Origin: Amoebophrya sp. A120
Lineage: Eukaryota > Protista > Dinoflagellata
Reading direction: 5' to 3'
DNA: 64,000 nucleotides
Assembly (NCBI GenBank): GCA_905178155.1
Contig: CAJINV010000002.1
Span: 840,780 to 904,779, forward strand
Part shown: positions 1 to 64,000 of the stretch, piece after piece
Layout of the letters: each line of letters begins with the position of its first letter
Numbering within the stretch: position 1 is the stretch's first letter
The notes under the pieces: generated by a model
Databases searched by the model: none
The model's input: the letters and a program-made list of their open reading frames with translations, nothing else
What the model was told of the DNA's origin: nothing
Position numbers and translations under genes: made by a program

Positions 1-3000
1 ACACCATCCTTTGGTCGTAGGTTATTGGATGGGGATTCAACCCCGGTAATCCCGGATTGAACACGTGTCCCTCTTCATCGTGTTTCAACTCTGATGGTTT
101 TTTCTTCTTGAGTTTTCTCTCTCTTTTCATCGGGAGAGCTTGTTTAGTATCGGGTTCTAACAGTTGCTGTTGCTCCTCTGGCGCGTTATTTTCGTCTTCA
201 AAGTCATCGTCTTCCTCAATGTCGATTTCCGCATCATTACCCGCTGCTTCGCCCTCTCCTTCGATGTAATTATCTGGCGGACCAATATTTCTATCACCGT
301 ATGCAGCTGCTGCATCATCGTCGTCACCCCCTTCGATGAAGTCCTCTTCTTCTAAAACCGTGTCGTCCACTGCAGCGGACTCCCCTTCCCCCTCCAGCAC
401 AGCTGGCCCTGCTGTTGCAGTAGTAGTTCTCACAGGTAAAGCGACCCCGTTGATCTGGGGTAAATCCAAACCGTTTTGCTTCACGACGTTGTCGAAGAGG
501 AAAAGTTCTTGCTCCTGTTCGGGGAACGAAGCTTTTGTTTTGGATCGTTCATCGGGGACGACTGATGCGCCGTCGACAAAGTTCTGCTGTTGTTCTTCAC
601 CATCCTCATCTTGTTCCCCATTGTCCTCGTCGTCCTCAAAGGCTAAACGGTGGCGGTGCTTTTCCTTCTTGACTGGAACCTCCTCGTTTTTCACATCAGC
701 CTCTACCTTGTCAACCTCAATCACAACGTCGGCAGGCAGAACTTCCTCCAAGACCGGGGGTGAGCCGATCTCGTCAAGAGCAGCTTGCTGCTGTTCCTGC
801 ATAGAAGTTGTGGGCGCTGGTATGTCAACGGAATCTGCTACAATCTGCACAGCTTATCAAGTGTAAAAATGTCTGGGTCTGGAAGAATGCGCGATTTGTC
901 ATGCAGATTTTCCATATCCCATGAGGTCTGGAATGCAGGACTTAGCATGACAGATTCTGCGCGATCTCTCTCATGCCAATCCTGCATGAGAAACTCCCTT
1001 CCGACTTGGTCAAAACTGGACGACTTTTGGTAATCATGCAATACAGATTTTTGCATGCTTCAGATTTCGCATGACAAGTTGCATTCTTCCAGACCCAGAC
1101 ATTTTTACATTTGATACAGCTTGTTCAGCCACGACCTGGTCGTCCATCGGGGTGGCGAAAACCAAATTGTTTATCACAAGAAAAAAGTGTTACAGTTACA
1201 CATTGTGTTGCAGGTCAAGCAAGACAGGCAAGCTCTGTCATGCCGGATATGCATAGGAGCCTCGTTTAATAGGTGTTTTCCCGTACTAGGATTTCTGCAT
1301 TACAAGTTTTCTCTCTCATGCAGAGAAATTTGTGTTGCTGAATTCACTACAAATGTGTAACTGTAACACTTTTTTCGTGGGATATTGTTCCCAACAGACT
1401 TGCTATTAGCCGGCGTGACAAAGTCCGCCGCACTCGCCGTACTGTTGTTCTGTTGTTGCGACACGACCGACACTTCATTCGCGGTTACAGAGACCATGTC
1501 GCCAGCACTCGGGAGGCTCTGCGACTGGTTATTTGTTACAGTACCATCCACCGCGTCCGGGGACTCGACGAAGGAGGACTCATAAGGGTTGTCGTTGTTC
1601 GCAGGTGGGTAGAGGTCGGAGGGGTTTTTTGTGGAAGAAAAGAGGATTTTCTCCGGGGAGACACTGTCGATTACGATGGCGGGGTTGGTGTTGCTGTTTT
1701 CTTGTACAGGTAGTTCTTCGGGAGCTGGAGTTGGACCTGTAGGTTCCTCTACTTGTGCAGCCGTTTGCAGCGCACCTGCATCAGCTTCTGCTTCCGCAGC
1801 AGCAGCAACAGGTGGCGGCGCAACAGCATCTCCCTCCATAACCGCGCGTTCTTCTGCAGTCGGTTCTGGGACCTGCTCGGCTGGCGGTACAACTACATCT
1901 TCCGTTTCACCGGTGCCGCTCCTGGCGCTTTGCTTGCTTCCCTCTTTGGTGTCTTCTGCTGGCGGAAGTAGGGTTTGTTCTGCGGGCAGCTCGGTTGTTG
2001 CTGCGGCTTCATCAACAGCTCCAGTAAAAGTATCGTCTACAGCAGGGAGCGACAGTTCTTCTGCAGCAGGAGCTGCTGTTTCTGCTTCGCCGACAGCGGG
2101 AGCAGCGGGCTCTGGTTGTTCTGCGGTAACAGGTGGCTCTTCAAAAACTGGTGGCTCAGCTGCACCCTCCGTTCCACCCTCCGTCGGCGCATCAGCATCT
2201 GCAGCCTCCGCTCCTCCGTCTGTCGGAACAGCTGGAGTCTCTTCTGCCCCCTCAGCTTCCCCAGGTGCTGGTGCAGGATCTCCAGGGGCAGCGGTGGTGC
2301 TTTCAACAGCATCAGCAGGAGTGGCTGCAGTGTCCGCAGGTGGAACTTCTTTTGGGGCGTCTTCACTTTCTACGACGGCTTCTGTTGCCGCTGAAACTCC
2401 AGGCTCTTCTTCCACTATCTCCTCCTCCACGACCACATCATCCCCACCGGCAGCTTCACCCTCCGCTTCCAAAACCTGCGGTTGTTCATGTTGACCAACT
2501 GGCATGACAGCTGGTATGTCTTGCAATACGGATTGTTCAACAGGAGCGGAGTTGTCCGGCTCTACTGGAGCGGCGTCTGGGTGTGCCGCGACGTCTTCTG
2601 CTGTTGCAGCTACTGCTCCATCAGGTGGGGCTGGAACTACGGGTGGCTGTGGCTCTACTAGAGCCGTTTCATCTACTTCCTTCGCCGGAGCAGCAGAAGC
2701 TGTAGCGACTGCAGTTTCATCATCCAGAGGGACAACCACTTCATCTGCAGAAACTGCAACTGCGGGCGCAGCACCAGGTGTGTCAGTTTCTGCTGCTACT
2801 GGAAGTGGCTCCGCTACAACTTCGTCTTTATTTGCCGGAGCTGGAGCAGCAGGTGCACCGGCTTCTGGGTCAACACCCGATGGTGCGTCTGGTGTTGCGG
2901 TTGCTTGTTCCTGTGGTACTTCTTCCACCGGAGCAGCAACAACAGGATCTTCTGCACCAGCTGCGACACTTGTAGCTGCTGCTGGAACTTCTCCTGTACT

Positions 3001-5644
3001 AACAGGAGCTGGCTCAACTACACCTGGTGGCGCTGCAGCAGTGTCGCCACCGGTCTCTCCCGCAGCAACCGCTGCTGCTGCTTTCACTTTCTCCTGCCTC
3101 TCCCGTTCCTCCACCGCTGCTAATTCCCTTCTACTCTTCCGAAAAGCGTCCAATGCGGCGAATCTGGAGCTAGAAGAAGACACCTTCGATGCGCCGCCGA
3201 GGCTTTTGGTGTCGTCATCTTTGCTGTTCAGAGCACCTTTATCCGCCAGCAAATAATTCGCTTTCATCGGACTGGCACTATCCGGTGTCGGTTGCATGAA
3301 AAAGTTGTTCGCGTAGTTATCCGGAGTGGAGGCTGATTGTGTTTGTGCTAGAAGACTTTCGGTAGGAACAGCTACTACACCAGGGGAAGGGACTAGTACT
3401 GTTGGTTCCACGCCAGCACCAGCAGCTCCCGCTGTTTGCTTGGACTGCGCACCACCAGCACTGGGCGACGCGGTTTTGCTATCCGCCTTCACCTATCAAA
3501 TGTAAAAATGTCTGGGTCTGGAAGAGCGCACGACTTGTCACGCAGCTTGTCCATGACCCATGAGGTCTGGAATGCAGGACCTAGCGCGACAGATTCTGCG
3601 CGATCTCTCTCGTGGATGCCTATCCTGCATGAGAAACTCCCTCCCGACTTGGTCAAAACTGGACGACTTATGGTAATCATGCAACACAGATTTTTGGATG
3701 CTTCAGATTTAGCATCACAAGTTCCAACCTTCCAGATCCAGACATTTTTACATTTGATATCACCAATTTCATCGCAGCTTGCCACCGCCTTTGACCGGCG
3801 GTTCCTGTTGTCCCGGCTCTTGTTGATTTGGCCAAGACTTTCTGCCACGAAGCGGGCAATTTCTTCTGGTTCTCGTCTAGTTGTGGTTGCTTCTGAGATG
3901 TGTTCGCATCCGCAGCTGGTGGCTGCTCCGTTACAGCAGGACCGGCAGGAGGATCTTCTGGACCACCAGTCACAGTTTCTTCTTCCACTGCTCCTTGTTC
4001 ATCCATCGCCTTTTCTCCAGCACCAGCATCCGCTCCTTCTTTAAACACACTGTCTTTCGACGGCAAGACCTTCTTGCTTTGCGCTGGAGATGTTGTTGAA
4101 GGCGGCTTCATCTGCTCTGCCGACCCGGCAGTTCCTGCGGGAGCAGCTCCTGGTGCGGGAGTTGGTGTAGTGCCTGGACTTGTCGCGCCATCCACACCAG
4201 TTTTCGCCCCTGCTTTATTATTACTCTTCTCACCAGCAGTTGCACTTTTCTTCGATTTGCTACTGCTCTTCGACTTCCCGCTCCTACCACTAACCCCCGA
4301 TTTGTTTCCCACCGTCGACGCCGCGTAAACATCGATCTCCTCAAAATGATGCACCTCCTTCAACAGTTCGTTCTCGTGTACCGTGTCCACGTGTTTGAAA
4401 TGATCAGACACGTAGTTCTGCTGCATCCCGCCGCCATCAAATGCCATCGAAGCTAATCCCCCAGTCCCGTAACTCTTCGGTTTTTCCTCCGCACTGAACC
4501 CTTTCGGATCGACGAGTTTGAGCTTTTTCAACTTCTTCTCAAACTTCCGCCTCTTCTCCGGATCCATGTTCGCGAACTGATTTTCAAACGTCGGTAACTC
4601 ATTTCCCACCATTTTCGACAACAAATGTCGATCTAAATGGTGCTCCGCGCCGGCGGTTAGGGTTGAAACATCCCCGGATTTTTTCACGAACGGGTCGTTT
4701 GTGGAAAGCGGATGAGTTTGGTAGTAGTTTGCGTAGGAGTATGCATTGCAAAAGCATTTTGCACTAGTATAAACCGCATGACAAATTTTCTTTAAAAACA
4801 AAACAGAAGTTTTTGTCATGCTGAAAAACCTAAAGACAGACATCTGTCATGCATGATTGCAATTAGTACGAGTGCGATACAACTTTTGCAGAGCATAAGG
4901 AGACCTGCTCGTGTTCGATCTCCTGCTTGGATTTTTGCTTCTGAGGAACGACAGGTTGATTTTGTGGAGCTTGTTGCTGTCCCGCTGATGATTCCCCACC
5001 GGCGGAGGAGGTTGCAAGTGGTTTTTCCCCCGGTAACATCATCTTCTCCGGGCCGATCTGCTCAATACCTTCGAAATGGTTTGCAACATTCATCCCCGCT
5101 GGGTCGTGCGCTAAGCTCGCTAAGCTGTTTTTTTTCACTTTCGAATATCCATCGCAAAAGCATCGCACTCGTAGTACTGAATCGTAGTCACGCATGATAG
5201 ATCTACTTTTCTACCTCATTTAGCATGACAAACTGCACTTTTGTTTGATCTGGACAAAATTTGTAATGCAATTTTTACTAAAACTAAATGCGATTCCTTT
5301 GCAATGCATACCGGACTGACGTCGACTAACTTCACCTTCGATTTTTTCGGCTTTTTCTCCTTGCCGGTGTAAACGTTGGAGAAGTCGTTTTTGAAATCCG
5401 GTAGTTCGTTTCCGATTAATTGCGACACCATGTCCCTTTCAATGTGTCCCTCCGCGCCGGCCGTGGTGTAACCCGCGGGGTGGGCTTTGATCGCATTTTG
5501 CACCGCCAGGTCGGGTTCTTCGGGTTTGTAGAGGTTGGAGGCAGTCGTCGAGGCTGCGCCCTTTGAACGATGAAACACCTCGATCGGGCGGAGGGTGGAG
5601 GGGTCGGGCGCACCCGGGAACTCGGGCGGCTGCTGGTCGGACAT
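1..5644 (-). CDS. Large Ala/Glu/Pro-rich hypothetical protein, 6 exons, runs off the left edge of the window
   Basis: ORFs 5216-5644, 4863-5195, 3677-4843, 1300-3492 and the frame below 854 join in frame after removing 5 TIR elements plus one TSD each (e.g. ...KLV|KADSK..., ...SVGN|NLVFATP..., ...AEQA|VQIVADS...). Confidence 0.8.
855..1116. mobile_element. Introner family A (TIR TATCAAATGTAAAAATGTCTGGGTCTGGAAG)
   Basis: ~35-bp TIRs, exact 5-bp direct repeat CAGCT, frame restored on removal. Confidence 0.9.
1172..1384. mobile_element. Introner family B (TIR TATCxCxxGAAAAAAGTGTTACAGTTACACATT)
   Basis: TIRs, direct repeat TTGTT; sister copy at 52069. Confidence 0.9.
3494..3759. mobile_element. 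Introner family A
   Basis: TIRs, direct repeat TCACC. Confidence 0.9.
4740..4897. mobile_element. Introner family C (TIR TATxxxxTGCAAAAGTATCGTACTCGTA)
   Basis: TIRs, direct repeat AGGAG. Confidence 0.85.
5146..5310. mobile_element. Introner family C, degenerate direct repeat
   Basis: TIRs; flanks TCGAA/CCGGA; frame restored. Confidence 0.75.
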
Positions 5645-8130
5645 TTTGATGGCGATCTTGATGTCAGTCTGTCCTCGTCATCTCATAGAAGTCTCAATCC
5701 TCCGGCTTCAGGGTCCATCTTTCCGGTGCGGAGATTGAGTGCCGAATTCATTTCCTCAATCAGAGAGCGTGCGACTCACTGTGACTGAGACAATCCCATC
5801 AGTACAAAACAACCTTCGGAGCAGCTTTTTTGTCCCTCCCCCTCGTCATGCACAGCCACGCTCTTCAGCAGTGCTCAATCATGTCGCTGTGGTGACAAGC
5901 AAGTGTAAGTGAAACCGTGTAGCACCATACTTTACACTCTACTGCTTCACACTGCGGCTCGGCAGCCAAAAGCAAGAACAACTCGTCGGGCGCCGTGAGA
6001 AAGCGCCCAACGCTGACAGACCGACGCGTGACTGCGAAGGCAATCCCCTCTCCTTTCACGATTTAAGACACACACTCTCGGTGACGCCGGCCTGCAAACT
6101 AACACCGCCCGGGAAGAGCGGGGCACGGGGCCAGAGGCCGGCTGCGTCACAGGATACTGCCAAGACATTTCATGCACAGGGCAAAGTCTGTCATTCGTGA
6201 TTCCCAAAGCGACGGACCCCATCCGGCTGCGAAATACGGGCAGCGCTTACAGGGCGGGCGCGCCATGCGCGGCAATGGGCAACGGGCCAACGCCCCACAT
6301 GTTTGAAGTAATGCCCCCGCGTCACTAGGCACCACGCCCATCCATCGCGCTGCCAAAAGGCCCCCCGCGAATGGGGCCAGCAACACGGGAACAGGCCTAG
6401 TACCAAGAGCGGACCGGAGCAGGCACGCCAAACAACCATGCGCGCGCGGCGGCTGCGGGGTCCTCTCGGACATACCGCGCAAGGCCGCCCACGCAGATGC
6501 AGGGCCGCGAGGGATCAAAAACCCCACCGCCGCCGCAGAGGGGCCCGCGCGCGCCCCGGGGCGGCCGGGGCACGCAAGCACTCGAAGGGCAGCGGCAGGC
6601 CCACCGAAGAACCAGCCGCCGCCAATGAATCAAGGGGGCCACCCAGCACACGAAGGGGCGGACACAGGCAACGGCTGGCGTGACGCTTGGCGGAGTCGTT
6701 GGCGCGCCCCATCATGAATGTCGCTGGCCCCGGCGCCTGGCCTGGGAGGATGGCGATTCTACTGGCGGCCGCCCAGTCACTCAGACGCGCGGGCGCGGCC
6801 GGCCGCGCGGCTCCCTGGCTGAGGGAGGCGGCCTGCCCGTCCTGTGCGTCTTGACGGAAGAAGACGGGTCGCCCCATGCATCCATCGCGCCCCACGGCTG
6901 GCTCAGCCCTCTGTCTACGCGTCGGGGCGCGGTGCCTCTCTTTGCTTGCTACATCACAGGTGAGCATCTTGCTTGTTGACATTGCCGTTGTGAAAACTAG
7001 GTAAACACACGTATCTTCGCCACGCACATGTCATCTCTCACTGTTCCCTCACCTTTCATGCCCATGCTTCATCTCGTCGTGCTGCGCCAATACGTGTGAC
7101 AACTCTAATATCTCCTTTTCCTTCTCTCTCTTTCACGGACAACAGCTGTCATTCGGTAGTAATGCTGCCTAGAACAGCAAGGAGGAGAAGAGCGCAACCA
7201 CAACTCAACACTCAGACCCACTCTTGGTTAGTAAAAATGGATAAGGTGGCCTCGCCTCTTGGTCGTCGTGCAGTTCGCTGCAATTCAGAGCAAGCTGCGA
7301 TACAGCATTCTTCTACGAGCTCCGGTAATGCAACAACAAGAGCTAGGCTTTTATAATAAGTTGATGGCGCTAGTTTCAGTTGCGCTCCCGGACTTCACCA
7401 GGCAAACCGCCGGCCCAGGGCCGCGAGCGCTGGCGCCCGCACCAGGTGCGATGGCCGGCAGCACGGGAGCAGGCAGCACACCCGCCAAACCACTACCGCG
7501 GGGCAGCTTCACGCACGACCCTGCCCGACGGCCACGTTCGTAGGTAACGGGCAGGCGCCCAGCGAAGGAGGACACGCAGGCATGAGGGCCAGCGCGGCCC
7601 CTATGCAGGCATGCATACGAAAGCCCTAAGCCGAAACGGGCAGCCACCTGGCCCGCCCCTTCGTTCGGATATTCGCGGCGGCGCGCCGCGCGGCGCCCCC
7701 GAAAGAAGCGCCGGCGCTTCCTGGGCTCGATGCCCCGGCCGGTCCCGCCTAACCAACTAGCAGGAGGGCAGGCGGGGGCGGCCGGCGCTGCCGCGACGGG
7801 CCAGGCCGCCCGGCCTTGTTTCGTCCAAAGATGGGAAATAAAACGGAAAGGGGCCGACACGCGCGACAACTTTGCCGAATGTGATGCGCCCGCTCGGTCG
7901 GATTCAGCAGTTTGTGGAACGTCTCGCCCCCTGCCCCGAAGGTTGTGCCACCAGCGTCATCAGCTCGCTGAGCGCCCGCGGCCTGCTGCGCCAAAATCGC
8001 GCCAACCAACTCGGAGAGAACACGCGCTGCCCCATCCACTAGGCCACCGAAAACGGGGGCCATAAATTTCACGCACCATCGCACACATAGCCTATATTAT
8101 TTGCGAAACAAAGCGCCGCGCTTTTACTTC

Positions 8131-9344
8131 TCACTCCTACAAGACCCGCGCCTCTCTGTCTGTTTCCACGCGGACTTCTACACTCCAAAACCCCTCGCTG
8201 CACTCTCAATACACATAAACGTCGGTGTTCAAATCTCAATGCACTCTCCCTTTTTCTGGCGCCGGCTGAAGCAACAGAAACAAAATGGCCCACAGCAATA
8301 TGAGTAGACGCCTCCTAATGCCGAAGACGTATGACCGTTAGGCGTTTTGTGCAGCGGCCGGCAACCTGCGCTAAAGTAGCATTCTATTCCGAACTTCGTT
8401 TGAAGCCGCGCAGGAGCCAATCTTGTTTTATTCGTCTGACTAACCCGGGCCCGCCAGACCAGGTCGATGGCCCATGGCCGCGAACGCCGGTGGCCGCGCC
8501 CCACCACCGAGGGCAGACAGGCAACACGATTGCCAAAAGCCTTCACTGGGGCGGCCACACCCATCTTACACAGCGCACCAGCCACGAAGCAGGCGCCGGG
8601 CACCTGGCGCCGGGTGTGCTGGTGGCGGCGTGCGTTGCACCGGCCAACGGGCCAAGGAAGCGACAGGCGGCGCCGGCAGCCAGCGGGGCCGCCCGGCGCG
8701 GGCCTATGTGGCACCGCAGCCCCCTGGTGGCGGGCGGGGGGCGAGCCGAGGGGCGGCGCGGGTGCGGCCGGCTCGGCCGCAGAACATTGACAACAGGCAA
8801 ACGGGCCGCGCTACTTGTTTCGTCCGAAGACGACGCGGGTCCTACCGAAACCTTCCCCGCCGCCGGTCGCCTTGGGCGTTTTTTTAGAAAGAAGATCCGG
8901 AATCTGGCCGAGACCGCTCCCGGCCCCCTCGCTCACTCTGTCACACCGGGCGGCGTGGTCCTTTATCCTCCAGGGCAACTTTCCCAGCGAGCTCCTAGCT
9001 GGCTGCGCCAGTAGTTCGGCCAGCTCGGCGAGAAAAGCAAGCGGCGCCCGTTCTCCTGGTCCAGAGGCGGAAGCCAGAAACAAAGAGATGACTACGTGTG
9101 CATTATTTCTGAAACAACATGAGCATCAGCATCACGTCATAATATCATAACTCTGCTACAAGACCCATACACTTCTCTCTCTTCCCATACGCACCCCTAC
9201 ACGCCAAAGTCCCTCGCTGCCCTCTCAGTACCTTCCATCACGCTCTCTCCAACTCACGTGACAAGATTTTAAACCTCAAAAATGCACTCTTCTTCAGTAG
9301 AAGTGACTGGTAGTGCTGCCGCCGGGTGCTGAAGCAGCAGAAAC
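8131..9344. repeat. Degenerate direct repeats (~8131-8281 and ~9151-9344) inside a GC-rich non-genic block
   Basis: Shared blocks TACAAGACCC...CTACACxCCAAA...CCCTCGCTGC...AATGCACTCT...CTGAAGCAxCAGAAAC about 1 kb apart. Confidence 0.55.
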
Positions 9345-9555
9345 GAGACAATAGCCACCGAGAACAAACACGTATCGCTGGCCTCGAGGAGGTCCGCGAA
9401 ATCGGCAACAGGGTCTCAATCTACTTTGCCTGATCATTAATTCTACTTGCGTGTCTGTCTTACTCGGCGCTAGCGAAGTTACAGCAACTTCGGGTTGGAG
9501 TTCGTGTAAGAAGTGCTGTATGAACAGCAAGTGCGAATTCCTCTTCCGTATTCTG

Positions 9556-11177
9556 TCAATTATCTCTATCATCCCTGACTTCGTCGGGTACGTTCATTTT
9601 CCCCTGGTCCGCCCCTAAAGCGGCCAGCACGATACACAACAAAATCGCCAGTGTGATGAACGTATGAACTGCAAAACTATCGCACTCGTATAAATCAATG
9701 CATGACAAATTCCCTCAGCGCGAATAAAAATAAAAATTGTAATGCGGATTTTGTAATGCATGATCGCAATACGAGTACGATACTTTTGCAGACGATAGAA
9801 CGCACACAGCATCTGCACGCACTTATCACTCGCCGCTCCCCGCATCAACCCGCTTACCACATGTCTCGTCCGCTGGAGTGTGTTCTATCAAATGTAAAAA
9901 CGTCTGGGTCTGGAAGAGTTGGAACTTGTCATGCGAATTCTGGAATACGAATAGGCAGAAATTTGTATTGCATAAGCGCCAAAAGCTTCCCATTTGTTGC
10001 TATGCAAATAGGGAATTTCTCATGCGGAATAGACATCAGGAGGCCTGCGCAAAACCTGTAATGCTTCTGCGTGCATTAGAGACCAGCTGCGTGATGGTGA
10101 TCCAGAAGATGCATGACAAACTCCTGCAACCTTCCAGACCCAGACATTTTTGCATTTGATATGTTCTGCACGTCGTCCATCTCCTGCATCGTCCTTCCCA
10201 TCCGCTCCTCGTGTGCGTGCATCGTTTGTAACGACCTAGTCCCGATCTGCTCCGCGTCTGCGGCCATCCGGAGAATCCGCTTGAGCGACTCCTCTGTTCT
10301 GTCCTGCAATTTATCCCCCAGTTGTATCGCACGGTTGGATTGCTGTTGCAGCTGAAACTGGCTTGATCCTGCGCTGTTCATCTGCGGGTTTTCCGGATCA
10401 AATTCCGCCCTGACATCGTCTAACCTCCGCTGGTCGACTTGTTCCATGTTTTCGTATTTTCCGAGCAGGTTTTTCGATTTCTGCTGGTTCGTGGAGCGTT
10501 GGATCTCCTTTTTCCGGAACTCCAGCTCCGTTTGTTGCTTCTTCAGCTCGGAACGGAAGTCGGAGAGGGTCTGGATTTGTCGTTGTATTGGGGTTTTGCA
10601 TTACAGAAGTACGACTCTATCTCTAATCGTGTCCTGCATGACAAAAACCTAACAAGCTGCTGCTATGCATGACAAACAACACCTCAGAAAATACCTGTTC
10701 ATACCCGCCCCGAATGACCTCATCCTTGCAGGCGCGGAGCTCCAGCTGCAACGCTTCCAGCAAGTTACGAATATGATGTGCAAAAGCATTGTACCACTCG
10801 TAGCATTGGCGGTACTGCATGACAGATCGACTTCCGTATGCTAATCAGCATGACAATCTCGTCCACTTATTTCCATGCTAGTAGGCGTCAAACTTGCAAT
10901 GCAGTTCCCACTACTAGTAAGTACGATGCTTTTGCGATGCATAACGACACCTCGACACCAGCTGATTACACACGCGAATTTGCGCGGCGGCTTGTCGCGA
11001 CTTTTCCTGTTCCACGTTAGGGTTTTTTGAGGAGGAGCTGGAGCTCGAACTCCCGAAGAGACCACCGCCGCCGCTAGGTCCTTGTCCCTGCAACTGCTGG
11101 ATCGCTTTTTTCAAATCCTCCAGTGCGTCTTTTATCCCCTGCTCCTGGTTTTGCAGGGCTAATTTGGAGATCGACAT
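9556..11177 (-). CDS. Qb-SNARE, NPSN/Vti1-like, tail-anchored
   Basis: Spliced product has a helical N-terminus, a SNARE heptad (QDRTEESLKRILRMAADAEQIGTRSLQTMHAHEERMGRTMQEMDDVQN|TLQRTRHVV), an ASDKC motif resembling NPSN ATDKC, then a TM segment (MLCAF|ITLAILLCIVLAAL). Four introns; the one at ~10586-10692 is degenerate. Confidence 0.8.
9663..9797. mobile_element. Introner family C
   Basis: TIRs, direct repeat GAACG; interrupts the SNARE TM helix. Confidence 0.88.
9886..10161. mobile_element. Introner family A
   Basis: TIRs, direct repeat TGTTC. Confidence 0.9.
10772..10943. mobile_element. Introner family C
   Basis: TIRs, flanks ACGAA/ACGAC. Confidence 0.8.
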
Positions 11178-11734
11178 GGCGGTTTTGTGTTGCCGATGAA
11201 ATCGGTTCCGCAGTTGCAGCCTTTCTGCTGATTGAAGGGCAGAAGTGCGATGCTGGGTTGTGCGAAAATGTGGTGCAAGAGATGTTGCAATTTTGGTGTC
11301 GTCCCGCCGCCAACAAAATGGTCATGTATCCTTGGTACTTTGCTTCGCGTAGAAAAAGAACTAGATTTATGACGTTTCTACTAGTACGTGCTTAATATGC
11401 GGGAGGAGCGCTATTCGATCTTGTCCTGTACATCGGAGGCGGATCAACAATAACGCAATGGAGATCTTCCAGCCGCGTCACATCAACGATCATTCCATTT
11501 CGATTGTTTCATCAAAACCAGTGGGCCGGCACGAACAATTTTTGAAGACGACCTGGACATCTGAACACCAAGCAGAATCATGACGAGATCATGCGGGAGG
11601 AGCATCTCAGATGCGCTATCTACTAGCCTCAAACGAGAGCAGGCTTGAGCGCATCTATAAGCGTTTACTCTTCAACTTCTTGGAAACAGAAACTCAGAAA
11701 CGGAAACATTCGCGTCGAAAACGTGCTCTGAACG

Positions 11735-13939
11735 TCATTTCATCAAAACGTTTGACATCATCATATCTGCCGCACCTCCTCCTCCACCAGAAGAAGACGC
11801 GGAAAAACCACCAGCACTACTTCCGCCCATCATTCCCGCCCCTATCCTGGACTCCTCCCCCACAAAAGCGCTCAAATCCGTCTGCGCCGGCGGCCAGATC
11901 GGCATGCGAGGGTAGGTATCAAAAGTAAAAATGTCTGGGTCTGGAAACTTGTGATGCTGGGTGGCGTCTCATGATGACGCTACAAATGCTGGCTCAGCAT
12001 GACAAGTTTCTGCTCTCCTAGGTGTTGCCTATTCTGCATGACAAACTGCGTTTCTGCATCACAGAAAAACGGAGCTCTTGGGTAACATGCATGACAGATT
12101 TAAGAGTCATGCCAGACAAGCATGACAAACATGAATTCTTCCAGACCCAGACATTTTTACAGTTGATAGTAGGTGTTTGGCGGCGTGATGTAAAGCTGCC
12201 CCTGCTTGTTACCCGAACTCGAATTCATGTTGGACGCCAAAATCTGCCGTTCCATATATGCAATACAGATTTCCCGTACATGATGTACAAGATGCATCAC
12301 AAATTTCACCAATTTGGAGTGCCACACTTGTCATGCTAAACTAGGATCGAAACCCAAATTTGTCATGCAGAGGCCGCATTTGTACTACGTGTACGGGAGA
12401 TTTACTGTGGATACCAAATTCCCGCACAACACCCTGGCTTTCATTACCGGGGCGGAAGTCAGTAGCGCTTTGTTCCGAATAAATTCGTTTGACGGATCTT
12501 GGTTGTCTTCTGGTGTTGCAGAAGACGCAGCGGCTCCGGACACGTCGTCTCCTGGGGGTTCGGCTATCCCGCCTTCTTCTGGTGATAAGGTGCTCTCAGC
12601 GTCTTCTCCTGCGCCACCTCCAGTTGTTGTACCGTCTCCCTCTCCACCGCCTTCCTTCACCTTCGCCGCATCCTCCTCCGCTTCTCTATTCGCACTTCCA
12701 AAATCGGGTTCTACCTCCTTCTTCGTAACCAACAGCCAGTTCTTGAAGCGGTCGCAGGTTTTCCGCAAATTTTTCAGCAAATCCGAACTCTCGTACGACT
12801 TCTCATACTTCTCGTTCTCCGCCTGCCGGTAAGCTAAAACCGCGTTTTCCTTACAAGTATTAACTGCAAATAACGCATCGCACTCATATACAACATGCAT
12901 TACAAATTTCCTCAGCTGCATGAGAAAGATAATTTGTAATGCGGATTTACCTCAAGAAAAGATTTGTAATGCATGATTACAATTACAACGAGTACGATAT
13001 TTTTGCTGTTCATAGCAAGACTGTCCGATCTGCCAGTGTTTGGTCGCGATGGTTTCGTATCAAATGCAAAAGTGTCTGGATCTGGAAAGTTGGAACTTGT
13101 GATGCTGACTTTGGACTCTAAAAAAATCTGTATTGCATGACCAGCAAGAGGAGTCTAGTTTGTGCTACGCGGGGAGGGCGTTTGTCATGCGGAAATGGTA
13201 TCAAGAAAGTTGCCAAAAATCTGTGATGCTGGGTCATGCATTACAATCATCATGGGTCATGCCAGACAAGCATGACAAGCCTTCCATTTTTCCAGACCCA
13301 GACATTTTTGCATTTGATATTTCGAAATAGTTCGCCACTTGCGCGTACTTCGCCGCCTTCTGCGCAGCTTCGAAGGCGACGGACTGTTTTGTATCTGCTA
13401 GGTAAGTATCCTGTGCAAAAGTATCGTACTCGTAGTAATTGCAGTCATGCATTACAAAACTTTTTCTTAAGGTAAATCAGCATTACAAATTTTATTTCTC
13501 TTGCTGAAAGAATTTGCAATGCATTTATACGAATGCGATACTTTTGCAGTTCATAGTAAGACGGGTAGAGCGGTTCCGCTGCCTTCCAGGGGTCGGGGCC
13601 GGTGAGACCGGCGTACTCCTCTATCCTGAGTAAAAACGTACCCACACCATAGTCAAGATGGGGAATCGGCTAGACAAATCCACAAGTTTTGGCTGTTTTG
13701 CATGACAAATTTGCATTCGTAGTGTAGTGCGGTTTGAGCTAGCTCAGCAGCATCACAGATCTAGCATACCATGCTGATTGGAGCATGACAAATTGCAAAA
13801 CACGACTAGAAAATGCTTCTCATGGGGCTCCGCATGAGAAACATTTTCAGCATGCAGATTTGCATTACAACTCTGGTGTGGGTACGTTTTTACTGAGGAT
13901 ATCCTCCTTTTCGACATCGTCCGCCGGGGGCAGATACAT
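11735..13939 (-). CDS. Hypothetical protein, 7 exons
   Basis: MYLPPADDVEKE|EYAGLTGPDPW...SY|LADTKQ...YFE|TIATKHW...|KENAVLAYRQAENEK...GNL|ERQILAS...NTY|PRMPIWPP...LMK*; continuous frame after removal of six TIR elements. Confidence 0.7.
11917..12168. mobile_element. Introner family A
   Basis: TIRs, direct repeat GTAGG. Confidence 0.88.
12257..12413. mobile_element. Introner family F
   Basis: TIRs TATGCAATACAGATTTCCCGTAC / GTACGGGAGATTTACTGTGGATA; flanks CCATA/CCAAA; inverted sister copy at 25134. Confidence 0.85.
12858..13014. mobile_element. Introner family C
   Basis: TIRs, flanks ACAAG/GCAAG. Confidence 0.82.
13058..13319. mobile_element. Introner family A
   Basis: TIRs, direct repeat TTTCG. 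Confidence 0.9.
13407..13555. mobile_element. Introner family C
   Basis: TIRs, direct repeat GTAAG. Confidence 0.88.
13622..13901. mobile_element. Introner family E (TIR TATCCTGAGTAAAAACGTACCCACACCA)
   Basis: TIRs, direct repeat TCCTC; sisters at 40087 and 42651. Confidence 0.9.
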
Positions 13940-14536
13940 CTTGGGGTAAGTGTTTTGGTGTAACTTAAATTTTGGAAGTATAACAATACAAATTCACGCC
14001 TTTGATGTACCTTGTTGTCGTTGCTGCGCGCCACGAGTAATGAAGCCTTCTTGTTCTTCTAGTACTTCTAGTTCGACGACATTTTCGATCTTGTGCACAC
14101 GTTCTGCGTCGAAAACAGCGAAAAAAGATTGCAAATTCACATCTTCCAAAGGAAGGAAATCGAAATGTAGTTCTCTCGGGCGTCGACTTTTCCTTTTTAG
14201 ATCATCGAAGGCGAACGCGCTCGTTGTAGGCTCTCAGAGTAGCATGCGACGAGTCGAAACATGAATGGAGCGAACACGGAGGAAAAACAAAACTCCCGCT
14301 CGTGCGAGCCACAAAGTCAACCGGTTTATTTCTATTTCACACAATGACAAAAGTACACAGTGTCTAAAGAGAATATCGTGACAAGGGCAAAACATCGTTC
14401 TTCTGGAGTCCTTCCAATCTCCACAGAACTTCATCCCTAGGCAAATGATAATGATGTAAAAAAATGTATAGTGTAAGACTTCTCCAATTGTTCTTGTAAA
14501 ACGCTGATTCCTTGTCACCTTGAGGGTGCACTACTT

Positions 14537-17500
14537 TCACCACGCCCCCTGTCCGTGGAACCCCGATCCGCGCATGCCCCAACCATCATTGTGCGCTGCA
14601 CCCCAAGCCATGTCATTGTGCGTTGCCATCCAGGAATCGCGATACTGCCAGCCGGAGCTATCGCCTTCTCCTCCTTTTCCATACGAAGATATTCTGGCAG
14701 CGGCTCCTGTCGCACCACCGCCACCGTCGCCAGAAGGATGATAATATCCAGCTGAGGACACGGTTGTGTAGCTGTAGTTTTCCGTATAAATATCGCCTTT
14801 CCTCCCGCTCAATCGCTTCTTCTGTAGATTCTCCATCGAGGGGCGTGGAGGTGCAGCTCCGGCGAGCGTGTTGCTACGAGTTAGCTTTCCCCTTCCCTTT
14901 GACGTAGTAGCTGCTCCAGGAGCCGATGGCAACTGCAATTTCGGAACAGCAGCTGCACCACCAGCAGCTGATGAACTACCTCCATTTGCGCCCGACTGCC
15001 CCGCACTCCCACCCCGCCTCGGTGTTGTTGGAGTGATAGCCTGCTCACCACTCCCACCTCGCCTGGGTGTGGTTGGGGCGATTGGCAAGTTAGACTTCCG
15101 GGGCCCCGGGGAAGGAGTCTCACCTTGATTCCCGTAAGAACTACCGTATAATTGCTGCGCCGCGAGTCTTGGCGGCAACCTGACCATCGGCCCGTGATGC
15201 GCGTAAAAGGGGGCGGTTCTGGGTGTCGAATGTGGCGTCGCCGGCGGGGTAAATTGTTCGTCACTTTTTCTCCTTCCACTCAACCGAAGCGCGTTTGGTG
15301 CTAGCTCGTCAGACGGTCTCGGTGTTGCAGCAGCTCTTGGTGTCTTCATCTCCTCCGCCACTAATTTCGGATCCGTTTCGGCCGCTGGTTCCAAACACGC
15401 ACTCGGCCGTTGGTAGTAACCGGCGCGATAGTAGATGATAAATTCCGGTAATATTTGCGATGGATCGAACAGGACAAATTCCCGGAATTTCAATCTGATG
15501 TTGTCCGCCATCAATGTATTGAAACCCGCCTTTCCCATTTTCTCCGCGACCCCTTCTTCGATTTCGAAGTGGGGTGTCGAATTTTTACTGTCCCTTTTCT
15601 CGGCAGCATCAGCTGCGTCCTTCACCGCCTCATCGGAATTTGTGATGCAGTTAAAAGCCATATTGTCAATTTTTTCCAAATCCTCCGCCTTACACGCCAT
15701 TTTGTGGCTGACAAACACCTTGCCCAGCGCACTTCTGCACAACAGCTGCGTGCGGGGCTTCGTAATCGCGTTCATTTGCTCGGGGAAGTACAGCCTGGCC
15801 CCGGCGGAACAGTGCGATTTCTCGTTCACTGTGAGAAGTTGCTTGTCCACACGGGTGGGCTGGGTGTTGTAGTAGTATTCCGAAACGGTTTTAGCAATAC
15901 TTGTTTTGCGGCTGTTGGAGTTTGTGGTTGTGTTTGATTTGATGTTCATCCCGCCGCCGTCTTCTGACTCTGTAAAGGATTTGAAGTTGTTAACTCTGTC
16001 CATGGATTCCAACTCAACCAACTCAGCCGTATATCTGTCCGCTTTCGAACTCGCTTCTGCTAGGTAAATCGCCTTTCCAAACCGAGACCCGTGCTTCGAT
16101 TTCTCACTCGCTTCTGGTAGGTTGATATGAACTTCAAAAGCATCGCACTCGTACTAATTGCAAACATGCATGACAAATCGTCTTCCTAAAGTAAAACAGC
16201 ATTACGAATCCCATTTGTGATGCTGAGGGAAGTTGTGATGCTATTTATACGTAGCACGTTGCTTTTGCAGTTCATAGTTGAACCCCTTCTGCGCGATCTC
16301 CCACGCGTTTCTTTCCTTCGTACCGTGGAAAAGGAAGCATTCGTTGTATTCTTTGTAAACCGGGTAAACATGGTCGTCGACGTAATTACTTGAATATGAA
16401 TTGTAATTGTTCGAATTCGAATTATCTCCAAAAACCTCCGGCAGCGCCCTGGGCCAGATTTTATCCGGAGTGACTTTCTCCGTCATCACCTTATTCGTGT
16501 CGAACTGCGTTTTTTTCTCGACATTCGTGTACATTTTGTCAGAGATCCAGTCAAACTGTTCCCAGATTTTTTCCCTCGTATCCTCAAACAACTCAACCTG
16601 GTTCTCGGAATAGCACCAGTAAACCTTGTCCACAACGTAGAAATCTGGGACGTTTTCCTGTAACTTCACCGACCTGGGATGTTGCTCCTTTTTCAAATTC
16701 GCGAGAACCACATTTGTTGCGTTTTTCAACTTTTGTACCGCGGGACCTTGTTTATCCTTAATCTCATTCTTGACCTCGTCCTTCACCTTGATCGCCGCTG
16801 CCAAATTCGCGGTTTGCCGCTTCTTTTTCAGATTCGACTCCCACATTAACTCGTGTTGGGAATCCGTTTTCCGGTGGGTTTCAGTATGGAAGTGCACAAC
16901 TCCTGCTCCCCCTCATTTGTATGGCATGGCCAGCAATACAAACACCAGCACACGTGTATGCTGTGCATGACAAGTTCATGCGACGGATGCAGTGCTGTTT
17001 GCGCTTCCAGGTTTTGTCATGCAAACAGTGCCACAAGTCAGTGCAGCAACCGGATTTGGGATTTTGCATGACAAATGACGGGGAGGGGGAGTTGTGCACT
17101 CTCATATTCGTTTAAAAGCTTTTCGAAGACATTGATGACTTGTGCGTGCTTCGGGTTTTCTCTGTGGAAGGAGGTGTGGGTGAAAAACCCGATAGACTGT
17201 GGCTCATCTCGTACACTCCCATCAGTAGACCGGCTGCCGGGAGTTCTCGTACTGCTTGTGCTCCTCTTTGTCTTGGTAGAAGAAGTTGTACTTCTCGGTT
17301 TCTTGTTAGAAGTGTTACCGCCTGCAGGAGGTGGTGGACTACTTACTTTTGCGGCTTGTACTTTCGCGGAGGTTTTTTTCACAATATCGTTTTTCACCTG
17401 TTTCACCTTCTCGGTCACCTGTTTCACCTTCTCGGCTCTCGGTTGTTGCAAAGGTGCGGTCTTTTTGCTTTTGAAAAGCGAACTCCAAAAACCTTCGCCC

Positions 17501-18870
17501 TCGGGTTTCGGCTGTTTTCGTGCTAGCGGGAGAAGGCCCTTGACATCATAGGCACTAGAGCTGCCTGCAGTTTCTTCTTCTGGATGTAGTTGCGGAGCCA
17601 CGCGCACCTCCAAAACTCTATCGTCACTATCTACCCGGTACTCCACTGGCGTGCCTTTCTCCAAAATGAAAACGGAATGATTTTCATCTGTAGTCAGCTC
17701 GACCTTGGAGAATTGGAGGAGCTGCAGATCCTCATCGTGCAGCCCGTCGTGGCTTGCATGATCTTGATCTCCAGCAGGAGCACCTTCATGCACGATATCA
17801 CCATCCGCCCCCTTCTGGTAATACGCTACTTTCGCCCCGTGGTGATCACCGTCGATGGCTAAGGATTTTGATTCCTCCTCATGATGATGATGGTGGTCTT
17901 CCGGCTTCCTCTCGTGTCCGACCAAATCATGGTTTATCAGTTTGTTGACATCAATGTGTTTCAGCAAGCCAAATCCGGATTTGTCATCGTAGTTCACGAT
18001 CTCCCCCTTGTGGAACTTCTCATCTGGGTGGATTAAATCTTCCTCGTCCGATAAAGCTTTCGCCGTGTCTTGCTGTACTGCGACTGCCCCTGCTGGACCG
18101 GTTTCTATTGCGAGACTCGCTTGTAGGCGGGTTATAACCTCGTCGTTCCCTGCGGGAGCTACCTGTTGATCACCATCACCTTCGTGAAGAGGACCAACAT
18201 CTTCCCCCTCCGTAATCCCGATCTCCACGAGAGAGTCATGCAAATACTTCGGATGACTACTCGGTAAAAAACTCTTCGACAGCGTTAGCTTCTTTTCCTT
18301 CTCGAGCTCGTTGAACTGCGCTATCTGGTCATAATACTCCTTTTTCACCCCGTGCATAACACTCACCGCCTCGCCCTCCGGGTGGGTTATATCTGAGAGA
18401 GCGTCAGCGTTTTTTGACAGCAGAGAACCGTGTCCTTGACCGGGTTCTTCTTTGAAGGGAGCTATTGTGGCGTTGAGTGGGGAGATCGACGCGGCAGACG
18501 ATTCGGCTTCATCACCGTCGCTGTCGGTAAAAGCCAACGCCTCAAACAACCCCTGATGGTCGTAATTCTGCGGTTTTCTCGTCTGATGCGCGAATTTCAC
18601 CACCTCGTCATCTGGTATAGTTGCGTCCGAAACTGCGCCAGTATCGCTAGCGACGATCTTCTCGCCCCGTTGCATCAAAACTACGGAGGATTCGCTGCCT
18701 GAAACCACGGAGCTTTTACTAGCTGTATTAGCGTCTTTTGAAAACAACACGGGCGGTAGTTGTTTCGCTTTAACCGGTGGGGGTCCTTTCCGCGGTCGCG
18801 GTGGTGGGTGGTAGTTGAAGCGAAAAGCGCGCCGGCGGCCCTCGGGAAATGGGAGAAACTCTTCCGACAT
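14537..18870 (-). CDS. PARP-family (ARTD-type) ADP-ribosyltransferase with long disordered flanks
   Basis: Three exons. Catalytic motifs NECFLFHGT, GSRFGKAIYLAEASSKADRY, QLLCRSALG and FREFVLFDPSQILPEFIIYY give the H-Y-E triad. Confidence 0.85.
16126..16276. mobile_element. Introner family C
   Basis: TIRs, direct repeat GTTGA; lies inside the PARP catalytic domain. Confidence 0.88.
16885..17106. mobile_element. Introner family D (TIR TATxxxAGTGCACAACTCCCCCTC...CATTTGT)
   Basis: TIRs, flanks TTCAG/TTCGT; sister at 36325. Confidence 0.85.
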
Positions 18871-21800
18871 TGTTTTGGGGGTAATTGTGTAGTTTGCGAT
18901 TAGCTTTAAACTAATTGGTGCTGGTGCTGGAAGTTGCTGTTGACGTACTCAAATAGGATTAGGATTATTGATGTAGTGCTTGTGCTTGTCAAGGTGAGAG
19001 GACACAAACGAGGCCAGCGCTCAGGGTATGAGCGTCTACCTTCGCGACCATAAAACCAAAATGGGAATAAAGTGGCATAGCAGCATGGGAATGCGCCGTT
19101 ACCTTGACTTTCTGAAGTGCACCTGGCGTACTCAATCAATTCATTCACTGTGGTGCGGAGATGTCGCCGTGAGTTGATGCTGATGGATCGTCTCCATGGT
19201 ACGACAAACGAAAGAGTTTTTATTTCCGGAGGAATTTGCACGACAAAAAATAAAAAACGAGCGATAGTATGGTACTGACAGAAGTTCATGGCCTACGAAA
19301 GCAGGACCGACAGAAGAAGAGACGTATTCACTTTGGTTGCAGATCAGAGATCAGAGGTGTCAGCCCACGTGACGCCGTCACGCAAGCTGGGCTCAACGCA
19401 GCGGTCAGGCAATCCTAACCACCACGTCGGCCGTAAAATAGATTTGCGTTTGTCAGAAGTTTGGAGCTGATGACACAGAAATAACTAAACCCTTTTGATG
19501 CAGACTAGAGAAGCTAAAAACTAGGCTCCGAAGAGCTGAGCTGGAATGGGCGAGAAGACTATGCTCCGAGGAGCTACTTTGGAAAGGTTTTAAAAAAACT
19601 ATGCTCCGAGGAGCGGGCCTGGGGGAGCTAAAACAAAACTAAGCTTTCAGATTTTGGATTTCAAACAAAATAAAACTACACGACAATAGGTCAGAATAAT
19701 GGTCTTCGTCCTGCGAAAACCCTCAAACCGGCTACAAGTCGTGACTTATCGAGATCGCCACTTTTCAAACTACGCAGGATTAGTCTTTTCGCAGAAAAAG
19801 AGCCCAGGAACTTTCCCGAACTAAACAAAGCTGCAGTTTTAGATGGGGACAAGGCGATACATGTGAGATCATGGAAAACAACAGCTTTTTTGGATTTTCG
19901 CTACCAATAATGAGTCCGCTTTTCCATCATAGCATCGGGACAAGGCGAGCTTGATGGATCCACAGAGCTTGTAAGAGTTTAACTACGAGGTGCGAAGCCT
20001 TTAACACGTACTGCGGTCCTTTCCCGACGATCAAGTTTAAAACTCTCACTTCTGTAATTACGTTCGTGTAATAGCATCGCAAGTTCATAAACAACGGAGC
20101 TACCAAGAGAGACAAAACACGACGTCGCTCGTCTCACATCAGCACACCATCGTGTTGCGGACTAGCAAAGCTCCCAACTGAGAAAAAGAAAGGTAAAAGA
20201 AAAAAGAAAGCCAAACTCAGATAGTTTGACTTTTACCTTGCTGTAAAGAGAAAGAAAAACTGCACTCCTAGAGAGTTACGGTTTTTTTTTTGTGTTTTTT
20301 ATTTTCTGGTAGTCGATATCGATAAACTTCTTCTTCGAGCAAAAAATAAGGTCCTAAACCCGCCGACCTGAATCCACGATTTTCCCAAATCGCCCATACA
20401 AAAAACGCCAGAATCACCGAAATAGCCCGGCGGACCAAGGACAGCAAAGAGAACTCTCTCGCGTTACATCGATAAACAGGTCGCCCGGTCTACATGGTAA
20501 CAATTCCACGACATTATTACACAATTTGGAAGCTTAATAGTTCACCCGAGTTGGTTATGAAAATAGGTCGAACGAAATTTCTGCTTCTAGAACTACTTTT
20601 TTCCGGTGTCAAAAACAGAGATGAACAAGTCCTCTTATTCAAAAACTGAAGTCCCCCAGGCAGGTTAACAACGAACGCAGCAAAAATCTACTTCGCAACA
20701 GCTACAGCCCTACCACCTGCACCAGCTTTCTTCTTTTTCGGCTTTCGCATCCAACGAAAACCGAATTGGTGTGCGTGAGCAGGACCGACAGAAGAAGAGA
20801 CGTATTCACTTTGGTTGCAGCACGAAAACCGAACTTCTTTCTTTTTCAACAGACAGCAAAACTGGAAACTTGGGAAGCCATAAACTACTTGAAAAACCTG
20901 GGAAGCCTTAAACTATTTGAAATACCTGGGTAGCCTTAAAACCTTTGAGTACTTTGGGGACAGTAAAAAAATGAATCAAGTAATAGATTGATGGTAGTGA
21001 GAAGTGAATGACTAGACAACATAGCGCAATACTACACAACTTGGGGGCTTAACAGATCAGATTTTAGGTCGGGAGGATCTTATTATTAGCAATCTTGATT
21101 AGCGCCGCGCAGATCAGGACTAGATCACGCGAAAGAAATAAAATGTAGATCAAGCCGCGTAGAGCACTAAAAAAGCATCTCTGATTTTTGCAAATATTCA
21201 TTTTTAGAGGGGGACAAGGCGAGTAGGAAAAGAAACAGGAAAATTGGCAGACTTCCTGCTTTTTCCTTGCCTTGTAAAGTCTAAATCGACCGATATAGGT
21301 GGGGACAAGTCGTGCTGTATGAGTTAGTAAAGATACAGAAAAGCGAAGTCCTAAACCCGCCGACCTGAGTGCACGACTTTTACCTAACCTTCCATAAAAA
21401 AAACGTCAGAGTCACCGATTTAGCCCGGCGGAACAAGGACAGCATTTAGAACTCTCTCGCGTCACAACGATACCCAGGTCTAAACGAATAACATGAAGAG
21501 CGTAAATATTGCAAAGAGGGCATGGTTGGTCGCTCCAACTGGCTCTCTTCACCATATCGCACCACGAGCTCCATTTAAACAAGTGAAAAAAGAAGAGAAA
21601 AAAGGGAAGGAAAGGCAAGCACTACGCGCGCTTGGCTTTTAGTACACTAGTTCTACTGTAACTGCTCTTTTTTTTTTGTGTGTTTTTAGTTTTTTTTCGC
21701 TATAATAACTTCTTCCTTTCAACTAACGCTCACTACTACTTTCGGCTCACTCTACGAGCTGGCTCCTCTTACGTAAACAACGGGAGCCCTCGGCTTTCTG

Positions 21801-21906
21801 CGTGACTTCGTAGCGGCAATAAACGGGGCCGGGTCGACAAGTATCTGCGTCTTCAAAGCAATCGCTGCCTCAAGCGCTAGCGACTTGAAGGTCTACGAAA
21901 GCAGGA

Positions 21907-22057
21907 CCGACGGAAGAGGAGACGTATTCACTTTGGTTGCAGCACAGAAGAAGAGACGTATTCACTTTGGTTACAGAAGAAGAGACGTATTCACTTTGGT
22001 TACAGAAGAAGAGACGTATTCACTTTGGTTACAGAAGAAGAGACGTATTCACTTGGT
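21907..22057 (+). repeat. Tandem array, 29-bp unit ACAGAAGAAGAGACGTATTCACTTTGGTT, 5 copies of the core
   Basis: Directly visible; no unique spacers between units. Confidence 0.9.
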
Positions 22058-22944
22058 GTGCGGCATTCACTTGATTTTGTTTTTATCGGAATTTTTATCC
22101 TCATCGCCATTTTGGATTTGGCAGCTCCCTGGTTCGTAATAAATTGCACGAGATCAAGACAGCTGAAGCCTTCAAAGAGAAATTAAAGCGAAAACTCTGA
22201 AAATGGATCTGGCATTGTAAACGGAGAATGGGCCTGACGGTGTAACGATTATAACAAATACCACATAGGCAAAAACCCCACCTATCCACAGGAAATCAAC
22301 TTTGAATTGCAGCGCCAGACCTGCTGCTAGTGAGTCGGTAACAAGCGTCGAATGCGCGTCAAGCTTATCAACTGTGGCTGAGCAAAAGACGACATCAACA
22401 GGTTGATCATGTGTTTGTTCAAAATCGGGGCAAGTTCAAGATCTTCGTGGCGGATCATCACGATCATCATCATCTTCGTTGGTAAAGGTGCAACTAGATG
22501 TGCCTGTGGGATGATCACTCAGGCACACAGGCAGAGTAAAAGCTACTAGAAGCGATCTTCATCCCTTACATAAGACCTGAAGGGTTCTTTCCTCCAACAT
22601 CTTATTCAAAACTGACACTTCCTTGAAGCTGAAGCATACTCAGGATCCACATCTTCTCAAACCCGTTCGTGATCGTATGTTAGCGCTTTAGGAAAGGGCA
22701 AAGACACCGTCCAGCGCGCATGCAAAAATAAAAAAATACGGCACGAAAGAAACAAGCATTGGCGATCTTTCTTTGTGTAATTCGATAGAAAATGCCTCAC
22801 GCCTTAGCGAACGAAGCTTCTTCACCCGCAACGAGATGTGGTTTTTTGGATTCGGAAGAAGCTTACTCTGCCAAGCTAGAGCAGGTAGAAAGTTAGGTTT
22901 GTCATGCACGACTACCTACGAGTACGGTACTGTTGCATTCCATA

Positions 22945-23208
22945 CTCGAGAAACTGAAACAACTTCTCGCTGTCGTGCTCCGCATTGGACCCAGAAGTTT
23001 CGACCAAAACGCCGAACTTCGGCTTTCCGTTTCCCTCCGGCAGTAAAAACTCCGGTATGGCGGGCAGGTCCGGCAAATTCTTGCTCAAATTCTCCGTGCA
23101 TTCAGCATCCCAAAATTCGTAGGCGGAGAGGATCTCGCCGAGCTCCGCGCGGGCTTTTTGGAAAAGCGAAACGACGTCATCATAGTGGTCGACGGACAGC
23201 AGGAGCAC
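22945..23208 (-). pseudogene. D2HGDH: Isolated fragment of D-2-hydroxyglutarate dehydrogenase (FAD-linked oxidase C-terminal domain)
   Basis: ARAELGEILSAYEFWD and VLVETSGSNAEHDSEKLFQFLE match D2HGDH/DLD2 family motifs; no flanking exons found. Confidence 0.7.
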
Positions 23209-25019
23209 GTGTTTGGCGTTACATTTTGGTTGAAGAACGAAGAAGAAGAGACGTATTCACTTTGGTTGCAGCACGAAAACCGAATTGGTGGCGCTTGGAC
23301 TTGGAAGGATCGAGGCGCTTAGATAGGTGGTGATTGGCGTTGCCTCTTACCCCAACCCTCGATAGATAGGAGCGGTTTTACATCTATCTTTTCGCAACCT
23401 GGCACACGACTAGGAGGGGGCAGTGTGGTCGCCTCTCCGACGTGAGAACACGCCATTACCCTAAACCCGGTGCTATATACAAGTTTTCTACAAGATGATC
23501 TGTACATTTATTTTTTTTTTGCTCCTACCGACGCTACTATGTATGTAAAGCCCTAAACCCGTGCTAATTACCTTCGTTAACTTTAGGGCATGCCTGATTC
23601 CCGCGCTGCAGAGTTGGAGCATGTGGAAAGACTTTTTTTTGGATCTACAGGACCGATTTCTTTCTTTGTTTTCGCACCACGGCGTCAGTGGTTCTGTTAG
23701 ACTTGTACTAAAGTTTGTATGATCCCTTCGGCTACTGAACAACAAAAACTATACTACTACCCCTGCATTTGATCAACTCTTGCACGCGTCGGGTCATACA
23801 TAGTTATTCTAGTGCCATGGGTCTCCACCGTAATCCATGGTCTTCGTCTCGCCGCATACAAAAAGAATATCACCAACATCTAGAAAAGTTCGTCCCTGAT
23901 CATCCATCCCCCACCGCAGTCCCCGCACGCTTGTTCAGCTTATCCGGCCGCTGCCGCCGCTTGCCGCACTATGCACAGCCTGTTGCTTGCTCATGTAGTC
24001 ATGACCTATCGCGGGATCACACGGGCGCAGGGGCAGTGCAATTAGGTGGTGATTGGCGTTGCCTCTTACTCAATTCCCCGATAGACAGGAGCGGGCTTAC
24101 ATCTTTTCGCAGCCTGGCACACGACTAGAAAAGAGCAGTGTGGTCGCCTCTCTGACGTGAAAACACGCCTTTTCCCTAAACCCTGTGCTATATACGAGTT
24201 TCTACAAGAATGATCTGTAAATTAGTTTCTACCGACGCCACTACATATGTAAAAACCCTAAACCCGTGCTGTTTACACTTTAATTTTTATGACATGCAGA
24301 CTCTCCCGCGCAGCAGTGCTGTTCTACGAAGACTAAATTTACACCGAGGGCACGGAACTATCTACACTTTTTACCACGGCGTCTGTGGTTTTTTTTAGGT
24401 GGTAGCTTTTTTTTTCCCTCGCTTCTGCCGAACTTCAACTTTTTTGAAAAGCGCTATGATCTACTACCCCTGCGTATCTTCAGCACCTGCTGTCGTCGGG
24501 AGAAGAGACGTATTCACTTTGGTTGCAGCACGAAAACCGAATTGGTGTGCGCGTGGTCAGGTTTGAGGCAGCCTACGAAAAAGCAGAAGAAGGAGTTGCA
24601 CGAAACAGACAGTAGTTTTGAAAATAAACCGATCAAGCAACAACGTCCTGGTGCAGTCGAGAGACTTGCGTCAAATTCGCAGAACCACCCGGCGGACCGA
24701 AGTGGGTGCACCCGTCATATCTTCATGTGCATGGGTGCGCGGCCCTGCTCCGAAAATCACACACCCAGTGATGGATACATCAAAATTTCAATCGTCTAGC
24801 ATTATCGTCTTATTAACAGAGACTGGTTGCAAAAATCGTGAAACAGTAGTTTTTGTCTTTTCAGCAGGCGAATGTTTGTATTCTCAAACGATGTCAAATG
24901 TTTTACAAAAGTTCAATATGAAGAAATTGAAATTTGTGTTGTATCAAAATTAGTTTACCAGACAAAGACGTTTTTGTTTTCGACCAGAAGTGGTAATATT
25001 ATACCTGCATGCCTCTATT

Positions 25020-28000
25020 TCAATACGTCCCCGAAGACCGTGGTCCCGCGCAGCAGTTCCCCAGCCCAAAATTCATCGCCGCGCCGATCCTTTCCATAAA
25101 GCAGACGAAGGAGTATGTCATGTGGTCGTCCTCTATCCACAGTAAATTTCCCGTGCACGACGTACAAATGCGGTCTCTGCATGACAAAACGAGGCTTCGA
25201 TCCTGGTTTAGCATGACAAGTGTCAGCACACTCCAACTTGGTGAAATTTGTGACGCATCTTGTACATGTACGGAAAATTTGTATTGCATATCCTCCGCAA
25301 CAGGGACTCGACCACCCGGAGTTCTTGGTGTGGTCCCGTCGTAGTTCAGATAGGAGTGGGAGCCGTCGCGTTCATGCCGTCCTCTTGCGTGTCTAGCATG
25401 CGACGTTCCACTTGTGCGACTGCGACCTCCTCTCGCGCTTGTCCTCGGTCCGCTTCTGCCCGCCTCAACATCATCCGCGTCCGTGTCTTCCGAGTCCAGT
25501 CGATGATGCACGGGTAGAACCATCGTATCCTCCGCCAACGGCTGGAATTTGTAACACCTCACCGGGCAGTTTTTAATCACCATGTCCTCCGCCTTCAGCC
25601 CGGTTAAGTCCATTAAATGCAGTAGCCGGTCCCTTTGGGGACTGCCGTTTTTGTTGTCGTGTTCATCGATCATCTCCGAGAAGGATTTTTTGGTCGGTGT
25701 GGCAGTCCAATCTGTAATAGTATTCGTCTGTGACTTTCTCGCTTTGGCCAAAATCGCTTTTGAAGGGGACGAAATCGGAGCACGAGCTGCTGTTGCACCA
25801 TTACGACCGGAAGTAGAAGAAGAAGACGCGGGCGTCGTCGCAGTTGTGGACGATAATTGCCAAGTACTAGAAGAAGACGAAGAGGCACCGGAAGGCGAAC
25901 TAGATGATCCAGCACCAATTTGATGTTCATGTTTTTCCTTGGAAGGCCGCGAAAGATGAGACAACACCAGCTCTTCTTCCTCCTGTTCCAAAATCCAATC
26001 TTGCACCAACCAGTGGCCAATCAAACTATTCGGCACCGGTTTTCTACACAGTGGACAGGGGACTCGTTTCCTGGACGCAGAAATTTTCGCCAGAACGTCT
26101 TCCAATTTCTTAGGATGCTTCGTACAGGCGGAGGACCGGAAGGTCGGGAGATTGTTGGAAACCTTCTCCACGATGGAATGGATCAGGTTTTCTAAAAACC
26201 CAGGCTCGACCAGGAATTGCGGCATCCGGTCGTCATCGGTAAGGTCGGGGTCGTCGAACGTCATGTGCGTATCAACCGCTTTTGTATGCATGTTGCAAAT
26301 TAATATATCGATCTGGATCTTCTGAACTAAACCTGTGATGATGAGTTCTCATGCGGATGATTGCAATACTTCTACTTGCCATGGCGGTCAAGCATGACAA
26401 CTTCTTTCTGAAACGCTTTCTGATGCCTAGCACGAGTTGCGCGTTCCGTTTTTCTATGACAAAAAAGCTGCTCATACGTCACTCTTGCTGCTCATGCAAC
26501 ACAGATTTCAATTTCTCAGGAACTGCAAGTATCCCTTATGCGCAGTACAAGTTCCGTTCTTCCAGAACCAGACATATTTCTTGCACTTGATATTCTAACG
26601 CCCGAATCCTGCGCTCTTGCTCCGTGGGTGCAGTCGCGGCTCCAGAATGCCCGCTGGCACGTTCTTGTCTCGGCAGAAGCTGGATCCGAAGAAGCAACTC
26701 CCCCAGCAGTTGATGGTAGTCTCGATTTCTCTGCCGTTTCGCTAGCGTTTGCCGGACTCTTTCTTCCAAATCCAATCTCGCGCTAGCATTATCACCACTA
26801 GTCGCCGCGCCGCTCGGCGGTCCCCCGCCCCACATCAGGTTCAGAACGGTCCGAAACGCCGAAGATCCCGCGAAGATGCTGGTCTCATTCGATGTTCTAC
26901 TGGTTCCCTGATCCGTGAATTCGATATCATCGTTGTTCCGGTCCCAACTCCCCGGACCGTACAACATTTCATGCCTCCGCCGCTCGTAGTCGAGGATCCT
27001 GGGGATTGGTACGGTGGCTAAAATTGTCTGCGTTCTCCTTGTTGGGAAACCGCGTTCATGCGACTCCTCGGACGGTGAGGGTGTTCTTCTGTGTCGAGGC
27101 CTTCTTGTTCCAGAGCCATGAAGATCTTCCCCGTTAATATCGTCCCTTCTCCTCGCCGTGAAAAACGGGTTGTCATACCGGTCGATTTCCGCTAGATTTT
27201 GATTTTCACCACCCCGCAGCTGCTGCACCGACCGGGGGTCGATAACAGAGACCAAAAGCATCATATGGTCGTGAATTTGTCTCGCTGGGTGGAGGATAGC
27301 GTCTTCAACATCATCTGCTTCATCCCGGTGTGCTGTCATTGTTCCAGTTGTCGCGTTGATGTACCGGGCCGCGCCTAAAAGATTCGCCAACCGCTGCTCC
27401 CGGTCGTTTCGATCGGTAATTTGTGTTGCGGATAATCGTTGTTCTGCTTCTTGTCGTTCTTCTTCGTCCCTTCGCTGGTTCTGCGCTGCGAGTTGTTGCC
27501 GCTGCCGCCTTCGCCATCCGCTCGTGCGAGCACCACTACTTCGTGGCGGGAATAATGACCCTCCTCGGTCGTTTTGGTCTCTCCGACGTCGTCTTTCCGG
27601 TATCGGGAGAACTAAATCCTCATTATCCTGCTGGTCGTAGGGTCTGGCCAAGGCTGCTCGATGTCCCCGTGGCGGACCGCTGGTTGGCGTTCCGACATTG
27701 TGGTCCATTTGACCGTTTGATGTTCTCGCAGTGGAGATGCGCATCCTTTGTCCGTTAATGAACTCCTCGTAAATCGCTTCCATGTCATCATGTGCGGAAT
27801 TCACCTGTGTTTGCTGCACTGCCAGGCTCGGATCCCGCTCGCAGTGCTCCACCAACTGGCGGAGACAGGATAGGTGAAAGCGATGCTGGCAGACGGGGAG
27901 CTCACCCCAGGCGGTGCGTTTGTTCCTGCTGGATGAGAGAAAAGCGTCGTCTGCTGCTGCACCAGCTGCAGTGCAGGCGCAAAACGACATTGCGGCAGCA

Positions 28001-28803
28001 GGGTTAGATTTCTCGTCGAAGCCCTCAAGGCAGAGTGCGCAGAAGAATTTATTGGAATCGATGTCCGGGCTGTTGTCGTCGTCCATGTACTCTTCTTCAA
28101 CATCGGTGCTGACCACATGAGCTCCAGAGCACCTCCTGCTGCCTGTTTCTTGAGGCGGTGGATTATCGCCCTCTATGCTTTTCCAGCTGGGGCAACTTGC
28201 CAGGCAGGTTCGCAGGCTCTCTCCGCTGCGGTCCAACAAAGCTTGCTGTGCACGCTCGTGCAACTCGCTCAAAGTGGCACTGCTGGAGCTCGATGATGAT
28301 GATCCGGTCGTGCTGGTGGACCCCAAGGCAGGATGTCTGCTTGTCTGTCGTGTAGACAAAACCGTCGCTTCACGAAGCCCAGTCGTGGAACTGGAGGATC
28401 CACCATACCCAACAGTTGGTCCACCTCCGCGTGGTCCGCCTACCCCGAACGGCTCGTGGCTAGACGAAGGTCCGCTATGAACGTTCCCGTGAAGATTACG
28501 GCTCGAACTTCCGCTCGTGATGGACGTCGGTTGCACGCCCGAGGACCGTGGTAGTCCTCCGGAAGGCTGCTCGGCTGATGAGCCGCTCGATGTTGGATTA
28601 ACAACATCCACTCTCGGTGTGCCAATGTAGAAGTTTTCAGTCTGCCTCCGACGCTGTTCACCGTTTGATGTGCGACGGCCCTTTCTTTTTGACAGAGACA
28701 AACCAGCAACACGTTGCACGTTCCCAATGTCGTGGGTAGACCAAGGCCGTAAAGAGATCGTCCAAGCAGCGATAGACACGCACGACGACAACAGACGAGA
28801 CAT
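25020..28803 (-). CDS. Large RING-finger-type protein (split RING-H2-like), 3 exons
   Basis: CALC...CQHRFHLSC in exon 1 and CPLCR in exon 2; frame restored across elements 26285-26592 and 25134-25290; hydrophobic N-terminus. Confidence 0.7.
25134..25290. mobile_element. Introner family F, opposite orientation to the 12257 copy
   Basis: TIRs, direct repeat TCCTC. Confidence 0.88.
26285..26592. mobile_element. Diverged family A-like introner
   Basis: Degenerate TIRs (…CTTCCAGAACCAGACATATTT…TTGATA) and degenerate flanks; frame RALE|AVDTH restored. Confidence 0.65.
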
Positions 28804-29944
28804 CTTTAACTCCTGCGCTAAGCTACAACCTCAACCCGGCACGGAGCCCATCTTCTACCGCAAATTTGGTGAACTTTTGTACCACTTGTACCACACGCAC
28901 ATCTCCATCTTTCACCACGACCGACTAGGAGTAAAGATTACGGGCCAGTCACACTGGTGCCAAGCGACAGAACACGCACACGTATTCACCGAAGACGATG
29001 CACTTCAACGGTAGATCTCACAGCACAAGATGCGGGAGATTGATAATCTCAGCCGAGTAGCATCTCCCATGCTTTTTTGACATTCTTATGCACATATCCA
29101 GACGATGGCACAAATCATTCACGTCTTTGCAGCTGCTTTGGGTTTTTTCTGCTAGTGCTCGGAATGACTTTTTATCCTCCTCGTGGCACCACCTTAATAT
29201 CAATATCTGGCTTATCTTAATAGCGACAGTGCTATATCATGCGTGAGACCACGGAAACTGTGAATCTGAATTTCTAAAGACTACCGGAATGTTGAGACCG
29301 ACACCGCGAAGAGATTGAGATAGCAGCAGTTTCTTACAAACCAAAAGAGGTTCGCATATGGAAAATATGAACAAACTTAGTAGACAAGGCTATTGTAAAC
29401 TATGATTTGTCTCGCTCAAACGCGTTTGTGCAAATTGGAAAAGGTGCATTTTGATGAAAAGATAGAACTGAACAGGGAATACTGTTTTGAAGATTCTGTT
29501 GAAACTTAATGTAGTTTGATTAGGTAGAGATTTTGCAATTGTTGGGTAGAAAGTTTTAGCGTAGAAGGTTGTTAAATAAATCTGATGTACAAATTTCGTG
29601 TAAAACCTTGTGTGTAAGTATTGGATCCACCTGGATTCAGCGATAAGGGACTATCTCTGCTTCCAAGTTTTCTCCGTGTTCATCCTAGTACTTACAAATG
29701 TTGTGTCTGATGTTATTCTCCTGAAACATTGTCTGATTATTCCGATTCCTATTGTCTGATTCTTATCGTAAAAAAGTTAATATCTCGTAGTTGACCGTAC
29801 TAAACCTGACATCGTTGTTCACAAGCGTAAACTACTGCTTGAATGTGTTGCGAATCTTACACTAATCTAACAGCCCGCTCTCCTTCTAACGGAATGCTTG
29901 GTTCTAGTGAAGAAATTTCACGTTCATCATGCGCAGTTCGTAGT

Positions 29945-31991
29945 TTACTCGGCCTTGGCCTCCTCAGCCGCTGGCGGCTCGGGCATCTTCAAGCCGAGCA
30001 GTTTCTCGTACAGCATGACCATGCCGACCTTGGGCTCGAAGTCCATCGTGGTGGCGCCGGCCTCCTCTCCGAGCTCGCCGGTCCAGAAGTATCGAACGAG
30101 AGAATTTGTAATGCATTTTCGTTTTGAACATACACAAAAATGACTGAGATTTATTGTAGTTCACGCAACGCAAAATCTGGGCTCGACAGCAGATTCCGAT
30201 TACTTCTCATGCAAAGGCAAGATTCTAAGTCGATTTTGTCATGCAGCAATGCATTCCGTTTCCGACCAAAACGAAAAGTTTGCATTCTCCTTTTCATAAC
30301 GCGCCGGACACGATCAGGCCCTTCTCCTTGTTGACGGTGACGAGACCAGATTCGAACGGCAGGACTATGGAGGTCTCAAACGTCACATGCTCAACTGTTA
30401 CATGACTTTGTGATGCAAAAATAGCAAGAGTGGAAGGGGGAAGATTGCGCGTCTTGCAATACAGGTTTGGCACAGATTTACATGCTGTTTAGCCCTTCGG
30501 AAATTTGTCATGCGAAGCAGCTTGATGGTGTAGATGCTGGTGAGAGTTTTGCATGACAAATCGTGTAAGAGTTGAGCATGTAACGGTTGAGAACGCCATA
30601 ATGACGGTCGGGGTCTCCTTCGGGCGGGCCGGGGCCTCATCCATGGTGCAGGCGGGAAACGGACCTGTAGAGTTTGGGGTGTGTATACTTACACTAGGAA
30701 CTACACTGGCTCTGCCATGCAAAAATCCGCATTACAGACTTACCAACCTGCTTTTAGCATTTCTCATGCAAGACTGAGAACAATTTTATCTTGAATCAAT
30801 GCAGTCAAGCATGACAAATAAATACCCATGGCCGGGAGATCCGCCTTCATCAGGCCAATGTTCTGCTGGGTGAACACCTTGTAGACGACCTCGGTGTGTT
30901 ATGAAAACGAAAAATGCTTGTGCTGTCACCATCAGTTTGTCATGCATAACTCGCAAGACGGATCTTGGTTTAGTATTTGTGTTGTGGATTTGCGCAACAC
31001 AAGTTTGTTCTCAACGCCGCGCTCAAGTTAGAAGCACATCTACCAGCAGCTTGTGATGCGTAATTTCAATCAAAAGCTAAACTCCTCATGCTCAGCACAC
31101 GAATAATGATGGTGATAACACTTTTCTTCCTTGTCGTATGTCGGTCTCGGACACGAAGGTGATCTTGTCAGCGGGGCAGAGGGAGACCCAGTCCGGGAAG
31201 GTGCCCTTGTAACCAGCGAGCATGCCGGACATTTCCTCGATCGAGAACTGGAGTTTGTGTATGTGATTTAAGTTTCAATTCATCATGCGAGAACAGCATT
31301 ACGCTATTTCGAAATCTAAATCTGTCATGCACACATTCGAAAGACAACCATCTGTCATGCGTCGTTGTACATACCAACCATTTATACTTTCGGTGCGCCG
31401 GGTGGCGACATCCAGGCGTCCTCGGTGCAGCAGGACTTCAACACTTCGGCGATTTATGAAATGGAAAAGTGGATTATAGTAGTTTCTCATGCAGTTTTTT
31501 GATACAAAGTTGTACCCTGTCTTGGTACTCTCACCATCACAGATTCCTGTCACTCATAGACAGCATTAACACCACGTCTGCGCAGGAGCTCAATTTGTCA
31601 TGCTGAAAAGGAATCATGTCAGCACCTGGTCAGGCTGGAATAGCAATGGAAACTACTCGTAAAGGTTCCTCAGTCCCATACGTCAGCCATGTTGACGAAG
31701 GCCTTCACGAGCAGGGCGGAGTGAGCGTCGGTGACCTGATGATGTTTTGAAAAGTTTGTATTTGTGATGCAAGACAGCGATTTCTATCGCAATTTCTCAT
31801 GCGCAATCCTGCATTCACAAAACATAACAAGTTCAATCTACTTTGTCATGCAAAACACACAAAAAGATCCATCTCTACTATACCTTGCCAGCCTCCATCT
31901 GAGGCGGGGTAGCGGTCTCAGCCTTCGGGGCCTCAGCCGCCGGGGCGGAATCAGCCGCGGGCTTTGCTTCTTTGCCACCACAGGCACCCAT
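29945..31991 (-). CDS. Small multi-exon protein with a predicted N-myristoylation/palmitoylation signal (MGACGG)
   Basis: Short GC3-rich exons: MGACGGKEAKPAADS...EAGK|VTDAHSALLVKAFVNMADVWD...YKGTFPDWVSLCPADKITF...EVVYKVFTQQNIGLMKADLP...KVGMVMLYEKLLGLKMPEPPAAEEAKAE*. The first intron is GT-AG; internal structure only partly resolved. Confidence 0.65.
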
Positions 31992-32809
31992 TTTTGTTTG
32001 CTTTGTCTTCGAAACAAGACGAAAAAAAAAAGTTTTTCTTCTGCTACGGTTGGTTGATTGGAAGGAGGATGTTTTGAATTTGTATGTACTGCCCTTATGC
32101 AGACAGAACGAATTTAAGTTTGCGATGTAGACTACTTCAGCGAAATAAATGGAGGGGGGGGGGGCTGTAGTTTGACGGGCCTAATGTACTTAATGGTTGG
32201 TTCCTGCTCATGATGGGGTAACAAATCGTAGAGATATCGGAGACGTAGTGCGACGTTTAAATTCTGAAATCACGAATATTCCCCAGACGATGTTGTGTGT
32301 TTGCATCCCTAAAACTTCTCAAACACATGAACTCAACTTATCGCTCAGAAAAAGGAAAGGCTCGCTCTAAATACCTTGCCAAACAGTCTGATTGCATAAA
32401 ACGAAAACTTCTCTCCGTCTGGCACACTCCATAAAAAGGCTTTGCTCACTCCGGCAAAAAAAACCCAGAAACACACCGAAATTTTTCGGTTTTTTTCCAC
32501 CGACTTTGACGGGAAATTGTTTTTCTTTCTCACGGAAGCTACTCTGCACGAACAACTTTTACGAGTGCGTGGTCTTCAAAATTGCGTCTAAATGACAGGG
32601 AAACTGTTTGTGAGTTTGCGCTTGTAGTCAGTACATACAGGAGTTGCAATTGCGTCTGTAGAATTGTTGCAGCTTCTGCCCATCATCTGCTGTTCAATTT
32701 CTTTTGTGAACATGTCGCTATCTGTCATTCTGTCCGGCAAAACAAAAACTCGCCATACAGGACCAAGCAGTCGCGTTTAGAATTCTTTAGGATGGTTGCA
32801 TCTTCGGAG

Positions 32810-34173
32810 GACGCGGATGGTTGCATCTTCGGAGGCTTCATCCCAAAATAAAGTTTTTCTCCAACACAACCCGGATGACACCGCTATTGCTTTATCGAAG
32901 GCAAGAACTACCTCTGTGGTCGAACAACTTGAAGATGGACGAGAACATGGGCGTGAGGTGGATCAAGAGCACCTGGTGCACGACGACCCCCGTGGTACTA
33001 GCAGGAGGAGAACGACAGCTTCTCAGGACGACGAAACGATCCCAGCAGCGGGAGTAGATGTAGAACCTCCAGAACCTCCGGGTCCGGCGGAAATAGTTGT
33101 AGAAGAGCATCCCCCTCAACCTCAAGGTCGTGGACACGAACAGAACCTGAACTTTTTAGAACAGAATCAGAAACAAAAGCAGGGCAAAGACGTAGTAGAC
33201 CTGTCGCCTTCTTGTTGCGGCGATCTATTAGGAACAGCTCCTGCACAGGATGATCATTCTTCGCACCAACTAATCGCGTTCCGGAACAAGAGCCATGTAC
33301 CTCCCCCACCAGCTGCGAAGAAGTCTTCAAATGATGGTGATAATAAGTCAGTAGGTGGTCTCGGTCAGGGTCGTGACGTGTCGAAGAAGGAGTTGGAGGC
33401 GGTCCAGGACATCCAAGTATGCATTGCAATAAAAGCATCCTACTCCTGTGTACAAATTTTCGCATATGTAACAAATTTTCTCATCTTCAAGAAAAGTGCT
33501 GCAATGTGCTATGCTAGATCAGGTAGAAGATGAACAAGTAGATGAGTACAACTTCTGCGATTTATTTTGGTACGAGTGCGATGCTTTATGCTTTTGCAGT
33601 GGATACACGGCGCTCCTGCTGAACAATACTTGGGGCGCTCCATCGCAAGAAGGTTTGTCGCTCGGACCCCTGCATGATTTCGGCTACACCTGCGGGTGCG
33701 AGCATGGCTTTCCGGCGACCGGAGCCGCTTGCACGGAACCACACGGAAATATTTGTGCCTCTTGCCACGACGAAGGCACCGTCAACTACCTGGCCAACAA
33801 GATTTGCTACCCCATAAACCACCCGCGGCCGAAGGCCGGTCGCTGGCTACCGGACACGGATGACCTGTTTCAGAACCAGAACATCCAACCTCTTCCAGCT
33901 CACATGGAAGACCCGTGCCGGTACGGAAAAGATCAATACGGAAAAACGGGCACCCGCGAACACTGGCAGACCCTGGAGGCGGGCGTAAGAGTTCGTGGGA
34001 CGAGCGTTCGCAAGAACAAATGGGCCTGGCCTGGTAATGATCATCTGAATCTGGAGGACTACCTCAACGATGTGTGGGAGGCGAATCAGGTGTGCTTTGG
34101 TGGTTGCAGGTGTCCGGCAAAACAAAAACTCGCCATACAGGACCAAGCGGTTCTTTCTTCTGCTTGCAACTAG
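32810..34173 (+). CDS. Hypothetical protein with a Cys-rich (EGF/furin-like) module; the only clear plus-strand gene
   Basis: ORFs 32796-33533 and 33496-34173 join (DIQ|ALLLNN) across a family C element; motif CGCEHGFPATGAACTEPHGNICASC...C. Confidence 0.6.
33418..33605. mobile_element. Diverged introner family C
   Basis: TATGCATTGCAATAAAAGCATC ... TACGAGTGCGATGC...TTTTGCAGTGGATA; flanks degenerate. Confidence 0.7.
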
Positions 34174-34995
34174 CATTTGATTTCATCGGGTGGTCTCGTG
34201 AGTTATTATACTTACGTTTACTTCGCTTCTTCATGTTCTTTTCCCTTGTCGGTCTAGATCTTGTTGTTCTGGGTATTAAATCGATGAGTGTAGTAGCTTG
34301 TCAAGAAATTATGCTAGGTGGTGGTCGTACTAGAGGCGATGGCATTGAAAATGGAAATTTGATGTGATGCTAGTTTTCAGCTTCTATCTACAGCCCGATT
34401 AAAATCTCAAAATTGTAGCATGCACACCAACCACTGCGCTACTCCTCCCCAGGAAAGAACCCCAAGAGTAGACCCTCTCCAAAAGTAAACCTCAACACAA
34501 TAAGCAATCTCATCTTCTCGAACAAGAAACCACCCACAACGCTATACGCTCGCTGCACTCAGAGTAGCGGTCCACTTCTAGACTCAACATCGAGCTCAGA
34601 AGGCATCAACCTGCACTGTGTTTATTTTCGCTTGTTCCGTTTGCTCCAAGCAGCACACTAGAAAGAACATCACGATCACTTCGCGTGGCAGGACAAGGAC
34701 TGCTCACGGAATAGGTCGTGGTCGCGGCGCCAACGCTGATACAACTTCAAGACTTCTTTTTGGGAGAATGGGTAAGTATCAAGAGCCACATCTGGAGGTG
34801 GATCCTACTAGCAACAACGTTTACTGCGTTACATCATGTTTGGATCGTTTAAATGCTTTACTCTAATTCATGTTCTTCATCGCTGTACTCAATCTACTTA
34901 ATTCTTTGTTCGTAGAAGTCTTCTGCGACCGCTACGCACCTGTTTTCGTTTTGGTTTTCTATTTTGCTCGCTATACCAAATCATCATGTTCCTTG

Positions 34996-37050
34996 TCACA
35001 CGATCTGCCGTCCCAGCCGTTTCCCAATGTTGAGAATCACCTTCACTACGTTCTCATCCACAAAACATATCCAGTGCAAAAGTATCGCACTCGTAGTATT
35101 AATTGCAATCATGCATTACAAATCTCCTTTCCAAGGTAAAACAGCATGACAAATCTTATTTCTCATGCTGAGCAAATTTGTCATGCGATTTATACTAGTA
35201 CGATACTTTTATTGCATTGCATAAAACAAACGCACGAGCAATATCATCAACTGCAACCTTTCCGTTTGTACCCTTTGCCGATGATTGTCTTCCAAATGTC
35301 GCCAATCTCGACCCGCGTCGTAGATATTCAAGAAATATTCGCTGTTTTCCTTTTTGAAAACATCAGTGGCAAAGTCCAAAACCCGGGTAAGTAGCTGCTG
35401 GCAATACTCAATATTCGCTTCCAAATTGTCCAGAGCGAGCTTCTTCTCCCGTGCTTCGCCTGAAAGATGCTGAAGACTGTTGTTGTTCCCTGTAGTTGTA
35501 CTTGTAACACCACCGGTCTGAGAAAAATTACCTCCTGGTTTGAACATCTCAAAATCTCGAAACAGCGAGTCCAAGATCGGGAACATCTTTTCCAGCATGC
35601 TCGCCACCAATTTTTTCCCGTGGGTCAACGAGTTTTGATCGTGGAGCTGGGCACTGGCGGGAAGCCTTTTCGTCTTATTGGACAAATTGTACCAAATATT
35701 ATAGTACAACCGCAGCGCCTGCGTTGTCGTCAAATTCGACATGGCAGGGCTCCCGGGAAGGTCCTGCAACTCCGTAACCCCTGGGAGTCCCTTGTAGCAT
35801 AAGACTAACCATGTCAACCGCCACAGCACGTCCTGCGCGTCTTGGTCGTTGGTGTCATTGTTCATGTTCATCGTATTGCTGTTGCTCAAGTCAGACGGGG
35901 ATGATAAAGTTGACGTGGGCGTCGTTGACGCGAGGGTAGACACCGCTTTTGTCAACGAGAGGATTATCTCATGGTAGATGATCTTGTCTCCGGCTGGGTT
36001 CGAGTTCGTGCTGCCAGTACTATCAAATGCAAAAATGTCTGGGTCTGGAAGAGTGCAAGTTTGTCATGCTTGTCTGGCATGACTCGAGAATCTGTGTTGC
36101 ATAGGCACGAAAGAGCCATCCTAACTGTCATGCGAAAAGGCAGCTTGCCTTGCGGAATACGTAAGACATGGCAGCCACTACAAAATTTGTCATGCATAGC
36201 TGCGTATTGCGGCGCATCTATCATTCACTTTTAGCATTACAAGTTTCCAGACCCAGACATATTTGCATTTGATAAGTACTCGAAGCTGTGGTGTGATCCG
36301 CTGCGTTCATTTCCGCACCGGAAGTATAACAGTGCACAACTCCCCCTCTGCCTCATTTGTATAGCATGAACGGCAATACAAGCATCAGGAAGAGTGCCGG
36401 TCTTGCATGACAAATTTGCACTGGAGTACAGTGCTATTTGGGCTGCGAGATCTTGTCATGCAAACAGTGCCAACAGGCAAAGGGTGGATTGGGTATTTTG
36501 CATGACAAATGAGGGGGAGGGGGGGTTGTGCACTGTCATAGGAAGCGAGTTGCGCCGCGAAGTCTGGGTGATTGTCGCAGAGCCGGGACAAAATGTCTAG
36601 TAGTGTGTGGAGTTGCTCAAGTTTGAAATTTTTGAAGTTGATACCATGTTGCTGGTTTTGCTGCTGCATAACAAGATGAGTTATTCCCGCCTGCTGTTGT
36701 TGATGCTGTTGCACTTGGTTTATGAACGCGTCCCGGTACTCTTTCAACCTTCCCATCATGCTGCGAAAAATCGTGAGGATGATGTTTTTCATGTCGTTTG
36801 TGACGGTTTGCTTCGCGTTTAGCGGTAGTAGATCCATGATAACATCGTCGTTGTCTTGCAGCATAAAAGTCAGCATGGACAGTTGGTCTTCCAAAGGGCT
36901 CGTTGCTTGCTGCTGAGTACCATCGGCCAGGTTGAGCGCTGCATTTATTCCGCTTTGCTTCTTCTGCTTTTCCAAGTGGTCTTTTTGCTGGATTTGCTGC
37001 ACCACCATGGTGGTGGTGGTGCTGGAAGCGGCAGAGGCAGCGGCTGACAT
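34996..37050 (-). CDS. Gln-rich, helical hypothetical protein, 4 exons; 3' end uncertain
   Basis: ORFs 36385-37050 and 35209-35955 join in frame through a short exon (QLAS|GAEMNAADHTTASST|GSTNSNP). The stop is at ~35054 or ~34996 depending on the last splice. Confidence 0.65.
35068..35223. mobile_element. Introner family C
   Basis: TIRs, direct repeat AAACA. Confidence 0.85.
36021..36274. mobile_element. Introner family A
   Basis: TIRs, direct repeat AGTAC. Confidence 0.9.
36325..36540. mobile_element. Introner family D
   Basis: TIRs, direct repeat GGAAG. Confidence 0.88.
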
Positions 37051-38087
37051 GATGCCGGGCGGCGGGGTGTCAGTGTATTAAAGCCGCTATTTCATTGCTT
37101 TTTCTTTTTGTAAGGAAAAACAATGTAGCAATAAAAACACCACTAGCGCGGCCGCCTTGCATCTGGCTTTTCTACTATTAAATAAAGGAAGTGTTTGTAT
37201 TGTTCCACGGGGTATTAAGTGCGAGGTGTGAAATAAACTTCCAAATAGTAGAAAGAATGGCGGCAGTAGCGATTTTCGATTGAAAAAACCAAAATACTCA
37301 AGTCCGCTGTGTAAAATTTCGGCGACAAGAAGTGCTAGCAATAGCAAACGAGAGCAAGTGTGAAAGGAGCCCGAAAAAAAGACGGATAAATGGTTGAAAA
37401 ACTTTATTCACTTCCAGACCATAGATTTCGTAAAAGTTTTCGAGTCTCTACCTTTATCGAGATTTCTGTTTCCGTTCGTGGTCCTGTTTATTTCGGTATT
37501 TTTTCGCAAAGACCACGAGCAGGTCTTTGCCAATTGATTTTGCAGCTTGGCTGCAGCTGAGTGAGGAATCTGCTTTGGCGTGATCCAGCACATTTCATGC
37601 GTGAAGATTAGCGTCGGTATATCTCCTATTTCATTCAGCAAGGTAGGATGAGTGGACTTTACGTCGTCCAAAGTGTTGCTCTAGAAGTTCCCGGTCGACG
37701 GTGTCTTTAATTTGCAGCAGGGGAACATCACGATAGACATCTATCAGTGTGACAGAGGAGGATGTACAGTCGCGCTTGGTAGGACGCAACTTTGTTCCGC
37801 ACCCTCCACGACCAGCGGCACTTGCAAAAATGCCACTTAGCGTTAGCACTGGTTTTCCAACATAGTATAACATAATTAGTCCTTCACAACTTCTGTATTC
37901 TCACCAGGTTCTTCGACGCAAGAAACTCATTTGTTGCACCTTGTTGCCTAATACGTCTGCGTGGTGAATAAATTTATTGTCTTTGAAAACAAAGCTGCGG
38001 CTGTACGCGAAAATTCTCTTTCTCAAATCACCGGCAACGTCCAGAGCGTATCTTTTTCCTCCTCTGGCGTCTCCGCCAGCATCTTCA

Positions 38088-38343
38088 TATGCGTTGCAAA
38101 TATGTCTGGATCTGGAAACTTGTGATGCTGGTGGGAGAAAGACCAGCACACCTCAATTGGCTGCCAAGCATGACAAGTTTTGCAGATGCTTCAGCGTTGT
38201 CTATTCTGCATGACAAACCGGGCTTCTGCCTGAGAAAAGAACGGCGCTGTTTGGTAACGCGCAAGACAAACTTGAGAATCATGCTAGCAGAGCATGACAA
38301 ACCCTGCATCTATTTCCAGACCCAGACATATTTGCAATGCATA
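38088..38343. mobile_element. Introner family A variant
   Basis: TIRs TATGCxTTGCAAATATGTCTGG, direct repeat CTTCA. Confidence 0.88.
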
Positions 38344-38428
38344 CTTCAGTTGCAGCCCCAACAGCGTCTCTAACTCCGCGGCTTTCTGCTTGGCACCCTG
38401 CCTACTCGGAATGCTTGTCGTTGGCGAG

Positions 38429-38700
38429 TATGCATTGCAAATATGTCTGGGTCTGGAAGAATCCAAACTTGTCATGCAAACTCTGGATTACGCAAGAATC
38501 TGTGTTGCATGAAAGCCTCCAGAAGCTGTTCACTTTTTGAACTGCAAATAGCAAGCTTCTCATGCAGAGTCGGCATCAGGAGACCTGAACAAATCCGAGC
38601 TTCTCATGCTCTTGCGCGCATTCCAGAGCATCTGTGAGATCCAAAAGATGCATGACAAACTTGCAAACCCTTCCAGACCCCGACATGTTTGCAGTTGATA
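38429..38700. mobile_element. Introner family A variant
   Basis: TIRs, flanks GCGAG/GTGAG. Confidence 0.85.
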
Positions 38701-38969
38701 GTGAGCTCCTTGCGTCGATGTGCTTTGTTTGGTGCTCGGTGTACTGATTTAAAACCAGTTTCACCTTTTCTAGCCGGGATTTACTTTGAGAAGACGCGGT
38801 TTTCGCCGTGGTAGTCTCTTTCGACACTTTGTCTTGCATTTCCGTTGTAGTACCTGCTGCTTCTGCCCCCTGTACAACTTCTCCTGAAGTACTACTCGTA
38901 CCACAAGCCCCCGTGCTGGTTCCAGCAGCTGACACGGTGGATTCGATCGCCTGGTCTAGAATTTTCGCC

Positions 38970-39115
38970 TATTCTGTGCAAAAGTATCGTCCTCGTATTG
39001 CAAAATCACGCATTGCAAATCTTTTTCGTAAGGTAAATCCGCATTACAGATTTTATCTCTCATGCTAAGGAAATTTGTAATGCATTTCTAGAGTACTATA
39101 CTTTTGCAGTTCATA
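38970..39115. mobile_element. Introner family C
   Basis: TIRs, flanks TCGCC/TCACC. Confidence 0.85.
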
Positions 39116-39304
39116 TCACCAAATCCTCCACAAACCCCGCGTGTCGCAAATTCTGCTTCTCCAAATTGTCCGGCAAAACAAAAACTCGCCATACAGGACC
39201 AAGCAGTCGCGTTTAGAATTCTTTAGATTTCAACCACTGGTGGTTCCATGGCGGACTTAAACTTATAGCTGTGCTTTAACTCGTCCGCACAGAGAATTCC
39301 AACC

Positions 39305-40985
39305 TCAAGCCCCCGGTACTTTCGCCAATTTCTTCCAGCTTTTCCCGCTGTTTTTCTTCGCCAGCGAGACCATCAACGATGCGTTTTTGTCCGTTAAATA
39401 CCACGTGCAATCGTCCACGTCGACGGAATCGAATAGAGAAGCTTTAAAAACCGAGACCTTGTCGTACAACACTTCTAAATTCTGCGTTTTAAAAACCACC
39501 TTGACTTTCTTTTTATCATAAGACGTCGGTTTGGTCTCCTGGTCCTCAAAGCTGATCGCCGACAGCGGGAAAGAAACTTCCAATTCTGATCCAGCGTCCC
39601 GCCACTCGTAGAGAATTGCGCCTTCGGATTTGTTGGTTGTCTCGACCCCGTCTTTCGTTCTATAAACGACGTTTTCTTTCGGGGAAGTGTCCTGACTTCC
39701 AGTTGTAATCGCCTGCTGCCCCATGCCAGGAAGGTTCATCAGGTTGGCGAGGTTCGGGTTCTGCTGCTGGTACTGTTGCTGCATGTCTTGCGCGGTCGAC
39801 TTGGTTTTGATTTGGTGCGCCGCAGCCTTGGCCCAGTCGCAGGTCAGGCTGTTGTTTTAGATTTCATGTTTGCAAATTTAAATTTGTGTTGCAGAAGACC
39901 ATCTGTCATGAACGAGAGTTAGTATTTTTACAGATCTGAACAGTTAGTTTATTACAGATCAAAAAAGATTCTGTTCCCAACATTGCAGCGAATCTAAATC
40001 ATCAAACATTTTCTATACCTCATATCCGTCAGTTTGAAATCCCTTCTCTTCCAAATGTCATCCTTCTCTGAATCTTCCACCCGACCTATCCTGAGTAAAA
40101 ACGTACCCACACCAGAGTCAGGATGAGGATTTTGCAACACAAACCTAGGAGTTTTGTGAGTCACGCATGACAAGTTGCACTATGCAGTGTAGTGCAGGTT
40201 AGCAAGTGCAGCCGCATCACAGATTCATCTGCTCATCCTGTTCACAGCATCACAAATTCCAAAACACGATTGGAAATGGCTCTCATGGGGATGCGCATTA
40301 CAAGTCTTCCTGTCTTTGCGAATCTGCATTACAACTCTGGTGTGGGTACGTTTTTACTCAGGATATGACCTAGAAACGCATCCCCGTGGAAAATCTGCCC
40401 GTAGCCGATTTGGTTCACAAAATCCGTGACCCGCGTATTTTTCGGGAGTTTTTTCGCGATGCCCTTATCGTCGACATAAACGTTCACGCCGATGTGCTTC
40501 GACTTTTCCGTTGGTAAACACAAAGGGAAGATGTCCACGGTTTGCATCAGGGTGATTTGTTCCATCATTTCCGGCGAGAGGTTGTTGATCTGGTCCGCGG
40601 AAATCCCCACATCGGGTTGTCCTTTTGCAGCAGCAGCCTTTCCCGCATCAGCAGCATTGTTGTTTTTCTTCGTATGAGAAAGCAGATTCTGCTTTAATAC
40701 GTCTTTATCCACGGTTGCGACCTCTCCGTCCACGTTCGCGGTGGATTTCGCGAAGTGTTTTTTCAGCAACTCAATAAACCCGTCTTCTCCTAGTTCCGCG
40801 ACGCCGTGGAATTCCAGTTCCTCAATCGGATCGGTTGCGACCGCGGGGACGTAGAGGTACTTGAAAGTGGAAGGTTTGGGCTTCGCCTCCGGGTCGTGGC
40901 CGGTGACTTCTTTGATATTGTCCAGCGTCATGTTGTGCAAGTCTTTCGCCATCTTGTCCATTGCGGGGGACGTGGTGGAGGGCAT
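39305..40985 (-). CDS. CS (p23/NudC-like, HSP20-fold) domain protein
   Basis: C-terminal YEWRD..ELEVSFPL...KVKVVFKTQNLEV...LFDSVDVDDCTWYL...LMVSLAKK..W. One family E introner (DAFLG|RVEDSE) and one GT-AG intron (~39849-40018). Confidence 0.8.
40087..40365. mobile_element. Introner family E
   Basis: ~32-bp TIRs, flanks CGACC/TGACC. Confidence 0.9.
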
Positions 40986-41988
40986 GATTTAGGCTATGTG
41001 TTTGGGTTTTCGAGAGATAAAAGATCGTGCTGTAGCGAAGATGAAAAGGGCTGCGTTAAAAAAGTTTGAAAAAAGAATCTGTATTACGGTAACAGGAGTA
41101 AAGAAGGGGACTTGTTTTTCCTGCGGCCGCGAATGCGTATCAAAAGCAGAACTAAATTTTAATGTATGCGTCGTTACAAGATCCTGTTGAAACAGAAACA
41201 GCTCGCAAATGAACTTGGTTTTCTTGTTCGGATCGCGGCAGCCGGGTCTGTAACATATCACGACCACGCAATCGGATCCATTTTGTACTTTTGCAGATCT
41301 GCTTGGAGGTATGATCGGTTTTATTGGATCCAAGTCAATTTTAAGAACCATTGTGTCCTGGTTCTTTAGATTGATCTTTTTTGGTTTGGTTTTTTCTTTT
41401 CGCACAAAATTTCTATCGCCTTTAGTAGAAGATGAGCTTGACGATCGCATTTCATCTCAGACCACCGCTTATCTTCATTGCTGTTTCTTGTACGTACTTG
41501 ATATCAGGCTGTTTAGATTTGTTCCTTCTGAAGGCTACTGAAGCTTTAATCAAATTTTGTACATACCTAAACGGGCAGACATTCCAAAACTAAACATCGT
41601 TTTTGCTAAAGATACAGATCCATTTCTCAAGTTGGTACAACACTACGGATACGCCTTGCTATTCTTAGATTTCTTTATTATTTGTACAGAAAGGGCTGGA
41701 GGAATTTACAATTTCTTCGATCGCGGTTATAGAGTGAGACACATAATATTAATAAAAACTCTGAAGACGTAATTTTGAAATAAAACGAAACTTCTAACTG
41801 TAATCGTAATGCGAAACTGAAACGGTAAACCTGTTTGTTATCTTTAGCGATTTAGAAAATCGAAATGCGTCTAGAACAGAACTGCAGTGTACTTGTACAA
41901 GACAGGCAGCGTTGTACTACCAGCCACTAAATCCTACAGTGAAAAGAACCGCGCCTTGCAGCGGTTCAACGACCGTCACAATCCCTAC

Positions 41989-44900
41989 CTACTTCCCGCC
42001 ACCACCATTCATGACACCAATCGACACCGTCCCTTCTCCATTTACATTTTCCGCTTTCGGCACGGCGTATTTTTCCGAGAAATACCGACAAAATTCCTTC
42101 GCCAGCTCGTCCCGGCAGAACTTTATGTCGCTGTAAATCACCTCGAGGATGTCCTGCTCGGATATGGCCTGCTCAAACGTGGTTACAATCTTAAGCGTTA
42201 CAATAGAATCTGGAATTTGTATTACATGAAGAGCATGATGAACGCAGAGAGAATTGAGCTTTTCGCAATACAAATTTTGCCGGATTTCAGGTGGGTTTGG
42301 GACTCCGAAACTCGTCATGCACAGTCCTATGATAGTAGGCTACCTAGATCATGCAGCTCTTGCATCACAGATTTCCAGATTCTATTGTAACAGTTGAGAT
42401 TGTAACGTCTGAGCGGGTCATATCGGAGATTTTAACTTTCGCAGCTGAATTCTTCCTCTCCATGTGCTGCCTCGTCGCATTCGTCAACAACTTCATTTTC
42501 GGCAAGTAGTAACTGTAGTAGTTTTCGCTCAGCCACGAGCAAACCTTTGCGTTCAGCGTGATTTCGTCTAATAAACCTTCCGCGGTTCTTCCGGCGGTGC
42601 CTTGCTCCAGAGAGATCGTGCTGTTTTGGAGCAAAGCCGTGTGCTTCTTCTATCCTGAGTAAAAACGTACCCACACCAGAGTCAAGATGGAAAATCTGCT
42701 AGACAAATCGGCCAACTTTGCTTGTTTCGCATGACAAATTTGGACGCGAAGTGTAGTGCTGTTTGAGCTAGTTCAGCAGCATTACAGATCTAGTCTTTCA
42801 TGCTGATTGGAGCATGACAAATTTCAAAACACCCTTAGAAAATGCTTCTCATGGGGCTCCGCATGACAAACATTTTAAGCATGCAGATTTGCATGACAAC
42901 TATGGTGTGGGTACGTTTTTACTCAGGATATCTTCATGTAGTTGACGATGTAGTCCCATGCTCTGCAAAAGTATCGTACTCGTAGTCGTACTAATTGCAA
43001 ATATACATGACAATCATCATCCTCATTCAAAACAGCATTACAAATTTTGTCATGCTGAGCTAATCTGTAATGCAATTTATGCTAGTACGTTACTTTTGCA
43101 CAGGATAAATCCAACAATTCCTCCTGTTCATCCAGCCGCATCTGACGGAGTTTTGCTTCTTTGTCTTGCTGCTCCGCGTCCGGAACTGCATTGGATTCTT
43201 CTTCTTGCACGTTCTGCATCAACTGTGTGGAGGTGTTCTTGGAATTTTGCGTGGAGGAAGAAGCCGTCGTTGGCGGATGGGAGGAAGAAGAAGACCTGGA
43301 TGATTGCAACAGAAGCAGATCACGAAGAAGCGTACCACCTGGAAGGTTGGAGGGCGGGAGGAAGACCATCATTTTTTCCTCCGACTGCTTAGTTGTCTTC
43401 GTGGCTTGCTCCTGATTCCGATCGCTCCACATGTTGTTATTTGTTTCGTCCCCGATATTAGGAGCACCAGAGCCAGACTGCCCCGTTTGCAGCTGCAGCT
43501 CGTGCCTCCCTGCTCCGGCGCGCGGCGTGGTTCTGTAATCTTCATCATACCCGAGCCCTGGCGGCGCCTCTGTAATTCTTCCCGGTACTGCAGCAGCACC
43601 AGCTGCACCATCTACTTTGCGTGCAGCATCGTCTACTTTGCGTGCGCGTTCCGCGGTATAATCATAACTGCTCGTGGTCCTCGGGTCGTAGTAGTTGAGC
43701 CGACCTCTTTGAACCCAGTCGAAAAAGTCCGGACCAGGATCGAAGAAGTATTCGACAGAGGACGTTTTTTTGACTGCAACAATAGTTCTTCGGCCGCAAG
43801 ATGTTGTGCCGCTTGTACTACTTGGTCCACCTTTTTCGTACCACCAGAACCAGTTACACGACGCGTACGACGGAGTGTGCTGGTCTTCTTGCCAAAGCCA
43901 AGCGTGGTAATTGTAGTTGTGCCCGTAGAAGTTTTTCATCTCCTTCTCCGGGAGGTGCATTTGATATTCCACCTCCCCCTGCTGTTGCAGCCGGTAGTTC
44001 CAGGGCGGAACCCACCGCTGTCTCTTCTTGGGAGAGACACTTTGGGAGTAGACACCTCCAGCTCCTCCGCAGTTATAATTAGCGTGTCGGCTGCTCGACG
44101 TTCCCGTCAATCCAGCGTAGATTTCATTTTTCGCGTACTTCTGTTGTTTGACGGCGGAAATTATGAACTGCAAAAGTATCGTACTCGTAGTAATTGCAGT
44201 CATGCATTACAAATCTTCTTCTTAAAGGTAAATCAGCATTACAAATTTTATCTCTCATGCTGAGGAAATTTGTAATGCATTTATACGAGTACGATACTTT
44301 TGCACAGGATAGAAATTGCTTCTTGCTGCTTCTGCTGTTTCTCCTTTTTCTCTTCCAGACTCTTCTCATCGAGCTCCGCGAGGAGGGAATCGAGGAGGGA
44401 CTTTTTAGGTTCATCTTCTGCTACAAGTTCATCATCTGCCGGTGGGAACAACGTGCTGCTAGCAGCTTCTGCTTCTGGAGCGCGCACCACTTCTACTTCA
44501 TCTTCATCCGTACGAGACGATGAACCAGCACTTTGTTGCAACAGGTGTAGGATCGAGATGTGTTGCGATTGTTCCGGAGGAATGACATCATCCTGTTTTT
44601 CGGGTTCTCTTTCTTCTACGAAGACTTCAAGCTGCCCCGGTTCGACACCCACATAATTTTCGTTAGCCACAGAAGCGGCATCTCGACGTTGTTCAACACT
44701 GGAAGTGCAACTACTCGACGCATGAGACGGTCCTGGAGGCAGGGTGGAAGTCGTGGGTTCTTTCGCAAAAACTTTGGTGCTTATTTCCCCTTCTCGTCCT
44801 TCACCTTTCTTCAATTTCTCCGCAAGCTGCACCCCAAAAATCTTCGCTGTTTCATCCGCGGTCGCAGCCACCGGCGAGCTGGTGGTGCGGAAGAAGTGAC

Positions 44901-45444
44901 AGGTGGAATCCGAGAGTTGCAGCATGAAACGCGGCCGCTCTTTCAATTCTTGCCCTGCTGTTCCCTCAGCTGCGACTGGTGCGGACTCCCTGCTAATAAA
45001 CAACCCCGTCGTGGTTCCGCAGCGCGGCTCTTTGATCGAGTTGCGTAAAACATTCGTTTTTAAATTCAAAGCGACACACTCCTGCAGTTCCCGCTTTGCT
45101 ACAGGCACGGATTTCTTATTTCTGCCGCTCTTCACGCCACCGCCATCAGAGGGGGCATCTTTACTTTTCTTGCCCGTGGTGGTCGCAATTACGGTCGAAG
45201 CAGAAATTGTCGGCTCGGAGGTGAAGTGTTTCTGCTGCGCGTCAAGGCTAGTTTTCGATCCGTTTGTTGCGAAGCTGCTTCCGGAAGATTGTTTCGAAGA
45301 AGAGCTCTTCTTGCTGCCAGTATTGCTGCTCGACTTCCTTGAGCTACACACCGTTTGCCAGTCATCAGTGTCCTCCCGCGCGACGTGAGTCTGGAGGTTG
45401 AAGAGAAATTGTTCCGCCGTCGTGGCTTGTTCTTGATGTTCCAT
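41989..45444 (-). CDS. Hypothetical low-complexity protein, 5 exons
   Basis: MEHQEQ...EAIS|AVKQQK...ELLD|YIVNYMK|KHTALLQN...VKIS|EQDILEVIY...GGGGK*; in frame after removing four TIR elements. Confidence 0.7.
42163..42422. mobile_element. Introner family G with long (~75 bp) imperfect TIRs
   Basis: TATGGCCTGCTCAAACG...GTTACAATAGAATCTGGAA / TTCCAGATTCTATTGTAAC...CGTCTGAGCGGGTCATA; direct repeat TCGGA. Confidence 0.85.
42651..42930. mobile_element. Introner family E
   Basis: TIRs, direct repeat TCTTC. Confidence 0.9.
42957..43107. mobile_element. Introner family C
   Basis: TIRs, flanks AGTCC/AATCC; leaves a ~26-bp micro-exon next to the family E copy. Confidence 0.82.
44162..44311. mobile_element. 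Introner family C
   Basis: TIRs, direct repeat GAAAT. Confidence 0.9.
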
Positions 45445-46449
45445 CCTGTATTTATTCCTTTTTACCGATTTAACAAAAACGGCGTAAAAAATCTTTCGGG
45501 TCGTCCTCGCGCTTAATGGAACATACTCTTCCGATGGAACTAAGTACAACAAAAGGTCTTCGTCTTGTGCAAACACGACCACGAGAATGAACGAGTATGC
45601 TTTCGAGGAATCATGCGAGAAAGCGACACGACCACTTAAGACGAACCGCTCACTGCGAATACGTTGCTTTGTTCTATACGAATGCGAATAGACCACGAGA
45701 AGCTTAGCGACTTTAGCGAGGCGAATTGTACTGAGCAAGGGGATCGATCTTGTCGGCACGATCACGATCTAGATTTGAGCCAGCACGACGAAAAGATTTT
45801 CAGAAAACTTTATCTTCAAATTTTTTCGCTTCCAACATCCGCGAGTTGAACGAACACCGCCCCATTTTGGCATACACACGTATCACAATATCGCCCTTTC
45901 GGAACTTCTACTATTAATACGGCTTGAAAATTTTTACCGACCCACATCTGTAGCTTTCGGCTGCATGGAATGTTTGGCGTGCTTGTTGAATCTGAAGGAA
46001 TAGTCAACTCGCTAAAAAATCGCGTTCGAATTTTGACTTTCGGTAGTATTGTTTCTTGTGTGCTATCGGTGTAGTTCATTTTTACCATGCATGAGTCTCA
46101 TTCTACTATTGAATGCCTAGAAGACGCTTCGTAAAAAAGCCGATCTAGAAGTAGCTAGCCAGGTAGAGAAAACGAAACCATTCCAATAAAGCAGAAAACT
46201 CGGTGCTTTCTCTGATTCAATTATATGTCGTGCGCATGCAATTCCAACTTCATGTGTTTTTTCTTACTTGATCATGTTGTGCCAGGGTAAAGTTTGTTTT
46301 TCTCATTCGTAAATAAGGTGCAGAACTTTATTGATATCGTAAAGAAACGTAATGCTCCATGTATTAACTCTACTGCTCGCATGAACTGGTACACAGCTAC
46401 TGTATCAACATCGCCGATACATCGTTCTTTCACCCCTCTACAACCGTCC

Positions 46450-49227
46450 CTACCTCCCCGCCATTCCTAAGCAGAAGCTGGTGCAGATCGCCCTGAGCAC
46501 CCTCCCAGGGTTATCCGGTAGGCAACTACAAGAATGCGCGCTGCGCTCTCTTCGGTAGGGCAAAACCAGATCGACGGCACTGACCTCTTCTGGAATCACG
46601 TCTGCTGGGTTAATGGGGAAAGTGAAGACAATTTGTAATGTCAACCGCGGAATGACTTTTAAATAATTCAAATCCACCTCTCCCTCGTTTTCATCGTCAC
46701 CATTTCGTCTCACCAGCGCCGGACAGGTCATAGCCGCGCTCATCCTGGCCCGCGGTCTTCCCGACGAGTCCTCCAGGACTAGTTGTCCCTTGATGGAATC
46801 GCCGAAAATGCTAGCCAATGACGTCTATCAACTGTAAAAATGTCTGGGTCTGGAACATTCTGACACTTGTCATGCACGTTTTGCATGAGCCCTGATGTCT
46901 GTGATGCATGCCCTAGCATGACAGATTTTTTCAGAGCTTCTTGATGCCTATTCCGCACGACAAATGCCCTCTCCACGTAGCAAAAATTACACTCCTTTTG
47001 CTACTCACGCAATACAGATTTTTCTGGAATCCAAATGCAGCATGACAAGTTGCATTCTTCCAGACCCAGACATTTTTACATTTGATAACGTCTCTGGCCG
47101 ATGCCTGGGGTTTTGCAAGTGCTCTTTACAGATAGTTGTCAACTTCTGCCGAAAGGCTCGCTCCGTCACGGATTCGAATGGTCGTTGTGGCCACTGATGG
47201 TCGTAAGAATTATCCCCGCCGTTGTTTGGACCAGCAGAAATTTCCGCAACTTCTTGCAAAAACCGAATCGGCACCTGCGTTGCGGTAATGGAGACAGAGC
47301 GCGGGGCGTCAGAGAGCGGTGGCACTTCGTTGTCAGCAAGATGTTGAACTTGAACCCCCGCCGCCGCACCACGACCACCTCTGCGGTCACCCCGAATCAA
47401 TATCGGCACGCGCCCCTCTGCTGGCCCAATCTGATACGTCATGACATTCCGATGCCGTGTCGCCCGTTGCACTAGTCTCGCCTGACTCTCCGGCACTCTG
47501 TAGACTGCTATCGAGTTGGTTGCGAAATAATCGTAGTTCTGACCGAGTTGCGCGATTTGGTAATCTCTCCGGAGGAGGATATTCGGTACCGGCTCCCCGA
47601 GCATGAGAGGTTGCACCGGCATCTGGACGAAGTGCGATTTCCTTGCCAACGCTTGCTCGAAGAGGCTGAAAAACTGCTTTAACCTCTGTTTCTCCCTCTC
47701 TTCAATGTCTTCGGTGTAATTTTCTTCTCCGTATCCGGGCATGAATCCGTGGTCGAATTGGGGTTTCCTAACCCGGAAATACGCGGTGAATTGGTCGAAC
47801 ATGGAGAAAGCCGGCGCGCTTGATGACGATGTTGCAGCTCCAACAGCAGCTCCGACCGGCTCGGGCGTGGGACCTGTACTGTCTTGCAAGGTCCGGAAGT
47901 ACTCGTCCCATAACTGTGTGGAGGTTTTTTTCGCCAGGTTTGTCGTGTGGTCGAAATTATCGTTTGTGTAGTTACTATCAAGCCCCTTGTTGTGTTCCCG
48001 AACCAGGGCGTGCAGGAAAGAGGAAAACACCGTCGGGCCCTGCTTGATCACCGCTGAGATCTCGATGGCTTGGGGTGGTTCGGACAGAACGGCATCTGGC
48101 ATATTTTCCGTTCCGCAATGACGTTGACAGGCTTTAGAAGTCCAGACCTCGCCGGATGAAGTAGTACGAGTAGTCTCTGATGGTACTATCGCATCAGAAA
48201 AACCAGACGCAAGTGCTTGGTTGTGGTAGAAGCAACTTTCATCTTTCGACGATGCTCGGGTGCTGGGTGTCACGACATCTTCAGAAAAACTCCTGCTGGC
48301 CGTCTTCATATTGTTTCCTTTCCCGCCTGCACACAGCACCTCCCCGAGTGGCGTGGCCCCAAACAATTCCGCATCCAAGACCACGTGCGCTGGCGCTGGG
48401 GCATGGGGACTACAACTATTGCTGTTCAAAAGCAGTGTGACGGATAAGTGTTGCTCTGGGAAGGTGACAGATTTCTCCTCTTTCAGAACCGCCTCCACTT
48501 TTTGCTTCAGCTCCCCCACCGTCCACGAGTGCCAGTTGTGTTTTGATTGATATAAATCCTCGAGATATCAAATGTAAAAATGTCTGGGTTTGGAAGAATG
48601 CGCGATTTGTCATGCAGCTTTTCCATGACCCATGAGGTCTGGAATGCAGGACCTAGCATGACAGATTCTGTGCGATCTTAATCTTTCTCATGCCTATCCT
48701 GCATGAGAAACTGCCTCCCGACTTGGTCAAAACTGGACGACTTTTGGTAATCACGCAACACAGATTTTTGCATGCTTCAGATTTAGCATGACAAGTTGCA
48801 TTCTTCCAGACCCAGACATTTTTACATTTGATACGAGAACTAACTCCCCGTTCATCGCTTTGCGGATACGGAGGGGAGGTTCGTATAATCGGTATTCGTA
48901 TTGTTCTTCTGTGGGAGATGTTGAATCATTGCCGCTTTTCGTTTTCGACGAAATATTAAACGGACATCGGCCCCCTCCTTCGCAAATCGACTTGTTTTTC
49001 GTGCAGCATGAAGATGATCTGCCTGAGGACTTGGAGCAACACCTGTTTCGCCGAGGAGAGGGCGAATTTGATTTTTTTCTCCACCTCGAGTCCTCCACCG
49101 GCTCTAGCACCAGCTTCCGGGTTGTCTGCCGGTCGAAATAGGTGCGGACGGCCAGAACTAATACCGGAGGAGCATTCAGAATGCTCACCAGAGAGGACAG
49201 AACGAAGAAGCAGGAAAGGGCAGTCAT
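46450..49227 (-). CDS. Hypothetical protein with a signal-peptide-like N-terminus, 3 exons
   Basis: MTALSCFFVLSSLVSILNAPPVLVLA...; joins LVL|EDLYQSKHNWHSWTVGELKQKV and RPET|SLASIFG restored on removal of two family A elements. Confidence 0.7.
46826..47087. mobile_element. Introner family A
   Basis: TIRs, direct repeat ACGTC. Confidence 0.9.
48566..48833. mobile_element. Introner family A, very similar to the 855-1116 copy
   Basis: TIRs, direct repeat CGAGA. Confidence 0.9.
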
Positions 49228-49993
49228 TGTTGCTTCTTAACTGTACAGCAAGTTATCAATTTAGGATGAGAAGGGAGAAGAGAAAGTTTAAAGTTACTGT
49301 TGCAGTGCTCCGAAGAGGAAGAAGTAAAGTGCTTCCTTATTTTGTACAATTTAATTCAAAGTATAGACAGACACAAGCAAAATAGAAGTGCAATATAGCA
49401 AATTTTGCTGGAGGGCTCAAGGACGAATTCTACCGATTCCGATACTAAATTAGTCCGAAAGAAAATAATCACAGATGAATCGCAATGCCTGGGGGTGTGT
49501 TTCATCGGTACAGCAGGAATAGAGAGTTTGAGTGGTATCAAGAACTAACATAGGTTTTCTACCGTCTTTCTAGTGATCGTCGTTTGGCTTGAACTATGGA
49601 TCCCATCTACATATGGCGTGTTTACGTGGTTTTTGGGATGATTTTCTGATCTGTATGCTTTTGGTTGAAGATCTCGATCTTTTTCGTCACTTTACCACTC
49701 CTGAGCAGTTTTGCTTCTTCCAGCACAACATGTTATTTGACGTCATTTCACAAAGGATCACATCACATGCATCGGAAAAAGCATAAGCATTTGCATACTA
49801 TTTGAACTTGCCTTCGAAAATTTATTGGATCGACCTATTTGCAGCTGGATCTGTACGGAGAGACTTATATCTTCAGTCGCTCTTGCCTGGAGGTACAGCC
49901 AGGATGTGGGGGCTGTCGAAGGGAAAAGTCACTGCTCGACGCAAGTGTACTCGGGCGTCGTGACATGTTGAACTTGATTCGTGTTTTAGAGAA

Positions 49994-52900
49994 CTAGTGT
50001 GCAGCTTCCATCTGCTGGACGTCATCCGGCCTTCTCCCACTTCTCTTCATCCTATCCTCCGGACTCAAGCCTTTTTCACTACTTCCATACAACGCCCATT
50101 CAGGTGTGGGCCGGGACCGCGACGTGTCATGCTGTATTGGATCTGTTGAGGCACTTGACGTCGCTGCCTGTGATGTTGTTGACAGCGCTCTGCTTATTGT
50201 GGGGCTGCTGTGGTCCTCTTGTTCGCCCGTATTATGTGCTGATGCAGTTTCCGCATGACAAGTTTCCCTTTCGAAAATCTTGTCAAAGTCGATCCACGTA
50301 TTCCACCGTCCAGTTTCCGATATCCTATGCAAAAGCACTGTCGCTGCACTCGTAGTAGTTGCGGTGATGCATGACAAATCTATGAGTTTTTATCTTATTC
50401 AGCATGGAAAACTGTATTTTTCTTCGTGGCAATAAAATTTATCGTGCAAAAATTTCTACAAGCAGTACGATGCTTTTGCAATGCATATCCGGACACTGCC
50501 AGCGGTCTTTCCTCGCCAGCAGTACCCCGCAGCTGTGGTGGTGCTCCGCCGCTAACCCGTATTGGAAGAACTGGAGGTGAGACGAGGCGGAATCGGAAGC
50601 ACTGCTGGTGCAGCCGAGAACATCTTCCGGTGAAGCGCCGTCATGTGCGGCCTCTGCAAGAACTTGCTTAGAATTTCGATGCAGTTCCGCTATCGCCTGA
50701 TTGATTTCCTCCTGCAATAACCTCGCGAACTCGCACACGTCCGAGTGCGTCGGTACATTCTTCTGGCTCATGCCGTGCTTCTCGAAAACTTGCGGTGCGA
50801 ACGTCGCGCCTTTCACCTCGATGAAGTCCGCTTCCGCGGTGAGAAGGAGATGCGCAAACTCGGCGGCACTATGAACTGCAAAAGTATCGCACTCGTAGTA
50901 ATTGCTATTACAATGCATGACAAATCTCTTTCCGAGGGTAAAACAGCATTACAAATTTCATTTGTAATGCTGAGCTAATTTATTGTAATCGCAATTTATA
51001 CTAGTACGACTACGAGGCTTTTGCATTTGATAGGCACGGTGCCTTGTACTAGGATTTATATTAGGACTGGTTCTACCCACAATTTCCGACACAGAAGTTT
51101 CACTTTCAGTCGCTGTCTTTTCTTTATCACGATGAGGCCCCCGACCTTCATCTTGTTGTAGCAAATACGTCAACCGTAAAACCGTCCTTGTTTTCGACCC
51201 CTTTCGACTAAACTCCGTGCGCAAAATCTGCAGAGATTTTTGCAACCTCTGCCAGGCATCCGCAAACAGTGGGCGGCCGACTTTTTTCAAATCAGGCTCG
51301 TTGCTCGCGTCTACGGACACGTAAAGCTGCGTGCAGAAGGTGTTGTTTGCTTTTTCCTGGGCCTCTTATCGCACAGAAAAAAGCAGGCAGGTCACATTCG
51401 TAATGCAAAAATAAACTCACAAAAATATGAATATCTGCACTGCATACCCTAAACAGCATGCTACGGGGCCGCCTATGACAAAATTTTCTGTGTGTTTATT
51501 CTTGCATCACAGATATGCCCTGCCTGCTTTTTTTCATGGGATACCTCTGCAAGGGTTATTAGCGAGTCGGGAAACTGGCCATTCGTAACGAGAAACGTGG
51601 AAATCCTTTTTTGCCACATCAGCTTCAACAACCTCGGCAAGTGCGGATACAGCACCGGCTCGCCAACGAGAGAGAGGGCGCAGTGACGCACTCCACCGGG
51701 GTTTTGACTGATTGTCATCTTGGGAAGAACTTCTTGTGGGGATCTACTCTGTGTCAGGGTGCTGTCTCGTGGTGTTGAAAATTCATCATCATCGTGGTTT
51801 GCCGCAACTACATCTTCATCTCCCTGTGCTTGCACTCCCACTGCACCTGTTCCGCGTGATGTTCTACCCAGTGCAAAAGTATCGTACTCGTAGTAATTGC
51901 GGTCATGCATTACAAATCTCGTTTCCAAGGCAAATCAGCATGACAACTTGCGTTTGTCATGCTGAGGGAATTTGTCATGCCATTCATACTAGTACGATAC
52001 TTTTGCACTTCATATGTTCCACGCCCCGATGCGGTCGCCGCAAACACCTCTGACACCCGGGTACTAGATATCGCAAGAAAAAAGTGTTACAGTTACACAT
52101 TGTCATGCAAGACTAGCAACAGAGACGACCTTTCTCATGCAGGAAATGCTTCGGATCCTCGTTTCCTTCCTGTTTTCCCTTATGATCTTCGCATTACAAG
52201 TTTTCTCTGCCACACAGAGAAAATTTGTGATGCAGAAACTCCAACAAATGTGTAACTGTAACACTTTTTTCTCGTGATACTAGAGACCACAGCTCTAGTA
52301 CTTCCGGTAACAACGGATCGGTCTTCTCTTGTACTACCCGCTGTGTGCTGGTTATCCCACGAAAAAACTGCCTCTCTGTGATGGTTTTGCAAGATCCGCA
52401 TCACAAGTTTGCTACACATGACAGGGACAATTTGCCATGCGCGCTTCCCAAGGGAAAACTAAAACACGCTGAAAAACCCAATGCCTTGCATGTGTAGCAA
52501 GACAAATAGTTCTGTGTTCCATTCTCTGCATGACAAGTTTACAGTGAAACAGTTTTTTCTTGCGATACTGGTGGTTTACATTCAAGCCGGACACCACCTG
52601 CTTGATGAATTTATGAACTGCAAAAGTATCGTACTCGTAGTAATCGCAGTTATGCATTACAAATTTTTTTCCGAAGGTAAATCCCCATGACAAATTTTAT
52701 TTCTCATGCTGAGGAAATTTGTAATGCATTTATACTAGTACGATACTTTTGCAATGCATAAAATTTTTTGCTGTGCAATTCCAGAGCTTTTTCCAGCACA
52801 AACTCCGGCTCGTCCGTCTCATATTCCTTTTTCCACTTTGTCGTCACCGGATTCGTGTGGTTCCGCCAGCAAAACACGCATTTATTCGCGCAGGCCAGGT

Positions 52901-54659
52901 TCGTATCAACCGCAAATATGTTTGGGTCATCTCGGAGATTGCAAGGCTTGTCATGCATGTTTTGCGTGAAGACCCATGATTGTCTGTGATGTATGCCCTA
53001 CCATCACAGATTTTTAACACCCTTCCTGATGCCTATTCCGCACGACAAACGCCCTGCCCGCGTAGCACAAACTGGACTCCGTTTGCTGGTCATGCAATAC
53101 AGATGTCTTTGGAATCCAAGCACAGCATCACAAGTTCTTGCAACCTTCCAGACATCCAGGGATATTTGCAATGCATAGTTCGGCGTCATCTCCATGCACT
53201 TGTGCGATTCGATGCCGTAGAACGTGTGCTTGTAGCACTGGCCATAATGCTATCCACAGAAAAAAAACTTACTATCCCAATCCACTTTTTGCATGACAGA
53301 CACGGAATTTTATGTATGTTTTGCATTACAAATTGGATGTGGATGGGTGTTTCTTCCTGGATAAGTGCTTCAGCGCGTTTTTCGTCCAGCGACAGAGTTT
53401 GACTGCGGAGTGGGACCCAATTAGCTCGTAGTTCTGCCTCGATAGGCTTTCCCGCTGTTGCGCCGTGGTCTGGGGGCGGAGTTTGAGGTTGACCCTGCTT
53501 GCTGGAGGTGAGGAGGGTGTTGCTCCTGGACCATTTTTGACAAGAGATGAGTGTCTTCGTCGTGGTTCCACTGGGCTGCGGTCTACAACTTCCACCCCAG
53601 GTTGTTGTATTATAGGTGCCTGGTCTAACACTGTCGCTCCGCCTCTTGTGGGCGGGGAAGAACGAGACGACGTTGCGGAGGAGCCTTCTGTATCCACAGA
53701 AAAAAACCCATTCACATCCATTTTTTGCATGACAAACACACGACTTCACGCGTGTTTTGCATGACAAATTGGATGTGGATGTGTGTTTTTTCGTGGATAT
53801 TCTGCTGCTGATGCTGTCGTCTTCGCCTCGGACGATGAACAAATAAGTGTTGATGACGATGAAGACGAGGATATCAAGAAGAAAAATCCCCCCTCCCCAT
53901 ATCACAGCGGAAATCTGTGATGAAGGTTTATGGTCACAAATCAGCTTTCCTATGCTAGAAGGGAAAAGAAAAAGATGCGGACTGTAGTCCTGGGTGGCGT
54001 GGGAAAGCCCTGCATCGTCAGCATGACAGGAGGCAGCTGGAACTGGGAAACAACATGATAAATTGCCTGCAAACGAGGCCACAACTGAGGCTCTTGGCCT
54101 TCTAGCAGTACAAGTCGACTATGTGTACTCAAATACAGCATCACAAATTTCGTTTTCGATATGGGGTGGGGGGATTCTTCCTTTTGGTGGAGGACGAGGA
54201 CGAGGGCCCAAACGCTGCCCAGTTGATGCCCTCGATCCGGAAGCGAGCGCTCCTCTCCTTCTGGATAAACTCCAAAGCCTCCGACGCGCCGTGTCGTTGT
54301 ATTTTTTGTGCTTGATGTGGTTGTGCACCACGTGCTGCAGATTTTTCGTGTTCATCGGCTTGTTTGAGCATGCCTGGGGAACAAGTGCTGTCATTCTTGT
54401 GCCTGATTGATGTTGCAAAGCCCTTCTTCCTCGACACCATGAACTTCAGCGAGTGAGCTGCTTCATGCTTCGCCGGAGTCGCAGCGGAGCAGGTTTCAGG
54501 TGCTTTATTTCTGGAAAGAACCAGCACAGTAGACGACGCAATCCTAAAAATCGGCTGCAAACGTGCTGCCACCAACCGCTCGTGACGAGGACCACAAGAA
54601 GACGAACCTCCCTGGAGCAGAGAGGACACGCTGCTGCGTGGATGCTGCACCAGCAGCAT
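49994..54659 (-). CDS. TYW1: tRNA 4-demethylwyosine synthase (radical SAM), 12 exons; start codon uncertain
   Basis: YELIGSHSAVKLCRWTK, CYKHTFYGIESHKCMEMTPN|LACANKCVFCWR (CxxxCxxC), VRHCALSLVGEPVLYP, STFLVTNGQFP, TQLYVSVDA, DFIEVKGATF, WNTWIDFDK and TPEWALYG all match TYW1. Confidence 0.92.
50321..50487. mobile_element. Introner family C
   Basis: TIRs, flanks TCCGA/TCCGG. Confidence 0.82.
50870..51032. mobile_element. Introner family C
   Basis: TIRs, direct repeat GGCAC. Confidence 0.85.
51367..51543. mobile_element. Introner family J (TIR TATCxCAxxxAAAAAAGCAGGCAGG)
   Basis: TIRs, direct repeat CCTCT. Confidence 0.87.
51865..52014. mobile_element. Introner family C
   Basis: TIRs, direct repeat TGTTC. 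Confidence 0.87.
52069..52279. mobile_element. Introner family B
   Basis: TIRs, direct repeat CTAGA. Confidence 0.9.
52353..52567. mobile_element. Introner with family B-related ends
   Basis: TATCCCACGAAAAAACTG ... CAGTTTTTTCTTGCGATA, direct repeat CTGGT. Confidence 0.82.
52612..52760. mobile_element. Introner family C
   Basis: TIRs, flanks GAATT/AAATT. Confidence 0.87.
52904..53177. mobile_element. Introner family A variant
   Basis: Direct repeat GTTCG; splits the conserved MEMTPN|LAC motif of TYW1. Confidence 0.87.
53251..53363. mobile_element. Introner family H (short)
   Basis: TATCCACAGAAAAAAA ... GGATGTGGATG...TGGATA; flanks AATGC/AGTGC. Confidence 0.82.
53691..53799. mobile_element. 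Introner family H (short)
   Basis: TIRs, direct repeat TTCTG. Confidence 0.87.
53872..54189. mobile_element. Introner family I
   Basis: AATCCCCCCTCCCCATATC / GATATGGGGTGGGGGATT inverted ends, direct repeat GAGGA, frame restored. Confidence 0.75.
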
Positions 54660-56420
54660 GATTTTAATGTCCTCCACGTACGTATAATATTAATATAGCG
54701 ATTGCTTTCTATGGTTGTAGTATTGTTCTTCGTGCCGAGGAGTTGGAATGGGTGTAGTATTGTTCTCGAATGTGGTTGCGAGATGAATCGAATGCCTAGG
54801 ATCATGAACTAGTAGGTACGGGTGAAGATGATCCACTTCGCATCTTCTAGTTTCTGTGTACGGATCTTCTTGTTCCTGCTGATCAACAAAAAAAACAAAA
54901 AGAAGAAAACAGCGCGCACGTTCACGTGGTCTAGCGGAACCTCCCTGGATGAGGAACAAAAACTTCTTCGTGGACCCTTGTTCATCCGGTCAGGCTACGT
55001 GTGCAACAAGTACAACGACTTCAAGCGCTCCGATGACCGAAGAACTTCGACCTGCTGATCGTGATCATGCGTTCAACACCTTCTACTCGGTCTTCTAGCG
55101 GGGAACTACATGATCTTTTTCTCAAGGGAAAACGAAAAGCGCAAGGTTTCTCATGCACATTTGGCATTAGCCATAATATTCCACACCGTCAAAAAGTCCC
55201 GACATGACCACAACAGGTCGTCAGGTCTTCATAATCCACTTCTGCCTCGGAGCAGAGTCGAACATACTTACAATGGACGACACCAGCAATGAATTTTTTT
55301 TTTCATTTTTCCACGGGTCAGCGACGTGCGTGGCTAGTTCCTCTGCATTCTCAACAACGTCTTCCCAGATTTGAAGTGAAGAACCTTGCGACAGCTTGAT
55401 GCTGTGCATATGGTCTTCGGAGGAAATTCCGTGGTCAATAGATGTTGAGATGTTTTTGGGAGTTGGTGTTGTGTACCCCCGCCAAAAAAAAGATGACCCT
55501 TGCTACTAGTATCCGAGATTTTTCACATTTTCCAAACAGAGTCGCCCGAGGATCGGCGAGGAGCTACAGCTACTTCATTGGCCTCCAGCTACTGTATCAG
55601 AAAAGTTTCTCAGTCGTAAAAGGTTACCTCTAGATAACATCAAGCCTGACAAGAATAATAGCAACGCGCACTATCGTTACTATGCAATCATACACGTAGA
55701 AAAAGAATAGACCTTAGTAAATAGTGATTGGATTTGCACGCATACAGTCTGTTTACCGTGCGCTCCTGCACGTAAGTAACAATGCCGTACATCACGTAAT
55801 TCACTACAATTTTACGAAATTCTATTGTCTTTCGAAAAACCAATAGAATTTCGTAAATTGCAGTGCTATCTTGATGATGTTTTCAACAGCTAACAGCAGT
55901 AGAGCTTCTGTGGTTCACCTCCTTTTACTTTACAGAAAAAAATACCTGTATCTCCACCTAGAGTTATTTGCGAAAATAGAATGCAGGTAGTGCGGTAGAA
56001 GTGAAGAACCCCGTGCCCCCTTGTGCACATGCTCTTCTACTTCAACTTTTTCATCTTTGAGCATAAAATTATGCAATTCTCAGACCGATCAACATTTAAA
56101 TATAAATTTCCACTCGTAGTTCTTTCCACTTCAGCTACTACACGTAACGGATGCACTTCTTCTTCTACGAAGTAAAGATGAGGGACGAGGTTTGATTCAT
56201 TCATAGTCCTTGTAGTTGGAATGGTTGGAGCGAATCGCTCGAAGCTGTTGCAATGCGCTTTTTTGCTCCACCATGTGCACGTTGTTGTGTAGTAGTGTGT
56301 GGCAGAATATTTGAATACATTGATTACGAGCAACCTTCGTAGAAGTCTTGCCGAAAATAACCACAGAGTCGCCCCCGCGGCTCCTGCACTTCTTGACAAG
56401 AACTTCTAACGGAGCTCCGT

Positions 56421-57599
56421 TCAGGGAAGGGGCATCAACGTCTGCATCTGGTGCTGTCGCGGAGCGGCGGAACGCTGCTCCTGTCGTGGCGGAACCGCCG
56501 GAACGCCGCGTGTTAGGAGCGGCTTGGCCTCGTCCTCATCCTGCTTCTTATCAAGCTGCGCGAGCTCCTCACACAAACTTTGCTGCCTTGCGTTGGCGAT
56601 GCACCAGTCGAGGCCCCCACAGGCAGCACCGGTGACCGGTATCGACAGGAGGTACGCTGATCCAAGCGTCTCAGGCGATGTACAGCAGTAGGGAGATCCT
56701 AGCAGCAAGCCGCCCAAGGTCGGCACCCCCACTGCGACCGCGGCACTTGCGGCACCCAGTTCTGCATCCTTACCGCTCTTTCGTTTGTCCCGGACAGCGC
56801 GGAGCAAGTTCTCCTCCAGTTGTCGGCGTTTATTTTGGATCTTTTCCTGTTCTTTGGTCATACCGGCGATTCGAAGCTCGATCTCAAAGAGACCCGGTGT
56901 TCTCTTCCAGACCGGGATCATGTCCCATGGTTGATAGTACACACGCCGGGCACCGATAGGACCAACGAACGGGCTCTTCCCCAGCGAGGTCATCTTGCGG
57001 TCAGTACCAAAATTGATTCTGTACTGTGCAAACGGGGGGAGGTCGCTAGCGCAAAGCGCCTCCTTCGCGCTCGGAACATGCTCCCACGATCCATTGGGCA
57101 GGGTAGGTGTGATCGTCGGGAGTTTCCGCGCGTCAACATCCTGCCACCGTTTATTGCGCATGTCGTTCAAGGCTTGATTAAGCTGGGTTACGTAGATAAA
57201 GGCCAGCTCGTTTTCCTCGTCATCTTCCCGGCCAATCAGGTCCGACGCCGGGATCTCGTACTTTTCGTACGTCCGCCCGCCCACAAGCGGACGTACGACG
57301 GTAATGTGCGTTTCCAAAGATGGACGTTGTTCTGGCTGATGCTGGCCCACGACTCCATATCTACTTTGGCTCGCCGGAGAAGTAGGAGCCCGGCCCCGCC
57401 GGCGCCGCAACGAAGATTCGTCGCTAGAAGAGCGGCGCTGCGCACTCCCAACCTGGACGGCACCAACGGCAGGAAATAAAAGCGACGACGAGGAGACCAG
57501 AATTGCGGAATGAACGTAGGCAGAAATAAACATGATAGCAGCTGCCGCGGCCGCGCCACCTTTGTTGCTACGTCCGAGAACCGTAGTGGGCGACAACAT
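56421..57599 (-). CDS. Intronless hypothetical protein with N-terminal signal/TM and a C-terminal hydrophobic hairpin
   Basis: ~392-codon ORF from ATG; hydrophobic N-terminus ending in FPAVGA; two hydrophobic stretches near the C-terminus. Confidence 0.65.
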   Translation of the reverse strand: MLSPTTVLGRSNKGGAAAAAAIMFISAYVHSAILVSSSSLLFPAVGAVQVGSAQRRSSSDESSLRRRRGRAPTSPASQSRYGVVGQHQPEQRPSLETHITVVRPLVGGRTYEKYEIPASDLIGREDDEENELAFIYVTQLNQALNDMRNKRWQDVDARKLPTITPTLPNGSWEHVPSAKEALCASDLPPFAQYRINFGTDRKMTSLGKSPFVGPIGARRVYYQPWDMIPVWKRTPGLFEIELRIAGMTKEQEKIQNKRRQLEENLLRAVRDKRKSGKDAELGAASAAVAVGVPTLGGLLLGSPYCCTSPETLGSAYLLSIPVTGAACGGLDWCIANARQQSLCEELAQLDKKQDEDEAKPLLTRGVPAVPPRQEQRSAAPRQHQMQTLMPLP

Positions 57600-59711
57600 T
57601 TTTTGTCTCAGAAATGCCGTAGAACGATTGCTCGTTAGAAACAAAAAGGCGTGAAAAGTCTTGTTGTCTTATACGGATTCGAAGAAAACTCCCTCCTGAC
57701 AGAAAACCTAGCAGCAGATTTTACACGTAGAGCAGCAACGCACTGAGGTTTTCGTTTTTATCGTCTTCCGAAGTAGGATGAAATAACTTCAATACTTATT
57801 TTTGAAAGCTTATAGATTTGTTGAGAAGTAGACGCGAGAAGCGGATCAGTAGAAAGTGTTATCGAAGAAAAGAACTCCAACTCTGACCTGTATGCACGTC
57901 GTGGTTTTTGAAGCGAAATTATAGCAAGTAGTACTATCACTATGCTATGCAAGGTTGCAGAAACTAAACTGCAGCTGTGGTGCCCATCATGAAATGAAGT
58001 ACGTCTTCTTCCGCGATTTCTGAAATCAATCACGCTGGTACAACAACTACGCCAGCGCTCTGGCTGCGCACTCCCGCCATAGCGGTACCGAGGAGGAAAA
58101 AAATCTTCGGCACTGCTTGTGAAAGGATCAATTCGTTTTTCTGCTGATTTTCTAGATCATCTGTGTCGTCTTTGTGCGAACAAGTTTTATATTGATCATG
58201 ATCGTGTGTTTCTTTTTTTCCGCGCCCGAGCACGGCATCAAAGGTTCAAGGCCAAAAAAAATCCTTTGCAGTCAAGATTCCAGCTCTCTCGCCTAATCAT
58301 GATCGTTTCATGAGCATGATGAGACATCCGAATCACCCCCGGCCTCTTCCTAAAAACTTTTCTCTGAATGGCGAGCAGTTTCGCGATCGCTTGCTTCGCG
58401 CTTTGATTTTGAATGAAATACTAACTAACACTCAATAGGAGGCCGTGTCACTGGCAACCGGAGAGGTCGCGTGTCATGCTTGTTGCCTCACACCACTTGA
58501 CATCCGAACGCGCGCGCAAGCCTTATTTCGGCTACTGTGTTTTCCTTCTCGTCGTGTCCTCCTGGGTGAAGATGCTTGCTGCAGTGTGCTGCATGTTTTC
58601 TTGCAGCATATTCTGACAATAAAAGACAGAGGCGGGGAAGAGGCTTGGTGCTGGTGTGCATAGCCGATTTTCCGGCGTGCAGGTGTAGTTGTATTCCACT
58701 TTGTGCAGCTGGCTTTTCATTATCTTCCACCTAAGCCTAGTAACATTTTCCAAACACTAACACAGTCGCCCAAGGTACATTACTGGACTACGACTATTGT
58801 ATCGGAAAATGAAATTCCGCAGAAAATATAAGTAAATCATGGGGGTAAAAAATCATACATCATTCATGGGGGTAAAAAAAATCATACATGTACAAATTTT
58901 ATTTTTCGATTTCGACTTACACTTAGATGTCCGTACGTACTGTAATAAGGTAGTTCCCATAACGAAGCATTATTTGCAACGTGGTCTTCTTGGGTTTTGC
59001 AAGTTCGTTAAAACCATTTATTTTTGTAATAGATTGGATGCGCCATTCAATCCGCCCTACGTTCCCGCCTAGTAGTACTAGGAGTTCTAATTAGTACTAG
59101 GAGTTCTAGTTAAATAGCATTTGTGGTTCTGGTTGCACCTCAGCATAGCACTTCGTCGCGCCTAGGCACAACTTTCAAAAGCTTCGTGTCGTAAAAAGGC
59201 GTTGAAATTTATTCAGTCGCGCCGTAAAAATATCGCCATGCCGGTCACAATTTACCTCGTCTCACTGCCCTTCGCGACTGGGATAAAGCGAAAAAATATA
59301 AGAGTGAGGTAACAAATGACCCGTTAACTCGCACCCGCGAGTTAGCCGTCCGCCCGGCCGGCCGGACGGTTAACTCGCGGTTTGAAGCGTAGACAAATCG
59401 AATTGTGGTGCAAATCTACCCCGAAGTGCTCGCCAATCTTCATCAGAGCATGCTGATTGAGAATCTCATCACGTTTATTTTTATATGAAATTGATTGCAA
59501 AACACGACCGAAAAGCCATAGCTGGCTTCATTTCTTGCAATTCAAAACTGGGAAAGTTTTTCATGTGTCAGCAGTGTAAAGGGTCGCTATCATTGCAGTT
59601 CATCTGGGGGAAGCTGAGAGTGGGCGAGTAAAACTCCGCCTACGAGCTAAGATTTTCTTCAGTCGGCCTGTTGCTGCTGCTGGTGCTGGGTGTGTTGCTG
59701 CAGCGTTGCTG

Positions 59712-59845
59712 TATCCTGTGCAAAAGTATCGTGCCCGTAGCAATTGCAATCGTGCATCACTACACATTCGCACTCCATTTGTCATGGTAAGGCATACTTG
59801 TTGCAAATGCAATTACTACTAGCGCGATGCTTTTGCATATTCGTA
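59712..59845. mobile_element. Introner family C copy without a convincing host gene
   Basis: TATCCTGTGCAAAAGTATCG ... GATGCTTTTGCATATTCGTA; flanks TGCTG/TCCTG. Confidence 0.7.
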
Positions 59846-61398
59846 TCCTGCTACCCGGTGCAGTTTTTGCATGTTGCTGGGCTGGTGCTACCTGCCGCCA
59901 CCGAGCGAGAACACCGCGCCACACAAGATAACACCGTCGTCTACCGAACCCACCGTCGAACCGAACCCACACCCACACCACCCACCGAGAACCGCCGGCC
60001 GTCTTCCCGCCCCGCGCACCGGAGACCGTCGTCGTCTTCCCGCCCCGGGGGGGTTGCGCGTTCGCCAGACGCGCAACCCGCGGTCGCAACGCGCTGCCGT
60101 CGCGTTTCACGAACAAGGCGAACCCGTCCATTTGTGCGATAAACCTCATCTGGTCAGTACACCGCCCTGCTTCCATCCTCGAAGACTTTGCCAGAATTGG
60201 GAAAAGCCATTGCTCCGCTGAGTTGCACAACGACGAGCAATACTCGAAACGCCGAGGTGCCTCATAGTATAATTTGTGAAAAGGGAAAACAGGACGCTTC
60301 ACAGCCTGACGCACGGTCGGAAAACACGTCAAGCTGGGACGACGAGATTTTCAAGGGCATCTTCGGGATCTTTGTAGAAAATTGATCTTCGACGGATCTC
60401 AATATGAACGGGCCATCTGCCCCGTATTTCTATCCCGCCCGGGGAGGCGGCGGATCGAGTTGATGTTGAGATTTCGAATTCCGCTCCTGTTTGAATGTAT
60501 GATCCAGCTGCCCCAACGAACCCAGCCTCAGAATACATCGAAGGCCTGCTCTGATGTCATGCGGGTTCTTCTATTTTGAGTGGGATTCTACAAGGAGGCC
60601 CTGCTTCAGTTCTACATTTATATCGGTTATCTTCTCCTTTAGAATTTTGTATAGAATCTGCATTGAAGATCTCCCGTCGGATGGGCAAAGGAGCAAACTG
60701 AAATTGAGGAGGCAGACAGTGGGATCTTCATGTCGGTGCTCTGGAAATCAAATCTACTAACCTCGCCGCAGAGTATCGCGATCGACCCGCGCATGGGATC
60801 CGATAAACACATACGTAAGTGCAATTCTGCTCACGATCCGGCGCCGGGCAAGCGGGCCAGTCATGTCTCAATTTACCTCGTCTCACTGGCCTTCGCGACT
60901 GGCCAGGTATCTGCCACAATGCGCATGGCAATACGTCCGCAACCTGCTACGCACTACAACCCACGCACCGGAAAAGGGCCTACCAGGAAGAAGGTGAGGC
61001 CCAAAGGATGCGGGGCAAGGGCGGGCCACGGGGGTGGCAACACGAAGAAAGAACCCAAACACCGCCGAGGCCAGCCGGCGCGCCGGCGCCATCGCGCCGG
61101 CGGGCCTCGACGACCCTAATCCCCGGGCCCTGAATCCTATACCCTAAACTAACAAACGACCAACAACCGAGGCCACCACCAGCTCTGCTGCTGCATCACC
61201 TCCGTCCTGCCGCTTGCTACGGCGGTGATGCGGCCGCGTCACGAGGTGACACAGGGGAGGAGGGTAGGCGATCCGGGTGGGGGGGGTTATGCGTGGGGAG
61301 GTGGTTCAAAGGGGTGGGGAGGTGCTTCACACTCCTACCAAAAAGGTGCGCCCCTCCACACCAATTTACCTCGTCTCACTGGCCTTCGCGACTGGTCT

Positions 61399-64000
61399 GG
61401 GTCTCGAAAGTTAAAATATTAAGTTTTTTATGTTGATATCAATTGATATCAAATGATATCAAGAGATATCACAGAGAAAGTCGAAAGCAAAACAGAGAAA
61501 AGTACAAAACAAAAGACAGAAACAAAAACAGGAGGAAAAGAAACAAAAACAAACAGAAGCAAAAACATGAAGGATATACATACAAAAACAAACAAAAATG
61601 GCTGCCTGTGCATCACAGACTGCCATTTCTACAGAGAAATACCTGTCACGGCCTATGAGTTTTCTCTGTGGCGAGAGGAGTTTTCTCTGTGATACAGAGA
61701 AAACTTCCCTCCCACAGAGAAAAGTCGACCTCTGCCAAGGGCTGCTGGAAATCAACGTAGAAATGCCAGGAGGTCTGCCATTTCTACTGGAAATCAAGGT
61801 AGAAATGCCAGGAGGTCTGGCATTTCTACTGGAAGCCAAGGTATTTCTACTGGAAATCAACTTAGAAATGCCAGCAGGTCTGGCATTTCTACAGGAAATC
61901 AAGGTAGAAATGCCAGGAGGTCTGGCATTTCTACTGGAAGCCAAGGTATTTCTACTGGAAATTAACGTAGAAATGCCAGCAGGTCTGGCATTTCTACAGG
62001 AAATCAAGGTAGAAATGCCAGGATACTGGAAGCCAAGGCATTTCTGCTGGAAACCAAGGCATTTCTACTGGAAACCAACGTAGAAATGCCAGCAGGTCTG
62101 GCATTTCGAAATTAAGGTAGAAATGCCAGGAGGTCTGGCATTTCTACTGGGAATCAAGGTAGAAATGCCTGAGCCGGCGTTTCTACTGGAAAACACCGGG
62201 TAGAAATGCCTGGGTACTGGGAATCAAGGTAGAAATGCCTGAGCCGGCATTTCTACTGGAAAACACCAGGTCGAAATGCCTGGGCTGGCATTTCTACTGG
62301 GAAACAAGGTAGAAATGCCTGAGCCGGCATTTCTACTGGAAAACACCGGGTAGAAATGCCTGGGTTGGCATTTCTACCCCAAAACGAAGGAGAAGTGTCC
62401 CGGCCGGCATTGCCACGGAGAAATGCCAGGCGTGGCATTCATAGCGAAGAAAAGCACCGTCGAAACGCCACGGAGAGGTGTGACAGGCCTGGCATTCTGA
62501 CTAGAAATCGGCGGCGAGGTGCCAGCCCTGGCGGAGAAGCCCAACACTTGGCATCGGTGCTGGAAATGAATCAAGAAAGCAGGACGCCGCTACCCGAAAT
62601 CAAGGGGGAAACGCGGAGGCGGGCGAGGACGCTAGGCATTTTGCGACAGATCCGGGGCCGGCCTTCAACTAGCAGCAGACCTTTCTCGTACCTCTACAAC
62701 TAGGACCTTCGCGGTCTAAAAAAAGCGAGTCTGATCATCGCCAGCATTTCCTAGCGCAAGGGGCTATGTTTCTGAACTGGTTGCTTTAATTTTCACAGCA
62801 GTTTTTGCGCAGTGCGAACGTTCTGATCTGGTAGGCTATCATTCATTTTGGTCGATCGCTCAGCGTACAAATACGCTCATGGAGAGCGGTTGCATTTCGT
62901 GCGAGTGTGCCATCATTCTACGTCCGTTCACTTATCGAGCGTGCAGCTGGACTAGCTTGCGGCATACGTGCCTCCGTGATCGAAGGAGCAGGAGAGAGAG
63001 GCGAACAGCGAAGGGAAGCGCCTCCAGCTCCATCCATATCAAATGCAAATAGATCTGGGTCTGGAATTATTGGGTTTGTCATGCACTTTTTGCATGGCCC
63101 GCGAGGTCTGTGATGCAATTTACCTCGTCTCACTGGCCTTCGCGACTGGGATAAAGCGAAAAAATATAATATAAGCACTCTATCCGTTCCTCGGTGTAGT
63201 TGCTGCATAAAATCAATCGGGTGCTCGCTTCTACTTGAGGCGACCGACTAACAAGTATTTACAGTACTATTTATGATATGCTCCTGCTTGTGAGTACTTA
63301 GCTGGTGGTCTGTGCCATAAAGGGGTCTCGAAAGATAAAATATTAAGTTTTCTCTGTTGATATCAATTGATATCAAATGATATCAAAAGATATCACAGAG
63401 AAAGTTGAAAGCAAAACAGAGAAAAGTGTAAACAAGAAACAGAAACATAAACAGAATGAGAAGAAACAAAAACAAACATAAGCAAAAACATAAAGGATAC
63501 ACATATAAAAACAAACAGAAATGGCTGCTTGCGCATCACAAACTGCCATTTCTGCACAGAAATACCTGTCGCGGCCTCTGAGTTTTCTCTGTGGCGAGAG
63601 GAGTTTTCTCTGTGATACAGAGAAAACTTCCCTCCCACAGAGAAAAGTCGACCTTTGCCGAGGGCCGGCATTTCTACTGGAAATCAGAGTAGAAACGCCA
63701 GGAGGTCTGGAATTCCTACCGAAAATCCAAGAAGAAGTGCCAGCCTGGCGGAAATCCAGGTAGAAAAAATGCCAGGAGGCCCCCCCCTGGCATTCCTACC
63801 GAAAGTCCAGGTAGGTAGAAACGCCAGGAGGGCTGGCAATTCTACTGGAAATCAAGCTAGAAGCGCAAGCGCCATGGCATTCGTGCCAGAGATCGAAGAT
63901 CCCTACAGGAAATTTAAGTAGAAATGCCAGCAGGCCTGGCATTCCTACAGGAAATCGAAGCAGAAATACCAGGAGGTCTGGCATTCCTACAGGGAATCCA
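61399..64000. repeat. Duplicated ~340-bp block (61399-61740, 63323-63660), each copy followed by a 21/42-bp palindromic satellite
   Basis: Unit TTTCTACTGGAAATCAAGGTAGAAATGCCAGGAGGTCTGGCA repeated 61740-62380 and, degenerately, 63660-64000. Confidence 0.9.
63037..63116. mobile_element. Truncated family A element (left TIR only)
   Basis: TATCAAATGCAAATAGATCTGGGTCTGGAA... ends abruptly at the CAATTTACCTCG motif. Confidence 0.7.

Follow-up and report, generated by a model that had tools for sequence, protein, structure and literature searches.

Introners of Amoebophrya sp. A120 are likely cut at one fixed position measured from their transposon ends

Introners with inverted ends interrupt the genes of the locus

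We analysed a window of 64,000 nucleotides, an exon of which is 100% identical to protein P0001 of Amoebophrya sp. A120, the strain named by the source. The window contains 44 elements between positions 855 and 54189, and a 45th (59712..59845) that lies beyond the range of a preliminary description of this DNA and has no clear host strand; sizes range from 109 to 318 bp. These 44 elements correspond to the introners reported by Farhat et al. (2021) and are already annotated as introns in A120. The elements and their intron status are published, and we confirm them here rather than report them as new. The preliminary description had drawn a link to Amoebophrya introners; that link is stronger than was stated: the DNA comes from A120, and its annotation already treats the elements as introns. 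Our addition is that the cut probably falls at a fixed distance from each transposon end.

The general properties of the elements agree with the preliminary description, which had listed about 44 elements in about 10 families, with TA(T)...(A)TA ends, inverted ends of 15–75 bp and a 5-bp flanking direct repeat. Among the 43 tabulated elements, each outer position matches TAT at the start in 42/43 and ATA at the end in 42/43, and the middle A:T pair of the end triplets is constant in 43/43. Position counts revealed the same end motif, TAT followed by 7 nt and a run of A, at both element ends, with positions 4–7 often unpaired. Inverted ends are 12–59 bp long without gaps in 42/45 elements and reach up to 77 bp with gaps. 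The 5-bp repeat is perfect in 29/45 elements and mismatched in 16/45; in 225 elements from 94 related loci, picked without any repeat requirement, the repeat is 5 bp long in 172 and 6 bp in none. Clustering of 44 elements, to which the later-detected element at 26285 does not belong, gave 7 multi-copy clusters (of 15, 11, 3, 2, 2, 2 and 2 members) and 7 singletons, making "about 10" families a fair count. A strict search combining TA..TA ends, a perfect 5-bp repeat and inverted ends returned 28 rows, of which 27 are elements and the last a nested duplicate, as compared with 0–1 per shuffle in 10 local shuffles; a relaxed search returned 46 rows, some of them nested or false, as compared with 0–4 in 8 shuffles. 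Relatives in other contigs share 72–97% identity, and both orientations occur (for example, 43 vs 47 in family F2). There was no Rfam match in the window, and a scan of viral contigs for the end motif gave 0 matches.

A minus-strand gene at 2..5677 holds five elements, and in-silico removal of these yields a product identical to annotated protein P0005 over its first 1518 aa (1518/1518). Removal of the elements at 855..1116 (F1, a family of about 260 bp; both repeat copies read CAGCT) and 1172..1384 (F4, perfect repeat) agrees with P0005, which also served for comparison at 3494..3759 (F1) and 4740..4897 (F2, about 150 bp), both with perfect repeats. The fifth element, at 5146..5310 (F2), has a repeat with two mismatches (TCGAA/CCGGA). 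Further along the window, perfect repeats flank the F1 elements at 9886..10161, 11917..12168, 13058..13319, 36021..36274 and 38088..38343, the F2 elements at 13407..13555 and 35068..35223, and the elements at 13622..13901 (F3, about 280 bp), 25134..25290 (F5) and 36325..36540 (F6). The repeat has one mismatch at 10772..10943 and 12858..13014 (both F2), at 12257..12413 (F5) and at the singleton 30366..30600; two mismatches at 16885..17106 (F6) and 26285..26592, where removal of the element fuses two ORFs into one of 1111 aa; and three at the singleton 33418..33605, which lies in ORF 32781–34170, the only clear plus-strand ORF.

A second minus-strand gene, at 49997..54689, encodes TYW1 and holds 11 elements. 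In-silico removal of all 11 matched the annotated A120 protein P0001 at 854/854 residues. The A120 TYW1 sequence aligns to its orthologue from strain A25 in 7 pieces with the elements kept, and in one alignment of 579 residues after removal. Across the 44 elements, 43 lie in a restored ORF of at least 160 aa, the exception being that at 30366, which has no clear host frame; the claim that nearly all elements sit in coding sequence is thereby borne out. Deletion of the element plus 5 nt left at least 60 open codons on each side at 210/391 sites, as compared with 110–136 sites for control deletions of the element plus 0, 3, 4, 6 or 7 nt. Removal also restores the TYW1 motif MEMTP/NLAC (interrupted by the F7 element at 53691..53799), the KGF/NLP motif inside a PARP domain (F2, 16126..16276) and a hydrophobic helix (F2, 9663..9797). 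The preliminary description had attributed that helix to a SNARE; the helix stands, but the name found no Pfam support in the one exon scanned.

RNA contigs lack the element plus five nucleotides

We compared 18 elements with RNA contigs, and the contigs skip exactly the element plus 5 nt at 15 of them, the gap that the preliminary description had predicted; the contigs are assemblies rather than reads, from four runs of one sample whose type is only guessed as RNA, so that minor forms are dropped and independence from the annotation is uncertain. All four runs show the gap at 38429..38700 (F1, 277 nt), 38970..39115 (F2, 151 nt), 40087..40365 (F3, 284 nt), 50321..50487 (F2, 172 nt), 50870..51032 (F2, 168 nt), 51865..52014 (F2, 155 nt; one end is TAC), 52069..52279 (F4, 216 nt) and 52904..53177 (F1, 279 nt). 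Three of the four show it at 52353..52567 (singleton, 220 nt) and 52612..52760 (F2, 154 nt), and one at 42163..42422 (singleton, perfect repeat, 265 nt) and 53251..53363 (F7, 118 nt). A gap of 182 nt was seen at the singleton 51367..51543. In two of the four runs, the elements at 42651..42930 (F3, perfect repeat) and 42957..43107 (F2, one end CAT rather than TAT) are skipped jointly, and the 21-nt exon between them is retained. RNA joints were not seen at 44162..44311 (F2), 46826..47087 (F1) and 48566..48833 (F1), all with perfect repeats. Raw reads of two further runs covered almost none of the exon sequence. As a control for spliced mRNA, a canonical minus-strand GT-AG intron at 39849..40018, which starts GTATAG and contains TACTAAC, is absent from the same contig that skips the element at 40087. 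Spliced RNA contigs thus lack the element plus 5 nt, a loss that restores the reading frame of the host gene.

Mismatched repeats bracket the position of the cut

The two copies of the 5-bp repeat are unequal at eight sites. Each of these sites shows which copy of a mismatched base remains in mRNA and so sets bounds on the cut. We defined k as the number of repeat bases retained from the upstream copy. RNA contigs give k of at least 4 at 38429 (GCGAG/GTGAG, with the upstream t4 base kept), 42957 (AGTCC/AATCC) and 53251 (AATGC/AGTGC; this bound depends on one contig with a short side of 30 letters), at least 3 at 38970 (TCGCC/TCACC) and at least 1 at 50321 (TCCGA/TCCGG). By contrast, k is at most 4 at 40087 (CGACC/TGACC) and at 52612 (GAATT/AAATT), a site where GT-AG is impossible. 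At 5146, checked after the register had been noted, the annotated protein is chimeric for the two repeat copies, indicating that the cut lies inside the repeat, with k of 2–4. The sole value that fits 8/8 sites (RNA contigs supply seven of them, an annotated protein the eighth) is k=4, and all eight are in minus-strand genes. We infer that there is probably one common register, in which the intron is N-UAU...AUA-NNNN.

In a test of the register on the plus strand, at 33418, a matching annotated protein was absent among 1519 and 260 candidates. A stop-codon test had no informative site. Intron phases at k=4 (127/65/77) show an excess of phase 0, but this does not support k=4, because a C...G target preference combined with codon bias explains it equally well.

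Most elements lack GT-AG borders, and no branch-point signal was found

The preliminary description had claimed, for the clean cases it considered, that sliding the boundary within the repeat does not yield GT...AG. This is true of 39/43 elements; at 855–1116, for example, sliding gives GT..CT or CT..AG. The four elements where GT..AG can be reached are those at 3494 (at another register), 38970, 40087 and 51367. At 38970 the available pair, at k=1, is excluded by the RNA, in line with the claim that removal proceeds without GT-AG; the element at 40087 might be removed as an ordinary intron, its GT-AG pair at k=1 fitting the bound too; and that at 51367 is the only one in the window with GT-AG at k=4. 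In a set of 263 elements, GT/GC-AG is absent at all 6 registers in 243. At k=4 the 5′ dinucleotides in this set are AT (83), GT (75), TT (52) and CT (51), and the intron ends in AG in 30/263. AG is not raised at the inferred intron end (29/269, as compared with 30 at offset +11 and 27 at offset +4). The singleton at 53872..54189, with GTG rather than ATA at one end, has C at +2 and is nevertheless removed in the annotated TYW1.

The TACTAAC branch-point motif occurs in 0/43 elements, and a CTRAY-like motif shows no strand bias (44 sense vs 43 antisense in 263 elements). As a class, the elements show neither GT/GC..AG borders nor a 3′ branch-point motif, two features of U2-type introns. We also considered the terminal A as an obligatory branch point and rejected it; the elements at 42957 (ending ATG) and 51865 (ending GTA) are still removed in RNA. 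The preliminary description had proposed that removal depends on end pairing or on an end-binding protein. A strand test for RNA pairing gave no signal (G.U 163 vs A.C 163; 213 vs 229 in a wider set), and thus no support for the first part. An end-binding factor would fit the TAT-N7-AAA motif, with its often unpaired positions 4–7, somewhat better.

Discussion

The best explanation, to which we assign a probability of roughly 0.55, is that A120 introners are cut at a fixed register, most likely by a spliceosome that needs neither G at +1 nor a final AG. The cut would fall one base before the first TAT and four bases after the last ATA. With an identical motif at both ends, an element would be removable in either orientation and any 5-bp target would be tolerated, so that insertions into exons would be nearly neutral and could spread. 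Under this register, the element would supply U at intron position +2 and A at +3, the bases that GU-R donors carry there (G-UAU-AG opens the canonical intron of this window), a correspondence that we slightly favour as meaningful. An end-binding factor together with the hairpin would substitute for U1 and for the AG check, and mobilisation would occur in trans, by a putative integrase-like DDE transposase encoded outside the window.

A protein endonuclease might instead measure from the helix end or from TAT-N7-AAA, cutting 1 nt outside the 5′ end and 4 nt outside the 3′ end, with a ligase joining the exons and the intron leaving in linear or circular form, as has been reported for the nonconventional introns of euglenids. 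We regard this as a serious but doubtful alternative. Branch point, AG and G+1 preference are all absent, the 21-nt exon between two elements is retained, and of the A120 snRNAs, U2, U4, U5 and U6 are reported as found and U1 as not found (PMC7789003). The geometry resembles the N3-CDG / CHG-N5-6 spacer code of Euglena (PMC12501133), whose introns leave as circles according to a review, and RNase III-like or tRNA-splicing-like routes have been proposed in diplonemids. However, positions +2 and +3 would carry U and A, matching GU-R donors, the remaining spliceosome is present in A120, and the equality of G.U and A.C gives no sign of selection for an RNA helix. It is rather improbable that A120 clears tens of thousands of transposons from its mRNAs by a second, non-spliceosomal machine that reads a ruler code, N|UAU...AUA-NNNN|, off their own ends; if it did, a splicing code of the Euglena type would have arisen independently in an alveolate, and every TAT...ATA element flanked by a 5-bp repeat could be removed perfectly as an intron, whichever way round it lies.

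Farhat et al. (2021) did not define the intron border and described sites that vary relative to the hairpin (PMC7789003); as they drew it, the cut would vary within the 5-bp repeat between elements or molecules, and no register would be fixed. When registers were simulated as independent and uniform, one single register or another fitted by chance in 12% of simulations, so that the true register may be narrowly variable rather than fixed. Synonymous changes make up 12/14 and 13/16 of the repeat mismatches at t4, as compared with 16/46 and 20/61 of those elsewhere in the repeat (post hoc p of about 0.001), as expected if the cut wobbles, with k of 3 or 4, and both t4 copies sometimes reach mRNA. 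By contrast, the observed pattern of k has a probability of 0.005 under independent uniform registers, and the fit of k=4 to 8/8 sites favours one register by about 30:1 (1/6 vs 0.005). No second joint or alternative letter appears at these sites, in contigs that lose rare forms. We consider a variable cut unlikely.

A hairpin with direct repeats is a classic substrate for template switching, which yields loss of the element and one repeat. It is scarcely credible that the gaps, seen in cDNA-derived contigs only, are such reverse-transcriptase artefacts and that the elements remain in real mRNA, since a jump should keep the downstream repeat (k near 0) whereas at t1, t3 and t4 the letter found in the contigs is that of the upstream copy, and TYW1 aligns to A25 as a single piece only when spliced. 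Precise excision at the DNA level, as a programmed or somatic event ahead of transcription, is suggested by the transposon ends and target repeats, and rare empty alleles are possible (15 of about 2520 joints in the DNA-like run were inspected), but it is most improbable, as contigs of that run pass from exons into elements at a single-copy depth of 43–46, one DNA-like contig carries the element at 50321 whole, and RNA contigs in which element ends adjoin foreign sequence indicate that the elements are transcribed.

Our results differ from earlier accounts in the register. Farhat et al. (2021) studied the same organism, with the same introns in the annotation and the same end motif (TAT + 7 nt + AAA), and described direct repeats of 3–5 nt, a hairpin and a length of about 240 nt (PMC7789003); against their variable sites, the mismatched repeats here point to one register of 1 nt + 4 nt. 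Gozashti et al. (2025; PMC12130899) class A120 introner families as DNA elements with terminal inverted repeats, 105–810 bp long, and list family 38 as "Ginger, 5-bp TSD, TA/TA termini" with integrase-like homology. Their automated splice and repeat calls for the A120 families disagree with one another, giving repeats of 2–6 bp and elements that co-opt both splice sites, carry the 5′ site or carry the 3′ site, and a shared register is not given in the 41 A120 rows compared, of 58 in their supplementary file 8. We did not find a single shared register in the published accounts of A120 introners compared. IS3EU/GingerRoot elements likewise have TA..TA termini and Ginger2 elements repeats of 4–5 bp, although IS3EU/GingerRoot repeats are usually 6 bp rather than 5 bp (PMC10045372). 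We found no transposase in the window or the 94 related loci, and no autonomous element above 600 bp with these ends in those loci.

The nonconventional introns of Euglena are alike in lacking GT-AG, in their inverted ends, in a suspected MITE origin and in a cut set by a spacer from the end motif, with the 3′ spacer the longer (Nomura et al., 2025; PMC12501133), and a review describes them as excised as circles. Their code is N3-CDG / CHG-N5-6 with a purine at the start of the next exon, as compared with N1-TAT / ATA-N4 in A120; the A120 spacers, unlike those of Euglena, come from the 5-bp target repeat; and the Euglena code was shown by knock-ins (PMC12501133), whereas that of A120 is only inferred. 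The A120 elements lack the euglenid signature N3-CDG / CHG-N5-6|R and are thus Euglena-like in working rather than in membership. As the lineages are unrelated, the likeness would be convergence. Fritillaria borealis also has introns that resemble MITEs, are bounded by inverted ends and target repeats, and are handled by an altered spliceosome (PMC11282704, PMC13326754), but it keeps preferred AG-AC and AG-AT borders (PMC11282704), whereas in A120 at k=4 the first base and last four are free.

Since 2021 it has been an open question how Amoebophrya rids its transcripts of non-canonical introns, the repeats being thought to mask the true borders; mismatched repeats expose those borders. If the 1+4 register is true, it would give exact ends for every such intron and make lariat or circle junctions predictable to the base, so that they could be searched for in existing RNA-seq, deciding between an adapted spliceosome and an endonuclease with a ligase. 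It would also account for elements landing anywhere in exons, and would provide a second lineage for comparison with the Euglena code.

Structure of the elements and their host genes

A strict search requiring TA..TA ends, inverted termini and a mismatch-free 5-bp repeat on either side recovered 27 elements (28 rows including one nested duplicate), as compared to 0–1 in each of 10 shuffles. Homology and relaxed searches brought the total to 45, of which 44 lie within 855–54189; the flanking repeats are perfect in 29/45 elements and mismatched in 16/45. Clustering of 44 elements yielded seven multi-copy clusters and seven singletons, consistent with the roughly ten families of the preliminary description. 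The sequence TAT-N7-AAA is common to both element ends, with positions 4–7 of the ends frequently non-complementary; the ends in strain A25 are TTA. As that description had claimed, sliding the boundary within the repeat generally fails to give GT..AG, which could be reached in only 4/43 elements.

Excising the elements, each with one repeat copy, restored ORFs of 1529 aa (5 elements), 864 aa (11), 972 aa (4), 1342 aa (2), 1111 aa (2), 748 aa (2) and 460 aa (3), almost all on the minus strand. The product of the TYW1 gene (49997–54689, minus strand), with all 11 elements removed, is the annotated A120 protein (854/854), and that of the first gene (2–5677, minus strand) matches its annotated protein across 1518 aa, bearing out the earlier claim that removal of an element and one repeat restores coding sequence. 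One exon of TYW1 shares 100% identity with the A120 protein and 44% with the A25 orthologue. The accessible text of Farhat et al. (PMC7789003) reports 29,850 repeated introns in A120 and describes non-canonical introns whose inverted repeats begin TAT + 7 nt + AAA, with 3–5 nt direct repeats at intron borders whose exact position was left unknown; U1 was not found. Based on the A120 protein matches and this report, we conclude that the window elements are introns already described and annotated, and that the system is real, functional and already known for the A120 genome.

According to excerpts of Gozashti et al. (PMC12130899), A120 family 38 is Ginger, with a 5-bp repeat and TA/TA ends. IS3EU/GingerRoot elements have similar TA..TA ends; their repeat, in the portion of the source available, is usually 6 bp (PMC10045372). 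Further related literature, likewise available in part, comprises PMC11453091, PMC11282704, PMC12621601, PMC13326754 and bioRxiv 2020.10.14.339549. The elements are likely mobilised in trans by an integrase-like transposase, which we did not find in the window or in the 94 related loci.

An internal motif, GCA(A/T)NACA, occurs in 42/43 elements of otherwise unrelated families and in the canonical intron at 39849–40018, with a density of 8.0 per kb in elements versus 0.5 elsewhere and no strand bias in a wider element set (422:448). It is likely a protein-binding site, and its clusters at 30729–31850 may be decayed elements. One-ended partial remnants lie at 22895–22944, 31836–31858 and 63037–63124.

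Removal of the elements from transcripts

We aligned four contig sets from one sample (putative RNA) to positions 38345–53685. The contigs contain 15 joints, one at a GT-AG intron and 14 at elements, the latter spanning 15 of the 18 elements in this region. Every element skip equals the element plus 5 nt, the gap predicted in the preliminary description: 277, 151, 284, 265, 172, 168, 182, 155, 216, 220, 154, 279 and 118 nt for single elements, and 457 nt for a pair with 16 letters in between. One contig lacks both the GT-AG intron (39849–40018) and element 40087 (elements are named by start position), indicating that the contigs are spliced mRNA. No joint was seen at 44162, 46826 or 48566, where the flanking exons have little or no cover. 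Elements leave transcripts together with 5 nt and without GT-AG.

The raw-read runs gave no cover over the exons. In one of them, X13, ~200 reads align solely to the right-hand 87 bases of an element of family F1 (48747–48833) with the same foreign flanks, and 184 have one loose end in common; we interpret these as an abundant RNA that derives from a different locus or strain and retains half an element. Abundant RNA contigs also match most of F2 element 44162 (44169–44298; bin depth 65–130 versus ~3 nearby) before running into other sequence, which we attribute to a highly expressed transcript of another locus in which the element is retained or read through. A C>T change at 51656 occurs in a single RNA contig, in set X3 only.

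Position of the cut within the repeat

Because only mismatches tell the two repeat copies apart, the number of repeat bases kept from the upstream copy (k) is bracketed at mismatched repeats and hidden at perfect ones. Across the A120 assembly, roughly one in four TAT..ATA elements would be expected to have a mismatched repeat, a number in the thousands. RNA contigs gave k of at least 4 at 38429 (four runs), 42957 (two runs) and 53251 (one run only, with a 30-letter side), at least 3 at 38970 (four runs), at least 1 at 50321 (four runs), and at most 4 at 40087 (four runs) and 52612 (three runs). The sole value compatible with all seven sites is k=4, whereby the intron is t5 + TAT...ATA + t1–t4, t1–t5 being the repeat bases along the transcript. 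A GT-AG pair is present at k=1 in element 38970 (38970–39115) and is ruled out by the RNA; 40087 could be an ordinary canonical intron at k=1. At 5146 (5146–5310), examined after k=4 had been noted, two repeat mismatches allow three possible peptides, and the annotated protein, rather than RNA, carries a chimeric one with k=2–4, indicating a cut inside the repeat, at neither element edge. In simulations with independent uniform registers, the pattern at these eight sites, all in minus-strand genes, had a probability of 0.005, and some single register fitted in 12%. We consider it probable that one register is common to all sites.

Related loci

One metagenome scan yielded 95 loci, those listed all being on contigs JACKZZ01; the 94 analysed carry relatives 72–97% identical to window elements. 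JACKZZ01 is a second public assembly with the same element families at similar density. The repeat is 5 bp in 172/225 elements of these loci, and deleting the element plus 5 opens the frame at 210/391 sites (window sites included), versus 110–136 for other lengths. The elements lie in both orientations with respect to the ORF (43:47, 12:17, 7:7 and 3:6). Strand could be assigned for 263/352 elements, and 243 of these 263 lack GT/GC-AG at any register. Among the stranded elements, branch-like motifs are equally common on both strands, and G.U pairs equal A.C in the inverted ends, giving no sign of selection for an RNA helix; folding predicts a helix in most elements (median pair probability 0.88–1.0, first 12 positions).

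Mismatches at t4, which adjoins the proposed cut, are mostly synonymous (12/12 and 13/14). With a broader finder, the values were 12/14 and 13/16 versus 16/46 and 20/61 at other positions (p ~0.001), in a post hoc test of one of five positions, picked after looking, with nearly all calls on the minus strand and strand and frame callable for 208 and 269 of 379. This signal could come from one-base wobble or from constraint on the last intron base.

Other features of the window

RNA contigs of sets X2–X4 depart from the window at 39165 and continue elsewhere (~1.8 kb in X2); the first 30 letters of the continuation are absent from the window and in frame with ORF 38026–39165. A giant intron (>25 kb) with nested genes, a rearrangement, an assembly misjoin or trans-splicing would each account for this departure. 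Two bases past it begins a 60-bp repeat starting TGT (within 39165–39226), which recurs at 32731–32790 (60 bp) and 34111–34151 (41 bp); these two copies bracket ORF 32781–34170 (plus strand, opposite to its neighbours; 399 codons), which has a Cys/His-rich part and matched no Pfam family or database protein. Regions 19290–24560 and 61430–64000 have few long ORFs and contain dispersed short repeats built of 28–38 bp tandem units, as well as a palindromic array of tandem repeats with 41–105 bp periods. The stretch 6001–9500 is GC-rich and free of elements (GC 0.64 in 6001–8000 versus ~0.48).

Mechanism of removal

We favour an adapted spliceosome as the machinery, with a probability of roughly 0.55, because k=4 puts U at +2 and A at +3, the arrangement found in GU-R donors, because the canonical intron 39849–40018 starts G-UAU-AG, because U2, U4, U5 and U6 are present in A120, and because G+1 is relaxed jointly with the final AG, its pairing partner in the second step of splicing. 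Against this, no branch motif was found, and element 53872 has C at +2. Removal by an endonuclease and ligase, which is possible but has the lower odds, agrees with the missing splice signals and has a parallel in Euglena, where the available text of Nomura et al. (2025; PMC12501133) describes a spacer code (N3-CDG / CHG-N5-6) proven by knock-in; the logic is like that proposed for A120, whereas motif and spacers differ. Reverse transcriptase template switching would keep the downstream repeat copy, the opposite of what was observed. Excision at the DNA level is contradicted by a DNA-like run that covers intergenic DNA and includes one contig containing the whole of element 50321.

The end motif would set a ruler for the cut, working in either orientation and at any target. 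In the openly readable text of the literature we found no description of a single register in A120. The register read from mismatched repeats is thus probably an unreported, modest addition to a known intron system, one that makes its mechanism testable.

Follow-up and report, generated by a model that had tools for sequence, protein, structure and literature searches.

What does the short motif GCAT(G/T/C)ACAA do, which recurs in both orientations inside the introns of Amoebophrya sp. A120: does it serve the movement of these introns, their splicing, or both? The A120 introners are an already published system, and the available text of Farhat et al. 2021 (PMC7789003) describes tens of thousands of introns spliced without the GT-AG rule, with U1 snRNA undetected and with both the splicing signal and the mobilising enzyme unknown. 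A literature search found no paper on the motif, those among the matches listed being unrelated by title.

Elements in the window

The window (the whole 64-kb stretch of A120 DNA that was analysed; Table 1) contains non-coding miniature inverted-repeat elements of 109-321 bp with TAT..ATA ends and 5-bp target duplications (TSD). The TSD was found in 39 elements (28 exact, ten with one mismatch, one with two), which fall into 11 groups by BLAST (the family letters were assigned in this analysis and differ from those of the original prediction). The families had been called unrelated; instead, all share the 5-bp duplication and TAT-N7-AAA termini, the latter in a position profile of 232 ends from an element finder that itself required TA. 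Cross-family HMM matches nearly disappear after motif masking, a weak test in that matches between sister subfamilies go too. The depth of the DNA run is about 30 in single-copy bins versus thousands to more than 100,000 in bins with young elements. Rfam gave no matches in the window, and Pfam identified no transposase or integrase among 24 window ORFs, only PARP, CS and weak matches.

A metagenome scan yielded at least 122 loci from 6 of 64 parts. Among the 48 loci examined (32 on JACKZZ01 contigs of one assembly and 16 others), the element architecture was confined to the JACKZZ01 assembly, which may be the same species and thus provides held-out loci rather than an independent lineage. The held-out set comprises 77 elements, after removal of duplicates, nested partial calls, two long spans and non-JACKZZ rows. 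Locus L049 was rejected as an element locus, being an unrelated tandem repeat. Viral contigs were likewise rejected as relatives: two matches to the family A end (0 motif copies each) and none to the family B end look like chance. One family B copy (L032) is 1,209 bp long and, on reading of its sequence, appears insertion-like rather than a coding element.

Table 1. Positions of elements, introns and element remains in the window (TIR, terminal inverted repeats; > and <, site directions)
Feature	Position	Strand	Details
Family A element	855..1116		TIR, TSD, RNA joint 848-1116; motif G at 50<, 91>, 130>, 184>, 215>
Family C element	1172..1384		TIR, TSD, RNA joint, sites
Family A element	3494..3759		TIR, TSD, RNA joint, sites
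Family B element	4740..4897		TIR, TSD, RNA joint, sites
Older family B element	5146..5310		TSD with 2 mismatches; RNA joint; family match 83 bits; helps fix splice register
Family B element	9663..9797		TIR, TSD, RNA joint, sites
Family A element	9886..10161		TIR, TSD, RNA joint, sites
GT-AG intron without TIR	10571..10694	-	RNA joint; 3 sites, all antisense: 28, 59, 97 from 5' end
B-like element	10772..10943		TIR, TSD, RNA joint, sites
Family A element	11917..12168		TIR, TSD, RNA joint, sites
Family D element	12257..12413		TIR, TSD, RNA joint, sites
Family B element	12858..13014		RNA joint; orientation opposite to 13407, same gene
Family A element	13058..13319		TIR, TSD, RNA joint, sites
Family B element	13407..13555		TIR, TSD, RNA joint; sites 43>, 74>, 98<, 116<
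Family E element	13622..13901		RNA joint; spliced though all sites >9 bits antisense
Family B element	16126..16276		TIR, TSD, sites
Family F element	16885..17106		TIR, TSD, sites
Family B end, intergenic fragment	22880..22950 (approximate)		One strict site
Family D element	25134..25290		TIR, TSD, sites
Decayed family A element	26285..26592 (approximate)		HMM 68 bits
Old non-canonical intron	30090..30298	-	RNA joint; TAT..ATA kept; TIR 11/30, TSD 2/5; 3 sense sites, one 32-bp pair
Family G element	30366..30600		TIR, TSD, RNA joint, sites
GT-AG intron without TIR	30665..30825	-	RNA joint; 2 sense + 2 antisense sites
Old non-canonical intron	30900..31138	-	RNA joint; TIR 15/30, TSD 3/5; 3 sites
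GT-AG intron without TIR	31248..31387	-	RNA joint; sense sites 28, 58
Old non-canonical intron	31455..31680	-	RNA joint; TIR 16/30, TSD 2/5; 2 sites
GT-AG intron without TIR	31736..31883	-	RNA joint; sense sites 33, 82, 114
Decayed family B element, + strand gene	33418..33605		No strict site
Family B element	35068..35223		TIR, TSD, sites
Family A element	36021..36274		TIR, TSD, sites
Family F element	36325..36540		TIR, TSD, sites
Family A element	38088..38343		TIR, TSD, sites
Family A element	38429..38700		TIR, TSD, sites
Family B element	38970..39115		TIR, TSD, sites
GT-AG intron, CS-domain gene	39849..40018	-	Exon limits from annotated protein P0001; two degenerate sites, no strict
Family E element	40087..40365		TIR, TSD; six sites, single direction
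Family H element	42163..42422		TIR, TSD, sites
Family E element	42651..42930		TIR, TSD, sites
Family B element, left end altered	42957..43107		HMM 100 bits
Family B element	44162..44311		TIR, TSD, sites
Family A element	46826..47087		TIR, TSD, sites
Family A element	48566..48833		TIR, TSD, sites
Family B element	50321..50487		TIR, TSD, sites
Family B element	50870..51032		TIR, TSD, sites
Family I element	51367..51543		TIR, TSD, sites
Family B element (TAC end)	51865..52014		TIR, TSD, sites
Family C element	52069..52279		TIR, TSD, sites
Family C2 element	52353..52567		TIR, TSD, sites
Family B element	52612..52760		TIR, TSD, sites
Family A element	52904..53177		TIR, TSD, sites
Family J minimal element	53251..53363		TIR, TSD; two same-direction sites 32 bp apart, each end 41 bp off
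Family J minimal element	53691..53799		TIR, TSD, sites
Element, right end damaged (limit approximate)	53872..54190		HMM 298 bits; family also in second assembly
Decayed family B element	59712..59845 (approximate)		HMM 63 bits
Truncated family A left end	63037..63106		One strict site

Number and placement of the motif

The window holds 114 strict matches to GCAT(G/T/C)ACAA, 68 on the forward and 46 on the reverse strand, which bears out the recurrence in both orientations across intron families that the original prediction described. Enrichment over background, on which that prediction had staked itself beforehand, held: Markov models give 2-4 matches (2.1-3.7 at orders 1-3; 8.2 at order 4). 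The predicted form is real and too narrow, the wider form being W-GCA-W-B-A-S-A-R-R-T, with a variable position that is never A in 460 sites. The predicted span, 855..53799, does contain the motif, which continues beyond it (53872, 63037). GCATAACAA occurs once in the window.

Of the strict matches, 112 fall in introns or remains of elements, which add up to about 11 kb: 93 in TIR-bounded elements, nine in decayed or truncated elements and ten in old introns without clear TIRs. The other two (15640 and 50253), in the remaining 52.7 kb or so, are both apparently exonic. At least one strict match is present in 37 of the 39 TIR-bounded elements (8,031 bp in total), and each element has about two to five motif copies. 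By a weight matrix trained on the 39 window elements, four RNA-covered genes have 83 sites in 4,344 bp of intron versus none in 6,700 bp of exon, and three intergenic stretches totalling 14.8 kb have four, one of them inside an element fragment, in agreement with the predicted rarity of the motif outside introns.

Arrangement and conservation of sites

At 72 of the 78 element ends in the window (null mean 21, maximum 34) and 136 of the 154 held-out ends, the first site is 33-53 bp in from the end; no held-out site is nearer than 33 bp. Same-direction pairs 30-33 bp apart occur in 17 of 22 families. Tandem duplication was rejected as the source of the 31-bp pairs, the spacers between paired sites being no more alike than controls (identity 0.28 versus 0.265). 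Sites differ in order and orientation from family to family, with their distance from the end preserved. Identity by column, in all seven families tested, is 0.86-0.98 for the motif, 0.69-0.85 for the other interior and 0.81-0.93 for the TIR, a test that is partly circular in that sites were defined on the consensus and also help to anchor the alignment. Motif columns are thus conserved to the same degree as the terminal repeats and more than their neighbours, contrary to a decay as fast as that of the rest of the element, and in each of five families copy-private changes are fewer in motif columns than in the interior. The likeness of the motif to the TIR is weak (25-30% of family ends above the null 95th percentile).

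That the motif has no function, and was inherited from one ancestor or spread by internal tandem duplication, is scarcely credible: the families do share ends and probably origin, but order and orientation vary at a kept end distance, and the control-like spacers and the conservation above neighbouring columns have already largely refuted it. Very improbable, too, is that the motif and its spacing let a host architectural protein bend DNA or position chromatin, apart from any role in cutting or splicing. The 30-33 bp spacing is about three helical turns and there is weak 10.3-bp phasing, but the motif has high sequence specificity, hardly occurs in intergenic DNA and keeps to element ends, and family lengths (113-316 bp) show no obvious steps. 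The phasing of outward sites to the element end (R 0.44 at family level, 0 of 2000 jitters) falls to p 0.03 with related families pooled, does not reach significance among the held-out elements (p 0.23) and has no counterpart at inward sites; helical phasing is not robust.

Enrichment, end distance, the pairs at 30-33 bp and conservation above neighbouring bases in all seven families tested agree with the single binding site that had been predicted for one trans-acting factor, but no candidate protein was found. The reading that we favour, with chances that are about even, is that the motif is a putative double-stranded DNA site for one protein, probably an integrase-like transposase that moves every family.

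Splicing and orientation

At TAT..ATA elements, 18 of the 18 listed RNA joints skip the element plus five bases; the runs, from one sample, were taken as RNA by guess, and the DNA run had none of the seven joints checked there. Raw run X9, also taken as RNA, reaches no exon and covers a single element in part. Within one gene, family B elements of opposite orientation are spliced out (12858 and 13407), and 15 young spliced elements have 27 sense versus 36 antisense sites. This freedom of orientation relative to transcription speaks for a site in double-stranded DNA rather than a signal in RNA.

It is nonetheless conceivable, if quite improbable, that the motif works at the RNA level, where it could serve as a branch-point-like signal, be recognised by an RNA-binding protein or form an internal helix. 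The motif contains U-N-A-C, which resembles the branch-point consensus yUnAy; sites of both orientations occur in 93 of 116 elements, exposing a sense copy either way; and in old introns sense sites outnumber antisense ones (14 versus 6). Against this, the variable base is never A, unlike the U2-paired consensus; young elements show no strand bias, and the family B site closest to the 3' end is antisense; and in 22 of the 116 elements all sites face the same way and cannot pair. A branch point calls for every intron to have a sense copy close to its 3' end, and 2 of the 22 RNA-joined introns (10571 and 13622) are spliced with no sense site above 9 bits. The prediction had offered a transposase or an intron-definition protein as the factor: a transposase site suits the young elements, and a single-stranded RNA-binding intron-definition protein is disfavoured because of the splicing in either orientation and these two introns.

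Sites in old introns

The motif is also present inside canonical GT-AG introns. Seven old, apparently low-copy introns of the window (four GT-AG without TIRs and three decayed non-canonical) have TSDs and TIRs decayed or absent, match none of the 22 sampled families beyond the motif, and are near single-copy DNA depth wherever no young element shares the bin, the genomic repetition of young elements not being seen for them. Their 20 sites nevertheless have a mean score of 15.2 versus 15.0 in young elements, at 79% of the young density, and 4 of the 7 retain a 30-32 bp pair, which is also present in two frame-supported GT-AG introns of locus L045. An RNA contig covers 33145-33605, where a motif-free intron is possible.

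These introns bear on a possible but unlikely alternative, in which a host DNA-binding protein (perhaps a domesticated transposase) on the motif in chromatin would mark introns for co-transcriptional splicing in place of U1 snRNA, undetected in A120 according to the available text of PMC7789003, and motif-bearing elements would be tolerated in exons because they are spliced. Consistent with it are the persistence of sites in the seven old introns and the presence of at least two sites in 22 of 22 RNA-joined introns, with none in the exons of those genes; the GT-AG introns without TIRs have no strong folding (z -0.1 to -2.1). However, six of the seven old introns are in one gene and, with 22 families sampled versus 1,954 published, such introns could come from families outside the sample that have poor TIRs. 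GT-AG introns follow the distance rule loosely (sites at 17-28 bp), the GT-AG intron at 39849 has only degenerate sites, and the decayed element at 33418 has no strict site. The strong end pairing of young elements (folding z -7 to -12) can by itself explain their splicing, and no candidate protein was found here either.

Under the favoured reading, too, an undecayed motif in old immobile introns is not predicted by selection on a transposase site alone, and therefore the motif probably has a second, host-level use besides transposition; a DNA-bound host factor is a candidate.

Comparison with known systems

One exon in the window matches a protein of Amoebophrya sp. A120 at 100% identity. The window elements are the same as the A120 introners in the available text of Farhat et al. 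2021 (PMC7789003): they share the organism, TAT plus seven variable bases plus at least three A, boundary direct repeats, non-canonical splice sites and repeat families. That text reports neither an internal motif nor a transposase and describes splice positions as variable, whereas the families of the window have one subterminal motif in common, a constant 5-bp duplication and splice joints compatible with a single register. Among the TIR introners in the part of Gozashti et al. 2025 seen (PMC12130899), A120 family 38 likewise has "5-bp TSD, TA/TA termini"; classed as TIR DNA and as "Ginger" in the dataset, it is about 810 bp long, with an ORF resembling Copia/Gypsy elements, versus 109-321 bp and non-coding here. 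The word "subterminal" is absent from that main text as available.

Subterminal repeats here form a repeated short motif near both ends, in either orientation, conserved like the TIR, as in MITEs. Subterminal transposase-binding repeats are also found in hAT, CACTA and Sleeping Beauty. The Emigrant/Lemi1 MITEs, in the portion of PMC1636448 available, carry repeats of short motifs that face either way inside the TIR; the arrangement of these motifs matters, and at Emigrant the transposase binds them in both orientations. Unlike MITE subterminal repeats, the present motif recurs in 22 families that differ in their TIRs and is retained in host introns without TIRs. IS3EU/GingerRoot elements (PMC10045372, in part) also have TA..TA termini, and their integrase-like DDE enzyme is a plausible mover; their TSD is usually 6 bp, versus 5 bp here, and the window elements were not assigned to that group. 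Euglena nonconventional introns, in the text available of PMC12501133, are likewise genome-wide, non-GT-AG and with pairing ends; their code is at the boundaries, to which the window introns add an internal, orientation-free motif.

Under the favoured reading of a transposase site, the transposase would dock at the subterminal sites along a single helical face and would help to assemble a complex cutting at TAT, and selection for mobilisation would leave diverged families only their ends and the motif in common. The spliceosome, if a shared register is assumed, would cut one base before TAT and four after ATA, and the TAT end would then take the place of +2 to +4 in the GTAT donor of canonical introns here.

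Implications

If all families have the motif, the 1,954 published ones would merge into one transposon system; the motif could also be the bait for pulling down the responsible protein. With the N|TAT..ATA-N4 register, it amounts to a concrete, testable splicing code. If host selection keeps the motif in dead introns, this would be a case of DNA-level intron marking. In a wider and rather doubtful reading, A120 introns would be partly defined on DNA: a protein probably captured from the source transposon would bind GCATBACAA sites inside each intron, on either strand, and recruit a U1-less spliceosome during transcription to cut at N|TAT and ATA-N4. If so, the subterminal binding site of a transposon would have become a eukaryote's general mark for introns, the canonical ones too.

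Elements and their removal from RNA

Introners are already known in Amoebophrya sp. A120, a parasitic dinoflagellate whose genes in the window are broken up by short inverted-repeat elements. Thirty-nine elements with clear ends (109-280 bp) all start with TAT (one TAC), and carry a run of A at positions 11-14. A 5-bp duplication flanks every one of them, intact in 28, with a single mismatch in 10 and with two mismatches in the remaining element. Their ends and flanking repeats agree with the A120 introner signature in the accessible part of its description (PMC7789003).

Contigs from four runs of one sample, presumed to be RNA, skip 22 introns (18 TAT..ATA, 4 GT-AG) among the best-supported joints listed, which were picked by depth, the internal motif playing no part. 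The skipped length equals the element plus five bases at 18/18 TAT..ATA joints listed, 0/7 joints checked in a DNA run were present there, and intron removal restores long minus-strand frames (e.g., 1,529 versus 730 codons). Junctions are less ambiguous where the duplication has diverged, and a single register, assumed common to all and with its lower bound set by two junctions, fits the 18 junctions: the 5' cut falls one base before TAT and the 3' cut four bases after ATA. Because all four RNA-joined GT-AG introns of the window start with GTAT, the TAT end may imitate positions +2 to +4 of the donor site. A further RNA run (X9) gave no exon cover in the stretch; its reads matching part of a family A element represent a transcript that is abundant and comes from a different locus or from a relative retaining such an element.

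A shared internal motif

The introners of the window share a real internal motif. The original prediction, that GCAT[GTC]ACAA recurs in both orientations in introns and is rarer in exons, is borne out: the window contains 114 strict matches (68 plus strand, 46 minus strand) versus 2.1-3.7 expected under Markov models of orders 1-3, distributed among the 39 elements (93), decayed elements (9), old introns (10) and elsewhere (2). A weight matrix built from the elements places two or more sites scoring over 9 bits in 22/22 of the RNA-joined introns listed and, in their genes, 83 sites in 4,344 intron bases versus 0 in 6,700 exon bases. A metagenome scan identified the same families and further ones (identity up to 95%) in a second assembly, possibly of the same species; 76/77 of its held-out elements have a site and 74/77 at least two, proportions inflated by the retrieval of many loci by motif pattern. 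Within the accessible text and dataset rows of the literature consulted, neither the motif nor its spacing nor the splice register was found to be described.

The G of the first site lies 33-53 bp from the end at 72/78 window ends (2,000 null draws averaged 21 and never exceeded 34) and at 136/154 held-out ends, none of which has it nearer than 33 bp. The direction of end sites varies by family (both outward in A, G and I; both inward in B and D; one each in E and J), and 17/22 families have same-direction pairs spaced 30-33 bp, the smallest family, J (109-122 bp), being barely more than two ends plus one such pair. An origin of the pairs by duplication was rejected, their spacers being no more alike than controls (identity 0.28 versus 0.265). 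The motif also appears to decay more slowly than the rest of the element interior, as befits the shared site first proposed: in 7/7 families with at least four members, motif columns are conserved as well as TIR columns and better than other interior columns, with the reservation that the sites were defined on the consensus. A helical-scale period of outward sites from the element end (10.3-10.4 bp, family level) is only suggestive, because it weakens when related families are pooled (p 0.03), fails in the held-out set and is absent for inward sites.

Young spliced elements have 27 sense and 36 antisense sites, one gene splices family B elements of both orientations, the introns at 10571 (GT-AG) and 13622 (family E) lack any sense site scoring over 9 bits, and 22/116 elements have sites in a single orientation only. 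Neither an internal helix nor a signal in single-stranded RNA can therefore be general, and action of the motif in RNA is improbable; the simplest reading is a predicted double-stranded DNA site.

Old introns

Good TIRs are missing from seven of the RNA-joined introns, of which three still have TAT..ATA ends (TIR identity 11-16 of 30, TSD 2-3 of 5) and the other four are GT-AG. Outside the motif, no sampled family matches any of them (top score under 19 bits), and the two bins with four old introns and no young element have DNA depths of 36 and 57, near single copy. Together the seven have 20 sites, where shuffled sequences gave 0.15 on average and never more than 2; the mean score is 15.2 versus 15.0 in young elements, and 4/7 retain a 30-32 bp pair; end pairing by folding is absent in the GT-AG introns and still present in the decayed non-canonical ones. 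At metagenome locus L045, the motif occurs in two GT-AG introns with frame support; a third candidate intron lacks such support.

Such persistence favors a DNA-bound host mark of introns, as does U1 snRNA being undetected in A120 according to the accessible part of PMC7789003, but one gene contains 6/7 old introns, sites in the old introns follow the end-distance rule less strictly, the annotated GT-AG intron at 39849 has only degenerate sites, and old introns could belong to families outside the sample; a host mark, the main rival of a transposase site, is a candidate that we consider unlikely.

Other repeats and genes

An Rfam search of the window, including the ~30-bp repeat, gave no match; this repeat bears a loose likeness to the dinoflagellate spliced leader. 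One copy of the 33-bp repeat cuts short a family A element, so that the repeat may mark where a further mobile element ends. The plus-strand gene at 32845-34105 is probably duplicated, as its doubled DNA depth and 3-bp indels suggest, and the interior of the extended family B copy looks like an insertion.

Features of the window and of one metagenome locus
Position	Strand	Observation
14540-16912	minus	PARP catalytic-domain matches in two neighboring exons
~19314, ~20790, 21913-22050 (tandem), ~23235, ~24500		~30-bp repeat; 19-25 kb largely motif-free
29930-31990	minus	Gene with high RNA-contig depth, seven introns, 222-residue protein
~32732, ~34113, ~39169		Dispersed ~50-58 bp repeat near gene ends
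32845-34105	plus	Double DNA depth, 3-bp indels; RNA contig over 33145-33605
39308-39850		Exon, 100% identical to an A120 protein
48747-48833		Last ~87 bp of family A element, the only part matched by ~140 X9 reads; flanks differ
~59248, ~60869, ~61362, ~63107		33-bp repeat
63037-63106		Family A element, adjoined and truncated by the ~63107 copy
61467-61694, 63391-63617		TAT..ATA units (~228 bp), no matching 5-bp duplication, one motif-like site each; within larger direct repeat adjoining self-complementary satellite (region also listed: 61750-62400)
L032:433-1641		Family B element extended to 1,209 bp, duplication intact

A predicted transposase site

On the favored reading, which has roughly even probability, the motif is a predicted subterminal binding site for one transposase common to all families, which would bind the subterminal copies of each. 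The Emigrant MITE, whose transposase binds subterminal sites, is a precedent in the accessible part of PMC1636448. No transposase was found by Pfam among 24 ORFs of the window; the predicted mobilizing enzyme is likely integrase-like. According to the available text of PMC12130899, A120 family 38 combines TA/TA termini and TSDs of 5 bp with an ORF that resembles Copia/Gypsy elements. IS3EU/GingerRoot elements have TA..TA ends in common with the window elements, but their TSDs are usually 6-bp (PMC10045372, as far as accessible) versus 5 bp here, and the window elements are therefore not classed with them. Chromatin positioning by the motif, which is very improbable, and a motif without function, which is scarcely credible, fit worse, as does RNA action, than a transposase site or a host mark. 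A transposase site and a host mark would be compatible with each other if the factor had been domesticated.

What the first reader, a model, noticed from the sequence alone, without database searches (positions are those of the whole stretch)
12257..25290. The same intron sequence sits in either orientation relative to transcription
Seen: family F copy 25134-25290 is the reverse complement of 12257-12413, yet both host genes are on the minus strand and both frames are restored on removal. Family A does the same (3494-3759 versus 9886-10161). Spliceosomal introns are polar (donor, branch point, acceptor). Inference: a symmetric recognition mechanism (RNA hairpin of the TIRs, a tRNA/IRE1-like cut-and-ligate route, or DNA-level excision like ciliate IESs). 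Caveat: the 25134 copy plus TSD is 162 nt and stop-free, so that one could be read through.
Basis: partly seen in the sequence, partly recalled or inferred. Interest (0 to 1): 0.85.

Follow-up and report, generated by a model that had tools for sequence, protein, structure and literature searches.

The report
Two-way transposon introns in Amoebophrya
In the marine parasite Amoebophrya, an already described kind of transposon-like intron with mirror-image ends sits in genes either way round and is missing from the gene models in both directions, likely because an RNA-splicing machine meets the same end signals whichever way the element landed.

Summary
Observation largely confirmed. The window is Amoebophrya sp. 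A120. The elements are its published introner elements (TAT…ATA inverted ends, 5-nt duplication; Farhat 2021). The F copies are about 86% alike in opposite orientation, not exact reverse complements. Both hosts are on the minus strand. Public proteins drop element plus one duplication at 13 of 13 sites, including 12257, 25134 and 3494. RNA-type contigs skip 9886 and 12257, while the DNA run keeps them. For 25134, RNA support is indirect: word share 0.81–0.82, against 0.79 expected if removed and 0.92 if kept. Orientation to the transcript is random (family A 34:32). Canonical sites are not enriched (6 of 122; antisense 5). The inference of a symmetric mechanism is not forced, because inverted ends give a polar machine the same signals both ways. 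Copies decay with transcript polarity (p 0.005–0.04, post hoc, small n), and the F ends are not predicted to pair. I favour a U1-less spliceosome variant (0.5) over a nuclease/ligase route (0.27) or DNA excision (0.06). Earlier scan notes report both-orientation introners in other protists.

The parts
12257..12413 (.). Family F introner copy (TAT…ATA ends); duplication 12252-12256 / 12414-12418, 4 of 5 alike; host on minus strand
   Evidence: absent from deposited protein P0002 (162 nt); RNA-type contig X3 record 14 begins its piece at 12414 with 281 letters before it
25134..25290 (.). Family F copy in the opposite orientation; perfect 5-nt duplication; 162 nt and stop-free if retained; a GA-AG register is possible here by chance of the duplication
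   Evidence: absent from P0001; word shares; junction not seen in reads
3494..3759 (.). Family A copy, orientation 1
   Evidence: absent from P0003 (271 nt); no RNA piece across it among those shown
9886..10161 (.). Family A copy, orientation 2
   Evidence: X5 record 18 skips it: 83 letters between pieces equal exon 9798-9880
855..1116 (.). Family A copy, orientation 1
13058..13319 (.). Family A copy, orientation 2
11917..12168 (.). Family A' copy
9663..9797 (.). Family B copy, reverse orientation
   Evidence: skipped in X5 record 18
4740..4897 (.). Family B copy, reverse orientation
13407..13555 (.). Family B copy, forward orientation
10772..10943 (.). Family B copy, forward; imperfect duplication, position 1 taken from the upstream copy
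5146..5310 (.). Family B-like copy; imperfect duplication, position 2 from upstream and position 5 from downstream copy
   Evidence: annotation
12858..13014 (.). Element with imperfect duplication; position 5 from the downstream copy
   Evidence: RNA piece ends at 12853
26285..26592 (.). Worn element in the same gene as 25134; duplication 3 of 5 alike, position 3 from the upstream copy
   Evidence: 313 nt removed, annotation
10571..10694 (-). GT-AG intron beginning GTAT that carries three copies of the elements' internal motif
   Evidence: 72 letters between RNA pieces fit exon 10695-10766; motif count
11738..13939 (-). Host gene of the 12257 copy (305 aa, six elements)
25020..28803 (-). Host gene of the 25134 copy (1102 aa, CAD7931887.1)

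Best explanation
These are the introner elements of Amoebophrya A120, short repeats with inverted ends and a 5-nt duplication that lie in coding sequence in both orientations, likely spread as non-autonomous DNA transposons and likely cut out of the pre-mRNA by a modified, U1-independent spliceosome that would read signals carried in the inverted ends. Shown: both orientations occur, at about 1:1 against the inferred transcript strand. Element plus exactly one duplication is absent from gene models in both orientations and from RNA-type contigs at five sites. The DNA run keeps the elements. Inferred: because both ends carry the same terminal sequence, either orientation offers TAT[CG]…AAA at the 5' end and TTT…[GC]ATA at the 3' end. 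The cut lies inside the duplication, after its 3rd or 4th base if one register holds for all sites. With the cut after base 4 the donor reads N-T-A-T, a GTAT donor with a free first base. The first A of the terminal ATA would then be a branch A or ruler point 7 nt before the 3' cut, with no AG needed. End-to-end pairing would help most families but is not predicted for family F. Donor role, branch role and spliceosome involvement are untested hypotheses.
For: Orientation: family A 34 same / 32 opposite, all families 77 / 81, over 74 of 136 loci with a strand call plus the window. The element-level tally is 28 / 27. Random orientation excludes spread by reverse splicing into sense RNA and fits DNA transposition (inference). 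Exact removal at 13 of 13 annotated sites; the annotation was built from transcript alignments (PMC7789003 section 25). RNA-type contigs. Polarity 1: terminal-triplet changes fall at 5' position 3 (6) against positions 1-2 (1), and at 3' positions 1-2 (6) against position 3 (1). Fisher p = 0.029, 0.005 and 0.041 at three strand thresholds. Polarity 2: the intact 30-nt family A end is the transcript's 5' end in 54 of 86 matches (p=0.023; 42 of 63 and 70 of 115 at other thresholds). This holds for both physical ends (left 21/34 vs 12/32, right 17/32 vs 5/34). Control: interior substitutions are strand-symmetric (A>G 80, T>C 84). U2, U4, U5, U6 and 83 of 89 spliceosomal proteins are present and U1 was not found (PMC7789003 section 10). 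A GT-AG intron starting GTAT shares the internal motif. Precedent: spliceosomal removal of transposon-derived non-canonical introns in Fritillaria (passages of PMC11282704).
Against: No conserved first or last intron dinucleotide, which spliceosomes normally need (established knowledge). A plain count of terminal deviations showed no polarity (5 against 4). The position split was chosen after seeing those data, rests on 14 changes, and the two polarity tests share loci. Host strands outside the window come from my codon model, not from RNA. YTRAY occurs in 0 of 75 family A/A' copies at -50..-10, so the branch idea rests only on the terminal A. Four of the five GTAT donors are hand-read: a frame test left 126 solutions, and a de novo intron search was noise. 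The cut register rests on five sites, three from annotation only (5146, 26285 and, in part, 12257), and also fits a central, symmetric crossover. Polarity fits any RNA enzyme, not only a spliceosome. Farhat et al. found no cognate transposase in A120.
Confidence: 0.5

Rival explanations
1. A spliceosome-independent RNA route: a protein endonuclease recognises the end sequences or the end-to-end helix, cuts twice inside the duplication, and a ligase joins the exons (tRNA-, IRE1- or euglenid-like).
For: No dinucleotide rule and free duplication sequence. Ends are predicted to pair in most copies: positions 9-13 with P at least 0.5 in 70 of 73. U1 is missing (PMC7789003). Euglenid non-conventional introns with inverted ends leave full-length circles (passages of PMC11282704). 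Polar decay is compatible with any RNA enzyme.
Against: F ends are not predicted to pair (0.02-0.06 for positions 1-3, 0.05-0.22 for 9-13; folds z -1.8 and -1.2), yet both are dropped. No G-U over A-C excess (106:118). Sense and antisense pairing are equal (p 0.21-0.72). The terminal triplet is under-paired in 17 of 73. No nuclease or ligase could be looked for, as no genome was held.
Confidence: 0.27
2. DNA-level excision (IES-like) in the expressing stage, repaired through the 5-nt duplication.
For: Explains orientation independence and exact restoration directly. The known duplication crossovers (positions 1-3 upstream, 5 downstream) fit a central crossover. The internal motif repeats at 31-33 bp, about three helical turns (124 spacings at 31-33), which suggests double-stranded DNA binding.
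Against: DNA run X1 contigs cross exon-element borders at depth 41-45, the same as element-free DNA. Element sequence is present in the RNA-type runs. Decay is polar to transcription. The motif spacing is equally explained by transposition. The joint table was swamped (15 of 647 rows shown) and contigs drop rare forms, so a minor or stage-specific empty form is not excluded.
Confidence: 0.06
3. Intron definition is set on DNA or chromatin: a factor bound to the internal GCAT.ACA motifs (either strand) marks both introner and GT-AG introns and hands them co-transcriptionally to a permissive splicing machine.
For: Motif density 15.9 per kb in elements, 0.31 per kb in coding exons, 0 in six hand-chosen gene-poor stretches of about 14.5 kb. 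It is present in the GT-AG intron 10571-10694 and between the exons of gene 29940-31990, in both directions.
Against: The same pattern follows if those GT-AG introns are worn introners. Motif direction near the 3' end differs by family (A sense, B and F antisense). It does not by itself set the cut position.
Confidence: 0.12
4. Each copy uses its own chance canonical or dinoflagellate-type sites, or is read through (ordinary splicing).
For: 25134 allows a GA-AG register and is stop-free (sequence). 12257 and 5146 gain a GT start from the last duplication base.
Against: GT-AG is possible in only 6 of 122 (antisense 5). AG at duplication positions 1-2, 2-3, 3-4 and 4-5 occurs in 15, 6, 12 and 8 of 122. 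Removal length is element plus 5 at 13 of 13 sites.
Confidence: 0.05

Closest known systems
Introner elements (IEs) among the non-canonical introns of Amoebophrya sp. A120 (Farhat et al. 2021, PMC7789003; sections 10, 11, 12, 16, 25 read, other passages by search, supplement part 2 of 5, figures not visible)
   Same: Same organism. Inverted repeat starting TAT, seven looser bases, then an A run; 3-5 nt direct repeat; repeated families; no splice-site dinucleotide rule; hairpin model and missing U1 already discussed.
   Different: The text I saw does not report element orientation against the transcript ('orientation' hits shown concern gene blocks, 'strand' 0), nor a cut register inside the repeat, nor polar decay. 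It leaves the splicing mechanism open.
TIR/TSD introners of algae and dinoflagellates (Gozashti 2022 PMC9860276 and Gozashti 2025 PMC12130899, passages; Huff 2016 not held, recalled only)
   Same: Non-autonomous DNA-transposon anatomy; clean mRNA restoration. The 2022 methods allow for opposite-orientation insertions. The 2025 paper lists diverse TIR introners in A120.
   Different: Those use canonical sites carried or co-opted from the duplication; here the duplication shows no such sites.
Non-canonical MITE-derived introns of Fritillaria borealis (review passages, PMC11282704; three passages of PMC13326754)
   Same: Transposon origin, inverted ends, duplications, non-GT-AG borders, removal attributed to an adapted spliceosome.
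   Different: Fritillaria keeps preferred dinucleotides (AG-AC, AG-AT) and has U1; A120 elements show none at the cut.
Euglenid non-conventional introns (review passages, PMC11282704)
   Same: Inverted ends that can pair, duplication-like repeats, unknown mechanism.
   Different: Euglenid introns show a pyrimidine|purine border and full-length circles; neither was tested or seen here, and family F lacks a predicted terminal helix.
Ciliate IESs (established knowledge; passage in bioRxiv 10.64898/2026.07.09.736142)
   Same: Transposon-derived, orientation-free, precise removal leaving one repeat.
   Different: IESs are absent from somatic DNA; these are present in the DNA run at single-copy depth.

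Membership tests
Amoebophrya A120 introner elements | Inverted repeat starting TAT, seven looser bases, then at least three A | tested here: met
   Logos of 141 elements, (the terminal TAT was a search criterion there); F copies carry a worn A run
Amoebophrya A120 introner elements | 3-5 nt direct repeat at the exon-intron border | tested here: met
   210 of 242 elements have a perfect 5-mer; the finder demanded at least 4 of 5
Amoebophrya A120 introner elements | Repeated families | tested here: met
Amoebophrya A120 introner elements | Removed from transcripts without GT-AG | tested here: met
   the RNA label of runs X3 and X5 is a tool guess, backed by near-zero depth on gene-poor DNA and removal of a GT-AG intron in the same record
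MITE / TIR DNA transposon | TIRs, constant-length TSD, no coding capacity, random orientation | tested here: met
MITE / TIR DNA transposon | Cognate transposase and empty-site alleles | not testable with these tools
   no genome held; fetched loci do not overlap the window
U2-type spliceosomal intron | GT/GC-AG borders | tested here: not met
   7 of 122 possible, antisense 7
U2-type spliceosomal intron | Branch point and lariat | tested here: inconclusive
   no internal YTRAY in family A; terminal A retained at 3' ends; lariats not testable
tRNA-type / IRE1-type / euglenid hairpin intron | Conserved RNA helix that fixes the cuts | tested here: inconclusive
   most copies pair, F does not; no wobble bias
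tRNA-type / IRE1-type / euglenid hairpin intron | Cyclic-phosphate ends, RtcB/Trl1 ligation or full-length circles | not testable with these tools
   needs bench work
Ciliate-type IES | Absent from the DNA of the expressing nucleus | tested here: not met
   present at single-copy depth in DNA run X1; life stage of that run unknown
Group I/II or other Rfam RNA | Match to a curated RNA family | tested here: not met
   0 matches at gathering score in the window

The most novel reading that the evidence does not exclude
Amoebophrya A120 has a splicing system with no dinucleotide rule that reads a transposon's own terminal repeat twice: as an N-TAT donor at one end and as a branch or ruler A a fixed 6-7 nt before the cut at the other. 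This would make every insertion of the element, either way round and at any site, an instantly perfect intron. The machine would be a U1-less spliceosome or a new nuclease-ligase.
Probability: 0.35. Interest if true: 0.85.

Novelty: already known. Interest (0 to 1): 0.47.

Why it matters
The elements are published, but how tens of thousands of them are removed without U1 or splice-site dinucleotides is stated as open (PMC7789003). Three points make it testable. (1) Random orientation excludes spread by reverse splicing and places the signals in the inverted ends. (2) Imperfect duplications map the cut to the base from existing RNA-seq. (3) Transcript-polar decay names candidate donor and branch positions. 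Opposite-orientation pairs such as the F copies are ready-made reporters. If the fixed-register model holds, it explains how a transposon can fill coding sequence at little cost.

Tried and rejected
Strict terminal hairpin as ruler: not predicted for F, and no wobble or sense bias. GCATGAC as branch point: it lies in sense direction near the 3' end in A families (61 of 75) but antisense in B (17 of 19) and F (2 of 2), so rejected. Canonical sites co-opted from the duplication: rejected. A simple count of 5' against 3' terminal deviations showed no difference. Transcription-linked mutation bias as cause of the polarity: not seen in interiors, 99 of 125 elements used. De novo search for GT-AG introns: noise (part 3); frame test of hand-read introns not discriminating. 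Run X11 laid 2 reads and was uninformative; the DNA run swamped the joint table. The first word-share estimate used a wrong second intron and was replaced. A near-length protein search found nothing. Pfam found no family for P0001. No whole genome, no more DNA behind the loci, no match in viral contigs. Huff 2016 is not held. No junction table exists for 24700-44600, so the 25134 junction and the position-4 sites in that stretch remain unseen in reads.
Full report
Observation. 12257-12413 and the reverse complement of 25134-25290 align end to end at about 86% (137 of 160 columns). With 30 nt stripped from each end they still score 137 reversed against 23 forward. 3494-3759 and 9886-10161 are more distant but also reversed (290 against 207). 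Each starts TAT, ends ATA and is flanked by a 5-nt duplication, imperfect at 12257. I count 43 such elements in the window, 8,810 nt (32 by the strict finder, the rest added). Families A, A', B and F occur in both orientations. Removing element plus one duplication gives long open frames on the minus strand, and the codon model called 36 of 39 window elements confidently, all minus.

Identity. The protein of the 25134 host is CAD7931887.1 of Amoebophrya sp. A120. Farhat et al. 2021 (PMC7789003; sections 10, 11, 12, 16, 25 read) describe A120 introner elements with an inverted repeat starting TAT, seven looser bases and an A run, with 3-5 nt direct repeats. They count 29,850 repeated introns, find no U1 and leave the mechanism open. 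The elements are therefore known.

Are both orientations removed? Three deposited proteins map to the minus strand with 13 gaps inside the window, each equal to an element plus 5 nt, including 25134 (162), 12257 (162) and 3494 (271). These models were built from transcript alignments, so they are second-hand RNA evidence. Directly, contigs of runs X3 and X5 were laid on 700-20600. Their RNA label is a guess by the tool, but they have near-zero depth on gene-poor DNA. X5 record 18 covers 9421-9657, 10162-10570 and 10944-11409. The 83 and 72 letters between the pieces equal exons 9798-9880 and 10695-10766, so elements 9663, 9886 and 10772 and a GT-AG intron are all skipped in one record; 9663 and 10772 are family B in opposite orientations. 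X3 record 14 starts its piece at 12414 with 281 letters before it. A difference at 11871 has the same depth, which fits only if both 12257 and 11917 are missing (inference from piece arithmetic, the joints themselves were not among the 15 of 647 rows shown). For 25134, read-through is possible on paper (162 nt, no stop). Four RNA-type runs of one sample hold 0.81-0.82 of 164 sampled words, against 0.79 expected if removed and 0.92 if kept (p 0.5 and 2e-5). A low-coverage gap elsewhere could mimic this, and the junction was not seen in reads. DNA run X1 crosses exon-element borders at depth 41-45, like element-free DNA.

Orientation at larger scale. They do not overlap the window, and I do not know whether they are the same strain. 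With host strands from a codon model (74 of 136 loci called; agreement with element-level of 96, not independent), family A is 34 same / 32 opposite and all families 77 / 81. Random orientation fits DNA transposition and excludes reverse splicing into sense RNA (inference).

Signals. On the transcript strand the 5' end and the reverse complement of the 3' end have the same logo (141 of 249 elements). The duplication looks like ordinary coding sequence: a GT-AG register exists in 6 of 122, against 5 on the antisense strand. So neither orientation uses canonical sites, but either orientation shows the same termini, and a polar machine is not excluded.

Hairpin. Positions 9-13 are predicted to pair in 70 of 73 sampled copies, but the terminal triplet is under-paired in 17 of 73, and sense and antisense do not differ. 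G-U and A-C mismatches are 106:118. Both F copies lack a predicted terminal helix. Pairing may help, but it is not shown to set the cut.

Cut register. Imperfect duplications show which copy each base comes from. Positions 1-3 come from the upstream copy (10772 RNA piece; 12257 RNA piece and protein; 5146 and 26285 proteins), and position 5 from the downstream copy (5146 protein; RNA piece ending at 12853). If one register holds, the cut follows base 3 or 4. A central symmetric crossover fits these data too; position 4 decides and is untested.

Polarity. A plain count of terminal deviations gave 5 against 4. Split by position (post hoc), 5' ends change at position 3 (6) and rarely at 1-2 (1), while 3' ends change at 1-2 (6) and rarely at 3 (1): p 0.029, 0.005 and 0.041 at three thresholds, 165-235 elements. 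The intact family A end is the 5' end in 54 of 86 matches (p 0.023), for both physical ends. Private substitutions in the terminal 30 nt are 50/2337 at 5' and 74/2331 at 3' (p 0.03; overlapping data). Interior substitutions are strand-symmetric. Removal of the deviant copies is not shown. Taken at face value, selection acts on the RNA and keeps T-A at the 5' end and the first A of ATA at the 3' end. With a cut after base 4 these are donor +2/+3 and an A 7 nt before the 3' cut. The one RNA-supported GT-AG intron starts GTAT; four more GTAT donors are hand-read and unconfirmed. Fixed short branch-to-acceptor distances in Giardia, Trichomonas and tiny ciliate introns are recalled, not checked.

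Verdict on mechanism. U1-independent spliceosome variant reading the inverted ends 0.5; nuclease plus ligase 0.27; DNA- or chromatin-set intron marking 0.12; DNA excision 0.06; chance canonical sites or read-through 0.05.

Literature. Nine searches found no statement on element orientation in Amoebophrya. 'Introner + both orientations + terminal inverted repeats + splice' gave 0 papers, and 'introner + opposite orientation + spliced' gave only Farhat, where the phrase concerns genes. I saw passages only of PMC9860276 (its methods allow opposite-orientation insertion), PMC12130899, PMC11282704, PMC11453091, PMC12005148, PMC12621601, PMC13149111, PMC13326754 and bioRxiv 10.64898/2026.07.09.736142. 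Huff 2016 is not held; Roy 2023 and Henriet 2019 were seen only as citations. Farhat's figures 3, 4 and S19-S25 and supplement parts 1 and 3-5 (searched by term, not read) may bear on orientation and register. Earlier scan notes record both-orientation introners in other protists; I did not check them.

Score. The object is already known, and both-way insertion is expected of a TIR element. The additions are a count of orientations, a bracket on the cut and a hint of transcript polarity, which make a stated open question testable with existing data. Interest 0.47.

Noticed in passing
window 10571-10694 and 29940-31990: The elements' internal motif GCA[TA][GCT]ACA also lies in a GT-AG intron and between the exons of a small multi-exon gene, in both directions; it is nearly absent from exons and gene-poor DNA. 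These may be worn introners or the motif may be a general intron mark.
   Followed up: partly
all elements: Tandem motifs are spaced 31, 32, 33 or 39 bp (49, 39, 36, 43 cases); 31-33 bp is about three helical turns, suggesting phased DNA binding.
   Followed up: partly
window 5700-9400, 19000-22850, 54300-61500 (parts): No motif hits in about 14.5 kb of hand-chosen gene-poor DNA, while elements fill about 14% of the window: insertion or retention looks tied to coding sequence.
   Followed up: partly
window 11871: One RNA-type contig (depth 8) reads G where the DNA has C; editing, allele or error not decided.
   Followed up: no
window 19310-24548: A different repeat (family D10), nine copies with a 29-nt tandem run at 21910-22083; one copy abuts a 114-aa frame (22912-23256) that resembles a D-2-hydroxyglutarate dehydrogenase C-terminal part (recalled, not tested).
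   Followed up: no
window 51400-54300: A minus-strand gene resembling radical-SAM TYW1 (recalled, not tested) is interrupted by about eight elements within 2.5 kb.
   Followed up: no
window 14540-18948: Minus-strand gene with a PARP catalytic domain fragment (Pfam E 9e-8), split by elements 16126 and 16885.
   Followed up: partly
window 61742-62321 and 63632-63993: Arrays of 21/42-nt units with internal palindromes, twice, each preceded by a shared stretch (61570s and 63500s).
   Followed up: no
window 30895-31140: A motif-bearing interruption with non-canonical, worn ends inside gene 29940-31990; possibly an old element still removed.
   Followed up: no
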